This document shows, piece after piece, positions 1-64,000 of a stretch of 64,000 nucleotides of DNA. Numbering within the stretch: position 1 is the first letter of the stretch; the number at the start of each line of letters is the position of its first letter. The notes beneath the pieces were generated by a model, which saw only the letters and a program-made list of their open reading frames with translations, was not told the origin of the DNA and ran no database searches. Position numbers and translations under genes: made by a program. The DNA is from Ophelia neglecta (Eukaryota): the NCBI GenBank assembly GCA_965285935.1, contig OZ260661.1:47554001-47618000 (forward strand), given 5' to 3'.

Positions 1-453
1 CAAAAGTTTTACTATAGTTAAAGTTTTGTTTTACAGTGGTTGTTTTTCTTAAGGGAAGACACCTTAGTAGAGAAGGAAGGAAATTGTAAACTTTAGTAAA
101 TGTGAGTTTCGTACTGTTTACTATAGTACATTATAGTTGTAATGCCATTGTTTTACTATAGATCATTGTTGTTGGGGATGAAACGTGCGCCGATCTGTTT
201 GTGTTTCCAATCCAACCCATATGACATTAGATACGGACCCAGAGCGATGCACATTCTGCTAACAAATGGCTTTTGTTCCATTGAACGGCAAGGCAACCAC
301 GTGATAAACACACTCGCACACGCAGAGCTGCTGATAGCAGAGCCATATCATATATGTATTTATATGTTATATCAAGATTTATATAAATATATATAACATA
401 TCAAGATTTATATAAACATATATATCGCATACCCTCCTGATTCAACCAGCTTT

Positions 454-454
<1 letters not shown>

Positions 455-540
<86 letters not shown>

Positions 541-660
541 TATTATCATTATTATTATCATTATAATTATGCACTATTATTATGTAGTATTATTATGTAG
601 TATTATTATGTAGTATTATTATGTAGTATTATTAATAGTTTTTTTTTATCATTATTATTA
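455..660. repeat. (ATT)n microsatellite followed by degenerate ATT / TATTATTATGTAG repeats
   Basis: Perfect (ATT)n from about 455 to 537, then degenerate copies including several TATTATTATGTAG units up to about 660. Confidence 0.95.
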
Positions 661-3600
661 TCATTTAATTTAAACTTGAAATTTAGTTCATCTATTGACG
701 CGAAATTACGTCTCAGTATAAAAGGACAAAATCAAAACTTCCAGTACAAAACTCATAAAAGCGACTAGACTCTCGAAATTACCAAATCATAACTTGAAAA
801 TGTGAAGAAAAACTTAATATTGTGAATTTCATAATTTCCAATTCAAACTGCAATGTCGTTATTCTTGTCATAATTTGGAGTACTATATCATACTTGCGTG
901 TTATAAGAATGAGTTGTTTAGTCTCAAGATATGAGACTTTTTAATCGTAATGTTTTGAATATTCACTTAATTTTGAGTAATTTTTCGTCTCGACTTTTAT
1001 TAGGACGAAATTTCTATTTTAAAACTTGTCATTACCTTTTCCAAATAAATATCGTATTTTTTTCCGTTTTCAATATTGCAGTACCGCATAGATTAATTTA
1101 ATACTAATTTAGTAAGTAGGATATCTACACTTGAAATTAAACATCTATTATTGACATTCAACATCGAGTTATTTCAAAAGAAATAATATCAAATCAAGTG
1201 TTCAATATCGCAAAGAATATACTAATTGGGTGATCCAATTTTCTGGCCTTCAACTTCATAGGCAGGGTAAGAGCTATGTCAATATTTATTCGTCAATCTT
1301 TCCTAAATTCGATTTGCTAGCTGTAAATTTGCTTACATGCATTGTATTTGTTGAGGGTGAATGTCGAATATATAACAAGAAAATCGTGACCTTTGTGACA
1401 CTATAAGAAGTGCATATTGCTTTATTGAAAACACGTTGATGATCAATTATCTGTACATAAAATGGCATGAAAGAAACTCACTCTTAGCCAAACAAGAACC
1501 AAACACATAATAAGCTATCAATCATAATACCATGCCAACACCAAATACTGCACCAACATATATACAAAATTGGAATTAGCTGGTGCACGGGAAACTATCA
1601 AAAAGAAACATTGACACAACATTGTAACAATATAACAATATTGTGCACAAAATAGCTACAATATTGTCACAATATCATAAAAAACAATAGTTAAGAAATT
1701 GTAATTATATTGTCCCAAACTTGTAAAAAGCATTCACAATAGTGTGTACAAGAATACTAGAATATTGTCAAAATTTTATTTTACACAATATTGTTCTTAT
1801 ATTCTCACAATGTCACTGTCCATAAGAAGTTAAACTATCATTACAATTTTGACAAAGATGGGATATTATACTTCTGTGGGTCAATTTAGGGATATCGGAC
1901 ATTAGTTCAAGGACACCGAATGTCGTGCAAGACAATTATAGTGCACTGCCTCATAGGACACAACGACTGACAGCAGTGCGAGTAAAACTCCATTAGAGTA
2001 TTTCATCCCTATTTGTGGGTTTAATTAATGTAAATAGGAGATTCATTTGAAGAAGATATTCCGCAAATACTATGATTGTGTGACATACGCAGTGTGTGCC
2101 AAACAAGTTGTGTTAATATTGATATCGCATGATGCGTGGCCAATAAAAACCAACCCCTTAGGCCGGCTACACACATACTATCGACGCGTACGTTAGGCGG
2201 ATATGTTAGTCTAGCAGTGATTGATTTCAATTTCATGCTTGAAAATTTGTTTAAAAGAATAAGTTGCTAAGAATTTTCATTCTAGATGATAAATTTCACA
2301 CAGTAGAATTTAGTACTTTATGATAATTAATGTTGGCTAGATGACTTATGATGTATGGTCTCCTATCGTAATACTGGCAAGTATGTTAAACACAATTGCA
2401 TATAGTGCAACATGCCAGATTAAGACTGTTCCATGTTATTTTAAGTCATTTATACACTTATTTGCTTCTATATATAAGGTACTATTAAGTGTCCTACTAT
2501 TGTTACAGGTCAAACCTAGAAAAATATTATTACTAAATATATCACAAATATTGCCATAGTATGCGTATCATACAAAAACACAATATTTCTAATAATGTCA
2601 TAAAAATGTCATGACATATTGAGAAGTTTTCTCACATGGTAACGATGTTTTATCAATATGATTAAATTTTCTATAACATACATTATGACAGGCTAGAAAA
2701 AAGTCTATACCTTTGCATTATCACAACATTTCAAAGCAAGATTGCCGCAAAGAGCATATTGAGTATATAATGTGCGAGCATTGTCCAAATATTATTGTAA
2801 TTTCAGGGTTTAGATCAAACCATTGAAACCTCGATGGATAATCCGTAAAGTAGAAAATGAATAGTCAGATAATATGGTAATAAAAAACCAATACTGTTAT
2901 TGTGTCATATATCGATATTAATACACAATATTCCAATAGACTGTGTAAAGAAGTTCCGGCCAAACCTGCAACCGAAGTGACAATTTCCTAAGAGTTGCTT
3001 CAAGGTACCTGATGTCTTAAAGGAACACCTTAGAATGATCAGCTAAAGGAAGCGCTTCCTTGTAGGCCAAACTGGGAAAAGGTAACGTCAACCATTCCAC
3101 TTTTGTCATTGTACTGTATTATTTAAAGCATTTAAATATTATTGCATAGTTCATAATGACTGTGTTCAAATTTCTGGTTTATAAGCATTATCTTTATTAA
3201 ATATTTAAAGGAATCAGTATCACAGTTTAAAACTTGTGATGACTAGCTGGGAATTGATGCCGCACGCAACAGAAAACTGCCATATATTCTGTACCTCTAA
3301 ATACCAGACACTATGTTGAGGCCGGTCCTTAGGTTAGCAATGGTCAAAAGCATTAGGCTAATAATTTATCTGAGCCAGTAAAATTGCTATGAACACCAGC
3401 CGGACTACACTTGTACTACCCCTACGCATAAGCATTACCCAATTAATAAACTGCTTCATTTAGTGTGCAGAATTTCAGAGTGTCCCAGATTACAGGCATG
3501 CCATTTAATGGGGAATAATAATCATGATGTCATCCACTGGTTTTATGTGAAGCAAATAGAAAAGCATGTTAACTAACAGCTAATGTGTGTTCCCCCCTTG

Positions 3601-3774
3601 TGTGAAGTTAGACGCAAGTTCTATTGCATGTTTGTGTCTACATATTTTAACTTTCATAGAAGCTTTGAAAGACATCACAAAGCATTAATAAAATTGTATT
3701 ACTACTCTCTTAGTCAGATAACTATATTCACTAAATACTCATCCTTCTTTTCCCAGAATCAAGGGGAAATAACA

Positions 3775-3838
3775 ATGTATTGGATTGATTGTTTCAACGT
3801 CCCTTTAATTGTGGGGGTGATTGTATCAGTAAGTACTG
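3775..3838 (+). other. First coding exon: signal peptide MYWIDCFNVPLIVGVIVSVSTA
   Basis: ATG in an ACAATG context just after a pyrimidine tract plus CAG acceptor (3756), implying an upstream non-coding exon. The hydrophobic core is followed by a small-residue cleavage site when spliced in phase 1 to 4582. Confidence 0.65.
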
Positions 3839-6800
3839 GTTTGTTTTAATCAAACAAGATAATTGCAATTTTACAGTCAGCTGTCCATGTGTTTTTATGT
3901 TGATCTTATTACTGTATTTCAAAAATAGGTTTTGGTGAAAGTGAAAGGTGACGGCACTATAGAGAGACTGACTAGTAAGTACACAAGTACAAGAAATAGG
4001 TAGTCAACTCAATCTCATGTATTGGTTGCATAGTTTATTATATTTTTATTGCATACTATTTGCGGAAACGTGAACTTGTTACAAATTAAGGTCTGTTAGA
4101 TTTTGTATCATTGTGAGAGAACAACAAACGATATCATATTATGACGGTTACTAGTATAAGCACTGTTATGGCTTCAAGAACACAATGATCTTATTTGGAT
4201 TGCTGCATAAATGTATTGCGTTTGGTATGTTTATAACGCAAGAACCCCCCCCCCCCCACCCCCCATTTTTTATATATCATTTCACCTTTGTCATATAAAA
4301 TTACCAAGATTCGTGCTGTATAAGCATGTGACAAGACGCGCGAATTTTAGATTAACACAAAGGATTTTTTCCACGAGACCTGCATGCTGTCACTCCTGCT
4401 GATGCTGTCACGTAATTCACATTTGTACTCCCACCCCCTTCAACAAGTCCTACGTTTTTCTCCTGTTTGCCCTTTACTGGTGGTTCCTTATACTACTTCG
4501 GGCCGTTTTAATGGATCATTCTTGATAAATGATTTTGCTTTGTCTGCCGGTTATCCAATCCCGTTTATTTTATGTTTTCAGCTGATAAACGTTGGTATTG
4601 GGCATTTGATGATGAGGCGCCAACAGACGATAATCCAATGAGTCTTAATATTACAACAATCGGGTCGCCCTCTCCCCGAGTTGAGGCCGGTAAAAGCCGG
4701 AATTCATATAAAGTGGACGCTACTCACTCCTACGAGATTCCTTTCTCACAGTCATGCGTTGCTGCTGTCAATTGCAAAAATGGATACACCGTCGCATTTT
4801 GGATTCAGGTAAAAAATACATTGAAGGCTCTTTTAACTTATGATGTCCGATTAAAGTAAACTCTGCATTGATTGTTTTTAATCTTAATACAACTGTTCTG
4901 TTTAAAAGGTGCCCGGTGACCCGTCAGGAAACCAGATTGTGCTAACTTCAGGTGGTGAAGTTTCTCAATACGGAGGATTTGCGGTTGAACTTGACGGAGA
5001 CAATCGTTATATTACAGTGAAAGCAACCGACTTATGGCGAGACTATCAAAATATTTCGTCCCCCATCGCCAATGGCACTTGGACCCACATAGCTTTTATT
5101 GTGGACCCCGCCATGCCTGGCATCCAATTCTGGAACAATGGAACCTACGTCGGGTAAGAAATACCAACTTAAAACTGGGTAATTTAAAAAGATGGATAAA
5201 TGAATTAAGGTCTTTGTTTTGGGTTAAAACATACATACACTTTCATATTGAGTAATTCTTGATATTACCAAATGGTTTCCCCGTGTGAAAATGCTTCGTA
5301 TTAAATAGCATCATAATCTCTAGATGTAAGATTCAACGACTAAGCATTAAGGACATCGAAGCATATATGTATTTTGCACTCAATCCTGAAACATTTAACA
5401 TAAAATGTGTGTTTCTGTTACTACAGGTACCAGAACCTTACGATTGGGCGTGGTACCCCCCTTACCAAGTACCTTGATAAGCTCTACTTAGGTAAGAGTA
5501 ATCTGGGTACATATAGCACCAGCGATTTCTGGATCGATGAGTTACATATATGGGAAATGGATGCCAGTGTTGGGCAAATACTATATCTGTACGGTAGGTT
5601 GAGCGTATTACGCACATATATCCTGAATATATTACCTAAAATTGGGCCCCTTAATTGGGCGACTGGGATGCAGTGCGGTAGGGCGAGGGGGAAGGGGGTA
5701 AGGCTAATGCACACAAGATGTATAATGCATCAAACATTTACAGATAGGCTAGGGACAAGCGTTTCACCAAATAAAGTATGTTCTATATATTATTTAAAGT
5801 GACGAATAGCTGGTTTTAAATATTTTCACTTAAAAACTTGAAAGTTGATCTATTCAGTGCAATCTAACACAAATATATTTCAGAATTACCGAAGACCAGT
5901 TATTGACAATTTTGACAGTTATACCATTGTACCAGTTTAACCATTGCAAATAACGGTAGTTTTCAATTGTATCAATTTTGTATTTGTGTAACCCTTCTTA
6001 ACCACAGGCCTATCTGCGGAATCGACGGAGCACCAATTTAAGTTAGATTTTGATTATATTTACGAGAACAATCTAATATCGGGAGGGTTTTTGGCACGCG
6101 TGGTGGCAGGCACAGTTAAACAGATACGGGGACGATATTCGAAGGGACTTGAGGTCACTCAAGATTCGGCACTTCACATAGGTGAGCTATTCTAATATTT
6201 ATCCAGACAGCAGTGTTTTTCGTCCAAGATTCCGAAAATCTATCTGATCAGATATGATTTGACCTGTGCATATGATGTTTTCAGGAACTTTCCAAAACTG
6301 TATCCAATACAAGCAGACGCCAGGTCCGCCCACCGAAGACCACTGGTGTATAAATGGGTTTAACCTTGACTTCTGGATCAAGATTGAGTCACCATTAAAT
6401 TACAACAATGAAAGGTAGGCTTAATTGTTTAAGTGTGTTAAATTTTAAAAAGGGAACAAAGCGTGAGATATATTAATTTCATATGCAAACTCGACTAGTG
6501 TCTTTCATAATGTTCACAACCTGCTCTGCCTAATATATAAGGTAAACATTGATCATTTTAGATACATACTCGGAACAGTGGATTTACTGAACGATTTTAC
6601 CAAGTCTGGATTTATGCTCATGCATCAGCCACAGCATGGATGCGCGCTAAATTTTACTGTTAGGACACAAGAATTTTACCAGCACATAAGATTCAAGTGT
6701 GATTACAACGCTTGGTATAAATTTGGCATTGGCTATCATCCAGCGGTCGGTGGCTATTACAGAGCCACCACCGAGCGAAGGTTTTCCCAAAGATATGGAA

Positions 6801-9800
6801 ATAAAATTGAAAACCTCTTCACCATGGCCAAGGTGTTCGTAACAAACTTGTATAGTTTTACAAGTCCCAGCATTCTTTATCTCGGTAAATACCAAAATAT
6901 TCTCTTAAAACACAACGAAAATATACGCGTATAAAACGTACAAACGGACGAGTTCAGTGTTATTGCACAATCGTTTTTAATTGTAAACAATTAAAGTCTT
7001 GACAGGACTTTAATTACTTTAAGATTGAAGATTCCAGGAAAAGTCTAAATCCTTTTATTACATGTAGAACGCTTCTGAATTACGTTTGAAATTGGCATCA
7101 ACACCCTAAAGAAGAAGTGATTAGGGTATATTGAACTAATATGAATTCTCATAATGGGAGTACGTTTTATTTCCAAAACATAATGATTAGAATAAAGGTT
7201 TATTATTAACATTGCAGGTCATCAAACAAATGGAGCTCACTTCTCTATAGATGAATTGTTCATATCAGGGATAATTATTTCAACAACCGACTTGGTAAAA
7301 TTAGGTATATAAGAAATCAATGTGGTTTGTGATGTTTTTCTTCAGTACAGTAATATGAGTAGGAAATCAACATTCAAGTTTTATATAAACGGAATTTGTT
7401 TAACAAAACACTCATCAGTCATATCTCCGTCTGTCTAATTACCATTGTTTTTGCACACTTTCATTTAAAGTTTAATCACGTATCTATTATACAGATCCAA
7501 TACATCGCTATATATGGAGGTACAGAAATACGGGCAGCAGAGAGGTTAGCGTTGTCAAAGGTCCATATAACAGGTTTTCTGCCACGCTTACTTGGATACA
7601 CAGAGGTTGGTCTGATTCCAAAGTGAAAAGTTACCTGACGAGACTTTCAGACGCGGTACGAATGAAAATAACTACATAATTATATATATTTACATATGAC
7701 ATTCATATTAATGGCATAAGTATTTTATGTGTGTGCTCTCTTTATAATTATTTACATACATGTATGACAGCTATAGGAGAATGGCTAAAATAAATGTAGA
7801 GAAAAGCGATATATAAGTGACTATAAGAAGTGTTTGTATACTTTCCACCAAAATAAAGACCCAACAAGTGAAACTTATAATACCAAATCGTAGCAAATCT
7901 CATATCTATTTGATATGAAGACAGTTGAACATCATGTAATTTTTTCATTGAATCGAACCAAATGAAGTCATGATTTGCGGACACCGCTGGATTTTAACGA
8001 TGAATATTGCAGTTGTATTGCAAATGCTTAAATTTTCCCCAGATTACCAAGTGTGGGTTTTGAAATTTATTTCTCAATTTTTCAATTGTAGCCTATAACG
8101 GATTTCTGTATGTTACAGAGTTTTTATTTCAATGGAGTGAATGCTTACGGGCGATACCGAAAAGACCAGATGTCGTCTGCCTCATGGCGAGATGTCGAGT
8201 ACAGCCGAGGTTTCAGTCTTCGCTTCAGCGCCTACCAAATTGGTACTCCAGCCACAGTCTCCAAGGCGTACTACATGGACTCGGGTGGTATTACGGAAGA
8301 AGATTGGGGTTTCTGTGTTTACTATGACTCTGGTTTTCTGAATGTTGTGGTGAGCACAAGTCGGTATGAATGGCGGCAACTATTGCCTTGGGGATTCCAT
8401 CAGTGGATTTATTTTTCGATGAGCTGGTATCCTGATCTCGGAATGGAAGTTTTCCTAAACCACTGGAGCCAGGGACTATTTACAAACAAAACAAAAAGAG
8501 CCAATCCTCAAAACCGCCCTTCTCAGTCGTCCGAGTATTGGTACTATGGAAGAATCGAGTCCTATCAAGGGACACTTGATGACGTATTGCAGCCGATGTA
8601 CATAGAACACATCGTTTACCATGACAGGGCATTCGAAGAACCATATTCCTTTTATAAAACAGGTGATCAATTATTCCAGGTATCTTAGTATTCGCATTTC
8701 ATAGTTTTAAAACTTCCTTTTTTTCTTTAGAAAGAATGTAAAACGGCTGCCTTGAAATCGATTATTTGTTTACTGGTAGGGTGAAGTAAGCATATTCGGC
8801 CTCCCTTTTTGTCAATTTTGCATTCTGCCACGCGGGCAGAGTTCCTGGTTTGCATTATGTTTCCAATCAGAATGTTATTTATAAACACGAAATAAATTAT
8901 CTAAAAATGCTCATAGATACCAAATATTGTTATTCATGAAGATAGTTTGATACCCCAAAGTTAAAATATCAGGGTGTCTTTAATGCAGCCGAAATCAAAG
9001 TTGGTTTCCTTTGTCAATAACTTACGCATATATCTTCTGCTAAATTTGTTGACATCTGACAAAACATGTTTTTTTTTAAATTTTACCAAGATATCGAAGG
9101 TAAAATGTATAAATACAGAAATATAAACAAAAACACTAGGGGGCCGGACTTTTGGTCCCACTAACCTATTTGATAATGTATTATTTCGTCCCCTCTGTAC
9201 CCAAATACTTAACCCCGTGATTATACTTGTGATTTCTGCATTCTAATGCGTATATTTGCGAAGTTCAAAGATGAATACTCAACGAGTTTATCCTAACATG
9301 ACGCGTCTTGAGGAGGGGTCTCATTTGATTAATTCCATCAGTCTCATTGAAAATCAATATCCAGTAGATGACTCTTGAAATAGGGTCATGTGGGTCTTCT
9401 TCATAGGCCTACTGATTATCATCATATATTACATGTGCTCCCGTCCAGTCTTGATGTAGCATGTCTAGCCATCTTATAAAGTGGACATCATTTGAATGCA
9501 ATAATCTATGCCCGCACTACTTGTTCTGTTCAGATTGAATAGGTAATTTCGATTTTATCTATTAAATCCGTCCTAATATTTATTTAATTATAAATCATCC
9601 ATTAAATCCGTTCTTATTTATTTTATCAGGCAATTTATTTAAACCAACCGAAAATTTTATATTATTGGCTTGTAACCGCCAGAAATGATAAAAATAATTT
9701 AGTTGTGTATAACACCATACTAAATGTAACATGTACTTATGTGGTGTCTCTTAGACAGCGACGATAAGATATTCATTATTACAAATATATAATAGCAAGA

Positions 9801-12800
9801 GATAATAAGATAGTTGGATGTTATATAGGGAGATATTAGGAAAGGTAAGTCAAGCTTTCTGTCGGCTAAAACTGGCCCTGTGTATTGTGTGCATCGCCTG
9901 CCCCGAGCTTGGTCGATTTGACCTATGACCGGTTTCTAACATTTCTATTGGTAGTGGAATATGTGGTACCAAACAGGCAATTTTCTCTCCTAAATAGGCT
10001 AATTATTATTAATTGTTTTCTTTGATCTATGAATGTGTGCGAAACAAATGCTTCAGGTGCGTGGAGCGACAATTCAGCAGGGAAGGAGGAGTTTGTAATA
10101 ATCCGGAAAGATACTATGTATACGAAAGGAATTGAGCATTGTTGAACTGAATATAAATTTCTCTGTTTTTTTTTAATCCCAGGAATGATATCTCACACGG
10201 CCCACCATGATGAATACTACCATACATGCAACGAAGGACCCAAGACTAAATTGTCTCGTCACATATGGAACGCGTCAAATGATTTTGACAATATGCACTC
10301 TGGTGCGTGGTTGAACGGAACGTTGCTGTTTCAGCTCTATGGCGAGGCGACACAAGTGTGGCGGAATGATTTCTTCCGGTATGCAGTAAGGCTTAATGGC
10401 AGTTCCCAGGTTGTTCGCTCAGATACGCTAGTCACTCAGTGCGTAAGCACACCAGGTGAGGAGAATATGGCCACTGATTCCATGCAAAATGGACAAAAAA
10501 TGGGGAGAAAGATAATCAAGCAAAATCCGAAATTATTAAATTATTTTACTCCGCAAAGTACCACTAAAAGTACAATCAAGCTGTTCTGGAGTAAATTAAG
10601 AATTATGGCGCTCTTTATTTCGACAATGCATTAATGATTGATTAAATCTAGAGCTAAATGTGCCCTGTGACCTTTTTTCGTAATAATGATTTATCAATGG
10701 GTGTATTTACTCGTCGTGCTTTATGATTTGATACATTTCCGTACATATTTCGTACAAATAAAGCTTACAATTCGCGCATGCATTGATATGCCTTTATCTC
10801 CTCTTCTCTTTGTGTTTAAGACATAATCTGAACCACTGATTTTTCAGAAAATACCTTCTTTCGTTTTTGAGGCCAAACATGTATCATTGTGTGTCTAAAC
10901 ATGCTTATTTCTATTCGTACCCAGTCTAGATGCGTTGGGATACAATTCCGTTCACAGCGGTAACAAATTCCGTAACACGTCTTCAAATTAATGTCTCCGA
11001 AAAATTACGGTTATCATTGCGTCTATGATCGAAAAAATTACATATTAAAAAATTTTGAACTCTTTCAAAAACATACAAGTATCCCAACTGAAGTCACCAA
11101 ACAAGTATTAGAGTAGCGGCTATAATTGCATCCGTTGTCGAATAACATTAATCTTAAAACAAGTTTAAGGTTAATCGGAAGTTTACAAAAATTCATTTGG
11201 AAAGGAAGATTCTAAAACATACATGGCCTATCTGTCACATTCCCTTCACTTATATTTGGGCGCATGCGCTTACGGGTTTTATACGATGAATGATTTAGAT
11301 GCCTTGTTCCGCGGACGCCAACAGTTTTGAGCATGCGCCAAAATGTCGGCATGCACCTTCAGTTTTAAAATACCGTGCGGCCACCGTGGAACTGCACCGT
11401 AGAGTCAGTCGGGGGAAATCCGGGGACAAACGTGTTTAACCGTAGTCAAAATCTGAAGCCGATTCGCCAAGGCTGGCTACGGATATGTCACATTGTTCCA
11501 CGGCTTCGCCCAGGTGCTGCCCGTTTCTGTCCCCCCTGTAGTAAGGTTCAGCCGATTCATGCCAAATTCCCAGGGTTGTGCCCCGGTTTATGTCGATTTG
11601 ATGCCGAAGGGCCGCTACGATTTCTCCCGTTTTTTAGCCACAGTTCGGCACAATGTGAACGATTCTATTGTCAAGTAAAAAAATTAAAAAGACTGACCTA
11701 AAGAGTGAAGCTATGTGTCTTAAATTTGTTCGTCCAGCTATATAATAAACATTAATTAACAATACAGATTCAATAGAAGCGTAATCAGCAATTAGAATAT
11801 TATATCTTATAACAGCTAGCAATTAGTTGCTTGGTGGTAACACGATTACAAGTATTAAATTGAATAGCGTGCACGCAAGTCATTTTATCCAATATCAGTA
11901 ATATACATTTAATGTTGATATTTTTACAGATGGTTGTTATGCACGAAACGAAATGATATCCTTCTGGATCAAACCACTCAATTTTCTGACCGTTCCTGAT
12001 GCACAAAAACAAACAATCCTTTGGATAGGTACGGCTAACATCACTGTTCTAGAGATCTTCCGATATAATGGCACAAACAAACTTGTGATCAGCGCCAAAT
12101 CGGAGCAGTGCACTATAAACATACCTTTGGAAGATAATGCTTGGACATGGGTGACTTTTTATTGGGCTTTCCGTAACTATGCCAACACTATTGGCGAGAT
12201 GTGGGTCAATTTACACACGATGAATATTACCGAGAGCGTGGTGTGCACGGCCACCACAAGAGAACCGATCACTGATATTACGGGACGTATTATTTTCGGG
12301 GGAGAACCAATGATGGATATAGATGGGCCATACCAGGCTTTTACCAACATGGATCTAGATGACATATTTTTGATGAGTACGTTCCATAATGTACACCCCT
12401 ATTATATGTCTTCTTCTGGGAAAACTTGGGGCAAGCGCAACAGAAATCAAAATTGGTTCTCGCCATTCCATTATCTATCAGGAACAAATGCAGTGGAGCT
12501 ATACGGTGAGTCACATAAGACACTTTCTATATGGTGGCCGGGTTCCCCTGGATATGTAAAACACACGAATATCTGCGTTGTCTCCCTTTTTTCAACCATA
12601 ACTTATAATTTAAATATAGTTTATTTGCTATGACTTTATTTACACCCCGGGACACGCATTTTAACTTATTTCTATGTTGTGTGATTTCAGCGGCACCCAC
12701 TTGTGTATCGTACGTTGACATAGGAAAATTTCCTTCCGACTTACCGAAACTGCGCATCAAACCATACGACAATACACCATTCTATGTTCAATGTCGTCTT

Positions 12801-13519
12801 CTCCCTGATACAGGTAAAACACTTTTGGGCATTTCACCAATTTCTCATTAGAATTAAATGGATTCTTTTGGCTGAAAAAACAATACCACAGTAGAGCCCA
12901 TACCTTCAAACATGTATTCATTGTGGGCATGATGTAGATACCCAAAAGGGTCTGACACTTATGCTTATATACTTTAATATACTTATACAAAAAGTATGTA
13001 ATACTGAATCTACATATTCCGGCCGTTCTATACTTCTACCCGGGATCCCATATTTGGTTCATACTGTTGGAGACGTTTTTATATCCATCATTGGGAAGAA
13101 ACACGTATAGTTACCACAGCCTTTTGACATTTTTATTTTCTGGACGGACATTAACTGCTTTGTATTTCACGTCTTTGACTTGTGCTGATAATCATTCCCT
13201 TTTGTATTTGGAAATCACGTCATCGGTCTTAAAGTTTATGATCCCTAGCCAGTTACAAGCCACTATACACACATTGCGTTAAGAACCTCTGGAATAGATT
13301 CATCAGAGTATGCATTGCGTATACATACATATGCGTGTACCATTTTTTGAGACCAGTCTTTCTCAAATGTTGACACCTTCTTATTTTAGACTTATATTAA
13401 GTGAAATGGAAATTTATGTCTTAGATCCTATGCGCATTACGTATTTTAACGAATTTTTGTGAACCCAAAGGGTCGTGCTATAATTATAATGCCGCGAAAT
13501 CAACCACCTTTTTTTTATA

Positions 13520-13566
<47 letters not shown>

Positions 13567-16500
13567 ATAAATTATAGTTTCGGCACTTTATACAGTCAGG
13601 CGGCTTCGTCTTAATGCCAGTGATAACTTCTCTTTAGAGGTGACTGAAACCGAGGTATTTATCAATCTGACTGCGATGAATAGAAGCCTGGCCGCAGAGG
13701 AGGGCAGACAGCCATTGATTGATGGCAACTACAGCTTGAACACAGATGCTCTCGCTGCTCTCAAGTCCATCTCAATCTCCTGTAAACAGAAGCTAAGCAT
13801 GTCTTGCAACGGAGACAGTAAGTAGATATCAAACACCTTGTTATAAATGTTATCATCTTAAAATAACTACATGTATCAATACTTCAAGTAACTAACTTCA
13901 CATAATTGGAAAAAAGCCACAGTTGACAATTGCTGAAAATGTGGATATGCCTACTTCTTTCAAACAAGACATACGTTCCAAAACAGGGGCAAAAAACGTA
14001 GCAGAACGATCATTTATATGTGTGTTTTCGATTTATTTTCCAGCTCTATTTAAAACGAATGTTAGTAGCTACTGGAAAGATAATGGAGGGGTCAATCGTT
14101 ACTACTGGGGCGGAGCCGATGACGACCATATAGGCAAGTGTGACTGTGGCGTGCGAGGGTTTTGTACCAACTCAACATCCAAATGCAAGTAAGTGTATGC
14201 TAAATCCATACTACAGTTATTGGATTCTAAAATGGTTTAACATGTGAATTAATACTTGCTACGTCATGATGTATCCTGGATAAGCCTAAGATGGGTACTG
14301 TATCTAACAGAAAAATAACCCAACAACAATTACTGGCCAAACGTGATGTAACGAGATCGCTTTGTTTAACCCCCTGAAGTAACAAAAGAGCCATTGTTAA
14401 ACTTATCACAAACCAGTTGATTGTATTACATAACCTTGTACAGGTCCTTTCTTATCCATTCCAACGTATAAGCATGATTTGATGAGTCTCACCAGATATA
14501 ACTCAAAACACCGTTCATGCTAATAGTGTGTTCTCTTTTGTTAATTTGGCTTTCCGTCGATCAGATTGAGTTCAGTGTCGCATCCCTTACCATAGATTCT
14601 AGCCCTCTATGATAAATAATATATATTTTCTACATAGCAGTGATAAGCTAGATAGATGTCCCTATGAATTTCATTACGATAGAGAAGGTGTATTTATTAC
14701 TCTGGTGTGTATTTTCTGGAGCGAGAGAACAAGATAACAACTGGGTTGAAATATTTCATTAAATGGAAAAAAGTAATATGTACAAAATTGAATTGATGTG
14801 ACCTGCTGAAAATATAGTCGCTTACACTTATTGTTACAAAGTTGTCAGTTATGTATAATCTGTCAAACATTACGTACAGTCTGAATTCATTAATATGTCA
14901 TGTGGAAGCAATGGTGAATATTACATAGTTTAATTGTAATTGACATATTTCCACGGTATTACATGCAACACATTACGGGTTACATCATAAATGTTGGTAA
15001 TTTTGTCGTGGTTATTACTGTCAAATCCGTTACTTTTCATATTATAAATTGATTAAAATTAGTCAGGACGCGTGTTAGAGTTAAAACGTATGTATGCTTC
15101 ATATACATACAATGGTGTTTTAAAGAGAGTTGCTAAGCTCCATCTGGATATTGTTTACAATAGAAAATGCGATGTCCTCGGAGTAACATTGAAGATGAGA
15201 ATGGTCATAGCTGGCTGATTCATATAAATATTCAATGCAAGGCATACATTTTATTTTATTTTTTTGTTGAACAAAATTCTGATGCAGTTCAAGTATAATC
15301 TTAAATTTCTTTTTAAAAAAAGAAGCGTATGCACAACAAATAGTTCTTCTATGGTATAGAGGGGCTATACATAAGAATCATGACACCAAGTTTACTCCAT
15401 TGAGGGATCCTTATTCATTACGGCCACTTAACACAACACTACTCATTTCCTCATTTCAACTATCTCATTCAGCTGTGACGGTCATGCCGGTTGGGACAAG
15501 GATGAAGGGTGGCTGAAAGAGAAAGATCGTCTGCCGGTCAAGTCTCTGTATATTGAATCTACACCCGGAAACATAGGCAACTGGACAATTGGCAATTTAA
15601 TCTGCCAAAACTTTGGTAACAAGCTCCTATTTCCATTGAGATCAACTTCCTCTGATATATCCATCACCCTTACTTGAATTAGTTGACTTAATATTTTGTA
15701 AAAAGAAATCAATTTTTATCTAGATGTCTTAATAGATATTTCATTTTCAAATTATGATTTAAGATCCAAATGGAATGCACTGGGCCTTGGACTCTTTTAC
15801 CATCTCGGAGGACCTGCCAGGTCGTATTGGTACGTTCCACGGCAATCAGAACACGGCAATGTTAAGAGCAGGGGTGTGGGAGTATTCGAAGGCCATTCAA
15901 CTCGACGGGACCACCAACTACCTCACCTTCCCTGCTTCCATCGAGGCATGTTTCACAGACGTAAGGCAGTGTTTGAAGGGATTTTCAACAGCCCTGTGGG
16001 TACGAGTACCTACCACGCTTACCAACATCGTGTTTGTATCCAACTTGAATACTGCAGGAACATCAGAAATGGGATTTAGTATTGGCTTGGCTTCTGGACA
16101 GCTGTCGTGTTCAGTAAGAGATACGACCAGCAAGTGGTCCATCTCCACGCTAGTGACAAGCGCTGTATGGATACATGTAGCGATCACGTGGAAAGCCTCT
16201 ACAGGGGTAGGTAGATAAATTTGAACACACATGCTTGCTCTTGAGTTTAACTAATTGTATCCAATTTCATTCAAAAGTATTAATCACGGAATAGTATTAT
16301 GCCATCCGCATTTGGATAACCATTTCTTCTTCTAGTTGCTATTGTACATCAATGGATACGATGTGAAGGCCCTCGGTGTGGTGGGGACTTTAATTGCCAA
16401 CAACGCCAGTGGGGTCACACCTCTCACAACTCTTCATGTTGGAAACGACCCAATGACATCGCTTAAAGCTAACGTATCACTGGACGAGTTCTGGTTTTCC

Positions 16501-19500
16501 CCCTATTATGTGTATATACCATCGATGGTTATGACCAGAGTAGATTGTAAGTTGAAAAAATAAAAATAGTACTTTAATTTTTGTCATAAGGTGTACTAAA
16601 CACGGTTAACACGGTTCAAATTCACCAGTAGATATAGATAAAATTTATCTTTTATTATTCTTTGTAGTTGCAAAATAAAGTGTGACGCATATACGTTCGT
16701 TTCAGTGCACCCTCGAATATACAGGACCTCATTCGACTACAGTACTCAGCCAGAGGATCTGTTGGCAAATCCGGAAATTTTCTTCGATTCGGCAAGCTCC
16801 CCAGTAGAAATTCCCGGTGTGGTATCTGGGGCTCTAAGACTGTACACCAGCACCACTACTATTGTTCCTATGTATAAAATATTCCATTATGAATGTTTAG
16901 GCCGACTCGATCTTTGTGAAAAAGGACTAACCTTGGCATTCTGGGCCAGGCTTCATCCTGATATGTGGACTGATACCGGAAATTATCATACATTAGTCTA
17001 CAACATGGGAGCTGCTGCGTCGAATCCCGGATTTCATATATACTTTAAAGGCAGATCGGCCTACCTTGAGATTAGGGACATGACGGCTGGAAGAAAACGC
17101 CTGTCAGCCTTTAACCTCCCTATTGAGAAGTGGTTTCATATTGCGTTCTCCTGGAAAACAGGGTCATACCCTTTTATATACATTAACAGTGTGTTGACCC
17201 CCACTACTAACAGTATGTCGTCGCAAATTTATTCGTCTCCTGCGCCATCTACTTCCATATTCTTCTGGGGATTCTCAAGTGTCTACAGCGCAGCAAACAC
17301 CCTCATGGACGTCGATGAGATGGTATTCCATGCGAGTGTTCAAGCAGTGTCGGTCATCAGAACGGAATACGGTAAATTACTTACGCCTTATCGGTAAAGT
17401 TCTTGGTCAAAATCATCAAAAGGTGCATTGTCCAAATATGACGTATCGTCGAATGATTTAGATATAAATTAAATATGTTTAAACATTACTCTAATTTATC
17501 ATTTAGATAAAGGAGTCAAGTGGTATCGATTCCCGTTTGACAACTCAAGTATTTATGGCGACACTAGACTTCAGAGTTCCGGGGATCTGATAACTATATT
17601 CGGTCGTGTGGCCAGTGCAGTTTATCTTCGAGGCAATTCATATCTCGAAGGAGTCATCCCATTTTACCACGAATGCCTAAGCAATCCAACGCGCTGTGTT
17701 CGTGGTTTCACAATTTCCTGTTGGCTTTTCATTCGACCTACCTTAAGCAACGGTACTATAGTGAGCGCGTACAATGCGGCGGGCAAACACGGTATAGAAG
17801 TGACATATACAACTAATTCCAGTGGTCTTATGGACATTAAAATCACCGTTGTAACGTCCTCCCAGAAGCACGAGTCAGTTTTTCAACTTCCTCCTCGCCT
17901 TTGGACTCACACCGCCTTCAAATGGGCAGCAGTCGGGGGATCCATTACCGTGTGGCTCAATGGAACCGATCGTTTGGTCACCACGTCCACGGTAGCCAGC
18001 TCAATGGTCTTTGAAGGCGATGTCAGGCTCGTATTTGGAACGGATGGGGAATCAAACACACATCACACTGATATGGCCATCGACGAATTCTACTTTAGAG
18101 AGAAACTTGAGACGGCATCTAGTATATACGTCGAATTCGGTAAGCCATGATATATACCTGTAGTTAAACGCCTAGTAGTTAAACATTACTTACATGTGTC
18201 CCCTACGAACGGGCTAACTTACTTTCACCTTTTGTGTTTCTTTAGTTCAGGGAAGAACAACAAACGACGATTTGTACTGGTCGCTGGATGGTTCTAATGC
18301 TGGCGGCCTACTTAATGATTCAGCTATACCTACGATTGCCCAGGATGTTACTTATGCTCTTGCTATAAAAAACAGCGGGGCAGTATTTGATGGCGCGACG
18401 AATTATGCAAATCTTGGCTCATACCCAGGAACATGTGTGACCCATCTGGAGTTTTGTCAACAGATTCACGTGAAGTTTCTCCTCCAGTTCAACGGCGAGA
18501 GAAATGGTGACCAATACATTGTTTCCAGATCAACCGCTGACGGTACTAATTCCGGTTTCTACATCCGCTACGCTAACCTAGAACCTACCCTACCTTTTCG
18601 AAGATACATTCAAGCGGGAGTTAAGCACAGCAGTCTGTTTTGGAATGTAGTTGTTCATATTGAAATGGGTGTATGGATGGCAATGGAACTGAAGTGGTCC
18701 CTAACTGGTGGGCTCGAGGTTTGGATAGATGGGATTTTGGCTGGTTCTGACATCACTCCAGCCTATGAAGCTGGACTCTCAGAGCGAACAGACACGACTC
18801 CACTAGTCCTAGGCAAATCAAACGCCGCCAACACAAATTATGCATTGATGAAATTGGACGAAATACATATCTGGGACGGAGCTATTGAACCTTCAAACGT
18901 CTCCTTAGCGGAAGGTATGCCTAGTCCCTTACACAGCAAGTATTGTTGTTATACGTTAAATTCAAATATAGTGTATAAATCCTTATCATTAGCTCATTTA
19001 TTCCGTTTGATAGTAAACCGGATTACTTGATTTAATCAATAATATCATTATATACAATTATATAGATCACTACCAAGTTGGTTGTTACCAGTCCATTGGG
19101 TCCTTTACCAAGACACTGACTTTACCTTCCTCGATGGATCCTTTGACATGTCGCACCTACTGCAACCACACATTCCGCTATGTCGGATTATCGGAAGGCG
19201 TGCGCTGTGTGTGTTTTCCGGATTTGACTGCCCTGATAAAGTTGTCGGACGGACTTTGTTCCACAGTCTGTCCTGGAACTTCCTATGTCTGTGGAAGCAG
19301 CACCAATATGCTGTATTTCAGTATTTACAGATCAACCGCCCATCTGCCCTTTCCTGAAATAATAGCCATAGAGAACTGTACCACCAATGTGACGGGGCCT
19401 TACGAACAATACGTGCTTGATTTTGATTTGGTTGACAAAAACACCCCTTTTACATTACAGATATTATGCAGGGTTGGCAACTTAATAAACTATAATTTTA

Positions 19501-22500
19501 CGATGGGGGATGCCACAGTAGCTGTAAACAGTGAGCTAAATACTCTCAACCACACGTATACAGCCCTGGGAGTGTACAGTGGTTTGACCACCCTCAGAAA
19601 TGAGAAGGGCACTATATATGTACCACACATAATTACTGCAACATTCCCTTTGTTTCCAATTCTAAACGTGTCCTTGGAGACTTCCCCAACAGAGGTGAAC
19701 ATGGCATCAGTCATCATGCTGAATGTTGGCAGTGGCAATGATCTGACTTGTGATATTGACTATGGGGATGGCATAACCGAGAGCTATTACAAGAAAGACT
19801 ATCAACCCGTCCACGCACTTGCCCACACGTACACGGTAGTTGGTGATTATGTGATAAAGATTATGTGCAGCAACCCAATAACTCAAGGAAACGATTCTGT
19901 TATGATTAGTATAGAGAAGCAGGTGGCTGCTCTTGCACTTGGCTTCAACAAAGTGACCAAATGGGTGTTCGAGGCAGATAGTAACAAAACTCTGTCCTGG
20001 ACAATCGTAGGAAGTCATCTTGAAACCTATCTCTTCCTTGACGGGGTGCAGGTACCTGTGGCATTTGACAACACATTTGCCACTCTTGATATCATCAATT
20101 TTAACTCAGTTGGTCCCTATCAGGGCTGGATCGTTGTGAAGAACGGCATATCCACCAGTGTTAACGTAACTTTTGAAGTAAGGGTGGAAAGACAAATCAC
20201 ACAAGCCTTCATACGAGCTCCAGCATACGCCGCAACAGGATTAAACTTCATTGCGCACGTTTTGATTCCACTCGGCTCCTACGCTGAGGTGAAATTCAGA
20301 TTCACCAGTCCAACATGGCTCTCAGCACATATTTCCGGTGATTTCATCAATGGACTGACTTCCTTTACAGGTGTATATCCGACACCAGGGGTGTGGACCA
20401 TGACCTGCCAGGTTTTCAACAACCTCACAACAGCCCCAGGTGTAGTCAACATAAGCCAGGTTATAATTGAAAATGGAGTGGCTGCATTGCTCATAGAAGT
20501 AAAGAATAGCACAAGTTTGAAGTATCCGATACCGGTAAATGGATCCCAGATCTTAGGTGCCGTTCCAGCAACAAATGTTCGTGTGATAGTACAGGCTACG
20601 CGCGGTGATTCAAACAGTACAGTTTTGTGCTATGATGATATCATCGAGTCGTTCAATCGAATCGAAACAGATTGTAACATAACAGAATCTGGCTGGTACA
20701 ATGTAAGCATCAGAGTGATGAATAATGTAAGTACCGAAGTGGTTTGGAGTAAAGTGGAATTAGGCGACAAACTGTCTACTGTTGAATACAACATTGAGAA
20801 AGCTCTCATATCGGCTGGACAGGTTGGTCAAGTTAATATACGAATAATGGATGGTATTGGTACTCGCGCATATGTCAATTTTGGCGACGGCTACACATCC
20901 CCTGGGGAACTCCTGGTAATCGGCCAGTTTAGTCCCGTACGTCATGTATACACACAATACGGTGACTACCAGATATCGTTGGTGGTAGACAATCAAATCA
21001 GTTCCTTGACAGCTGGATGCTCCTTAGCGTGTCTCATCGTGCAAGAAAATATTTCGGGTCTTGTATGGAGTGGACCCTTTGCATTTGAGTTTGGATTCCC
21101 AATTGTAATAACTTGGGTAAAAGTTACGGGGTCGCATTTGAACTATTCTCTGAAATTTGATGGAAAAGGCGTCACAACGTCTTCGAAGACGGCAAATGGA
21201 GGCTTTTGTAGCGTTTCTGCTATGCCTTGGTTAACTCTCGGTTTTCACACAGTATATGTGGAGACAGTCAATATGGTATCAGGTCCAACAAGTGCCAAAT
21301 CAAGTCTAGTCATCGTCAGAAGAATACGGAATTTCGTCATGCGTTTAGGCGTTACTGCTATTAAAACCAATGAAGTAACACGCTTAAACTACAGTATGGA
21401 TGATGCCACAAAAGTAACGGTCAACATCACCTCGTCCATAGACAGATTACTTGGGACAGCATATTACGAAGATGCTGCATCATTGAACCAACTACTCAGT
21501 TTCTCGTTTGGTGTTCCTGGTGTACACATTATAAATGGAGTGGCATCGAATCCCCTTGGTAGTGTTGACTCAGGGCCCCTAATATTGATTGTCCAAAACC
21601 CAGTTGTAAATGGAGATGTCGTAATTACTTCAGTCGATTTATTCACACTTCCGGTACAGTGTGTTTTGCGAATAAACCCTAACGATACCGTGCCAACAAA
21701 TATTAGTATTGTAGCAGAATTTGGGGATGGGAACCAAGCCACCAATATAGACTTCGTGGAGATGGACAACGAGACATTTGCTATATCACATATTTATCCC
21801 ATTGATGGTTACTACAACGTCTCATTCAGAATTTGGAATGATGTAAGTCTCTGGCAGTACGTGAGGCGGATCACTGTAGGAGTACCCGTCAGTAATATCT
21901 CACTTAGCGTTAATAAGGTAATATTGACCGTAAACGAAAGCCTCGTGATCAACGCTTCCGTCAAAGAAGGTTCAAACATGTATCTCACGTACGAATATGG
22001 CGATAACACATCTGAACTAGCCAGCGTATCGGCCGGAGAATTACACCAGACTGTCCATCGATATACAGAACCTGACGTTTATCAATTGTTGGTAGTGGCA
22101 ACCAATCCATTCAGCGAAGTTGAGAGAACTTTGTCTAATTTGATAATCGTACAAGAACTTGCTAGCGGGCTAAACCTTTCCATTGATAAAGACATCTTTG
22201 CTGTCAACGAGGTCGTCACCCTTATATGGAATATTGAAACCGGCACGAATGTGTCTTGTGTGGTATTCTACGCCGGAGTCCAGGTCTATCAAGCCCAGCT
22301 TTGTAATCACAGCGGTTCTGTTAAGGTTGATGGCAGTATGTCGCCCTCGGCCACATTCAATCCAGCCAAACTTCAGGCGTGGAATAAGGTCACGAACGTT
22401 ATTGAAACAAACATACTGGTGCAAGTGGAAAAACCAATGTATGGAATTGACCTGGTACCGCAATATGACATGTGGCCTTTGAGGGAACCTATAGAATTTA

Positions 22501-25500
22501 CAGTGGCAGTTGACGAGGGCTCCAACATCAACGTTACTTTAACTTTCAACAACAGCTCCCCGGAAGCATTTACTACATTTCCAAGTGGTGAATACAATCA
22601 TTCGTGGGTCAGTCGTAGATCGTTTGAAATCCCTGGCTTCATACAAGTGACGGCTTATGCGGTGAACCCTCTGGGCATGCTAACAACATCGAAGGTGGTT
22701 TGGATACAAGCACCTATCAACAATGGCCGAGCAGTAGTCAATGAACCTGATAATTACCGAACTGCAGCCCAGTTCATTATAATACTTAATGAAAATGATA
22801 CTGAACCTACCGATTTGAGCATAAAATGCGATCTTGGGAATAATGTCACAAAAACAGAGATACATTTCATGCATGTTATGGCTAACACCTGGGTGCTTAA
22901 CTATCAATACCAGAATGACGGAAATTACGATGTGCTCGTAGAGGTGAAGAACGATATTAGCCGGTGGAATTATACCAAAACCATCACAGTCGGAGAATAC
23001 CTAGCTAATGTCACTATCAGCGTGTCAGAATTAATAGTGTCCACGGCACAGTTTTTAACTGTTAATGTTGCAGTGCTTCGCGGATCCAACGCCCTGATGG
23101 TATACGATTTCGGTGAATCTGGTGATGTGATTGGCAGCAATATTACAAAGGGCGAGGTGAAGGAATTGCAGTATATGTACACAAATCCTGGTGTATATGC
23201 ACTAGAGGTCAAGGTGTGGAATGTCTTCAACCAGCTGATCAAAGAACACCACAGTGTCATTGTCGCCTTTGATATGGTCAGGGGACAGAAGTTTTCAACC
23301 AGGAAACCAGTATATGCTATCGGTAAGTGAGGTGAAGGGTAAATCTAATTCTTGAAATTTAAAGCCTTCGATATGCGATGTAAAACAGGTCCACCATCGA
23401 CTTAACTTTGCGGTTTTGTTAATCTTTCAGATGAGGATGTATACGTAGACTGGCACGTTCCGATGGGAACTAACATCAGCTGCTCTGTAGAGTTCAAAGG
23501 GACTATTCTATATGCTACCGACATGTGTAACAATACTGGTTGGTGGATGTTTCAAAGAGATAAATTACCGAAAGAAATTGGAAACTACACTGCAAGTATA
23601 AAATTATGGAACAAGGTGACTAGGTATCAGTGGCTTTACGCCAACATCAGGATTGAAAGAACAATTTCAGGATTGGCAATTGTCCTGACTCATCCCTTCA
23701 GGGCTCAGAATCAAAGCTCATCTTTTGAAGTTGTCCTGCGAGGAGGTTCCAACTTTAATCTAGAGGTGTTTTACAGTGATGTTTATACACGACAAAGCGT
23801 GTGGTATGCAGGCGATCAAACAAATGTTAGTCAGACAACTTCTAGAACTTACTATGTAACTGGAGATGTTTTCATCACAGCCCGCGCTACAAATATTTTA
23901 ATGACGGTTGAGTCAACTGCAATTCTCGCTATACAGGCTGTCGTTGAAGGCTTATATTTGGTCGAAAAAAACACAACTACCTTTGAAATCCCAGTTTATA
24001 TAACAATTCAGCAGAAAGCTGGCCTGCTTACGCCAACACACTTAATAATCGCGGTGGACTGGGGAGATGGTTCTCAAACAATACACGATGATTTCAGTTT
24101 GAGTGCAACAGGAAACGACACACTGGAACACTATTATGGTCGAGACGGATATTACCTGGTTCAGCTCTTAGCATTTAATAACATAAGCAGACAGAATTTA
24201 ACATCTGTTGTCAAAGTAGGAGAGGAGATCTTGAATTTTCAAATTGAAGCGTTGAAAACAGTGATGCAGCCAACCGCGAGATTTAGTGTCTGCTTCAACC
24301 TGACTCATGGGTCAAATGTTAGCGTTTCCACAGCGTTCCAAGCAGACGATACGATATATCTGGATGGCAAGTTAAAGCCGTACTCCAAACAATGCGTTTT
24401 CTATAGCTACACGACACAAGGAACATATACATTAAACGCTACTGCTCAAAATTCATTTAGTACTATAGAAGAGCAACTGGTCATTATTGTGGAAGAGCCA
24501 ATAGCGGGCCTGAAACTACAGCTTCCCAGGGGACTTTTGGCCAATGACACCTCGCATATAACGGTGCTTTGGTTTTACCTTGGTATGGATTATTGCGTGC
24601 TTTTGGACCTTGGTGATGGTGGCGAAAAGTATGTATATGGAGTGTCTGACTGCGAAACTAAACACCCGGACCATGTTTATAGGCAAGCAATGCCCGAGGA
24701 AAATTCATTCTCCATAACTCATACTTTTAAGTACGTTGGAACGTACGCGGGAAACCTGACTGCATATAACAGAATATCAAGGGAAGTCGTCTCTAAATAT
24801 CTAACGGTCATCCTCTGTGAAAAGCCAATTGCTAAACTTAACGGGCGAGGGAGTTTGCCTTATTTCCCAGTTCATTTTTATCAATCGGAGAACATCACAC
24901 TGGACGCCAATGTCATTAATCCGTGCACTATACCATGGAATATCAGTATGAACTGGACCGTCGAAGTGTGGCCAGACAACAAAAGTAAATATTTTCACAG
25001 CTTCGAACAACCAAATGCGCCAGTTTTGCCTATACCGCCGCGCACATTCCCATATGGTGTCGCAAAAGTCACGTTTTACGTCAAAGTGGGGCCATTTTTC
25101 GGAATTGAAGACACCGATTTCAAATACATCCGAATCATTCCCACACCAATTGTTGTGCGGATCAAAGGGAATAAGGCAAGGGCGGTGCAAAAAGGTAAGG
25201 GAATAGTTATCGACGCTCGTAGCGCCACCTATGACCCTGACGACCCAGAAGACAAGTCCTCGCTCGGATTCAGCTGGAAGATTAGGCTCGAAGGTCAGCG
25301 TAATTGGTCAAACCTATTACCGAGCGATACGCACTATGTGGCGAGGAAGAAACGCTCGTTGAGTGATCTGTCAGGCGGAATCCTGCACCTTATTGACTCT
25401 CTGCCTGAAGGCCTGATAGATATATTGGTGACGGTGACAAAAGGCACTAAACTCGGTTCGTTCATACAAACGGTGCAGCTGACGTCGGGTGTTGTTCTAG

Positions 25501-27222
25501 AAGTTGACATTACGTAAGTTCACAATTAAGGGTAAACCATTTTACATGATTTTCTTATATTTCTTGAAAAGGCTTTATGGTACTTATGGCTTCCATTAGC
25601 CGTGGAGAAAAGCTCTAACGTCATAATGTAACAATTTATTCATGTGAGACAAACAGTTAAATTGCTATTCAATGCGGCGTTGTAAAATAATATTCAAGTT
25701 TGGATTTAAGCTACTCTTTTCATACAGTTTGACCTTGAAAACAAAGTTTTTTTCCTTGATTGGCACATGCCTACAGTCCCCCACACAACCTCCCTTCAGT
25801 CCCCGATTCCATTATTGTAGTGGCAAAATCGTGGTTTATGCCTAAACAATAATGCTTATGTATATTTTAAGACGGCACTTTGGGGAGGACATTTGAACAA
25901 AAGATTAACAACAAATCATTTTGTTTTCCAGCTGTTCGGTCAATTGCCACCAGAAAGTAACAACTGGTATTCAGCTAACACTATATGCTAACTGTACTAG
26001 CTGTCTGTCCCAGGGAATCACTGGCCCTTATACCTACGACTGGAAACTATATGCGGTGAATGGGGATTCGAACACTTTGATTGATCTGCATGGTTTGACC
26101 ACGGCAGGTGAGAATCGGCGGGGTCATGATTGGTTTTTACAGTACACAGTTAGTACGACCTTTACGTGCATGGATTACCAAATTAAACAAACACTCATGT
26201 TGTAATGGCAGCTTTTATTTCAGGTACAGATTCGGAAGTATTTGGATTGACAGGGAATACCTTACTCCCAGGCCGGGAGTATTCTGTCCGGCTGACCATA
26301 AAAAGTGGACAGGCTACTGGCTTTACCGAATACTCCATATCAACAAATCTACCTCCCTATGGTGGAAAATGCTCCGTTAGTCCGGACAGAGGTTAATGTG
26401 ATTTTGTTTTATTGTGCCATCTGTAATAATTAACAGGAGTCACTTATAAATTACCAGTAATTTTATGTTATATTTATATCCTAGGCGTGGCTACATTCAA
26501 CCAATACGTCATTTCCTGCTCCAAGTGGAAAGATGAGGCAATGCGCAAATCAAGAGATTGGAATACTGACACAATGCGGCAGAGTGAGCTTTACTATACG
26601 TTTTATAGCAGACCACGAGGAAAAGACGGGCCGTTTACGCTGCTCCATTACGGCCCTGACCCCGTGACTCCCGAATGTAATTTACCAATGGGATATAAAT
26701 CTCAGGAATACATGGTGGACATACTGATAAATATCGAAGATTCCTTTGGAGAGGTTACTTCAGTGACCCTGGGTGTTCAGGTTGGCTAATGACAAGTGCA
26801 GTGATAACTTTATATTTGTAAAGGAAGTTACACCACAATAAAATATGGGATGAAAAAAGGAATATAACACATGCTCTTTTCGTAAATAAGTACTAGCAGC
26901 TAGGCCTTCCAATATGATCTGAATTTGTATGAGTGCAGGCTTTCCTTTTATATGTAACTCATCTTTGTTGCAAATCAATAAAAAAGGAGACAATTTGTTG
27001 GATACTTTAACTTAAGGCCCGATAAATAGGTTTATATCCCAATGACATTTCAGGTTGGAGAATTTTATCTTAATTATGACGAGTTACTTGACAAGATAAA
27101 TGGAGATGTCACAGAATTTGATTTCCACTTTGCCGCTCAAGATGTACGGGCTGTCATCAACACAGTCAGTACCTTCGTCGAACAACTAGACAGACGAAAC
27201 GAGGTAATGTGCCTAGTGTTTA

Positions 27223-27257
<35 letters not shown>

Positions 27258-30200
27258 CGGAGGTATGAATGATATGTAAATAATATTGAATTTGGAAAGA
27301 AAAATAATCTGCGTTTCGACTCAAAACACTCGTCTATGGTGATATGGTGATACAATTGTTATACTCAGGTTGACGGTAAATGTGGGAGGCAAGGTTCTGC
27401 CCAAACGAAAACCAATGCGGAAGACACCATGAAACGTACCAAGGTAGTTCTATTTCATATTTCTACTCGGGGTTCAAGACGTAGGTCCGAATGCATTGTC
27501 AAATGATTGAATGAATAAAAATATTAATAATATGAATAATGAGACTTCATGAGCATAGGTTGAGGGAGAGATTGGCAGTGGATAATATTTGATAGAATTA
27601 TTTAGAAGTGAATGAGGAAATGTATGCGTGTGACTATTGCAGGCTCGCTCAGAACTAATCAACAAGCTGGACGCTGCGTGCGTTTTGTTGTCAGGGGGGA
27701 TGGCAATACAGCAGGCAGCAGAGACACTAAAAAGCCTCACTAAATCTACCTTCGAACTCACTCATGGATCCATTGTAAGTATTTGTTCACGATTATTTGA
27801 TGATTGCTCTATTGACATTAACCAAAGCGTGTGCACCCACAATTCTATTCGCTTCGAAAGGCTACTATCAGACAATTCGACATTATACCAATGGCATATT
27901 TTTTCCTCAGATACAATCGGCTGGTCTCATTGATATTTTGGCCAATTATTTGGGAGATACAAAAAACCTTAGCCCTAGCGAAGTACTCAAAACTAGCGAT
28001 GGTAAGGAGCGACTTAGTTAAATATCTAATGGGATCCAATATAGTTATTTACTCGGGCAGGGGTAGAAAAAAGTACACTTGATGTAGCACGAAGGAATGA
28101 TTTAGAATGGGATTGTGCTATATCGTTGAAAACAATTAGGGAAAAGGGAAGAGAAAGGGACAAACAAACATTGCATCATTGAATCAGTGTTGAACTAGTG
28201 TTCCTATTTAACAGAAATATTAGGAGTTATTTCCAACCTGCTTGAAGCAACTTTGCCCGCTAAAATGGTGTTGAAGTACCAGACTGATTTCGAGGGCCCG
28301 GATGAAGAGAAAGAAATCAAACGAAAAGCAGCGAAACTCGCAGCCGAAGAAACGTTACAAAAACAGAGAAGACTAGCAAGGAACGTTGTCCCAAAACTAG
28401 TAGACATAGTGGATTTAATTCGAAATAGTGTTCTGAAATCCAAACTACCTGGAGAAAAGTCTGTGTCACTGGGATCCTCAGATCAGCTTAAGGTCACCCA
28501 CTGTTTTTTATTCGTACAGTTCTGTAGTCCATTTTGTTTTCGTCCAATAAGAGAAACTTTGACTTACCAATAACGTATTCTAACGTATTTTGCACCTCCT
28601 TCTATAGCTTATTCTACAAAGAACTAAAAGAAGAAGTTTGATAGGCCTTGGAATGAACGTAGACAGCGTGTCTGTCACTCTGCCCGAAGAAGATATTTTC
28701 AGTGGCTACATTGGTGCCTCTGTAGATTTCCAGGTAGAGCCAGTTATAATTTTGATAGAGTCTACTACGTTTGAAACGTTAGTAAACATAAACCCCTTTT
28801 ATCATAATGCGACTAGAGGCAAATGGAAAATAGCATCTGCTGCAGCTTGAATTTCCAGGAGTAATTAAATGTGATTGATAATCGGATTTGAATTATCACA
28901 TTGTAAGTTAACCCATGTTGAATGAATCCCATGTAAAACAAATGCATCTGCCAATAGATGATGACGTCAAAGAAGAATCTGTATAGTTGGGATGACACCT
29001 CAGTGCGGGCCAAAACACAGTTAGCAGGAATGAAATTCGTTGGGGAAAACGGACAAGATCTCCTGGTGAAAAACCTGAAGAAGGAAATAGAATTCACATT
29101 ACCTTATACGAGTATTACACAACCTATCCCAACCAAAATTATCGTTGATAATGTGGAGAAACGCAACAATGATTTGGTGCTGCATAATATTAGTTTTTCT
29201 CCACCTACTACGGCGATCGAGTTCACGATTAAGCCCCATCGAGAAAAGCAAATTTATGATTTATTCATTAAACTCGGTAGCATTGCCAGTGATAGTGATT
29301 ATGATTTAAAGATGTCCGTCAAACAAGAAAATGGCTTCTCTTTTGTATGGACAACCCCGCCAGTAAATGGAACATACTTTGTCGCAGTTAGACAAGGTAA
29401 CCAACCCACGCCATTGTTTAATTCTAAGAAAATAATAATGACATATCTATAAGTCATACATATAAGGAAGTATACCAAAGCGATGTTATTATGTTACAAA
29501 TGGGGAATTGTTAGATACTTTTCTGTGTGACTTTCCTTTTCACCATCCTTGTCGTTTGTGTATTGGTGGCCTTTGTTCTTTAAAGTCACACGACGGCAGC
29601 ATCAGAAAATAGAATACACTGCTTATGTGAACATGTTTGGCTGTATCTACTGGGACGAGGGCATGCAGATATGGACCGATGACGGCTGTGAGGTGGGTAT
29701 GATATGTAGATATTTTAGGGGTCGAATATACCCTTACCTACCTTATTTTCTGTTGATTCAATTTGCTACATATATGTAAACCTTTTCCCACATTAAGTGT
29801 GTGAAATAAAAAAAAACATAATTGGGGGATCGGAACGTTTGGGGTGAACTTACCGATAATTCGATATGGTGGTATTGTTTGGGTGGGGGAGAGGTTTGCA
29901 TTCTACCAAGGAAAAGTAATACGTCACACTTCTAAAACATTATCATTTGTGGGGTACGAACTTATTTTCTGAAACGAAAATTTAAGGAATGGTTTGTCGC
30001 AATAGCGGCCTTATCACGTGGCATTTCCGTAAATATAAAACATTAATGGCAAAAATACACAAAACAAAATGTATACACTACTGATCATTTTGTCATTATA
30101 ATTATTATATCCCTATTTTATTGATACAAGGCTAAGACGGCAAATCCGACATCCGTCGTCTGCGCTTGTAACCACCTGACGTTCTTCTCGGCGGATTTCA

Positions 30201-33200
30201 TGGTTGCCCCTAACACCATCGACTTCAACACGGTGTTTAACAAGTTTGCCGATATTGGTGACAACCTTGCAGTGCTCCTGACAGTTATAGGCATCATTGT
30301 TCTCTTTTGGATTGGAATATTAGTTTTACGACGCCTGGACCAAAGAGATTTAGAGAAGGTGACAATCAGATTACTTTGCCCCATAGGTCCATACTTATTA
30401 ATGTTTACAGCTATCACAAAATTTGCGTCCTATTGGAAAAAAGGAGTTCTAAAATGACAAATTGTGCCACATGTTTAACTATGAATAAGTTCATCGGTTC
30501 ATTTGAAAACAAACAAATTTGGCTTGCATTGTAGTGGAAGGTTCGGCCATTGTTAGACAATTCCGACCAAGACTTGTATCGATACGTGATGACAGTGATA
30601 ACTAGTAACAAGGGAGGCGCCGGTACCCGGTCAAAAATCTACTTCATCGTTGTTGGAGAGGACGGAGACTCTGACGTGAGACTTCTTGACGACGGTGTCA
30701 GAAAGAAACTGACGTCTGGCAGCATCAATCACTACTTGGTGACCACTCCTCAAGACATTGGATGTCCTACATTCCTACGCATCTGGCATGACGGAAGTGG
30801 TGTTGGAAACAAGTCATCCTGGCACCTAAAAGAAGTGGTGCTTCATGATGTGCAGAAAAAAGAAAGGTAAGTCCCGTCTTGTTTGGGCAGCAGTGTCAGA
30901 TAGGGTATCACATATTTCAATACTGTTTTTACCTATCACACTTGCAGGTTCCATTTTGTATGCGACGCCTGGCTTGCGGCGGACAGAGGGGACGGGGCGG
31001 TTGAGCGGCTTGTACCACAGACTTCACCGGAAGAACTCAAACAGTTCGGTCGCCTGTTTGATATGGCTTCCCGAAAGGAGATGTGTGATCAACATCTGTG
31101 GGTCTCAGTGTTTTCTCGTCCTACCCGCAGCTCGTTCACCCGTGTCCAGCGCTGGGGATGCTGCGTATCCCTTCTTTTCACTAGCATGATCGCCAGCGCC
31201 ATGTGGTTTGGCCGCCTGGATGAGGAGGAGGAAAAGGGACAGCTAATTAAACTTGGACCATTCGTATGGTCCACTAAACAATTCTTTATCGCCACCATGA
31301 CGTCAATAATCGTGTTTCCGGTAAACTTGGTTATCATACAGCTTTTTCGCAAGTCAAAACCCTCCCAAGACGAGCAACAGGTAAGTAGATAAATGTTTGC
31401 GTTTACTCCAATCATCATTTTGCGTGATTATTACTGACACATAAATCAAAACTATACCAAATTCATGGTCTCTCATTTTTGAAGGTTATTCGAACAAATG
31501 AGCGTCCGACGACTGCCGCCCAGAGGGCGCGTCGCACCGCTTCAGCAAGCCGTATAGCCCTGGAATACTCTCTCCCCATGTCACCTCGATATGGGACATC
31601 CTCTCGCGAAATTCAGCTTAGTATAAAGCGAAATGATCTTGAGGCAGAGTATCTGTCTGCACTTTATGAGGTGATTATATATATAAATTTAACTTTTTAA
31701 ACAAATGTTTAGCCTTAGGAACCCTTACTGATTATTCATATGTCAGATTGAAATTTGATTTACCAAATTCTAGGATGATCCTGATAAGTCGACTCAGCAC
31801 AGCAATGTTTTCAAACAACGATGGTGGAATAAAGAACACTTTTTGCCTCACTGCTGTATCTACATGGCATGGTTTTTAGTGTTCCTGTCGGTAGTGGCTT
31901 CTGGCAAGTACAAGTCGTCATCATTAGGCCTATCTCTCTCTCTCTCTCTCTCTAGCAGGGGCTAGCTTACATAAATTACAATTTAAAACAAACCAATATT
32001 GTGATATTTGCAATATCTGTATAACCAAACTACAAAGAGTCAGACACTTTAACAACCCAATGATACTCCCGTTTCATTCTATTTACAGGTGGATCGATTC
32101 GTGTATAATGTTTTTCATGCTTTTGAAACTGTTTGGTTATAATCTCTTGGTTTTACTCTCCATTCAACAGCTTTTTTCGTGATTCTGTACAGTGTTGAAT
32201 GGGGTAAAGAGATGTCCGAAATGTGGCTATGTGCTATGTTTATCAGTCTCGCGGAATCAGTTGTCGTCATTCAACCGCTCAAAGTTCTGGCTGTTGCGAT
32301 TCTCCTGGCTCTAATCTTCAAAGACCCAGTGATGAATGAAGAAATACGCCTGTCAGGCGACGAAGAAAAAGACAAAAATCAATCTGATTTCCATATAATG
32401 GCAAGGGGTACGGGTGAATTGATTTCAAAACCACATGTATAGTGAAGCTCATTTTCAAGTATTTGAATATGATTATATTGTGCGATTTCATATCTGACTT
32501 CGGAAAACGTATCACTCAAATAGTATTTTGTTCCAGCTAATCGATCAAAGAATAAAATGACATCATTGGACGCCACCAAAATTGATGAAATGAAAGAACG
32601 AAACCGAAAGCAGTCGATAATCGAAGGCAACTTAATGCAGATTGTAGTGTATATATTTTATCTTGTCGTTTTAACAATCATTGCCTACGGACAGAGAGAC
32701 CCTATGGCCTTTTTTGTCACCAAACATGTCCAGGATTACCTGATTAAACCAAATCAACCGACATTGCATATTGGACCCAAGGCATTTCACAACGTGAGCA
32801 GAAAGATTACTCATTTCATATGTATAAATAACGCCATCTTTGCCATTTAGTAAAATTGATGACATTCGGAAATAGTTTTTGTTTTGAAATAATATGTGAA
32901 TAATGATAACGCTTAAATTATATTGGAATATAGGAAATAAAATTAATGTTTTTCTTCAGATCCGCACATTGCAGGATTACGAGAACTGGGCCAATGAGGT
33001 ATTCTTGCCTACTTTGATGCCTACATATCTTTATAATGGGGACAAAATAGGTGACTGGAGACATGTGCGTTTTGGTTCCTTCGAGGGCAACTACTATCGG
33101 ATCGGGCTCACTCGTCTGAGGCAACTCCGAGTGAAGAAAAGTGAGTAGCCTATTGGACACAAGTTAAAAAAAACAATCATGTTGGTTTTTCGCACAATGA

Positions 33201-36200
33201 ACCATCATTTAAATGATAACGTTACTGTTTTGTCATGGGTGTCCTAGACTATGAGTTTTTCTTTCCATGTGTGTTCGTCGTTTTTGTCGCTTTGCAAGCC
33301 AACTTTAATGCATCAGTCGTCTTGTTTAATTCTGAACATAAATGGCCATGATAATGATTTGTATGCTGTCTAATTCACAGCGCCATATTGGTAGGTCAAA
33401 TAGATAGATTGTGATAGCAGATCGACATGTTGTAAATGTCGACATATAGAAAGATCGTCAAACAGAATAACCGACAGATAGATTTGCGGACTTATCAATA
33501 GATACTTCGGTACATCGATAGATATATTAACATACAGACAGATCGACAGATATGCCGACCAGGAGATAGATTGACAAATAGGAAAATTGATAAATCTGAA
33601 TACATCGATAATTCTATGTTTTCTTCCATGACCAATGACTATGCAATCCAGTATAATAAATGTGGGCTAGGACTCTCTTTATTACAAATTCCATTGAAAT
33701 AGATAAAGATACAGCAATAAAAGTAAACAGTTCCCGTACGTGAATGCATGTGCGTTTGTGTATCAATACCATGCATTGAATAATGTGTCGGAGTTTGTAA
33801 GTGTTGAAAACCTGCATGGGTGAACAAAATAACCGTGATGGGTTTAGGGTACTGCGCAGCCCCGAACAGGAGTGGCTGTGGAATGTTTTGTTCCTGAGTT
33901 TGATGGGCTTCAGGTTTGGCACACCCAGTCCCTTGACCAAAGACAGGCTAAGCTTGAAATAAATAAGAACGAGCGGGTGAATCGCGATGCCAAGGGGTAA
34001 CCAACTCTAGTGCGAGCTTTCAGTGTACTCTTTCATGTATTATTCTTCAATGTCATATTGAGAAAGCTAAAGTCGGACTTAGTTTTGAAATAAATGAACT
34101 ATACTTTTACTTTATATAATAATGAACGTAATGCTCAATTTAATCATTGTGCCCTCATACATTGTACTTAGTTTTAAATCTTAATTTTATTAATTGAAAT
34201 CGAAGACACATATTACTTTCCTAATTATGTTGCAGAACTTTGCCACAATTACTGGAAACTCGATGCCTTGTTTAATGAAGAATGTAACTCTGAGTACTCG
34301 GGTACTACCGAGGACACTAGCCATTACCAGGGAGGATGGGACGTCCCTGGTAACGCTACAGTGGGGAAAGATCCCTGGATTTATCACCAGGCACACGAGC
34401 TGCAGACTATGCCTCTTTGGGGGAAGTTAGCAATCTACGGCGGAGGTGGTTATGTGTTTTACCAGTATCCTCTCTATGGGCGTGCGGCAAAGGAGCAGCG
34501 AGCGATGTTGGATCTCAAATGGTTAGATCGATACACCCGAGCTGTTGTGGCTGAATTTGTCGTCTACAATGCCAATGCTAACACGTTTGCGTGTGTGTCC
34601 ATTCTAATGGAGATGTCAGCTTCAGGGAGTATCACGAAATGGTGGGATGTGAACGTCCTAAATCTGTACAGCTACTCTGGAAACCTAGCCCTCTTCAGAA
34701 TATGTTGCGAGTTTATTTTCTGTACATTTCTCTTGTTTGAAATCTACAAACTTATCCGATCCCTGCTGAAAAATAAGAAGAAGCATTTCAAGGATCTACG
34801 GAGTTATGTTGACGTGCTTCTTGTACTCGGCTCGGTCGTAACAGTCACTCTGTACATCGTCAGATTTGTTCTGGTTAAACGAGTGATGCGGGAATTTGCT
34901 GACAATAAAGGTATGAATTAAATTGTAAAAAGTGAAAAAGTAGGGAGGGGGGGGGGGGGCAGAAATTTAATTTCCGAGAGATGAGGGGATTCCACTGAAG
35001 GTGTGAAGTTTGAGTATACGAGTGTGCAAAGTGGGATAGGAAAGAAGGAGGGGATAGAAAAGTGTTGTTAGGCAAGAAGGGCTGAACACGGGAGTCGACA
35101 CACGGCAGACAATATAGAATAATTAATCAGGGAAATATTAGTCCTTTTCGGTCAGGAATTCGAACCTTCAGCTGTAGGCCCACAAGTATTGATCGCGAGT
35201 TCCCAAACTATGAATTAGTTGTTATAGAATTGCCAGTAAAAAAATAATACAATTATATCATATATCACTTTCTATGATTAGTAGACTAAGGTTGTATATT
35301 ATGTCAGTGGCTGGTAATGCTACCATGGGACTGACCTTTAATATAAAAGTGAGACTATTGCGGGATTTGTCACAAGAAATATAAACCAAAGAAGGATGTA
35401 GAGAGTATAGTGATCATAAGAGTGAAAGAGACTAAAGGTATAATGGGATGGCTAAAACCTTTAATTGGCTCTTAGAACAGAAACATCTACTTGAATATAC
35501 AAAGACGGGGACATCTCCCTCTTCCTCTTTGTCCTGTTTATAAAAATGGTATTTAAAAAATCCTTCCGAAGCAGAGATTCATATACTCTTCTTGTTAAAA
35601 ATGTAGGTTTAATATAACACTGTGATTTCGATCTTTTCAGACGGGGATATAGAATTCAGTCGACTGGGGTTTTATAACCGGATCGTGACCTATGCCACCG
35701 GGGTGTTGGTGTTTTTGTCTACAGTACGCATGCTGTGTCTACTGACATTCAACAGCCGAGTCGAAATGATATGCCGCATTCTAATCATCTCCTCTTCTTC
35801 TTTGACTCATTATGCACTTACGTTTTTTATTATTATGGCCTCATTTACCTGTTTTGCTTTCAAAGTGTTTGGTCCCAACATCGCTGCTTATGCTAGTATT
35901 GTTTCTTCATTTGAAAGTCTGCTAGCTGCCTTTGTTGGCGCGCGCATGTTTAACGCAATGGATACTGAGGACTCGCCCCTCGGGAGAGCATTCTTTCTCA
36001 TTTTTGTTCTAGTTATGCTGTTCATTATGACAAATATACTTATTAGTATTTTGACTGATGCAATGGCCACTGTGAAAGGGGAGTTGTCCGAAAAGATCAA
36101 CAACGATGAGTACTTAGCTTTTGTAAACGAACGCTTGAGGGACCTGCTGGGTTTCGACAACATTCTACCATGGAGTACAGGTCAGGCAAATGACGTATTA

Positions 36201-36684
36201 ATGGTTTAGTATTCGCGACATCATTTTAATAAATTCCCAATGAAAGAAGCCGTAATATTAACTAACGTATCGATGTTATCAAGCGGTGGATCAGGCAGAA
36301 TAGGCTACGGCAGAAAATCTTGCACCACCTTTTAAGGAATATATATCTAATGGTATTTTGTCTTTTTTGGTGTGTGAAATCGTGTCGAATTTTATTGAAA
36401 TTCTGTTCTGTCTTTCAGATCGTAAACCAAGGTCGGTAACTGTCGGCCTACAATGTGATGGTCCTGGTGACTCAGGGACGGGGGACTCCCACACCACAAA
36501 CGTCCTGCATGTAGAGCCAGCCGGGCATGCCCCTTACCCCGACTGGTCCCCAATGCCAGGGGACAGAAGAAATTTTTGCAGCACTGGTTTGGGTGAGGAA
36601 AGGCATCAACTTGCCGATATCATCAAAAACTACGGCTATTCCAAAGGAATAAAAATGAGAAAGTCAAAGATGTCCGTTCTATAG
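3775..36684 (+). CDS. Giant polycystin-1-like (PKD1/REJ family) receptor, about 6,017 aa, 45 predicted coding exons
   Basis: Manual exon chain with compatible phases at every junction (18,054 nt): 3775-3838, 4582-4808, 4909-5153, 5427-5593, 6008-6181, 6285-6414, 6562-6884, 7218-7304, 7495-7655, 8092-8662, 10183-10455, 11930-12505, 12691-12813, 13638-13817, 14044-14188, 15473-15615, 15764-16206, 16336-16546, 16706-17371, 17507-18139, 18246-18914, 19066-23322, 23431-25513, 25932-26107, 26224-26391, 26485-26780, 27054-27203, 27369-27443, 27643-27774, 27911-28001, 28215-28492, 28608-28733, 28958-29396, 29586-29692, 30131-30358, 30535-30866, 30948-31380, 31485-31670, 31774-31903, 32171-32407, 32537-32793, 32960-33140, 34236-34910, 35641-36180, 36419-36684. 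Hallmarks: PKD repeats (xDFGDG-like), REJ (DARSATYDPD, NLPPYGGKCSVSP), GPS (CIYWDE...WTDDGC...CACNHLTFF), VAPNTIDF before TM1, PLAT (AGTRSKIY...LRIWHDGSG), HLWVSVFSRPTRSSFTRVQR, LRQLRV, YGGGGY, WLDRYTRAV. The C-terminal half is certain. Linkage of the N-terminal LamG exons into the same transcript is inferred from phase continuity and the absence of an intervening stop or signal peptide. Confidence 0.85.
4582..12505 (+). other. LamG/concanavalin-A-like (pentraxin-like) domains 1-4 of the polycystin ectodomain
   Basis: Repeated motifs C-x5-C-x2-G(Y/F)TxxFW, WTHIAF / WIYFSMSW / WTWVTFYW, and terminal IDELHIW / IDELFI / LDDIFL. Domains map to exons 2-4, 5-8, 9-10 and 11-12; domains 2-3 are more divergent. 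Confidence 0.7.
12691..15615 (+). other. Caspr/CNTNAP/neurexin-IV-type fibrinogen-like module (4 exons)
   Basis: Spliced translation: APTCVSY...PFYVQC...ALKSISISCKQKLSMSC...YWKDNGGVNRYYWGGADDDHIGKCDCGVRGFCTNSTSKCNCDGHAGWDKDEGWLKEKDRLPVKSL...WTIGNLIC. This fits the Caspr-family pattern YWGG..KCxCG..C..CNCD..W..D.G.L..K..LPV..LGPLxC. Confidence 0.85.
13517..13568. repeat. (TA)n microsatellite (interrupted)
   Basis: Seen directly; intronic. Confidence 0.9.
15764..18914 (+). other. LamG/concanavalin-A-like domains 5-8
   Basis: HWALD / YWSLD starts; CFTDVRQCLKGFSTALW, CLGRLDLCEKGLTLAFW, CLSNPTRCVRGFTISCW; WIHVAITW, WFHIAFSW, WTHTAFKW; ends LDEFWF, VDEMVF, IDEFYF, LDEIHIW. Confidence 0.9.
19066..19335 (+). 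other. WSC domain
   Basis: VGCY...MDPLTCRTYCNHTFRYVGLSEGVRCVC...CSTVCPGTSYVCGS...IY shows the 8-Cys WSC pattern. Confidence 0.85.
19430..24820 (+). other. Array of about 19 PKD-like Ig-fold repeats, mostly in one 4,257-bp exon
   Basis: About 93-aa units with GS/TN starts, (D/E/N)(F/Y/W)GDG cores, HxYxxxGxY and terminal (A/V)xNxxS motifs; 19 terminal motifs counted by eye. Confidence 0.85.
24821..30190 (+). other. REJ module and GAIN/GPS domain with HL|T autoproteolysis site (codons 30173-30181)
   Basis: IVIDARSATYDPDD, TNLPPYGGKCSVSPDRG, CSKWKDE, CNLPMG; GPS motif CIYWDEGMQIWTDDGCE/AKTANPTSVVCACNHLTFFS. Confidence 0.9.
27226..27256. repeat. (TA)n microsatellite
   Basis: Seen directly; intronic. 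Confidence 0.9.
30535..31010 (+). other. PLAT/LH2 domain
   Basis: YVMTVITSNKGGAGTRSKIYFIVVG...LRIWHDGSG...WHLKEVVLHD...FHFVCDAWLA, following TM1 as in all PKD1-family proteins. Confidence 0.92.
31934..31952. repeat. (CT)n microsatellite
   Basis: Seen directly; intronic. Confidence 0.85.
32537..36180 (+). other. Polycystin (TOP) domain and TRPP-like 6-TM region
   Basis: RLRQLRV, WGKLAIYGGGGY, WLDRYTRAVVAEFVVYNAN, RMLCLLTFN, GRAFFLIFVLVMLFIMTNILISIL. Confidence 0.92.
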
Positions 36685-38085
36685 GCTTACTATCTTTTGA
36701 GCTTCGGATTGGAGACCTTGGCGATATAAGCAGACATACAAATCGTGTTATTAAATATTAGAATAGCAAAGTTTTTCATAGATAGAGTGATTTAATCATA
36801 AGACCTATTCCACTTGTGACTGTGGACAAAGTTAGGAATAACCCTTTTGCTGTTTTGAATAGTTATTAATATTCAAGGTACAAAGATTACAAATCTCGTC
36901 AAGTTGTACTAGGTGTTGCTTTCTCTAGTCGATTGGTGTTTAGTTCCAGACGTATTGTAGAACAGGCTACTTTGGCAAATAGTACTTCAGCTAGAAATGT
37001 CTTATAATATTAGACGCAAATAAACGAATGTTGAGCATTTACGTATACCGTTGTTATTTATACAATAGGCCCATAACAACGTATATGTTTGATGAATGCA
37101 CTGGACATGGTATCTATTAGTAGTGCTGTAAAAGCGTAGTGCTTTATCGGCTAAATCTTAAACTGATGATGCACTGCGAAAGGATATAATAAAATATAGG
37201 CCTAGTTATTTTGAACATATTTAATAAATTAATATTTACAGAAATTATTTACTAGAATGCGGTAGAACAAGGTGAATGAGAGAAGCTTGAGGTATAGGTT
37301 GATGATCGATACTGTTGGTTTATGGTATGGGGGTCGATGCATGCGACTACGATAGAATAAGCCCTTTGATAAATGGGAGAGTTTAGATTAATTCGTTTCA
37401 AGAGACACGCGACTAAAGCAGGATATAAAAGTACCTCGCAATCGAAAAATATCCTGAATGACAATAAAACGTCCAGGGGTTGCTATTCAAAATGAAAAAA
37501 GTAGTCCGATATAAGAGTTTAAGCAAATAACTGTTTTCATGGCAACATATTTATTCTGCCATTATTGTGTTTTTGCATATATAATGGCACATCTTTTAAC
37601 CTATATAAGTTTTTTAAGTGCGCGATACCTTACAAAAATGTTAGCCTCAATTAGTAACCTTCACATGTTAAATAGAAAAAGAGCAAAAAAAATTGGGACT
37701 TTTTTCCTAAATAGCAATACCTATTGTTTATTACAAATTTAAGTTGAAACTTAAGTCTCAAATCTTTAGGAACCCACCCCCATCATACTGTCTTCGGTCC
37801 AGGCTGACAGTCAGCCCCCTAAGGGCGTGTTCAAACCTATGTGCACAGAGATAGTTACGTGATGCTACCAAAAATGTTAAGAGTGATGAGAAGTAATGCC
37901 TCGGGGAATACGTAAATACCAGGCCTTCTGGGCAGGGATACACTCTTGAGCGAACAGTATATACGGCTTGAATACTAGGAATATAGTTGCTTGTAGTGGA
38001 AAGAGTGGATTAATTTTTTATTCGTCGAAGTACAAGAACATATCTATATCGACTGCAATGTCACCAAGTAGCACACGACGACCCT

Positions 38086-41000
38086 TTATGTAGTATGTGT
38101 TCTATGTTTGTTTTGGTATAAACAGTATCCAATGAGAGTTACAACGCTTACAATGGAGCAAAGGCCCTGAATGTAGAAAGTCAGTGTCCACTCTCCAGTT
38201 ATGTCTGCCAAGTATCCTGCATGAAATGAAACAAATAAAGTGCATTTATTCCAATATTTGATTAGATTATTTAATAACTAAATAAAGGAATTACACAGAT
38301 GTTTACCGGAATGCAATAATGAAAATTGACTAGGTCTATATTAGAAAATAATTTAGCTGACAGCAGGTGAAACACATACCGCCATAAACAGGGCAAATGA
38401 GCAGAGGAACCCCCAAGTAAATGCTTAAAATTGAAAATCCACTCTGAACTTTTTCTTGACCTAGATTCTCGACTAACAGCACAGCGAGCAGCATAGCGTC
38501 AATGCCAATTCCAATGCCGTAGACAAGCGCCAAAACGCCAAATATTGCAAAATTGTCTCCGAATTCTGGCATAAGAAATGAGCACGTTGCAGCTAATGAG
38601 CCTCCTACGCAAAAGAAAAGATTACTAGAAATAATTTTCCGATCTATTATTAAACCGGGCATAAAGCGCCCACACATATCTCCCAGCCCTAGAAAAGAAA
38701 GGAGTAAGGAGGCCTGGGTTGTTGTCATCCCTTTGCTAAGGGCAAGTGGCGGAAGAAATAGAAAAGTAGTGGGTCCGGAAGCGTTCATGAACAAGCAGGA
38801 AATGCCAAAGGCGATAAGAAATGGATGCTTGATAACTTCCCATTCAAACCGTTTGCTTTTTCCTTTGCTAAGCTCGTCAGTCAGCAATCGGTCAGTATCG
38901 TTGGCATCTGCAAAACTTGTATCGATCTGTTGGTCAATCTGATTTTGAGACCCATAGTATCTATAATCGGCTGCTAAAAGTGGGTCATGAGGTTCTGCAT
39001 CGGTCAGCATGTTGTTTGTTTTGTCAAACTTATATCGGAGACACCCTTGCCTGTAGCCATGGTTCCGTAGATAGAATTCGGGTGGTCTGAGAAGAGCCCC
39101 ACACACACAGATGTTCAGCATGGTAGCAGCCATGATGAGTATTGTTCCTTGTAGTAAAAACTCTTCTAGGAGGAGAGATATGATTGGTGGAATAATAACA
39201 GTACCGACCCCTGCACCGCAGACAGCCAGACCGTTAGCGAATGCTCGTCGTTTGTCAAAATATTCGGTCATCAATGATATAGATGGCGTGAAACTCAGTG
39301 CAGTGCCCAAACCTAACAGGAAAAAAATGGAACCGGACGTCAAGATATAATACAAATGAATATGTATCATACAAGAGGCAATGTTGACCTTTGACAACCG
39401 TCATTTCCATATCTCTATATATTATAATGTTTATATTAAACGCTTGTTTGAAACGAAATCAATTACTTACCAACAAAAATACCATAAGAAAAATACATAT
39501 AGACAACTTTAGGAGCAAACATGGTGAGGATGAAGCCCATAAATATGAAAATTCCACCACTTATAACAGCACATCTTGGCGACCATCGTTTGGCAAATAT
39601 TCCAGCAACGGGTCCTGAAAAACGGTCATTGATTGAGCCAGGGAAGTCTTGGTTTGTTATAAGTACATGTTTTTCCTCTATACAAATGATAGTAAATCGG
39701 CTAATGCTCAACTGCATTAAGCTTATTGCACATACGACTATATATTTTTAATAATATTTATTAAATTGTATACTTTAGATTGTGCACAGCTACTCTAAGT
39801 GCCATCTCTCGACAAGGGACTAATAATATTTCATTGAGAGGGTTTATATAACGATCACCCCCGAATGTGATCAACACTAAAACATGGACTATCTAGCTAA
39901 ACAAATGCCAAACAACTTAACAAATTAGCATGGTTAGACGTTGATTGTAACTGATTGATCAAATATTCGCAGTCTTATAGAATAGCCATCAAAGTTTGCG
40001 TAAAGTGAACATTTCGATTGTTTCACAGTACAGAAATTATTAATAGGCCCTAAAAGTCAAAGTGTAGACAGTGATAACGGTAAAGTGTTTATATTAGGCG
40101 TGTCGTCATGGCCGCCAGTGTATGCTGGTGGTAACACTTTCCCTTCATCTGTAAGGATATCTCCCTCTAGTGAAATTATTAAAAAGCAGAATTGACAATA
40201 TGTGTAATCCCAAGTCCCTGTGATAGTTGAAAACGCCTTAAGGCATACAGGTCGCTTGTATTAGGCTATTAAAGCAGGTAGTTGTTGGTGTAAACATATT
40301 TTATTGGGATTAACCAAGTAGCATGGGGCTTATCTAGTGGCCTCTACCAACAATTTTCAATGAGAAAATAAAGCCAATTTTACCCCAAAAAAATTATGTA
40401 TCAACACTTTCTCCAAATCTATAGGGGGAGGTTGCAAGATTATATCTGTGAATTTACAGGGAAAGGTATTATAATTACAGAATGAGTGGTACTCTTTGGT
40501 ACACATATACATATATTGTATTGTCAAGTGTATAATATATCATATGCTGAATGTAGTACGCCTATCATTATTAACGAACTCTGTGTGAGTAAATACTAAT
40601 ATGGTAATCACCCAAACATACTTTATATATACACATTAGAAATATAGACATGTTGATATGATGTATTTTTTAAAGCTAAAAACGTTATTTGAATGTTTCG
40701 TATGTCTTATGTTCCGTTCAGTTTAAGTTTATGGAATACATACCTGTATACATGTTCAATGAAGAAAGGAATGAATAAATAAAAAAAAAAAAAAAAATTC
40801 AATACAATTTTAGATTAAAATGACTAGATGGAGATAACATGAACGAACAGACAAATAGACAGATGGACAAACAGGAATTTCACACACACACAAACACAAG
40901 CCAATATCACATTCATGTTAAGCAATCATTACGTTCAGGATAGATATGTATTTCACTCAACATAAAACAGAAAAGGTGGGGACGAATAGATAACATCAAC

Positions 41001-44000
41001 ACATACACATGGTTCGGGAGGTTTTCCTACATCAGTTATTAAACTACGTGGAAAAAATGATATTAAGGGTGTTCTGAAAACACCCATAAATACATTTGCA
41101 ACAACACAACCAAGACTGGGACAACAACAAACATGTACACGAATGCAACACTTACATTGTTTTCTTTTGCTTTATTCTGCCATTGAAATATATTATGAAA
41201 TATAATGGAGTATTATAGTCTTCCATAGGGGGGAACAAGTTAGAACAGCTGATACTAAGTTGGCCTCTTACAGATAGGCAGAAAATACACGAAGCCTTTT
41301 AATCGGAATAATTTTCTGGAATGAGTCCTTAATACTAAAGGGGCTTATGACCCAAATCGGGCATTTTAGCCCATCTTTGTTAGTAGCAATGACATAAGTG
41401 AACTAGATGAGGCGACAATCAGATTGTACTTTTGTATATTCCTTGATTATTCTACGTCAGTGCTTAGAAAAAATAGACTGTTGACAAACAGATCCATGAA
41501 ACAATGATATTTAAACTTACCTAAAACCATACTTAGAAATTGGGCAATCGACGACACCCAAGCCGTTTGTTGCGCGGAACTTTGAAATACTTCTGTTAAT
41601 TCCACGAAAATAACACCGAAACTTTTATGAGCCCCGCTTATCGCAAGCACGTGAACTCCAAATACACCTGAATACAAAAAAAAATAATGATAATAGAAAA
41701 GTGACATTGAACTTCCTCCCAACCATAAGAGGCTGGCATCTAACGACGGTTTAAACATCTCTGACGTCCGAATAAGTCAGTCAGGATAAAACTTTACTTA
41801 TACTACTGCCCAAATTAAATTTAATGATATTGATCCATGAAAAAGCTTCCCGGTACTTCCACCCACTGTCGGTATTAGGCTGCCTACAGTAAATGCCAAC
41901 CCGTTTGTACTACCGACTGTCGGTATTGGGCTATCTACAGTAAATGTCAACCCGGCACTTCAACCGACTGTCTGTATTGGACTGCCTACAGTAAATGTCA
42001 ACCGGTTACTTCTACCGACTGTCGGTATTGGACTGCCTACAGTAAATGTCAACCGGTTACTTCCACCGACTGTCGGTATTGGGCAGCCTACAGTAAATGT
42101 CAACCAGTTACTTCTACCGACTGTCGGTATTGAACTGCCTACAGTAAATGTCAACCGGTTACTTCCACCGACTGTCGGTATTGGACTGCCTACAGTAAAT
42201 GTCAACCGGTTACTTCCACCGACTGTCGGTATTGGGCAGCCTACAGTAAATGTCAACTGGTTACTTCTACCGACTGTCGGTATTGAACTGCCTACAGTAA
42301 ATGTCAACCGGTTACTTCCACCGACTGTCGGTATTTGACAGCCTACAGTAAATGTCAACCGGTTACTTCTACCGACTGTCGGTATTGGACAGCCTACAGT
42401 AAATGTCAACCGGTTACTTCTACCGACTGTCGGTATTGGACAGCCTACAGTAAATCTCAACCGGTTACTTCCACCGACTGTCGGTATTGTGCTGCCTACA
42501 GTAAATGTCAACCGGTTACTTCTACCGACTGTCGGTATTGGACAGCCTACAGTAAATGTCAACCGGTTACCTCCACCGACTGTCGGTATTGGACTGCCTA
42601 CAGTAAATGTCAACCGGTTACTTCTACCGACTGTCGGTATTGGACAGCCTACAGTAAATGTCAACCGGTTACTTCCACCGACTGTCGGTATTGGACTGCC
42701 TACAGTAAATGTCAACCGGTTACTTCCACCGACTGTCGGTATTGGAGTGCCTACAGTAAATGTCAACCGGTTACTTCTACCGACTTGTCCGTATTGGGCT
42801 GCCTGCATTTAATGTCTTCGGGAGGGGGGGGGGGGGTTCTGGGACCCAATCTTGCTTTCAGTTTGCTAGGAATGATTTTGCAACAGACATTACTTTTAAT
42901 TGGTGGGGTGTTGCGTTTCTAAAAGCCTGTTTGATATTGAGAATTGGCAATTACCATTTAAGGAGACAAATTGAGGATTTTCAGTTTTCTAAAGTTGACC
43001 ATAAAATACGACCTAAGTCACATTACAATTGGCCACTGTATGCTGTGCATATACAATTTCAATCTTGCACCATTAGCCATTAGGAGGCAGGAAGATTTCA
43101 GTTATCTCAATTGATCTTTAAACTGAGGTCAAATGAAGATCCCCATAAGAGAATCCTTGGCGATATGACTTTCTATAAGTAGTCCATAAATTTGATACAC
43201 ATATCTTCCACCATTACCAAGTTTCAAGATGGTGAAGTATTGATAATAATTATTTGACTTTGAAAATGAAAAAAAAAACTCAAATTTAATATCACCACTG
43301 CATGGATACGATAGTCTTATACGTTCCGTCCTATAAGGGCCTAGTCGTCAATACATTGGATAGACCTTAGTTGCATGCACCATAAAGTCATTAATAAATA
43401 TCTCCATGAACATTTTTTTTATAGAAATAATTCATTAAATGGTCTCTGTTAAAGCTGTACAAAGCAAATTAACCGGACATTGATATGTATGTAATTATTT
43501 GTAGTTATGACCCTGGTTAAAAGAGAGCGTTTTATGCAAAATGGTGATTTCGTCAAGGTTACATGTAAAGATGCTTTTCTGATGAAGGCTAGCAGATACA
43601 GGGTCCTCATATAATTTCTGCTGTGACAGTTAAACATTTTGGGGGAAGGCATATTTAATTCTCTTTATTGCGTAACAGAAAATTTTTACCAATCTGCTAG
43701 AAGGAATAATGTCACTAGAAGAAATTTCTACCCTAATACTGTTAAGAATGCAATCTTGACTTATCGGTCTATAGTCTCACACTTATGAGACCTAAGTCCA
43801 TCATAGTCTCTGCTAGTATCAGACATATATCATTTTTGTCATGATTCGTTCGTTTTTGTGTTCTGACTGACGTCATAGATAGCCTACCTGTTGACTGTTG
43901 CAAGTGTCATAAACTTGCTTTTGTTGTTCTTAATTATTTGCAAGCTTATTACTGTAAGCGAACTTGTAAAGGTGATTAATGTTTGTGGGCCTGTGCAGAA

Positions 44001-44735
44001 CTGCCTGTACACCACAGTTTACCTTTACGTTCCTATTAATATAAGCTATAATGTCACCTTCTGCCCCGAGTGACCATGTAATATGCATGAATATCTAGAG
44101 GCAGACATTGCGTGATCAGAATAGAGTAGAATGATCGCCTGGTTAAAATTCTGATTCCAAGGATGTATATCATGTGACAGTTATCTACTTATTCATCAAC
44201 ACAAGAAAATAAAAGGATGGACACCTATATTTGATAGAAGGTAGCCCTATTTCGTTCGTATTTGTGTGTACCGAGCAGTTTAACTCGAATTAAGCACCCA
44301 AGGGAATGTTTGGGACGCATGTTCTCTTATTTTAACCTTGCTGAGTCTCGTCATTATCCATTGGTATTCCAAGGTTAACATCCCTAGTCATAAATTTACA
44401 AATAATTTAACAGACACAACATTTTTTAATAAATACTGATCTACACAAGATTTTTTAGAAAATATTGCTTCCGGACACCAAAAATTTGGTACAAATTCTT
44501 CCGTGTCGGTTAATTTAATACTGGGTAAACTATTGAAACAGTATATTTTTCAAAAATCCCGGTGAATGTTATAAAATTTTCTTGTGTCTCAACAGGAAAT
44601 ACACAGTTAAGTAACATGCATATTAGCTTTGTCCTAAATATACATACTCAGAACGCACATCCATGCCCATCCCCGATCCTTGGGCACCCCTTTCCTATCA
44701 TAATATTTGGTATTTTTTTCTGTTTCCTCCATCAT
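38086..44735 (-). CDS. SLC16 / monocarboxylate transporter (MFS) paralogue A, about 480 aa
   Basis: Exons 44735-44648 (MMEE...PKDRGWAWMCVL), 41667-41521, 39614-39471, 39312-38380, 38216-38086 (TAA), all introns phase 1 GT-AG. MCT signatures: PxDxGW(G/A)W, YFDKRRAFANGLAVCGAG, CGALLRP, GDMCGR, GYLADITG. Confidence 0.9.
41856..42805. repeat. 51-bp minisatellite, about 18 copies, in intron 1 of MCT paralogue A
   Basis: Unit CCGACTGTCGGTATTGGACTGCCTACAGTAAATGTCAACCGGTTACTTC(C/T)A repeated head-to-tail; explains the 17-aa periodic ORFs in the track. Confidence 0.97.
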
Positions 44736-45724
44736 ATAACTTTTCGTCCTTTCAAGTCATATGAACCCTAAAACAATGGTGGATCCTAAATCCCGCCTCA
44801 CAGTTTCTGTAGTACTGTCCTCAGTGTATAATCCATCCGATTAGACGGACTCCTTGACATAAGTTCTTTTAAACCACCACGTATTATGATCATCATAAAC
44901 GACTCACCTTTGGCGCCGATAAATAAGTGCTAAAGAAAGTTGTACTCGTAAAACATTAAGCCTTAAGTTTGTCAATAATCCATCGAGCGTGTTTTCAAAA
45001 GTATTATGAGAAAAGTTTTGCCTTCAAGTGAACAGTAAATGTGTCGGGTGATTTAATGTTTCGTTTACAATGTACAATAACAAATTAAACCGACAATATG
45101 GGCTTTTATGTCCACGTGATGGCGTCATTTGAGCATGTTCAGCATGAAGGCAAAATGTCATCTATATTGGCATGTAAATGTACCTGAATAATATACCAGA
45201 CAGGTATGAGAAATTTACCTTCGTAAACCACATTTTTAAAACAAGAAAGGGTTAACCTCCCCCTCCCCTCCCGCCAAGTATGTCTAGATTCACTGTGGAT
45301 CTGAATTTGCGAATTAAATTTGCATGCAAAGAGTAAATTGGTTCGCAATTCCCAGTAATTACGACTAAGTCCAATTAGCCCAGTTCTTCAACTGATTTCC
45401 TCTTACCACGACAAAATGATTAATGCACTGTGGGACATGTGGCAAAGACTAACACGATTAATGCCACTGACCATATACTCTCAAAGACTGATTTTATCAT
45501 GCTAGGCGTCTATAAAGTATCTTTAATAGTTTCGTTATTAAGAAAGCTGAAAAATTGCTTAAGATAAAAAGAAATCACCTACTTACCTACCCTATATTTT
45601 TTCAGGTCCATACCAGGAAACAAAACATTATCTTTCAGCCTCACTGGCCTCGTTTATATTTGATACAATCTACTTCGTAACATTCGTGACTTTGGTACCA
45701 ATAGATTTATTTAATGAGAGTTTC

Positions 45725-48700
45725 CTACGTATTTAGGCAATGATTTCTCCTTTTTAGTTTTGAAACAATGATATAGCAAAGGACCGTAACTGCAGACAAA
45801 ACTATTGCCATCCCGTCGAGGAAAAATGTGGCGTTCCAGTGTCCGGTGGTATCCGCAAGATATCCTATAAACAGTATAAAAACAATGCAATTGTTAACCA
45901 TATGACGAATATATAGGATACTTAGAATTAGTTAACAGTTACCTATCGCTTTTGGACATCTACCACAGATATATACCCGCAAACGAATCGGAAAGGTAAG
46001 GACGTTTTTAATACTTATTAAGATTCAAGGAAGCTTTAAAATGTGTCTCTGACACGTTTCCGATTTAACTTTACTTACGAGCCAAGCCTGGGAAACCCTT
46101 TTATAATTATCTTCAAAATAACTATGACTATAAACCCTAACGACGATAAGCGTAAATTTCAACAAAATTGTTATTCGTATTCGAATGTCAATTGGGGTAA
46201 AGGCCTAGAGGACAGTTGTTTTTGTTGTCAGGCATTTATGATTTATAAGGCCCCGTGTGCTTGGAGCATTTTGAGTACGTTCTGTCTCTTAAGACTTTCG
46301 TTATTCGCTAATCCTATAAGAAACTAATCTATAACTACAATTGTCACCGGAGTAAACACTTATGAACTTTATTTCTGTCACACCGGATGTGGTGTCAGAT
46401 AATACTCGATAGAACATCATATAGGGTATACTCGTGTAATATCGTTTCAATCCGCGCAGGGAGTAGCCTTATTCCGCGCCGAATAAGGCTATATACCTAC
46501 TGCACGGAATTAAGCGATGCACGAAGTTACCGGACTTAACTATATAATAAAGGCTATAGGCTCAATTACTATAAAGGAAAGCAGTGATTTTGGACGAACT
46601 TCAGCGTCAATCTGTATACAATATGACCATTGTCCATGCTTTGCGTGTCATGGCAAATCAACTATTAATGCCCTTAATGGAATATGTTAGAGGAAACTGT
46701 TCTGTCTTGCTCGGCTCAATTGTCCACCCGAATGCACTGCTATGACGGGGTAAGTAGGTCATTAACGCCAGGTTGCCCTATTCATGGATTATTTTCTTTG
46801 AACGCGTGGAAAAGAAGCAATACTACACGTGCTACAATTTCCACGCGTGTCTCCATTTGATTAATAACTGTTCGTTTACCGAATGAATCAGATTTTGTAC
46901 TTTTGTTAAAATACCACACTTACCTCCAATTGCGGGTGAATACAAAATGGGTACTCCTAAAAAGACAGTCAGAATTGAAAAGCTGCTCTGTAATTTTTCT
47001 GGTCCCATATTTTTAGCAAGTATAACTGGCAAAAGTGCGAATATAGCTCCATTACCAAGACCAAAAAAGAAGGAAAGTGCCCCAAATGATACATAGCTTT
47101 CTGAAAGAACAGGCATGAGGCAGGCGCATATGCCCGACAGAAAAGCACACGCTGCGTAGAAGATATTTTTGGGCAGACTATTGGAATCTGCCAACCATCC
47201 CGCAGCAAATCGCCCGAAAGTGTCACCTACTCCGAGCATGGAAAACATAAATCCCGAGCTGATGGATGAAAGCCCTCTTTCCTGAGCCAAGGACGGAATG
47301 AATAAAAAAATCGAAGGCACTCCCGAATGTAGGAGAAATACCGAAATGCAATAGGTTATGAGAAAAGGCTCCTTTATCAGGGTCCATTCAAATGATCGAG
47401 GGCCTACGTATTGTTTATCCTCAGTAATTACTTTTTCAATAAGATGCGTTTCCGTGTTGACAGATCGAATGATACTTTCTTGTTTAGAATCTGTCAATTC
47501 GTTATCGCTAATTGTTCCGTAAGTTGCGTTAATACGGCTACTCGTTCTCCTTACTTTCCGTATTGTATAAACTTCCGGCGGCCTTAATAATGCAGCGCAT
47601 ACACAAATATTTAGCATCAGCGCCCCCATAATGAGTAATGTGCCGTATAAAGAGTACTCCTCCAGGAGCACGGTGATCAGTGGTGGGGCGACGAATGTGC
47701 CAATGCCGGACCCGGAAGCCGCCAAGCCATTGGCCAGAGAGAGCCTTTTGTCGAAGTGCATGGACATCGCTGATATTGCTGGGGTGTAACATAGTGCTGT
47801 GCCAAACCCTTCAAAAGCAATCGAAAAGGGAGACGTAACCTTTCAATAACGTATCTCACCTCAGACAAAGCATGAATTATAATATGTTTAAACGACTACT
47901 GCTCTCTTCGTGTGCGACCAAATACAAAGAAGTACAGATATAATGCTGATTTCTTATTTTCCTACCAATGATAATTCCATACGAGAAGTATAGAAAGTAG
48001 ATATTCGGCGCCAAAGTGCAGAGGACGAAGCCACAGAACATAGTCACTCCTCCGGAAAACACCACTACTCTTGGTGTGAATTTTGTTGCTAATACTCCAG
48101 CAACGGGACCTGTGAGAAATATGAAATGTCAGTACCTCGAACAAGAGGTCACTTGTTTCCTTATAATTTTCATATGCAATTTAAATAATCAACGAAAATG
48201 ATGACTTAATGTTGATGCCAACAAACGAAAAGAAATGTGGATAAGTCTTTCATATTTTTACATTCTAAGCCTTCCATGACAAATTAAATTTATTTCACAG
48301 AACGCCTAGGTCGACCAATCCAATTATTGCAGGGCTTTATCAGTAACTGTAGGCATTTGTAAAGCCCCCCTCCACTACCACCAACACCACCACATCCCTC
48401 CTCCCATGGAATTTAGGGTTTGTATGTATAGGCTAAACAAATAGTATTTTAGAAGACTCAACAATTCTCCCAGTGAACAAATAGATTACGTTTTATCTAA
48501 ATGAAAAAGGTGACGCCCTCTCTATGAACAATATACTTGGTGCCAGCGACGTATACAAATTCTGGTTGTAAAAATATTAAAACACCTAAACCAAGGGAAA
48601 GTCCTTGGGCTAAAGATGATATCCACGCCGTCTCTTGTGAAGATGATTGGAACACCTGCTCCAACCGAATGAAAAGAAACCCGAAACATTTGTGGGCTAT

Positions 48701-50344
48701 GCTCACGGCCATCAGCAAGACGAGAAATGTGGCTGTGGAAGAAAAAAGAAGTACAAGCTGAAATAGCACACTATATAAAGTAAGAACAGCTAGTGCTTCT
48801 ATTGGTGAGTTTTTGTTATATTTCCATGTGTTTATTGTCCTTGCTGTATCACACTTGACTCAGGGTGTAAGGCCTATAACGAGAAATTCTGTTGGTCGAG
48901 GCTGTTTCAAAATGATTTACTTTTGATCTACTGTACGTGACTACCGTTATCTATGTTTATCTTTGCAATCTCATTTGTTACCAACTTGCGTAATATATCA
49001 TATGTTTGTAATTACGTAAAAAGGAGTCAGACGTTAATCTGAACTTAAAGTTAGGCATTATTCAATGGCTTCGGCTAAGTGGTCGAATTGGTATGATAAA
49101 GAAAAAGACATGAAACAAGTATGTGTACAGAACATGGATATCATAAGGCCAAACATGGAAGTCGCCATTCTCTTTAGATATTCATTTCCATAAAAGTGCA
49201 GTGGACTTGAGTGTAAACGTTTTTATTGCTGCCATACTAGACCAATTTGGTTCGGAGCTGCTGCCAGTGTGGACGACGGCGATAAATATCAATAATGAGC
49301 GTGTTATATCGTCACCCTGTCGCTGTTAAAAAATCTCGCCTACCGCTGGATTTTTATCTTTCTGAGTAAGGCCACAACACCCGCTCATTATCTATACTGA
49401 AACCCTCTCGGTAGAGTACGCGCCCATTTATTTATCTGCTATGTTATAGATTGATATATGTTTATTAATAAATATATGGTGAAAAACAAGGTGCTTAGTA
49501 GCCCTATGTGAAAATAAAAATATGTATTAGTCGTTTTGACCCTAAGAGGTACCATTTATTTGCTGAAAGTGATTCACCAGAAGGAGGGCTGGTTTCCATG
49601 ATGACCGGGCTTTGGCATTACAACTTTAAACAATGGAAAAACTCCCTCAGTCAGCAAAAATAAAAATAAAACAACTGGACTTCCGGAAACACGTGCTTTC
49701 TTTCTTAGGCAACACGTGCACAACAGTCATGTCACACCGAACGCAAGGGAAAATATGAACAGACCAGTTAGGCTGCAAGGATTTCACCCATTTAAAAAGA
49801 CAGAGGCACGTGACTCGCCCATTGCTAAACGCTGATAGGTCAATACCAAGACATTAAAGCATCAAATGTTTTGATACGATGTGGATATCGTGCCATCACT
49901 GTGGTCCTATTTTTCTTACCAAACGTCATGCGTTGCTCGTCACTTTTATTTTGACCCAATTCTGACGATTTCTGAGCCGCCAGCTTATATCGGAACTAAT
50001 GATATATGAATGTTTTGAGGCTCATCTTTTTCTAAGCCTTGTGATCAAAATGCTTTTATCATGTGCATAAGTTTTTGTGTGTAATAAGCCTGGACCGCGC
50101 AGGTAGGATAAAACAATCCATAATCAGACCTATATCTAGACACTTCAATGTTACATTGCTGTTGACATAATATAGCGGCTATTGAAAGTTAATACTAAAA
50201 ATAACAAATAATCATACCTAACACACACATCCAAGCCCAACCCGTGTCCTTAGGACTAGCATTATTATGTATTTCCTTAGTAGAATCATTTTTTGCGTCC
50301 TTAGACCTAATGTCGGGGTCTATTTCCAAACTGTTACATTTCAT
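45725..50344 (-). CDS. SLC16 / monocarboxylate transporter (MFS) paralogue B, about 480 aa
   Basis: Exons 50344-50218 (MKCNSLE...PKDTGWAWMCVL), 48732-48586, 48109-47966, 47808-46924, 45864-45725 (TAG), with the same intron positions as paralogue A. Motifs HFDKRLSLANGLAASGSG, CAALLRP, GDTFGR, GYLADTTG. Confidence 0.9.
46431..46524. repeat. Fold-back palindrome (probable palindromic MITE remnant) in intron 4 of MCT-B
   Basis: Perfect inner stem TAGCCTTATTC (46464-46474) / GAATAAGGCTA (46481-46491), flanked by imperfect arms ATCGTTTCAATCCGCGCAG / CTGCACGGAATTAAGCGAT. Confidence 0.7.
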
Positions 50345-50546
50345 GTTGAACTCTCATTTCCACAACACTTGATGAAACTATAACCAGCCTTCACCCCGGT
50401 AAACTCTCTATTAAACGTTCACGATAAACGGGTGAATCAATGCTGTGTACATCATGGGTACACACAATTAGTCTTCAACTTCGTCCTATCTTATCTATGT
50501 TATGTAGGACGATAGGCAGTAAGGCATGAAGTTAAATTAATATATA

Positions 50547-50786
50547 AGGGACGAACCATTAGATAACTGGGAGGGGGGCATCTAGAAGAAGTATGAGGAA
50601 AAAAGTTGCTGAAAAAAATTGTATGATTGGATTGAAGTTAATAAAACACTGTAGTTTTGCAAAAACAAAACTATTTATCGCGACAAGCTTAGAAAAGAAA
50701 AAATGTGCATGCCTACGATAACATTTGAAGTAAAAACCGTTGCCCCCCCCCCTTTCCCCGTTCCGATAATCTAATGGAGCGCCCCT
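50547..50786. mobile_element. MITE of about 240 bp (PIF/Harbinger-like by ends)
   Basis: Imperfect TIRs AGGGACGAACCATTAGAT / ATCTAATGGAGCGCCCCT, each with an internal G- or C-run; TA-rich flanks resembling a TWA target. Confidence 0.6.
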
Positions 50787-51499
50787 ATTTCATACACAGT
50801 TCACGTGTTCAGGTGGTCAAATTAATAGTACAATGTACTTGCCTTAAGCGTCATATGATATCTGATCTGAGAAGCCACTTTCGCAGAACTTTAGTACTTT
50901 CAACTAAAATGTTCACACTCAATTGAAAAAATAATTATCAGCACATTAGCCGAAATCCACTAAATAAATAAGTGAACACATTATTTATCCCCAAATTTTA
51001 CAAGGTTGTTATATAGCCTACATTTACATAAAGATAAAGGAAAGAAGACAGAGAAGCAAGGCTTAATGCAATGGCTCCTTTAAGAATTAATGAGAATACC
51101 AATTACATAATAAAAGCAATCCTGGTTAACACGGTGGAAGGTCAAGTTTGTAAATGAAACTCAAGGAAGATGTCATGAGGTCCTTTGAGCTATTTATTTG
51201 TACGTGCTATAGGCTATAACCGTATGGAGCGTAGACAAGGCGTATTCGTCTTGCACGTTTCATTGATTGTGCAATATTTCATCTTAATTCACATACACGT
51301 CTCCCAGTTGCATTTTCTTTCTTTATTTCAGTTTATTATACCGGCAACATAAAGTCTGGAGACTTTCAGAAAAAAAGGTTTAAATCATACAACGCTCGCA
51401 AACACTGTGCACAAGCTACTGCTGTCTCATATATTGTATATGTGTAATTGGTGTGTTTAAAAGAAGGCTGCCTCCAATTGGTTTGCTATGTATGACGTT

Positions 51500-52300
51500 T
51501 GACCTATTTAAACCCGAAGGCAAGTGACGCGTTTTGCCGGAGCACTGTGTCCCAGGGTGCCGCTGCCTTCTGGTGGTGACGTCATCACCGAAAGCAGGCC
51601 AAGCGTTATTTGCTTTCTGAGCCAATCAGCGTTCACCATGTGAGTGCGTCACACATGCATAGATTACATATATGATGCTTCGCGTATTTTTTCACACAAC
51701 TAGTCCTCAGACTGTGTGCCGTTGGTATAAGTGTATTATTGATCGTATAAACTCGCAATTAACAAGGCGTTTAGAAACGTATGCCACCCACAATTAAAAG
51801 TGATAGGAAAAGTAGCTTATAGGCACTAGGGAGGCGCCACCTATCTCAAACAATTTCACAGGCCTATATACGTTACCTGCGGTGTTTGATAAGTATGAAA
51901 TAAGCGGTATTATTTCATAGGGACGTCCTTACAATCCATTTATCCTTGGAATATTGAACAGGATTTCCAGCGCTGCGATATGGCGTCATATACGGAAATT
52001 CCGTCAATTCCGCGCGAAAACAACGTACTCCAAAACGCTTTAATGCCAGCGAAAGTCGCGACAAATAAGCTGCAAAACAGTGCATGCGCGTGCGGAAGAT
52101 GTGTTTTTAAACTACTACGAACTGGAGCTATGTGACAAGAAGGTTGGCTGTCGAGCATCTGATTAGGTGGGAAATGACACCAGTCGAGAGAGGGGAGGGG
52201 GAGGGGGCGGTAGGCGGAAAAAGGGCGGGCAGCAGCAGCAACTGATCAGCCAGCTTTGAGCATCGGCTCTTCCATAGGAGGCGATGCGTTCGGGTGAGGT
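51500..52300. promoter_or_regulatory. CpG-richer promoter-like region between divergent MCT-B and GPCR genes
   Basis: TGACGTCA (51577-51584), GCCAATCAG CCAAT box (51621-51629), GCATGCGCGTGCG (about 52082), GC boxes GGGGCGG (52204) and GGGCGG (52223). Confidence 0.45.
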
Positions 52301-53067
52301 GGGAATGAACAATGTGAACAAGACTTAGCCCGCTTTAGGCTAACATTATATATAACAACGAGAGGCTTTAGGCTCCGATTTGGAGGTTTTGGTACTAAGC
52401 GAGGGGAGCTGATGATTTATTGCTTCTTACAATATGAATAGTGCCTCAATCTTTTATCTTGTCTTTTTTTTAAAATCACTGTTGTAAGGGGCCCCTACTA
52501 GTATATTATAGAAGCACTTTAATGTATTAAGGTATCCCCACCCCTACCCCCTCCCCACCCCCAAAATATTGATCAATTACGATGCTAGCTAAATTGATAC
52601 ATACGACAAAAAGAGATCTCAAGCACTGGAGTAGTTCTATACGCATTTTATATCTCTGTCTACGCCGCAAAATTCGTTTATTGGAAAAGTTTATTTACTT
52701 GCGCCAATAAGAGGACGACAGTTAGCAACCTTTTGGATAGAAGCCTTTACAGGACTTTGCAATTTCGCTCCAGCATTGAAAGTACGTGTTAAGCACGGTA
52801 AAGCACCACTGTTGGTCACGAAACTGCCCTGGCACCACTAGTCTTCTGGCATAGAATCAATACAGCCATGCAAACATGAACACTCGTCAGACTAGTCACT
52901 CAAGTGAGCTGGCGCACGTTCAGATGACTCCACTTGGTCGTGGCGCCTTCACTCCATTGAGGTAAGAACTTTACGGTGACATATGAACAACTCCAGGCTG
53001 ATGGTGTCACGCTCTTTGATTGAGACTGGCTACTCTGGAAGAGTTCATTGCCATTGACTTTGTTACC

Positions 53068-54456
53068 ATGCCGGAAGATGCCTCTCAAACGGTGACTGGG
53101 CATCCGTGTGTATTAACATATGGATCCAACGCTGAAAAGTCTGTGGATCCCCGATTTGTACTGACGCAACTAATAACCTGCAATGTTTCTGAAACAAGAG
53201 AATATGTTGGCTCTTTTTTTCCGACCATTGATCCAGACGCCTCGGACGTCATATACGGAAACGACCAGGAAGTTATGCCGCACATAAACCAAATGACAGT
53301 GATGTTACGCATATTGAATCAATATTTTACTCCGATGATCATTACTGTGGGACTTTTTTCTAACCCTAGTGGGATACTTATCGCGCACAATGAGAATATT
53401 AGACGAAGCCCTACCGGAGTATATGTCACGGCATGTTTACTGAACGATACCATATATCTCATTTCCTTTCTGTGCCTTTGGATACAGCGATTCGGAGTGG
53501 ACATATACAAAAGCCACCTGGCCTGCGAAATACTTAGTTTCCTAACAAACACTACGAATTATCTTGGCACCTGGCTGGTGGTGTGTTTGATTGTGGAGAG
53601 TTTTATCGTCTGTTTCTTTCCTCTCAAAGCAAAAGCAATTTGTACGACTCTAAAAGCTAAACTAGTAGTGGTCGGTTTTGTTCTCGTCGCCATTGTGGTA
53701 TTTGTTAATACGACCCTGATGATGGGATTAACAAAAATAGGGGATGGGAAAATTTGCTCCCCGCTGCCTAGATTTTTTGATAGTTACCAAATACTGGCAA
53801 ATCTTGATGTATTCATCAATATAGTTTTGCCCTACTCTTTCATAACAATAGTTTCTTTAATGATAAGCGCAAAACTAATCTTGGGCAAGCGTGGCTGCGA
53901 AAATGAATCAAGAGAGACATGGGCATGTTGTGATATATTCTACTCTCGATCAGAAGGACCTGACCAAAATGAACCCATCGACACGAACTACCACAGCGCT
54001 GTATTCCTCGGCGACGGGGCTGCAGACGACATCGCTGATGATGTACATAATGACTGTGTCAGGACCGCACGAAGGGTCCGGGCAACGGTGATGATCGCCA
54101 TTAGCGTCATTTGTTTAAATTTACCCTGTCATATTTTGAGGACAAGATTTACCATTCGAGAAATAACTAATGCGATGGTCCCCATCAACTTGAAAGAATA
54201 TCTCTTGCAACAGATGTTTCAATACCCGCATTATGCTAGCTACGCCATGAAGCCGCTCCTGTGTGCTATGTTTTGGAAAGATTACAGGGTTGCCATAGCC
54301 AAAAGCATCAGTACCGCCAAAGATAAAATAATGTCAAAAAAGTGTGCTCTTAAAAACAAAACCCCAGATCCCACTCGGATCGAACTTAATGATCGTACAC
54401 TTCCTTCCGTCCGGCGTTTTTCAGGAGGGTGTAATGGAACAGTCGACTGTGTGTAA
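53068..54456 (+). CDS. Class A (rhodopsin-like) 7TM GPCR, peptide-receptor-like (FMRFamide / sex-peptide receptor-like clade), about 462 aa, no intron in CDS
   Basis: Uninterrupted ORF whose first ATG is in an ACCATG context at 53068. Seven hydrophobic segments; Cys at the top of TM3 (LACE) and in ECL2 (KICS); WLVVCLIVESFIVCFFPLKAKAICT resembles the W..V..T.ERF..V..PL....CT pattern of this clade; IVLP in TM5 and CLNLP in TM6. Confidence 0.88.
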   Translation: MPEDASQTVTGHPCVLTYGSNAEKSVDPRFVLTQLITCNVSETREYVGSFFPTIDPDASDVIYGNDQEVMPHINQMTVMLRILNQYFTPMIITVGLFSNPSGILIAHNENIRRSPTGVYVTACLLNDTIYLISFLCLWIQRFGVDIYKSHLACEILSFLTNTTNYLGTWLVVCLIVESFIVCFFPLKAKAICTTLKAKLVVVGFVLVAIVVFVNTTLMMGLTKIGDGKICSPLPRFFDSYQILANLDVFINIVLPYSFITIVSLMISAKLILGKRGCENESRETWACCDIFYSRSEGPDQNEPIDTNYHSAVFLGDGAADDIADDVHNDCVRTARRVRATVMIAISVICLNLPCHILRTRFTIREITNAMVPINLKEYLLQQMFQYPHYASYAMKPLLCAMFWKDYRVAIAKSISTAKDKIMSKKCALKNKTPDPTRIELNDRTLPSVRRFSGGCNGTVDCV

Positions 54457-57400
54457 CACCGCTTACAAACAACCCACTTGACTAGGGTCGCAGTGGTGGT
54501 ATCACTGCATTAGGCCTATAGGATTTTCGGGAATTTCATGGGTTCTTTTGCCGTGCCACTATGAATACAGTTTTTGGTTAACCACTCGAGTTATTTATCA
54601 TCAACTCTGTCACCTTAAAGTGTGATCGATTATTTAAAATTTGCAAATAATTAAATATATTTATGGCAATATCTTACAACAAAAGTTCTGGAACAACGAT
54701 TGCCATGTTCTGTGTTGGCTATACATCGGACAGAGCATGACAATTGATGTATATCTCATGATATATTATTGCACACGCGAGGTTTTTAAAATGAAAATGT
54801 CCAGTAAATGTCATGCTGACGTTCATCAAAATCCTGGTCTTGTGTTCGATTCAATCGATATTGAATATGGTAAGTAATGGTTGACTAATGAATGGCACTA
54901 TTTTGTTATAAGACTACCTCTCCATTTCAAAATATATTCCCCACTGCGTAGTATGAAATCGATTGCTCGCAACAGTGACTGACAGTAGCTTTATTCTTAC
55001 GCCTACGAAGTATAAGATGTCTGATCCCTGTGATATAGATGGGTTCTCTTGAAGCCTAAGGTCTTATCCTTTGAGCTTTTCCCACGAAGTTATATTGAGG
55101 TAGAGACGTACGTTGTTTCATTCATTCACCCATCTAATTGGTTTACCCCCTCCCGGTGTTTTTTCTTCACACAAAGAATGTACTTTCCAACGACAATATG
55201 GGTGTGAATTTCTCCACCTAAACCACTCAATGCATTCTGCGCCAAAGTCTTTTATCTTGTTCATGTATGCACTCACCGGGGAGGACCCGACCTGTACAGT
55301 TATGTCAACAATAATTCTAAAGCTTCTATACTTTGAACAATTTGTCATAGTAGGAATTAAAGTGATGATTTCGCTGAAGCAGATACTTCGCAACCGAAGC
55401 ACACAATACCGCGAACTAATAATAGGGAACACTATTTGCTTAAATCAGAGACTCAGTAAATAAACTTTTATTGTCTAGTTGATCATTTAATAGTAAGGAT
55501 ATCGAGAGATTTATGAACGGTTATTAATCAGCCATTTGTAAAGGGGGTCTGATGACGTGTCATGTTATTGGTCAATCTTCAATCGCTACTTTGTCAAATT
55601 CTATACTCTAGCGCGTTTCAAGACTATATGAATAAAATGTCATAGCCAATTCTGTCATAACATCTTTTATAGTTATGAAAAAACTCTGGAACTCTATTTA
55701 TTTTGACATAGGTGTAATTAATTTCTTCCCGTTACACATAGCCTTAGGTAAGATTCTTTAGATGCTCAGTATGACATGCGTAGTATAAAATTATCAGTGC
55801 AGATATGTGCTGAATTATGGACTGTGGGCCCTTTGACCCAACAATTAGAAATTATAGGGATCTAGGTAACGTTTTATGTATGCCTATGCATATAGTCATT
55901 ATAGAGTGTCTTAAATATCTGATGTGGAATATTTGTCGGTGTCGAATAATACGTGGCTAGAGCAGAATTTCTTTAGTGAACATGTAATTTATGTACAATG
56001 TTCCTCGGCCTAGGTGGATTATCATGATGATGGAGCACGCGCAGGAAACAACGTGTCAACGATTCCATTCGTACACCATGTCTAACACTGGCTTATTTTC
56101 TCTGACGTTTATGTTCTGGTATATAACAACCGGACGTACGCCCAAGGTGAAAACAAAGCATTCTAGTGCACGTCAGAACTTTTATATATGGGTGATGCCG
56201 GTGGGCGGTTTTCATTTTAATTTTTTCACCTAATATCCATGGGTAAATGGGGTATCTTATGCACGTAGGCTACTATAAATGAGCTTTTTCGATAGAAGCG
56301 AAGAGCGACATGACAATTCAGGAACAGGGACACAGATGCAATTACGTATGGATTCTGATCAACAAAAATTCTGATCTAGAATTAGATTCCCTATGAAAAC
56401 TCAATTACTATAAGAAGTAACCAACGTGCATGCCACAGACAGGTTACTTTTTAATCTGTGTTTTCTGAATGTCTTAAAAAAGAGGTCACTGACTTCGGAG
56501 GACTATTTCTGATTTCATCTAACTTTAGGTTTAGATATATAGGGTTTCGGAACAGTAAATGTTAGACACAAGTTGCAAAAATAATTGATTGTCAGTAGAC
56601 CTAATAACAATTTTATTTAACAAAACACTTTCATTCATCTAAGACGTTTGATAGATCAGTATTCACCAATGCCAACAAGGTTTTTCAGCCCGAATTCTTG
56701 TTGTTTTAAAGATTAGATTTTTAACATCAATTAGAATAAAATTAATGTAATCGTCAATGGAACAGAAATGCCAGAAAGGCCTGCATTGCTAATGTCTGGT
56801 GAATCCATTTACTTATTATTCAGGAGAAAGTAGAAAATAATTCGTGCGTAGGTTCTGGTTACCAATATTTCAACACATATGCCAACCCATTAAAATATGC
56901 CTTGTGGTGATCTGTTTCGCTCATATTAGAGCCGAGGGCCATGTGCATCTACTTCATACTGAATTAATATCGTACATTGCAGATGCACATGTGCAGTCAC
57001 AATAAAAGCGAAAATATCTAGTTAACAATGTATGCCTAACTATCGAGGGGATTTTATACCCTTTTCTCCTTTAGTATGCATGGACCTTTTCCATATTTCA
57101 CTGGTCATATGTTTTTGAGACAATTTTATCTTAAGCCTCGAAATTCTGAGAGGGCTTAGACAATCATATACTCCCCTAGGGCTTATTACATCTCTCTCCC
57201 GGGATGACCACCGACTCGTTCGTTTTGTTTTGACTGCTATCATGGAAACTGTTGACTGCTTCTCACTCCAATCAATTTTCATTTTCTCATTTTTTATTTA
57301 AACTAAGGTAATTTATGTGGACTTGTGACTGGTGGTTCATGATGATTTCGGACCGACCTAACGGGGCATGGTTGATCATTGATTTTGCTTTGTCGACCAG

Positions 57401-60400
57401 GTATCCACTCCCGGTTTCAGTTATAAAGCAGAACACTGCATTAAGTATAGCCTTTAAAATGGTTGCGAATTTAAACATCCCCCCCCCTGCCCCCGGCATA
57501 TAAGGTTCTCCTATAGGGCCTAGTTTAGGATTAGAATTTAACTCAATTTCTTGCCAAAGACACACACATTAGTATTGGTGTAAATAACCACATTCTTATA
57601 GAAGGACTGAAAATATAAGTCTACCTTCCATCTGTTCAAAACACCTGCAAACAAAATACCACTTTTAGTCTCTCTGGTCCTGGTAAACAGCTGATAAAAT
57701 TAATACTGCGTTTGTTTTGCAGCATCGTACAGGCCTATAATACTGTACTGAGAGCACTGGAAAACGGCATCTGTGAATGGATCATTTCCTTTAAATACTG
57801 TATATATTCATGTACCTGTGGACAGTCGTAAACAACTCGCTTCGCCGATTGTCCGATCATTGCGACTTAGACTTAACCCAACTAAATTGCATTCCGTAAA
57901 TCTGGACACTTCTTCAGTGAAGTTTCCTGCTAGAATGGCGTATTCTATGGAAATCAAGTATTTTTTCACCATAATAAGTATTTGAATCACCATAATAAAG
58001 GCTGATTGGCTTCGTTACTGCAAGAGTATTTGATAAGGAAATTACGCTGAGCTTTCTGGTAGAATATAATGTCGGTTACTAGGGTAACTCCATTGCAAAT
58101 AACTCATTTACGGTGGTCTCCGACCAGTCAGCCCTGACACATTTAACAGATCTATAGCACCGTCGAATGGTATTTTTAAGGAAAACTTATTTATTAACGA
58201 GTCTTCTATCCAGCAGACTGTGGTGTCGTTTTAGGTTAGATAAGCTTCGTCTCAATCTAATTCATTTCTTTCCGACACGAGCGGAAGATGTGGGTTCTTT
58301 TTTCATTTTCATGCCCAGAAATGCGGCACTTTGCCCAATTCACTTATACATTGGCCAATTAGTGAGTACTGATAGCCTAGCACACTTGGTCTATTTGGTA
58401 ATCCATTGCTGCTCACACGTACACAATTGGATGATGAGTTTTCCAGTCCTTAGATAAATTTCGCTAAAGAATTGCTATAGCTAAACTTTAAAAACGTTCA
58501 TCTTATCAGTATTTTGTTGTAAAATCACAACATCTTTGATACATTCTGCATGTTTAGTACTCTGCTTGAGATGAAAACGTGCTAATGTTAGGCTAATGTA
58601 GATTCCAAATTATACGCATTATTTCCTATACTGACTTGACTGAGAAGGCTAGAGCATTCTTTTAGAAAATACTGTCGGTCGTTCCAAGACAAAAGCGGAC
58701 AGTTCTACGAGATGGGAGACGATAAAATTGTCAAGCTTTGCATCTATTCTTTTAGTCCAAGGAAGGAAGTTTCCTATTCGCTTATAATAGTCTAGACACC
58801 AATTCTCCAGCGGCAAAATTAAATAGGATATCATAGCCACAGCATGCCACTGTCAAGCGCCGGAGTGGTAGTAGTAGGCGTAAGTGTAGAATTATCCCGT
58901 CCAGTGGTTCCGACCAAATGACAGAACTGTAATGACCGGGGTGTTTTGCAGAAAAGTTCGACCTTGGCTTGAAAAGATCTTAGACCGTAAATGCATGTGT
59001 TTTTAATTTCTCTTCTCATAGTACTGAATGATTACAATAGGCTATAGGCCTACCAGCTTCAAAGGAAAGCAAGTGCTGGTGATGGGTATTAGGTGGCTCC
59101 TCATAATTTCGTGCCTATTATTCTTGATGCTTGTTTTTTTTCTGTATTTCCCTAGTGCTTCGAAGAGAGTCCAAAGCGAAATTGAGAGGATAAAAGCCCC
59201 TCTTTCCTGAAAGAGTTCCAACCACTTTTAGAGATTTGGTCCGCGTGTTTAATTAAGTATTGGGATACTATACAAGAGAAAACATGCAGCAAACATACGT
59301 AAGCATTTATTTGTTCAAAAGAGTTTCAATATTATACAGTCACACATTGAAAAATATAGGCTATGATGTATTTTACAGAAAGCCCCCAGAGGAGGTATGG
59401 TTCCTCAAATAATACTTGAATGCTGCAAATATACATCTTGGATTCGCCGAAATATCGATAAAAACACGTTGGCTGAGTTCTTTAATTGGTCATCAATGCC
59501 ACTGGTTATAAATGCATTCGTGCTCATCAGTCAATTAAAAATATTCAACTCGGATGTAGATGGCAATGATCAAAGGAAGCTCAATATGATCAAAAATGAA
59601 ATGATATTATTCCAGGGTGATAAAACTATCTTTATTGCAAAATAGTAGACGTTGGCTTGTTTTAGTACATTTCCTCTTCAAAGCATGTGTCGTAGCTGGT
59701 CATAAAAATCTTCAGATAGCATTTCTGAGCAACATTTGTGCAACGTTCATAACGTGTTGGTAACGCGGGTGCCCAAAAGCCGTGTTCAACGCACTGTGAG
59801 CTCTTAGTCAATAAGATTTACTGTAGTCATACATTAACATGGCGTAATTTATTGCCAATTTATTCGGGTATTACTCGCAATGACTCAACTGTAGCGTGAG
59901 AGGAGCTTGTTCAGCTGGTACCTTCAACAGTCCATAGCAGGATTACTGTTTAATTGTATAATTGCTCCTTTGATCATGACGAAATGAATAAACAGGCAAT
60001 TCACGAATGTAAAAATCAATGAAATATTGAAGTAATTATGTTTTTCTTTAAACATCTAGTTTTTTGGCTTAGGGTAAACCGTGTATGAAAGCTGTTAAAG
60101 ACATTGAACTTGCATATTGTAACTTGCAGAGGGAGACTAAGGTGAACGAACTGTTCTGGAAATCTTCCATGGACGTTCAATTAACATAAGGTTCGGAAGG
60201 TGCATGGTGGTGGACCACTAGTGCCTTGTCGGTAAGTGTGCATGTACATGGGTATAAAAAGAAAGAAACGACAGGGCCGGGCGAAACGGCCAATTTAACC
60301 TTTAAAAAAGCGAAATAAGCGAAAAGCTTTTTTAAAAACAGCGGGATGAAATATCAAATTTTTGCGACATGAAAATCGTAGAATGCGACAAACCATCTTA

Positions 60401-60653
60401 AACAGTAAACGGGTACTATTTTCCAGGACCCATGAAGAGGCACATTAATTGCATCATGTCGTTTAGGAAAGGCCCAATTACCCATGATATAGCATATATA
60501 TATATCGCGAAGTTATCAGGGGAAAAGAAACCAAATAACATACCCTAATTCCCCAAGCTTTTCTCCAATCACACTTAGGAGTTTTACCTCGAGTTATACA
60601 CGCAAACGTAATGGTCCATCTACTTATGTCAGCCAAATTGTTCCTCCAATCTT

Positions 60654-62498
60654 CACTGGTAGGACACGATCTGAGTAACGTTTTGTTACTCAGATCATAA
60701 AATGGCGGACGCCAAATTAACTCTTGTTGGTAATTTGGCTTTTATCCATTTTATACAGCTTATATGATGGCAGTCCTTTGCTAATAGTTGTACAACAATG
60801 TCTAGATAATAGTGACACAATGTCAGAATTTATGAGAATGCATTCGGGGAGTTTTCTGCGCATGAAGATTTGCTAGGTGATCTGAGTAACAAAAAAGGCA
60901 TGATCTGAGTAACGACTTTTACTTAAATATCACTGCTACATTTATCAAGGTTTAATTGTCAGTTAAACCTTGCACAATAATAAAAAAAAATACAGTGTAA
61001 GTGAACAGAATTTTAGTTTATATTTTTACACAAGTCCATCAAGGAACAAACTAACTAATTTGCACTAAACTGATATCCAGGAAATGACACAAAGGGTAAA
61101 TATTCAGACCTGTACACAGTAAAAAAAACCTGACCTAATAAATTTGTTTTTTAGTTGTATTTATAATGTTCAGATCATAATCAAGTATCATATGACTATA
61201 ATTTTTTTGCAAAACTCATGCATACCAAACAAAGTCTGATTAATCCCCAACCTGGACAACCTTGTAATGGGAAATTCCCCTATTTTAGAATTGCTTGATT
61301 TTTCACACTCTTCAATATTTCCCCTTTACCCCAGGGTAAAATTTTCCCCTCATAATAGGGGAATTTCAGCATATGTCTAGTGGGGAAATTCGGTATATCA
61401 GGTAGGGAATTTCCCCTTTTATAGAAATGTGAAATTCCATAATTTGTCACCTATGCTTTTCAATGGGGTAGTACCTTCTGCTGTTCTAATGTTTTAACTC
61501 ACATTCACACAACCATGTGAAAGCACAGATTTGTTCTATATGGATCTGTTTGCTTATTTGTGCAAACCTTGAACACTATTGGGACATTGACTCCAATGTT
61601 AAATTATGTTTACAGGCAGTGAAAGAGCAGGAAGTTCGGAAAGGGACTTAAGTATGGTGATCGAGTATATTATCATTCATTCATGAATGTGTATACATGT
61701 TATCCTGTGGAAAATGAGTCTATGTTGGATGTGCATGTAAGATGATCAGATGGGCCAGTGGGAGTAAACTACAAGGGTGCTGATACAAAATGTAAATATC
61801 ATATTTTGTCAATACATTTAGACATTGATGCCATGTACACTTGCAGGGTAGTGAGACACATTCTGAGTTTATGAGCAAGTTCCCCTGCGAAATATGTCAC
61901 ATTTATATTGATAAGGTTATATAGACTATATTATTAAGCGTGTTACCATTTGCAATTTTTTCAGGTCAAGTTCTGCCCCTCCCTGGCATGTTTTAATTAC
62001 AAACCTTTACATTTTTATTAGACATGTTCTATCTTTGGAAGGTTCAATTGGCATCCCCATCCCCTGTCAGAGACCCTGTTGATTTTTGACCCCCCCCCCC
62101 CCCATCCTCTCCACCAAGTTAAATTAGATAATGGACTGCCTATTTTGACCCACAAACGCACATGCAATGCTTCCCATACACTGACTGCATGAGCTAATAC
62201 TGTTTGATAAATGTAGCAGTGATATATTAAGAAAAGTCGTTACTCAGATCATGCCTTTTAGTTACTCAGATCACCTAGCAAATCTTCATGCGCAGAAAAC
62301 TCCCCGAATGCATTCTTATAAATTCTGACATTGTGTCATTATTATCTAGACATTGTTGTACAACTATTAGCAAACGACTGCCATCATATAAGCTGTATAA
62401 AAATTGATAAAAGCCTAATTACCAACTAGAATAAATTTGGTGTCCGCCATTTTATGATCTGAGTAACAAAACGTTACTCAGATCGTGTCCTACCAGTG
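60654..62498. mobile_element. Non-autonomous DNA transposon, 1,845 bp, with 295-bp terminal inverted repeats
   Basis: 60654-60948 is the near-exact reverse complement of 62204-62498 with scattered mismatches. Termini are CACTGG...CCAGTG, the flanking direct repeat AATCTT lies at 60648-60653 and 62499-62504, and there is no long internal ORF. Confidence 0.95.
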
Positions 62499-64000
62499 AA
62501 TCTTTGGAATTTGGATCGACCCCTGCCCAAGGGTCGTAATTATTCTTTTTATATTTCTGGAAGATGCACTTTGCGGTCAATTTGAAATTCACATCTTAAA
62601 ATGCTGGTAGTAAAATTCATTCTGGTCAGACATAAAGAGGACCACATATCAGATAAAAAAGTCGCAAAGCAACAAGTTTATATTCAGCCTATTTCTCTTA
62701 TTTAAAAACGGCAAGACCAGACGATCTGTTTACATAGTTTATGTATTGGCAAACTAAATAACAGAAAAAAAGAGAGGCAAGTAAAAACGCGATTAGATGT
62801 CGCAGCTGACAAAAAAATAACAACATACATCTTTAACTTACTCACGGATGGGATCACTATCCTTCGGTTCATTAATTCTTTCTCTTTTAGCGCTGTGACT
62901 GAGCGTAGTCGTCTGGTGTGGTTACCCACGCCAGGAGTGGTCTAGACGTATCTGTAAAATGACGTCTGCTTGGAAGTAAATAACCTATCTATCCAATTAT
63001 TTCTCACTGTAGAAAGTAATTTGGCTCGAATCTACTGGTAACCGGAACCCTGACTCTGGTCACTTCATTTGTTTGTGCCACATTGGACAATCTACAATGT
63101 TTAAACATGGGAGTCACCAATAATGTTGGGAATGTATTAGGGTTAGAGTGGTCAGTTCCTGGTTTTTGTGGTATTCGTGGTATTTCGACTTTTCTCTTCT
63201 ACCAAGTCTTTCTATCGATTGGTATGGTATTAATCTGGAGACTCTAGGAGAAAAGTCATGGTATAATGATTTATTCATGTTTTTAATGTTTTGTTAAATT
63301 TCTTATGGAAATGTGGATCATATATACTGAAAAAAGGCAGACAGTCGCATTTAGAAATGTGCGTCATCCACTTATAGATAAAAGAGCACACAATCGCCTT
63401 TTTAAAAACTATGATTCTGATTAAAGGTCATTAAAGTGTTGTGTAGGCATTTGTTCCCGGTTATTTCGGATCCCTAAGGTTGTCATAAGAGCATTACGAA
63501 AACTATAATAGATCTAATTGAAACGATGTAATATGAGAGACGAACGGCGATCGATTTACTAACACCTGTCATATCCTGAGGTCTGAACAGGCCAGTTAAC
63601 ATATCTGATGTTAGCTTAGTTGGCTTGCTGCTGGTATTTGTAGTACGATACTTAAAGATATTACGTATGTAAGAATAAGGGGATAACTTGTAACTGAAGT
63701 TCCATATTAAAAACCTTGGGCGTGGTAGTAGGTGTGTGAAAAGATGCTGGCATTGAAGCACCGATGCATGTTAAAAAGGTGTACAGTCATTGAAACTAAA
63801 AAGGCACTCTCTATAGGCTATATAGAGCCGCTCCTCGGCGTCCCACAGGGCGTTTTTCTGGATCAAAGCCCTTTCCCCTGCATGAATAAACAAAGTATTC
63901 ACCTTCGCGCATAGAATTTTCTAGATGTATAGATCTAATAGGCAGCCTAACATCTTTTTTAAGGAGCACGTCCATTGGCATATGAAGGACCACTAAAATC

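What the first reader, a model, noticed from the sequence alone, without database searches (positions are those of the whole stretch)
3775..36684. About 6,000-aa polycystin-1-like receptor with a neurexin/Caspr-like ectodomain (8 LamG + fibrinogen-like + WSC + about 19 PKD)
Seen: one phase-consistent 45-exon chain joins eight LamG-like domains and a Caspr-type module to a complete WSC-PKD-REJ-GPS-PLAT-channel polycystin. Established: human PC1 (about 4,300 aa) has LRR, WSC, C-lectin and PKD domains at its N-terminus, and sea-urchin REJ proteins use C-lectin/EGF/SUEL-type modules. LamG arrays with a central fibrinogen-like domain define Caspr/neurexin-IV adhesion proteins. Inference: this is a chimeric adhesion-receptor / TRPP-channel subunit in which a Caspr-like head on a long PKD stalk could couple cell-cell, matrix or glycan binding to polycystin channel gating. 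I do not recognise this architecture from characterised proteins, but cannot exclude that it sits in automated annotations.
Basis: partly seen in the sequence, partly recalled or inferred. Interest (0 to 1): 0.85.

Follow-up and report, generated by a model that had tools for sequence, protein, structure and literature searches.

The report
Giant LamG-headed polycystin-1-like receptor gene
A 33-kb gene in this unnamed invertebrate genome appears to encode a roughly 5,900-residue polycystin-1-type receptor/channel subunit whose outer end carries eight lectin-like LamG domains and a fibrinogen/collagen-propeptide-like module; the layout is real and conserved, but it is an elaborate variant of a known receptor family.

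Summary
On the + strand, 3775-36684 carries a phase-consistent exon chain. My own chain has 41 exons and 5,876 aa, about 5,950 aa after two corrections.

Domain order: eight ConA-like Laminin_G_3 domains (7 of 8 supported), split 4+4 by a cysteine-rich module. Then WSC, 17 clear plus 2 weak PKD repeats, REJ, a GPS with the canonical HL/T site, PLAT, about 11 TM segments and a PKD2-like pore.

No RNA data exist for this organism, so "one gene" rests on comparison:
- The WSC exon has no start codon of its own.
- A short phase-1 intron joins the last LamG to WSC at the same place in six loci.
- The whole layout is collinear in 3 paralogues of this genome and 5 loci of two unnamed ENA assemblies.

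The "Caspr/neurexin-like head" is only partly right:
- The LamG domains are the LamG_3 class.
- No discoidin or EGF domain was found.
- The central module belongs to a family auto-named "neurexin-4-like" and related to collagen C-propeptide and fibrinogen domains.

Simpler LamG_3-headed polycystins already sit in automatic annotations of Ptychodera flava, and LamG_3+PKD+REJ models in amphioxus. No paper found in four full-text searches describes a polycystin with LamG domains.

Verdict: new variant of a known kind, of moderate interest. The adhesion-to-channel coupling is inference.

The parts
3775..3838 (+). Candidate first exon: ATG plus a hydrophobic stretch (MYWIDCFNVPLIVGVIVSV), a possible signal peptide
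   Evidence: Hydropathy 1.76 over 19 aa and a GT donor. It is not conserved in L002, and no RNA is available, so it is unverified.
4582..5677 (+). LamG_3 domain 1 (three exons)
   Evidence: Pfam Laminin_G_3, 29.3 bits, on 4906-5154. Collinear with L002 1821-2795.
6008..7294 (+). Putative LamG_3 domain 2 (exons 6008-6181, 6285-6414, an unresolved exon inside 6467-6931, and 7198-7294)
   Evidence: LamG-type motifs are visible in the exon translations. Collinear weak matches to L002. hhalign is not significant.
8092..8662 (+). LamG_3-like domain 3 (single exon)
   Evidence: No Pfam hit. hhalign against the LamG6/7 profile gives 92.8%, E 4e-7. Conserved in L001, L002, L010, L022 and L023.
10183..12505 (+). 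LamG_3-like domain 4 (exons 10183-10455 and 11930-12505)
   Evidence: hhalign of 11932-12504 against the LamG6/7 profile gives 93.7%, E 1.8e-7. Conserved in L001, L002, L010 and L023.
12691..15615 (+). Cysteine-rich COLFI/fibrinogen-like module of the 'neurexin-4-like' type. Four exons: 12691-12813, 13578-13817, 14044-14188 and 15473-15615.
   Evidence: No Pfam or PDB sequence hit on the single exons. hhalign of exon 3 and exon 4 alignments against the neurexin-4-like/COLFI family gives 97.7% (E 1.4e-12) and 94.9% (E 4.6e-8), in collinear order. Exons 1 and 2 are collinear but not significant. The family profile hits procollagen C-propeptides and then FReD domains in PDB.
15764..16539 (+). LamG_3 domain 5 (two exons)
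   Evidence: Pfam Laminin_G_3, 31.6 bits. 57% identical to L001.
16681..17371 (+). LamG_3 domain 6
   Evidence: Pfam Laminin_G_3, 27.1 bits, E 5e-6, just under the cut-off. 50% identical to L001.
17507..18139 (+). LamG_3 domain 7
   Evidence: Pfam Laminin_G_3, 38.2 bits. This exon was the query of the representative search.
18246..18914 (+). LamG_3 domain 8, ending at the donor AAG|gtatgc
   Evidence: Pfam Laminin_G_3, 29.3 bits. Donor read directly from the sequence.
18915..19065 (+). 151-nt phase-1 intron joining LamG8 to the WSC exon
   Evidence: GT..AG with phase 1+2. The same phase and position occur in L001, L002, L010, L022 and L023. The intron holds no ATG-led open frame that reaches the WSC exon.
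19077..19295 (+). WSC domain
   Evidence: Pfam WSC, 32.4 bits, cut-off 27.8. The first ATG of this exon (19134) lies inside the domain.
19398..24803 (+). PKD (Ig-like) repeat array: 17 clear plus 2 degenerate repeats, across exons 19066-23322 and 23431-25513
   Evidence: Pfam PKD, 112.3 bits. Iterative HMM repeat count.
24915..26786 (+). REJ domain (several exons)
   Evidence: Pfam REJ, 74.7 and 39.8 bits.
27054..30358 (+). Juxtamembrane GAIN-like region ending in the GPS motif CACNHL|TFF. The predicted cleavage is between 30178 and 30179. TM1 is at 30272-30328.
   Evidence: Pfam GPS, 22.2 bits, on the last 18 residues of the motif. Motif read. TM1 hydropathy 3.09. Exons conserved in L001, L009 and L022.
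30583..30852 (+). PLAT/LH2 domain in the first cytoplasmic loop
   Evidence: Pfam PLAT, 50.3 bits. The best solved match is human polycystin-1, E 1.9e-6.
30948..33140 (+). TM2-TM6 region and the start of the polycystin (TOP) domain
   Evidence: Hydrophobic segments in exons 34-37 of my chain. Conserved in L009.
34236..36180 (+). Polycystin (TOP) domain and PKD_channel: last TM segments, pore helix and TM11
   Evidence: Pfam Polycystin_dom 95.8 bits; PKD_channel 34.5 and 68.8 bits. Solved matches are PKD2L1 5e-28, PKD2 4e-25, PKD1L3 1e-16 and PC1 1.5e-8.
36419..36684 (+). C-terminal tail exon and stop codon (36682-36684)
   Evidence: Chain end. Not conserved in L009, and no Pfam hit.

Best explanation
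This is most likely a single, intact gene for a giant (about 5,900-6,000 aa) member of the polycystin-1 (PKD1/TRPP1, REJ) family.

**Shown**
- The domain order is [signal-peptide candidate] - 4 ConA-like Laminin_G_3 domains - one COLFI/fibrinogen-like cysteine-rich module - 4 Laminin_G_3 domains - WSC - about 19 PKD repeats - REJ - GPS (HL/T) - TM1 - PLAT - further TM segments (about 11 hydrophobic segments in all), with a polycystin/TOP domain and a PKD2-like pore.
- This layout is conserved in three paralogues of this genome and in five loci of two other unnamed assemblies.

**Inferred**
- As in polycystin-1, the ectodomain is probably cut at the GPS and stays attached as a roughly 4,300-aa N-terminal fragment.
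- The 11-TM C-terminal fragment probably takes the single odd position in a 1:3 tetramer with a PKD2-like subunit.
- Binding of glycan, matrix or cell-surface ligands by the lectin-like head, or force on it through the long extensible PKD/REJ stalk, would change stalk/tethered-agonist exposure and so channel or signalling output.
- The head is the same kind of LamG_3 array that adhesion GPCRs of other invertebrates carry in front of their GAIN/GPS domain. I read it as a shuffled ligand-binding cassette, not a piece of Caspr.
For: **Family membership**
- Pfam hits for every PC1 hallmark.
- The GPS motif CACNHLTFF followed by TM1 and PLAT.
- Channel exons match solved PKD2L1, PKD2, PKD1L3 and PC1; PLAT matches PC1.

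**One gene**
- The WSC domain begins at the exon start, upstream of that exon's first ATG.
- The phase-1 GT-AG intron 18915-19065 is conserved in position and phase in L001, L002, L010, L022 and L023.
- The Ptychodera flava model XP_070579286.1 joins signal peptide, LamG_3 x2, WSC, PKD and REJ in one protein that is collinear with LamG7-LamG8-WSC of the window.

**Conservation**
- Exon-by-exon collinearity at 55% identity (L001) and about 30% identity (L002+L009, L010, L022, L023), from LamG1 to PKD_channel.
- Paralogues at C8:82.11-82.17 Mb and C2:50.07-50.095 Mb.
- In a PKD/REJ tree the 8-LamG loci group together (88/90). Window-L001 (98/97) and C2-L022 (100/100) form orthologue pairs.

**Intactness**
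- The full chain has no internal stops.
- Of 21 coding SNPs in the sample's own DNA contigs, 10 are synonymous, 11 are non-synonymous and none is a stop.

**Head type.** LamG_3 arrays sit in front of GAIN/GPS/7tm_2 in Lineus, Acanthaster and Antedon proteins.
Against: - There is no transcript evidence. No RNA run exists for this organism, and the three runs that hold the locus are DNA contigs without joints.
- The first exon and signal peptide are unverified and not conserved.
- LamG2 and the N-terminal half of the central module lack statistical support.
- GPS cleavage, partnering with a PKD2-like subunit, ligand binding and gating are all inferred by analogy with polycystin-1. Nothing here tests them.
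- The Ptychodera LamG-headed gene does not group with this family in the PKD/REJ tree. A common origin of LamG-headed polycystins is therefore unproven.
Confidence: 0.72

Rival explanations
1. These are two neighbouring genes: a secreted LamG/COLFI-like protein (3775 to about 19030) and a separate WSC-PKD-REJ polycystin. They would be kept adjacent by chance or by shared regulation, and the phase-consistent junction would be a coincidence.
For: No RNA evidence joins them. If the donor at 18915 is not used, the LamG8 frame reads on to a stop at 19028-19030. NCBI's pipeline split the related Ptychodera gene, and apparently the amphioxus one, into adjacent models.
Against: The WSC exon has no ATG before the domain and no signal peptide. 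The 96-560-nt intron has the same phase and position in six loci that are only 25-55% identical. The Ptychodera model joins LamG directly to WSC. The annotation splits in Ptychodera and amphioxus lie elsewhere (after REJ, after WSC), not at this junction.
Confidence: 0.08
2. It is one locus with several products. Besides the full-length form, alternative termination or promoters would give a secreted LamG-only protein and/or a shorter polycystin without the head, and the giant form would be rare.
For: A read-through stop lies 115 nt after the LamG8 donor. Very long multi-exon receptor genes commonly have such isoforms (general knowledge). Nothing here excludes it.
Against: There is no positive evidence for it. 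Conservation of the junction phase in all loci argues that the joined form is selected.
Confidence: 0.25
3. The head is a true derivative of a Caspr/neurexin-IV gene. It would retain Caspr-like binding (for example to a contactin-like partner) and link septate-junction-type adhesion to a TRPP channel.
For: The 4 LamG - central fibrinogen-like module - 4 LamG order recalls Caspr. The C-terminal half of the module matches a family that NCBI names 'neurexin-4-like'. The family profile weakly matches fibrinogen-related domains.
Against: All LamG domains hit Laminin_G_3 and weakly Pentaxin, never Laminin_G_1/2. No discoidin or EGF domain was found. The module also occurs at the end of a TSP1-repeat gene of the same genome, and as stand-alone proteins carrying Pfam COLFI, so it is a mobile module rather than a Caspr marker. 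The nearest LamG relatives are LamG_3 arrays of adhesion GPCRs, astacin/TSP1 proteins and amphioxus proteins.
Confidence: 0.1
4. It is a decaying pseudogene, or an artefact of chaining chance open frames.
For: Exon 1, LamG2 and the tail exon are not supported by conservation.
Against: Open frames of 1,437 and 703 aa are intact. The chain has no stops. Identity to an orthologue is 55% across some 25 exons. The SNP pattern is 10 synonymous to 11 non-synonymous with no stops. DNA contigs confirm the assembly over 15713-21399.
Confidence: 0.02

Closest known systems
Human polycystin-1 (PKD1) and the solved PC1/PC2 complex (PDB 6A70, 8Z6B and others)
   Same: WSC, a tandem PKD repeat array, REJ, GPS with HL/T, TM1-PLAT, an 11-TM body and a TOP/polycystin domain. 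PLAT and TOP exons match PC1 chains.
   Different: The head is LamG_3 x8 plus a COLFI/fibrinogen-like module. From general knowledge, PC1 has LRR, C-lectin and LDL-A there instead. The protein is about 1,600 aa longer. The last six TM segments are much closer to PKD2/PKD2L1 (E 1e-28 to 1e-25) than to PC1 (1.5e-8).
PKD1L3/PKD2L1 complex (PDB 7D7E) and the PKD1-like/PKDREJ/sea-urchin REJ proteins
   Same: PC1-family proteins whose C-terminal 6 TM segments keep a channel-like domain. N-terminal modules vary between paralogues: C-lectin, EGF, SUEL and WSC in SpREJ1-10 (PMC1934368).
   Different: None of the ten SpREJ or five human members is described with LamG or a COLFI/fibrinogen-like module. 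The eight abalone TRPP1-like proteins (1,778-4,715 aa) are likewise described without LamG (PMC12980990).
Ptychodera flava 'polycystin-1-like' XP_070579286.1 plus the adjacent 1,506-aa model (automatic annotation)
   Same: Signal peptide, LamG_3 x2, WSC, PKD and REJ, then GPS, PLAT, Polycystin_dom and PKD_channel 1.9 kb downstream. It is collinear with the window's LamG7-LamG8-WSC, and a phase-1 intron precedes WSC.
   Different: It has only two LamG_3 domains, no central module and about 3,300 aa in total. It does not group with the 8-LamG loci in the PKD/REJ tree. It is uncharacterised.
Amphioxus models XP_078695245.1 (MAM-fn2-LamG_3 x5-WSC) and the 3,672-aa neighbour (LamG_3, F5/8C, PKD, REJ)
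   Same: LamG_3 arrays combined with WSC, PKD and REJ at one locus on one strand, 26 nt apart.
   Different: They carry other extra domains (MAM, fn2, discoidin). No match to the central module was found. Gene boundaries are uncertain and the models are uncharacterised.
Caspr / neurexin IV (contactin-associated proteins)
   Same: LamG-type domains flank a central 'fibrinogen-like' domain (architecture cited from PMC12414531). The window's module matches proteins auto-named neurexin-4-like.
   Different: Caspr has an N-terminal discoidin domain, EGF domains, Laminin_G-type (not LamG_3) domains and a single TM segment (the single TM from general knowledge). None of these was found here.
Adhesion GPCRs with LamG_3/pentraxin arrays (for example XP_064639912.1 Lineus, XP_022103402.1 Acanthaster, XP_071941863.1 Antedon)
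   Same: The same class of LamG_3 array (2-5 LamG_3 stretches scored per protein) sits on the extracellular side of an autoproteolytic GAIN/GPS receptor. These were among the best hits of the LamG7 exon.
   Different: They have a 7tm_2 body instead of an 11-TM polycystin body, and EGF repeats instead of WSC/PKD/REJ.

Membership tests
Polycystin-1 (PKD1/TRPP1/REJ) family | REJ domain | tested here: met
   Pfam PF02010, 74.7 and 39.8 bits, cut-off 25.
Polycystin-1 (PKD1/TRPP1/REJ) family | GPS motif with HL/T directly before TM1 | tested here: met
   The sequence CACNHLTFF is followed 30 residues later by a TM segment. Pfam GPS scores 22.2 bits against a 22.5 cut-off on the partial motif in that exon. 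Cleavage itself was not tested.
Polycystin-1 (PKD1/TRPP1/REJ) family | PLAT/LH2 domain in the loop after TM1 | tested here: met
   Pfam PF01477, 50.3 bits. The best PDB match is polycystin-1.
Polycystin-1 (PKD1/TRPP1/REJ) family | 11 TM segments with a polycystin/TOP domain and a PKD_channel region in the last six | tested here: met
   Polycystin_dom 95.8 bits and PKD_channel 68.8 bits. About 11 hydrophobic segments by hydropathy. The topology was not modelled.
Polycystin-1 (PKD1/TRPP1/REJ) family | Tandem PKD (Ig-like) repeats in the ectodomain | tested here: met
   Pfam PKD, 112.3 bits. The iterative HMM finds 17 clear plus 2 weak repeats.
Caspr / neurexin IV | N-terminal discoidin (F5/8 type C) domain | tested here: not met
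   No PF00754 hit in any exon ORF scanned. Small unscanned exons cannot hold a 150-aa domain.
Caspr / neurexin IV | Laminin_G_1/2-type LamG domains with interspersed EGF domains | tested here: not met
   All LamG hits are PF13385 Laminin_G_3, with a weak Pentaxin hit. There is no EGF hit.
Caspr / neurexin IV | Central fibrinogen-like domain | tested here: inconclusive
   The C-terminal half matches the 'neurexin-4-like'/COLFI family at 97.7% and 94.9%. That family's profile hits procollagen C-propeptides (E 3e-4) and FReD domains (E 0.01-0.1). No bona fide Caspr sequence was available to compare directly.
Caspr / neurexin IV | Single-pass membrane protein with a short cytoplasmic tail | tested here: not met
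   The chain continues into an 11-TM polycystin body.
Concanavalin A-like Laminin_G_3 domain (PF13385) | Profile match over the gathering score for each of the eight claimed domains | tested here: inconclusive
   Over the cut-off: domains 1, 5, 7 and 8. Just under it: domain 6 (27.1 against 27.6). By hhalign only: domains 3 and 4 (about 93%). Unsupported: domain 2.
Fibrillar collagen C-propeptide (COLFI, PF01410) | Profile match of the window's module to PF01410 | tested here: not met
   There is no Pfam hit on any of the four exons even at E 10. Only relatives of the paralogous module carry precomputed PF01410 hits.

The most novel reading that the evidence does not exclude
The 8-LamG plus fibrinogen/COLFI-like head is a dedicated adhesion or glycan-recognition device that defines an undescribed subfamily of polycystin-1 receptors. 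The three paralogues would be older than the split between this species and the organisms behind the ENA assemblies, and the subfamily may share its origin with the LamG_3-headed polycystins of hemichordates and amphioxus. In these proteins, ligand capture by a Caspr-like head would be transmitted mechanically through about 19 PKD repeats and the GAIN/GPS stalk to a TRPP pore. That would be a natural experiment in how polycystins sense extracellular contacts.
Probability: 0.15. Interest if true: 0.7.

Novelty: new variant of a known kind. Interest (0 to 1): 0.45.

Why it matters
What polycystin-1 senses with its huge ectodomain is still an open question in polycystic kidney disease biology. 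This family keeps every hallmark of the polycystin body, but its head is a long array of lectin-like domains of the kind adhesion GPCRs use.

It therefore supports the view that GAIN/GPS receptors, both 7-TM and 11-TM, draw on a common pool of ligand-binding cassettes. It also offers a head that could be expressed and screened for ligands.

The finding exposes two practical problems. Such giant genes are split or missed by annotation pipelines, as in Ptychodera and amphioxus. And a widespread cysteine-rich 'neurexin-4-like'/COLFI-related module has no Pfam model that detects it here.

The value is comparative and hypothesis-generating. Domain shuffling at the N-terminus of PKD1-family proteins is already well known, so a specialist would be interested rather than astonished.

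Tried and rejected
- **Central module, direct searches.** Pfam and PDB sequence searches on its four exons found nothing, even at E 10. ESM Atlas on the window's exon 14046-14189 gave no usable hit. The link to the module family came only through a paralogous module in a TSP1-repeat gene.
- **Central module, N-terminal half.** hhalign of module exons 1 and 2 against the family is collinear but not significant, at 2.7% and 5.7%.
- **LamG2.** hhalign of the middle exon is not significant.
- **Homologue search with the 1,437-aa exon.** The search for homologous proteins returned only two unnamed ENA fragments. Its length filter excludes full-length relatives.
- **Homologue search with Ptychodera P0026, residues 60-600.** Only the query itself came back.
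- **P0012.** This 5,869-aa hit of the LamG7 exon looked like a full-length relative. It is a bacterial VWA protein that matches only one LamG.
- **RNA evidence.** No RNA run was found. The three runs laid on 15400-21399 are DNA contigs with no joints. They confirm the assembly but say nothing about splicing.
- **Orthology with Ptychodera.** Its PKD/REJ part scores best on LamG-less REJ loci of this genome. It does not join the 8-LamG group in the tree, so a single origin is not shown.
- **First exon.** A conserved first exon was sought against L002 and none was found.
- **Joined protein.** All searches were exon by exon, by reference. The chain was checked only by coordinates, phases and split codons.

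Full report
**Setting**

The window has no N runs. It lies at C1:47,554,001-47,618,000 of an unnamed 762-Mb, 223-contig genome. An earlier agent of this scan called the organism a lophotrochozoan (s1-734081); I did not verify that.

GC content is 29-44%. The + strand between about 4.5 and 36.7 kb is dense in open frames, including one of 1,437 aa (19017-23327) and one of 703 aa (23406-25514).

**The polycystin part is real and complete**

Pfam on single exon ORFs gives:
- WSC (32.4 bits) and PKD (112.3 bits) in the 1,437-aa frame.
- PKD and REJ (74.7 bits) in the 703-aa frame, and more REJ in 26430-26786.
- The end of a GPS motif in 30125-30454.
- PLAT (50.3 bits) in 30535-30867.
- Polycystin_dom (95.8 bits) and PKD_channel in 34178-34918.
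- PKD_channel (68.8 bits) in 35613-36206.

The GPS exon reads ...VVCACNHLTFFSADF..., the canonical HL/T site. A strongly hydrophobic TM1 follows 30 residues later, and then PLAT. Hydropathy finds about eleven TM-like segments in the right exons.

Against solved structures:
- The TOP/S1-S2 exon matches PKD2L1 (5e-28), PKD2 (4e-25), PKD1L3 (1e-16) and PC1 (1.5e-8).
- The pore exon behaves likewise.
- PLAT matches PC1 best.

This is therefore a PC1-family protein whose last six TM segments keep a PKD2-like channel domain, as in PKD1L/PKDREJ-type members.

An iterative HMM seeded on one repeat finds 17 clear PKD repeats. Twelve lie in the big exon, one is split by the intron 23322|23431, and four lie in the next exon. 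Two sub-threshold repeats sit in a 195-aa gap.

**The upstream LamG array**

Laminin_G_3 (PF13385, ConA-like) hits fall on:
- 4906-5154 (29.3 bits)
- 15763-16215 (31.6 bits)
- 16642-17394 (27.1 bits, just under the cut-off)
- 17473-18147 (38.2 bits)
- 18218-19027 (29.3 bits)

The single-exon domain at 8092-8661 and the domain at 11932-12504 have no Pfam hit. Alignments of them with their orthologues match the LamG6/7 profile at 92.8% and 93.7%.

The second domain (6008-7294) shows LamG-type motifs and collinear weak conservation but is not statistically supported. Eight domains is thus a fair count, with seven supported. They are LamG_3/pentraxin-like domains, not the Laminin_G_1/2 class of neurexins and Caspr. 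I found no discoidin or EGF domain.

**The central module**

Four exons (12691-12813, 13578-13817, 14044-14188, 15473-15615) encode a cysteine-rich stretch containing ...YYWGGADDDHIGKCDCGVRGFC...C(K) / CDG...DEGWLKEKDRLPV...GNLIC. No Pfam or PDB sequence match was found for the single exons.

A search of the genome itself found the same module in three further places:
- the two paralogues;
- the end of a TSP1-repeat gene at C2:32.027 Mb, where 136 aa of it lie in one open frame.

That frame has about 190 relatives. Many are stand-alone 160-230-aa octocoral proteins that NCBI names 'neurexin-4-like', and many carry precomputed Pfam COLFI hits. ESM Atlas also puts it next to a 'neurexin-4-like' cluster and to COLFI/GON clusters.

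Profile-profile comparison places the window's third and fourth module exons on columns 133-174 and 182-223 of this family, at 97.7% (E 1.4e-12) and 94.9% (E 4.6e-8). The first two exons align at the collinear places but without significance.

A 58-sequence profile of the family hits procollagen C-propeptides in PDB (E 3e-4 to 2e-3). It then hits FGL1, tenascin, angiopoietin-like and fibrinogen beta/gamma domains through its N-terminal sub-domain (E 0.01-0.1).

It is not evidence that the head derives from Caspr, whose published architecture (discoidin, LamG, EGF, fibrinogen-like; PMC12414531) is otherwise not met.

**One gene or two?**

No RNA run exists for the organism. The three runs holding the locus are DNA contigs that lie colinear with no joints. 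They confirm the assembly over 15713-21399 and give 10 synonymous and 11 non-synonymous SNPs with no stops.

The case therefore rests on structure and comparison:
1. LamG8 ends at AAG|gtatgc (18914|18915). The next exon starts after tatatag| at 19066. The phases add up (1+2, codon G|AT), and the 151-nt intron holds no usable start.
2. The WSC domain starts at 19077, before the first ATG of that exon (19134). The polycystin part therefore needs an upstream exon.
3. A representative search with the LamG7 exon led to five loci: contigs of two ENA assemblies, ERZ25069296 (L001, L002+L009, L010, L022) and ERZ25069859 (L023). In them the same exons follow in the same order on one strand. In L002+L009 the order runs from LamG1 to PKD_channel within about 25 kb.
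4. All of these loci have a phase-1 GT-AG intron of 96-560 nt at the same LamG8|WSC position.
5. Elsewhere introns differ between loci. LamG6 and LamG7 are fused in L002, and PKD plus REJ form one 2,511-aa frame in L023. The junction phase is thus conserved on a changing background.
6. The Ptychodera flava RefSeq model XP_070579286.1 ('polycystin-1-like', 1,775 aa) starts with a signal peptide and two LamG_3 domains. These align with the window's LamG7 and LamG8 and run straight into WSC-PKD-REJ. Its LamG|WSC intron is also phase 1, about four residues further upstream. A 1,506-aa GPS-PLAT-channel model follows 1.9 kb downstream, so the annotation split one gene.

I put the single-gene reading at about 0.9. 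Additional shorter isoforms remain possible.

**Gene model**

My dynamic programme (codon log-odds, generic splice scores, conservation bonus) gives 41 exons and 5,876 aa from 3775 to 36684. It has two known errors:
- It omits an exon inside 6467-6931.
- It chooses a poor donor at 19012 instead of the conserved 18914.

Corrected, the protein is about 5,950 aa.

Everything was done exon by exon, by reference.

**Family and distribution**

This genome has at least 15 REJ loci, including a tandem array at C1:132.7-133.6 Mb. Only three carry the LamG/COLFI head:
- the window;
- C8:82.11-82.17 Mb, whose channel exon is 49% identical;
- C2:50.067-50.095 Mb.

In a tree of the last PKD repeats plus the REJ N-terminus, the 8-LamG loci group together (88/90). 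The orthologue pairs are window-L001 (98/97) and C2-L022 (100/100). The paralogues therefore predate the split of the two organisms.

Three LamG-less loci and the Ptychodera gene fall outside this group, unresolved and on long branches. A common origin with the hemichordate gene is therefore open.

Amphioxus has adjacent models: MAM-fn2-LamG_3 x5-WSC, and LamG_3-F5/8C-PKD-REJ. The next best relatives of the LamG7 exon are LamG_3 arrays of adhesion GPCRs (EGF-LamG_3-GAIN-GPS-7tm_2) from a nemertean and echinoderms.

**Literature**

Four full-text searches found no paper describing a polycystin with LamG or COLFI-like domains. The ten sea-urchin REJ and five human PKD1-family proteins carry C-lectin, EGF, SUEL, WSC and PKD modules (PMC1934368). 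Coral and abalone members are described with WSC/PKD/REJ/GPS/PLAT only (PMC4890752, PMC12980990).

**Verdict**

The single-gene chimeric architecture is well supported by comparison but not by RNA. The 'Caspr/neurexin-like' reading is only partly right.

The finding is a striking but evolutionarily unsurprising variant of the PKD1 family: N-terminal cassette shuffling on a conserved GAIN-11TM body. Simpler relatives are already present, uncharacterised and mis-split, in automatic annotations. The proposed mechanism is inferred by analogy with polycystin-1 and adhesion GPCRs: a lectin-like head on an extensible PKD stalk acting through GPS and a tethered stalk on a 1:3 TRPP channel.

Noticed in passing
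window 38336-39397 (-) and 46832-47767 (-): Two long open frames on the minus strand each match Major Facilitator Superfamily MFS_1 (95 bits each). They are probably two neighbouring transporter genes or exons, lying downstream of the polycystin gene.
   Followed up: partly
window 53020-54456 (+): A 478-aa open frame matches the rhodopsin-type 7tm_1 family just over the cut-off (31.1 against 30.5 bits). It is probably an intronless GPCR gene.
   Followed up: partly
window 401-613: A long AT-rich trinucleotide microsatellite reads as poly-Ile or poly-Tyr in open frames, within a 29% GC stretch upstream of the gene.
   Followed up: no
G000:C1:132.73-133.63 Mb: A tandem array of at least eight near-identical REJ-domain genes, with open frames of 922-933 aa (one of 1,566 aa) on both strands. 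This looks like a recent local expansion of LamG-less PKD1-like genes.
   Followed up: no
G000:C2:32,026,700-32,031,900 (-); L013:1399-1806:-, L018: This gene has about nine thrombospondin type-1 repeats and ends in the same COLFI/'neurexin-4-like' module. The Atlas neighbours include GON/COLFI clusters, so it may be an ADAMTS9/GON-1-like protein.
   Followed up: partly
proteins P0083-P0199: This is a large family of stand-alone 160-230-aa secreted-looking proteins, built of this module alone. It is heavily expanded in octocorals (Dendronephthya, Paramuricea) and in many unnamed ENA/JGI contigs. NCBI names them 'neurexin-4-like', and Pfam COLFI detects only part of them.
   Followed up: partly
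L021 (Ptychodera flava CM083797.1) and L003 (Branchiostoma hybrid CM033051.1): RefSeq gene models appear to split single giant polycystin-like genes into adjacent models. The models lie 1.9 kb apart in Ptychodera and 26 nt apart in amphioxus.
   Followed up: partly
G000:C9:44,367,244-44,369,788 (+): Another locus has LamG8-like and Ptychodera-LamG-like matches (E 4.5e-6 and 3.8e-7) but no REJ hit nearby. Its identity is unknown.
   Followed up: no

What the first reader, a model, noticed from the sequence alone, without database searches (positions are those of the whole stretch)
12691..15615. Caspr/neurexin-IV fibrinogen-like module embedded in a polycystin
The ORF track shows only fragments because the module is split over four small exons. 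Spliced, it gives the diagnostic YYWGG..KCDCG..C..KCNCD..W.KDEGWL..KDRLPV..IGNLIC string. As in Caspr, it lies centrally between two LamG blocks (4+4 here, 2+2 in Caspr), but I see no flanking EGF or discoidin domains. It is bounded by phase-1 introns, consistent with acquisition by exon shuffling.
Basis: partly seen in the sequence, partly recalled or inferred. Interest (0 to 1): 0.75.

Follow-up and report, generated by a model that had tools for sequence, protein, structure and literature searches.

The report
Caspr-type module inside a giant polycystin
Four small exons inside a giant polycystin-like receptor gene of an invertebrate animal encode a cysteine-rich domain of the kind called "fibrinogen-like" in Caspr/neurexin-IV, which is an unusual domain combination but is built from known parts.

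Summary

I searched them exon by exon and never joined them.
- Exons 3 and 4 match neurexin-4 of Lingula collinearly, at residues 739-776 (E 1e-7) and 785-828 (E 3e-8). They also match a profile of 35 family members (hhalign probability 97% and 96%).
- Exons 1 and 2 match only weakly, but in the right order.
- All ten family cysteines are present.

The host gene is a PKD1/REJ-type polycystin: Laminin_G_3 blocks, WSC, PKD, REJ, GPS and a PKD channel.

1. The module family is large (1031 cluster representatives) and is shuffled among TSP1, EGF, SRCR and VWD proteins. The window's copy is no closer to Nrx-IV than to the others.
2. A high-confidence model of a family member matches the fibrillar procollagen C-propeptide (COLFI, Z 16.4) far better than true fibrinogen domains (Z about 6-7).
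3. A paralogous polycystin on another chromosome carries the same cassette, so the fusion is old.

The 3' boundary intron is identical to that of the host's own Nrx-IV gene.

No RNA data were on offer, so inclusion of these exons in transcripts is inferred. Interest is modest.

The parts
12691..12813 (+). Module exon E1 (phase 1 in, phase 1 out). It encodes ..APTC...LRIKPYDNTPFYVQCRLLPDT, with Cys 1 and 2. This is the start of the domain, equivalent to 'SC..Y.IDPDG..PF.V.C' of the family.
   Evidence: Splice sites were read. The match to the family profile is weak but in the right place (hhalign columns 55-75, P 0.007; hmm nodes 73-92). PFYVQC aligns with PFKVVC at residue 652 of Lingula neurexin-4 (E about 1). 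The C8 paralog is 47.5% identical over 40 aa.
13638..13817 (+). Module exon E2 (phase 1/1). It encodes VTETEVFINL...NYSLNTDALAALKSISISCKQKLSMSCNGD, with Cys 3 and 4. It holds the 'C.Q.I.Y.C' motif that is shared with COLFI.
   Evidence: hhalign places it at columns 108-138 (P 5e-4, probability 31%). hmmsearch gives nodes 125-154 (E 5e-5). Local phmmer hits 6 of 150 family proteins at E<=0.01. There is no BLASTP match to Lingula neurexin-4.
14044..14188 (+). Module exon E3 (phase 1 in, phase 2 out). It encodes LFKTNVSSYWKDNGGVNRYYWGGADDDHIGKCDCGVRGFCTNSTSKC, with Cys 5 to 8.
   Evidence: It matches Lingula neurexin-4 at 739-776 (E 1e-7, 38% identity). hhalign gives 96.9% (P 1.7e-10). Local phmmer hits 97 of 150 family proteins. 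Paralogs in the same genome lie on C8 (51%, E 1e-10) and C2 (47%).
15473..15615 (+). Module exon E4 (phase 2 in, phase 1 out). It encodes (N)CDGHAGWDKDEGWLKEKDRLPVKSLYIESTPGNIGNWTIGNLICQNF, with Cys 9 and 10. The family's 'FGDTG' is replaced here by 'IESTPG'.
   Evidence: It matches Lingula neurexin-4 at 785-828 (E 3e-8, 42% identity). hhalign gives 96.4% (P 1e-9). Local phmmer hits 68 of 150 family proteins. The donor is at the same codon and phase as in the host Nrx-IV gene.
4533..12506 (+). Upstream ectodomain exons. They include one clear Laminin_G_3 block (4533-5799) and two to three weaker LamG-like blocks (8092-8685, 10146-10631, 11902 to about 12377/12506).
   Evidence: Pfam PF13385 hits 4906-5154 at E 1e-6. 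A home-made profile of the downstream blocks hits 4533 (1e-8), 11902 (2e-4), 8092 (2e-4) and 10146 (0.12). Pfam is blank for the last three.
15764..19027 (+). Four Laminin_G_3 blocks directly downstream of the module.
   Evidence: Pfam PF13385 scores E 2e-7, 5e-6, 2e-9 and 1e-6. The blocks match each other by BLASTP.
19017..36206 (+). Polycystin-1-like body of the gene: WSC, PKD repeats, REJ, GPS, polycystin domain and PKD cation channel.
   Evidence: Pfam hits: WSC 1e-7, PKD 1e-32, REJ 7e-21 and 3e-10, GPS 2e-4 (22.2 bits against a cutoff of 22.5), Polycystin_dom 3e-27, PKD_channel 6e-19 and 2e-8.

Best explanation
The four exons encode one extracellular, disulfide-rich domain of about 197 residues. 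It belongs to the family best known as the 'fibrinogen-like' domain of Caspr/neurexin-IV.

By predicted structure, that family has the fold of the fibrillar procollagen C-propeptide (COLFI). COLFI is a distant relative of true fibrinogen-related domains.

The domain is an integral part of the N-terminal ectodomain of a giant PKD1/REJ-type polycystin. The order of parts is: LamG_3 blocks, this module, four LamG_3 blocks, WSC, PKD repeats, REJ, GPS, multi-pass membrane part with a PKD channel domain.

The cassette was assembled by shuffling of phase-1-bounded exons from the large pool of such modules in invertebrate matrix and adhesion proteins. This happened before the duplication that gave a second polycystin with the same cassette.

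Inferred mechanism (not shown): together with the LamG blocks, the module forms a Caspr-like adhesive or ligand-binding head on the part of the receptor that lies N-terminal to the GPS cleavage site. Binding of a matrix, cell-surface or gamete-coat partner is then passed on to the polycystin membrane part.

The loss of the family's 'DPDG' and 'FGD' motifs in both polycystin copies suggests an altered binding surface, or a mainly structural (spacer) role.
For: Exon structure and phases.

Homology:
- E3 and E4 match neurexin-4 of Lingula (XP_013388250.1; name) at 739-776 and 785-828, collinear, E 1e-7 and 3e-8.
- All four exons align in order to the profile of 35 members.
- The window has all ten of the family's cysteines.

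The family includes real Nrx-IV:
- A paralogous module from the same genome (C2, 47% identical to E3) was used as the query.
- It hits three neurexin-4(-like) proteins at E about 1e-18 to 1e-17.
- The hits fall exactly between their EGF and their third LamG.

Fold:
- The AlphaFold2 model of member P0078 with alignment A1 has pLDDT 88.6.
- Foldseek finds procollagen III/I C-propeptides at E 8.5e-11 over 232-238 columns. FReDs reach only E >= 6e-4 over about 116-130 columns.
- VIA-align gives Z 16.4 (185-187 residues aligned, rmsd 4.0) for COLFI, against Z 7.2 or less for fibrinogen-related domains.

Sequence links to both superfamily branches:
- The profile hits fibrinogen gamma at 1.4e-5 and collagen I C-propeptide at 4e-5.
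- Pfam COLFI matches 12 of 35 members and Fibrinogen_C matches 10 of 35.

Host gene is a polycystin.

Same cassette in a second polycystin on C8: LamG, E1-E4, LamG, then PKD/REJ.

Constraint: in DNA contigs of one sample, the only variant within the 591 exon bases is synonymous (12734 T>C, CCT to CCC). There are 36 variants in the other 3810 bases.
Against: - No RNA evidence. No RNA run was on offer, and the runs laid were DNA contigs without spliced joints. Inclusion of the four exons in the polycystin mRNA therefore rests on splice signals, phase compatibility and the paralog.
- E1 and E2 match the family only weakly.
- Pfam and PDB sequence searches of the single exons are blank. The same is true of the host's own Nrx-IV module exons.
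- The structure is that of a family representative, not of the window's module. I did not build or fold the joined peptide.
- The invariant Gly and near-invariant Asp of 'FGD' are missing in the window.
- The function is pure inference.
Confidence: 0.78

Rival explanations
1. One reading: the module was copied from the host's own Caspr/Nrx-IV gene into the polycystin by exon shuffling.
For: - The 3' boundary intron is at the identical codon (the fourth after the last Cys) and phase (1) in the polycystin and in the host Nrx-IV gene at C1:110.98 Mb.
- The two first internal introns have the same phase and lie within about 3-5 profile positions of the Nrx-IV introns, in variable loops.
- The two TSP1-type copies on C2 and C5 lack these introns. 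Their reading frame runs from the middle of the domain to the 'GDxG' motif, where it appears to end (donor not mapped).
Against: - In sequence the window's exons are not close to Nrx-IV. The host Nrx-IV exon ranks 72nd of 148 for E3 (15.6 bits) and 56th of 157 for E4 (14.8 bits). The best E4 hits are bivalve multi-module EGF/VWD proteins at 37-40 bits.
- Nrx-IV has no intron between its EGF and the module, and none at the E3/E4 site.
- No EGF or discoidin domain came along.
- The event predates a duplication with 51% residual identity.
Confidence: 0.12
2. The four exons are a separate nested gene for a small secreted fibrinogen-superfamily protein lying in an intron of the polycystin. This would be analogous to the fibrinogen-like v-Themis genes that lie in the first intron of the PKD1-like s-Themis genes of Ciona.
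For: - An in-frame ATG at 12630 is followed by a hydrophobic stretch (MTLFTPRDTHFNLFLCCVISA|APTC) just upstream of E1.
- If the donor at 15615/15616 is not used, the frame stops 20 codons later.
- Ciona offers a precedent for pairing a PKD1-like receptor with a fibrinogen-like partner at one locus (passages read in PMC9265791).
Against: - In the C8 paralog the frame upstream of E1 is closed by a stop 8 codons before the acceptor and has no ATG.
- The hydrophobic stretch coincides with the polypyrimidine tract of a good acceptor.
- The exons are on the same strand as the polycystin, whereas v-Themis is on the opposite strand.
- Both outer phases fit the flanking LamG exons in both paralogs.
Confidence: 0.04
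3. The module is a canonical fibrinogen-related domain (FReD), that is, a ficolin/tachylectin-like glycan-binding lectin head.
For: - The family profile hits fibrinogen gamma, angiopoietin-like proteins, tenascin and tachylectin-5A over its N-terminal part (E 1.4e-5 to 0.04).
- Pfam Fibrinogen_C matches 10 of 35 members.
Against: - These matches cover only profile positions of about 26-143, never the YWGG..CACG..CNCD..LPV half.
- Structural similarity to FReDs is Z 5-7 with about 100-125 residues aligned, against Z 16 with about 185 residues for COLFI.
- The single exons give no Fibrinogen_C hit.
Confidence: 0.04
4. The exons are decaying or unused remnants (pseudo-exons) that are no longer part of any protein.
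For: There are no transcript data. E1 and E2 are very diverged from the family, and the 'FGD' and 'DPDG' motifs are lost.
Against: - All four frames are open, with intact consensus-like splice sites.
- All ten cysteines are kept, in both paralogs, after divergence to about 50% identity.
- The only variant inside the exons is synonymous.
Confidence: 0.03

Closest known systems
Fibrinogen-like domain of Caspr / CNTNAP / neurexin-IV (e.g. neurexin-4 of Lingula anatina, XP_013388250.1)
   Same: - It is the same domain family: collinear matches of E3 and E4 (E 1e-7 and 3e-8).
- It has the same ten-cysteine pattern and the same YWGG / C.CG / CNCD / LPV motifs.
- It lies between LamG-type domains.
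- It has the same 3' boundary intron as the host's own Nrx-IV gene.
   Different: - The host protein is a polycystin, not a single-pass adhesion protein.
- There is no discoidin domain and no EGF before the module.
- The flanking blocks are Laminin_G_3, not Laminin_G_1/2.
- There are 4(+/-)+4 blocks instead of 2+2.
- There is an extra phase-2 intron inside C-N-C.
- 'FGD' and 'DPDG' are not conserved.
- The window's copy is not specially close to Nrx-IV within the family.
Fibrillar procollagen C-propeptide (COLFI, PF01410; PDB 4AE2, 4AEJ, 5K31, 6FZV)
   Same: - It is the best structural match of the family representative over nearly the whole domain (Foldseek E 8.5e-11; VIA Z 16.4).
- It shares the 'Y.IDP...V.C' and 'Q.I.Y.C' sequence stretches.
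- Pfam COLFI hits 12 of 35 members.
   Different: - The module is not attached to a collagen triple helix.
- No trimerising stalk is visible in the window.
- Sequence identity is only 16-20%.
- The single window exons give no COLFI hit.
Polycystin-1 family (human PKD1/PKDREJ, sea urchin REJ proteins, coral REJ protein)
   Same: [quoted passage not shown] A similar series (WSC, PKD repeats, REJ, GPS, PLAT) is described for a coral REJ protein (passages read in PMC4890752).
   Different: The N-terminal head of LamG_3 blocks plus a Caspr-type module is not among the architectures described in the passages I read. It was not found by my three literature searches on this point. A PLAT domain was not detected in the reading frames I scanned.
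Ciona s-Themis (PKD1/PKDREJ-like) and v-Themis (fibrinogen-like) gamete self-recognition pair
   Same: A PKD1-like receptor and a fibrinogen-superfamily module are encoded at one locus.
   Different: - In Ciona they are two genes on opposite strands, with the ligand gene inside the first intron. Here the module consists of in-frame, same-strand internal exons.
- Homology between v-Themis and this module was not tested.

Membership tests
Caspr-type 'fibrinogen-like' module (domain family) | Significant, collinear sequence similarity to the domain of genuine neurexin-IV/CNTNAP proteins | tested here: met
   E3 matches Lingula neurexin-4 at 739-776 (E 1e-7). E4 matches at 785-828 (E 3e-8). E1 and E2 are weak or absent. 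The profile of 35 members gives 97% and 96% for E3 and E4.
Caspr-type 'fibrinogen-like' module (domain family) | Ten conserved cysteines and the Y..C.Q....C / W / C.C / CNC / LP / C-terminal Cys columns | tested here: met
   The invariant columns of A1 were compared with the exon translations. All the cysteines, Y, Q, W, D and LP are present. The invariant G and near-invariant D of 'FGD' are not.
Caspr-type 'fibrinogen-like' module (domain family) | Fold of the family (COLFI-like) | not tested
   Only a family representative (P0078) was folded. The window's joined peptide was not built or folded, by the rule on spliced models.
Caspr / CNTNAP / neurexin-IV (protein family) | Architecture discoidin (F5/8C) - LamG - LamG - EGF - module - LamG - EGF - LamG - single TM | tested here: not met
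   This architecture was seen in part (F5/8C, four LamG stretches, one EGF just before the module) in P0148, P0150 and P0132. The window gene has no F5/8C or EGF hit. It continues into WSC, PKD, REJ, GPS and a PKD channel.
Polycystin-1 / REJ family | REJ domain followed by a GPS motif | tested here: met
   REJ scores E 7e-21 and 3e-10. GPS scores E 2e-4 (22.2 bits, just under Pfam's cutoff of 22.5), with CACNHLTFF in the sequence.
Polycystin-1 / REJ family | Polycystin domain and PKD cation-channel region at the C-terminus | tested here: met
   PF20519 scores 3e-27. PF08016 scores 6e-19 and 2e-8.
Polycystin-1 / REJ family | PLAT/LH2 domain after the first membrane span | tested here: inconclusive
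   No PLAT hit was found in the 10 reading frames scanned downstream of GPS/REJ. Small exons were not scanned.
Fibrinogen-related domain (FReD, PF00147) | Match over the whole domain, including the P-subdomain | tested here: not met
   The single exons give no hit. The family profile matches FReDs only over its N-terminal part. Structural Z is 5-7, against 16 for COLFI.
Fibrillar collagen C-propeptide (COLFI, PF01410) | Pfam match above the gathering score, and position at the C-terminus of a collagen chain | tested here: not met
   The window exons give no hit. Members of the family match weakly (12 of 35 at E<=0.1). There is no collagen repeat in the window gene. The resemblance is at fold level only.

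The most novel reading that the evidence does not exclude
The LamG / COLFI-like / LamG head is a Caspr-like adhesion ectodomain grafted onto a GPS-cleaved polycystin channel-receptor. This would give a receptor in which cell-cell or gamete-coat adhesion directly gates a polycystin. The fibrinogen-superfamily module would be the cis-fused counterpart of the trans partner seen in the Ciona s-Themis/v-Themis self-recognition pair. Two diverged paralogs in one genome would then be candidate gamete- or tissue-recognition receptors of a broadcast-spawning invertebrate.
Probability: 0.08. Interest if true: 0.7.

Novelty: new variant of a known kind. Interest (0 to 1): 0.35.

Why it matters
Polycystin-1-type receptors are defined by their membrane-proximal REJ/GPS/channel part. 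What they sense is set by a variable N-terminal head. A head made of about eight LamG-type blocks with a Caspr-type module is a domain combination I did not find described. It suggests an adhesive, matrix-binding or gamete-coat-binding role.

There are two side results of wider use.

First, the 'fibrinogen-like' domain of Caspr/Nrx-IV belongs to a large family that Pfam does not model. Pfam was blank on the host's own Nrx-IV module exons, and family members matched it only weakly. The family has more than 1000 cluster representatives and is shuffled among TSP1, EGF, SRCR, CUB and VWD proteins of marine invertebrates.

Second, the predicted fold of that family is that of the procollagen C-propeptide, not of a lectin-type fibrinogen domain.

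Neither point changes a major question. The finding is a sound annotation, not a surprise of principle.

Tried and rejected
Searches that found nothing:
- Pfam on the four single exons and PDB sequence searches with E3 and E4 were blank. This proved uninformative, because the host's own Nrx-IV module exons are equally blank in Pfam.
- Pfam and PDB with the 147-aa C2 exon gave only chance-level hits.

GON domain. The ESM Atlas gave 'neurexin-4-like' as its first cluster (0.91) and clusters with GON/COLFI annotations at 0.87-0.88. I used these as leads only. GON was not among the 25 of 38 Pfam families shown for the 35 members, so I dropped the GON idea without a direct test.

Literature. Five searches found no paper describing a polycystin with LamG blocks and a Caspr-type module, and none linking COLFI with Caspr. 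These searches cover open-access text only, and supplements were not opened.
- For PMC4890752 and PMC9265791 I read passages only.
- All other papers I saw only as search listings.
- The Gene3D superfamily assignment of CNTNAP and collagen C-propeptides, and the Ca2+ site of COLFI at 'DPNQGC', are recalled from memory. They were not checked and are not used as evidence.

Whether the architecture exists outside this genome therefore stayed unchecked.

Expression. No RNA run was on offer. The three runs laid are DNA contigs of one sample.

Earlier notes of this scan. It added nothing that I did not test.

Nested gene. I considered a nested independent gene and rejected it.

Full report
WHAT IS THERE

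The window is part of a 762-Mb animal genome (G000:C1:47554001-47618000). Its G+C content is 29-44% in 2-kb windows.

Three-frame translation of 12600-15750 and the DNA at the boundaries show four open segments flanked by AG acceptors and GT donors:
- E1 12691-12813
- E2 13638-13817
- E3 14044-14188
- E4 15473-15615

Together they are 591 nt, or 197 codons. The intron phases are 1 (before E1), 1, 1, 2 (inside the codon for the Asn of C-N-C) and 1 (after E4). The exon that follows (from 15764) takes phase 1. The LamG exon upstream offers phase-1 donors at 12377 and 12506.

THE HOST GENE

Pfam scans of 20 larger + strand reading frames give these hits:
- Laminin_G_3 in 4906-5154 and in four successive blocks at 15763-19027.
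- WSC and PKD repeats in the 1437-aa exon 19017-23327.
- PKD and REJ in 23406-25514.
- REJ in 26430-26786.
- A GPS motif at 30125 and following (22.2 bits, just under the cutoff).
- Polycystin_dom and PKD_channel at 34178-36206.

This is a PKD1/REJ-type polycystin.

The four downstream LamG blocks are similar to each other. Upstream of the module the picture is weaker:
- One block is clear.
- Two are weak (E about 2e-4 against a profile of the downstream blocks).
- One is marginal (E 0.12).
- Pfam finds nothing in the two weak blocks or the marginal one.

No EGF or discoidin hit was seen.

WHAT THE MODULE IS

I searched exon by exon and left out the joined step. Pfam and PDB sequence searches of the single exons found nothing.

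A six-frame search of the window's own genome with E3 found three further places:
- One on C8 at 51% identity (E 1e-10).
- One on C2 at 47% identity (E 0.002).
- One on C1 at about 96.35 Mb at E 2 (chance level), which I did not pursue.

The C2 copy lies in a single open frame of 147 aa, after at least nine thrombospondin type-1 repeats. I used this natural, unspliced piece to query 1.84 billion cluster representatives. The result was 1031 hits at E<=0.001 and 488 at E<=1e-10.

Among the 150 hits listed, three have the architecture F5/8C, LamG x2, EGF, [match], LamG. Their sources name them neurexin-4 (Lingula anatina, XP_013388250.1) or neurexin-4-like (Gordionus, Paramacrobiotus). The match (E about 1e-18 to 1e-17) falls where Caspr proteins carry their 'fibrinogen-like' domain.

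The window's own exons link directly to this family:
- E3 aligns to Lingula neurexin-4 at 739-776 (E 1e-7).
- E4 aligns at 785-828 (E 3e-8).
- PFYVQC of E1 aligns to PFKVVC at 652 (not significant alone).
- E2 gives nothing.

Against a profile of 35 small family members (A1) the four exons align in order:

| Exon | Profile columns | hhalign probability |
|---|---|---|
| E1 | 55-75 | 5% |
| E2 | 108-138 | 31% |
| E3 | 150-189 | 97% |
| E4 | 196-239 | 96% |

(the same order was found with hmmsearch).

All ten cysteines of the family are present in the window. The invariant Gly and near-invariant Asp of 'FGDTG' and the 'DPDG' stretch are not. They are also absent in the C8 copy.

THE FAMILY IS BROADER THAN CASPR

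Other hits are:
- TSP1-rich proteins (named SCO-spondin or SCO-spondin-like).
- A fibrillin-like EGF protein with four copies.
- SRCR, CUB/Xlink and VWD/SUEL-lectin proteins.
- Bivalve EGF/VWD proteins with six or seven copies.

Stand-alone copies are often auto-named 'contactin-associated protein-like 2'.

I ranked the window's exons against the stored family proteins (the 150 listed hits and fetched cluster members) and the host's own copies. Nrx-IV is not the nearest:
- For E3 the order is the C8 paralog (51 bits), then many members at about 26-28 bits. Lingula neurexin-4 ranks 52nd and the host Nrx-IV exon 72nd of 148.
- For E4 the best hits are Pecten and Mercenaria multi-module proteins (37-40 bits). 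The host Nrx-IV exon ranks 56th of 157.

FOLD

The A1 profile hits fibrinogen gamma (1.4e-5), collagen I C-propeptide (4e-5) and angiopoietin-like 3 (5e-5) in the PDB. These hits cover only its N-terminal 60%. Pfam COLFI matches 12 of the 35 members and Fibrinogen_C matches 10.

An AlphaFold2 model of member P0078 with A1 has mean pLDDT 88.6, with the domain part above 93.
- Foldseek finds procollagen III and I C-propeptides first (E 8.5e-11 to 1e-7, 232-238 columns). Fibrinogen-related domains follow far behind (E 6e-4 and weaker, about 116-130 columns).
- VIA-align gives Z 16.4 (185-187 residues, rmsd 4.0 A) for COLFI, and 7.2 or less for tachylectin-5A, ficolins, angiopoietins and fibrinogen.

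The 'fibrinogen-like' label is therefore right at superfamily level. The nearest solved fold is COLFI. This was shown for a representative, not for the window's own peptide.

AGE AND ORIGIN

The C8 locus is a second polycystin with the same order of parts: LamG blocks, E1-E4, LamG blocks, then PKD/REJ exons. In it E2 is split by one more intron. The cassette therefore predates a duplication that has since diverged to 47-51% identity in E1 and E3.

The host's own Nrx-IV gene lies at C1:110977147-110991810. Its module is in three exons. In profile coordinates:
- The 3' boundary intron is identical in the two genes: the fourth codon after the last Cys, phase 1.
- The first two internal introns have the same phase. 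They lie about 3 and about 3-5 positions apart, in variable loops.
- The E3/E4 intron is absent from Nrx-IV.
- Nrx-IV has no intron between its EGF and the module.

The TSP1-type copies (C2, C5) have a different layout. Their open frame runs from the middle of the domain to the 'GDxG' motif, where it appears to end. I did not map the donor.

Gene structure thus hints at kinship with the Nrx-IV copy, while sequence does not. A specific origin from Caspr remains unproven.

IS IT EXPRESSED AS PART OF THE POLYCYSTIN?

No RNA run was on offer. The three runs that hold the stretch are contigs of one DNA sample. They cover introns and exons alike, with no joints at the predicted splice sites.

Of the 37 single-letter differences listed, one falls in the 591 exon bases (12734 T>C, synonymous) and 36 fall in the other 3810 bases. 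This is weak evidence of constraint.

A nested-gene reading is formally possible: there is an in-frame ATG at 12630 with a hydrophobic stretch, and a stop 20 codons after the E4 donor. It has a loose precedent in Ciona, where fibrinogen-like v-Themis genes sit in the first intron of PKD1-like s-Themis genes, on the opposite strand (passages of PMC9265791). However, the C8 paralog has a stop 8 codons upstream of E1 and no ATG. I rate this reading low.

HOW IT PROBABLY WORKS (INFERENCE)

The module and the LamG blocks form the distal head of the ectodomain, N-terminal to the GPS cleavage site. As in Caspr, this arrangement points to protein or glycan binding at the cell surface or in the matrix. 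The polycystin body would pass such binding on to the membrane part. Loss of the DPDG and FGD motifs suggests a changed binding site or a scaffold role. None of this was tested.

UNCHECKED
- Occurrence of the architecture in other species.
- The PLAT domain.
- The exact donor of the upstream LamG exon.
- Any link to the GON domain.
- Supplements of papers were not opened.

VERDICT

The finding is an unusual but intelligible domain combination built from known parts. I class it as a new variant of a known kind, with interest 0.35.

Noticed in passing
G000:C8:82072000-82152000 (loci L005-L008, L011-L013, L017, L018): There is a second giant polycystin-like gene with the same order of parts: LamG blocks, Caspr-type module, LamG blocks, then PKD/REJ. 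Its introns hold long proline/histidine-rich tandem repeats and reverse-transcriptase-like frames. Its module exon E2 is split by an extra intron.
   Followed up: partly
G000:C2:32026693-32031753 (loci L003, L010, L014) and G000:C5:60165620-60168277 (L020): Two genes have thrombospondin type-1 repeats followed by a Caspr-type module that lies largely in one exon. The C2 gene is surrounded by a tandem array of frames that look like serine beta-lactamase-like (LACTB-type) genes. That label is from reading the translations only.
   Followed up: partly
window 41850-42816: There is a tandem array of 19 copies of a 51-bp unit (91% matches). It is open in several frames on both strands, so it produces long spurious ORFs.
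   Followed up: partly
window 38339-39400 (-) and 46835-47842 (-): Two similar minus-strand exons encode major-facilitator transporters (Pfam MFS_1, E 4e-27 and 3e-30). They are probably a tandem gene pair downstream of the polycystin.
   Followed up: partly
window 53020-54453 (+): A 478-aa open frame weakly matches the rhodopsin-family 7TM receptors (7tm_1, E 2e-7, 31.1 bits against a cutoff of 30.5).
   Followed up: no
window 14570-14646 and 13505-13580: In the intron after E3, contigs of all three runs (one sample) replace 75 bases with 26 other letters, which is a structural variant. Contigs also break at the (TA)-rich microsatellite in the intron before E2.
   Followed up: no
family-wide (alignment A1, model m18bb3b6f99a4): The Caspr-type 'fibrinogen-like' domain has no Pfam model of its own. 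The host's own Nrx-IV module exons give no Pfam hit. The predicted fold superposes on the procollagen C-propeptide at Z 16, against about 7 for fibrinogen-related domains.
   Followed up: yes
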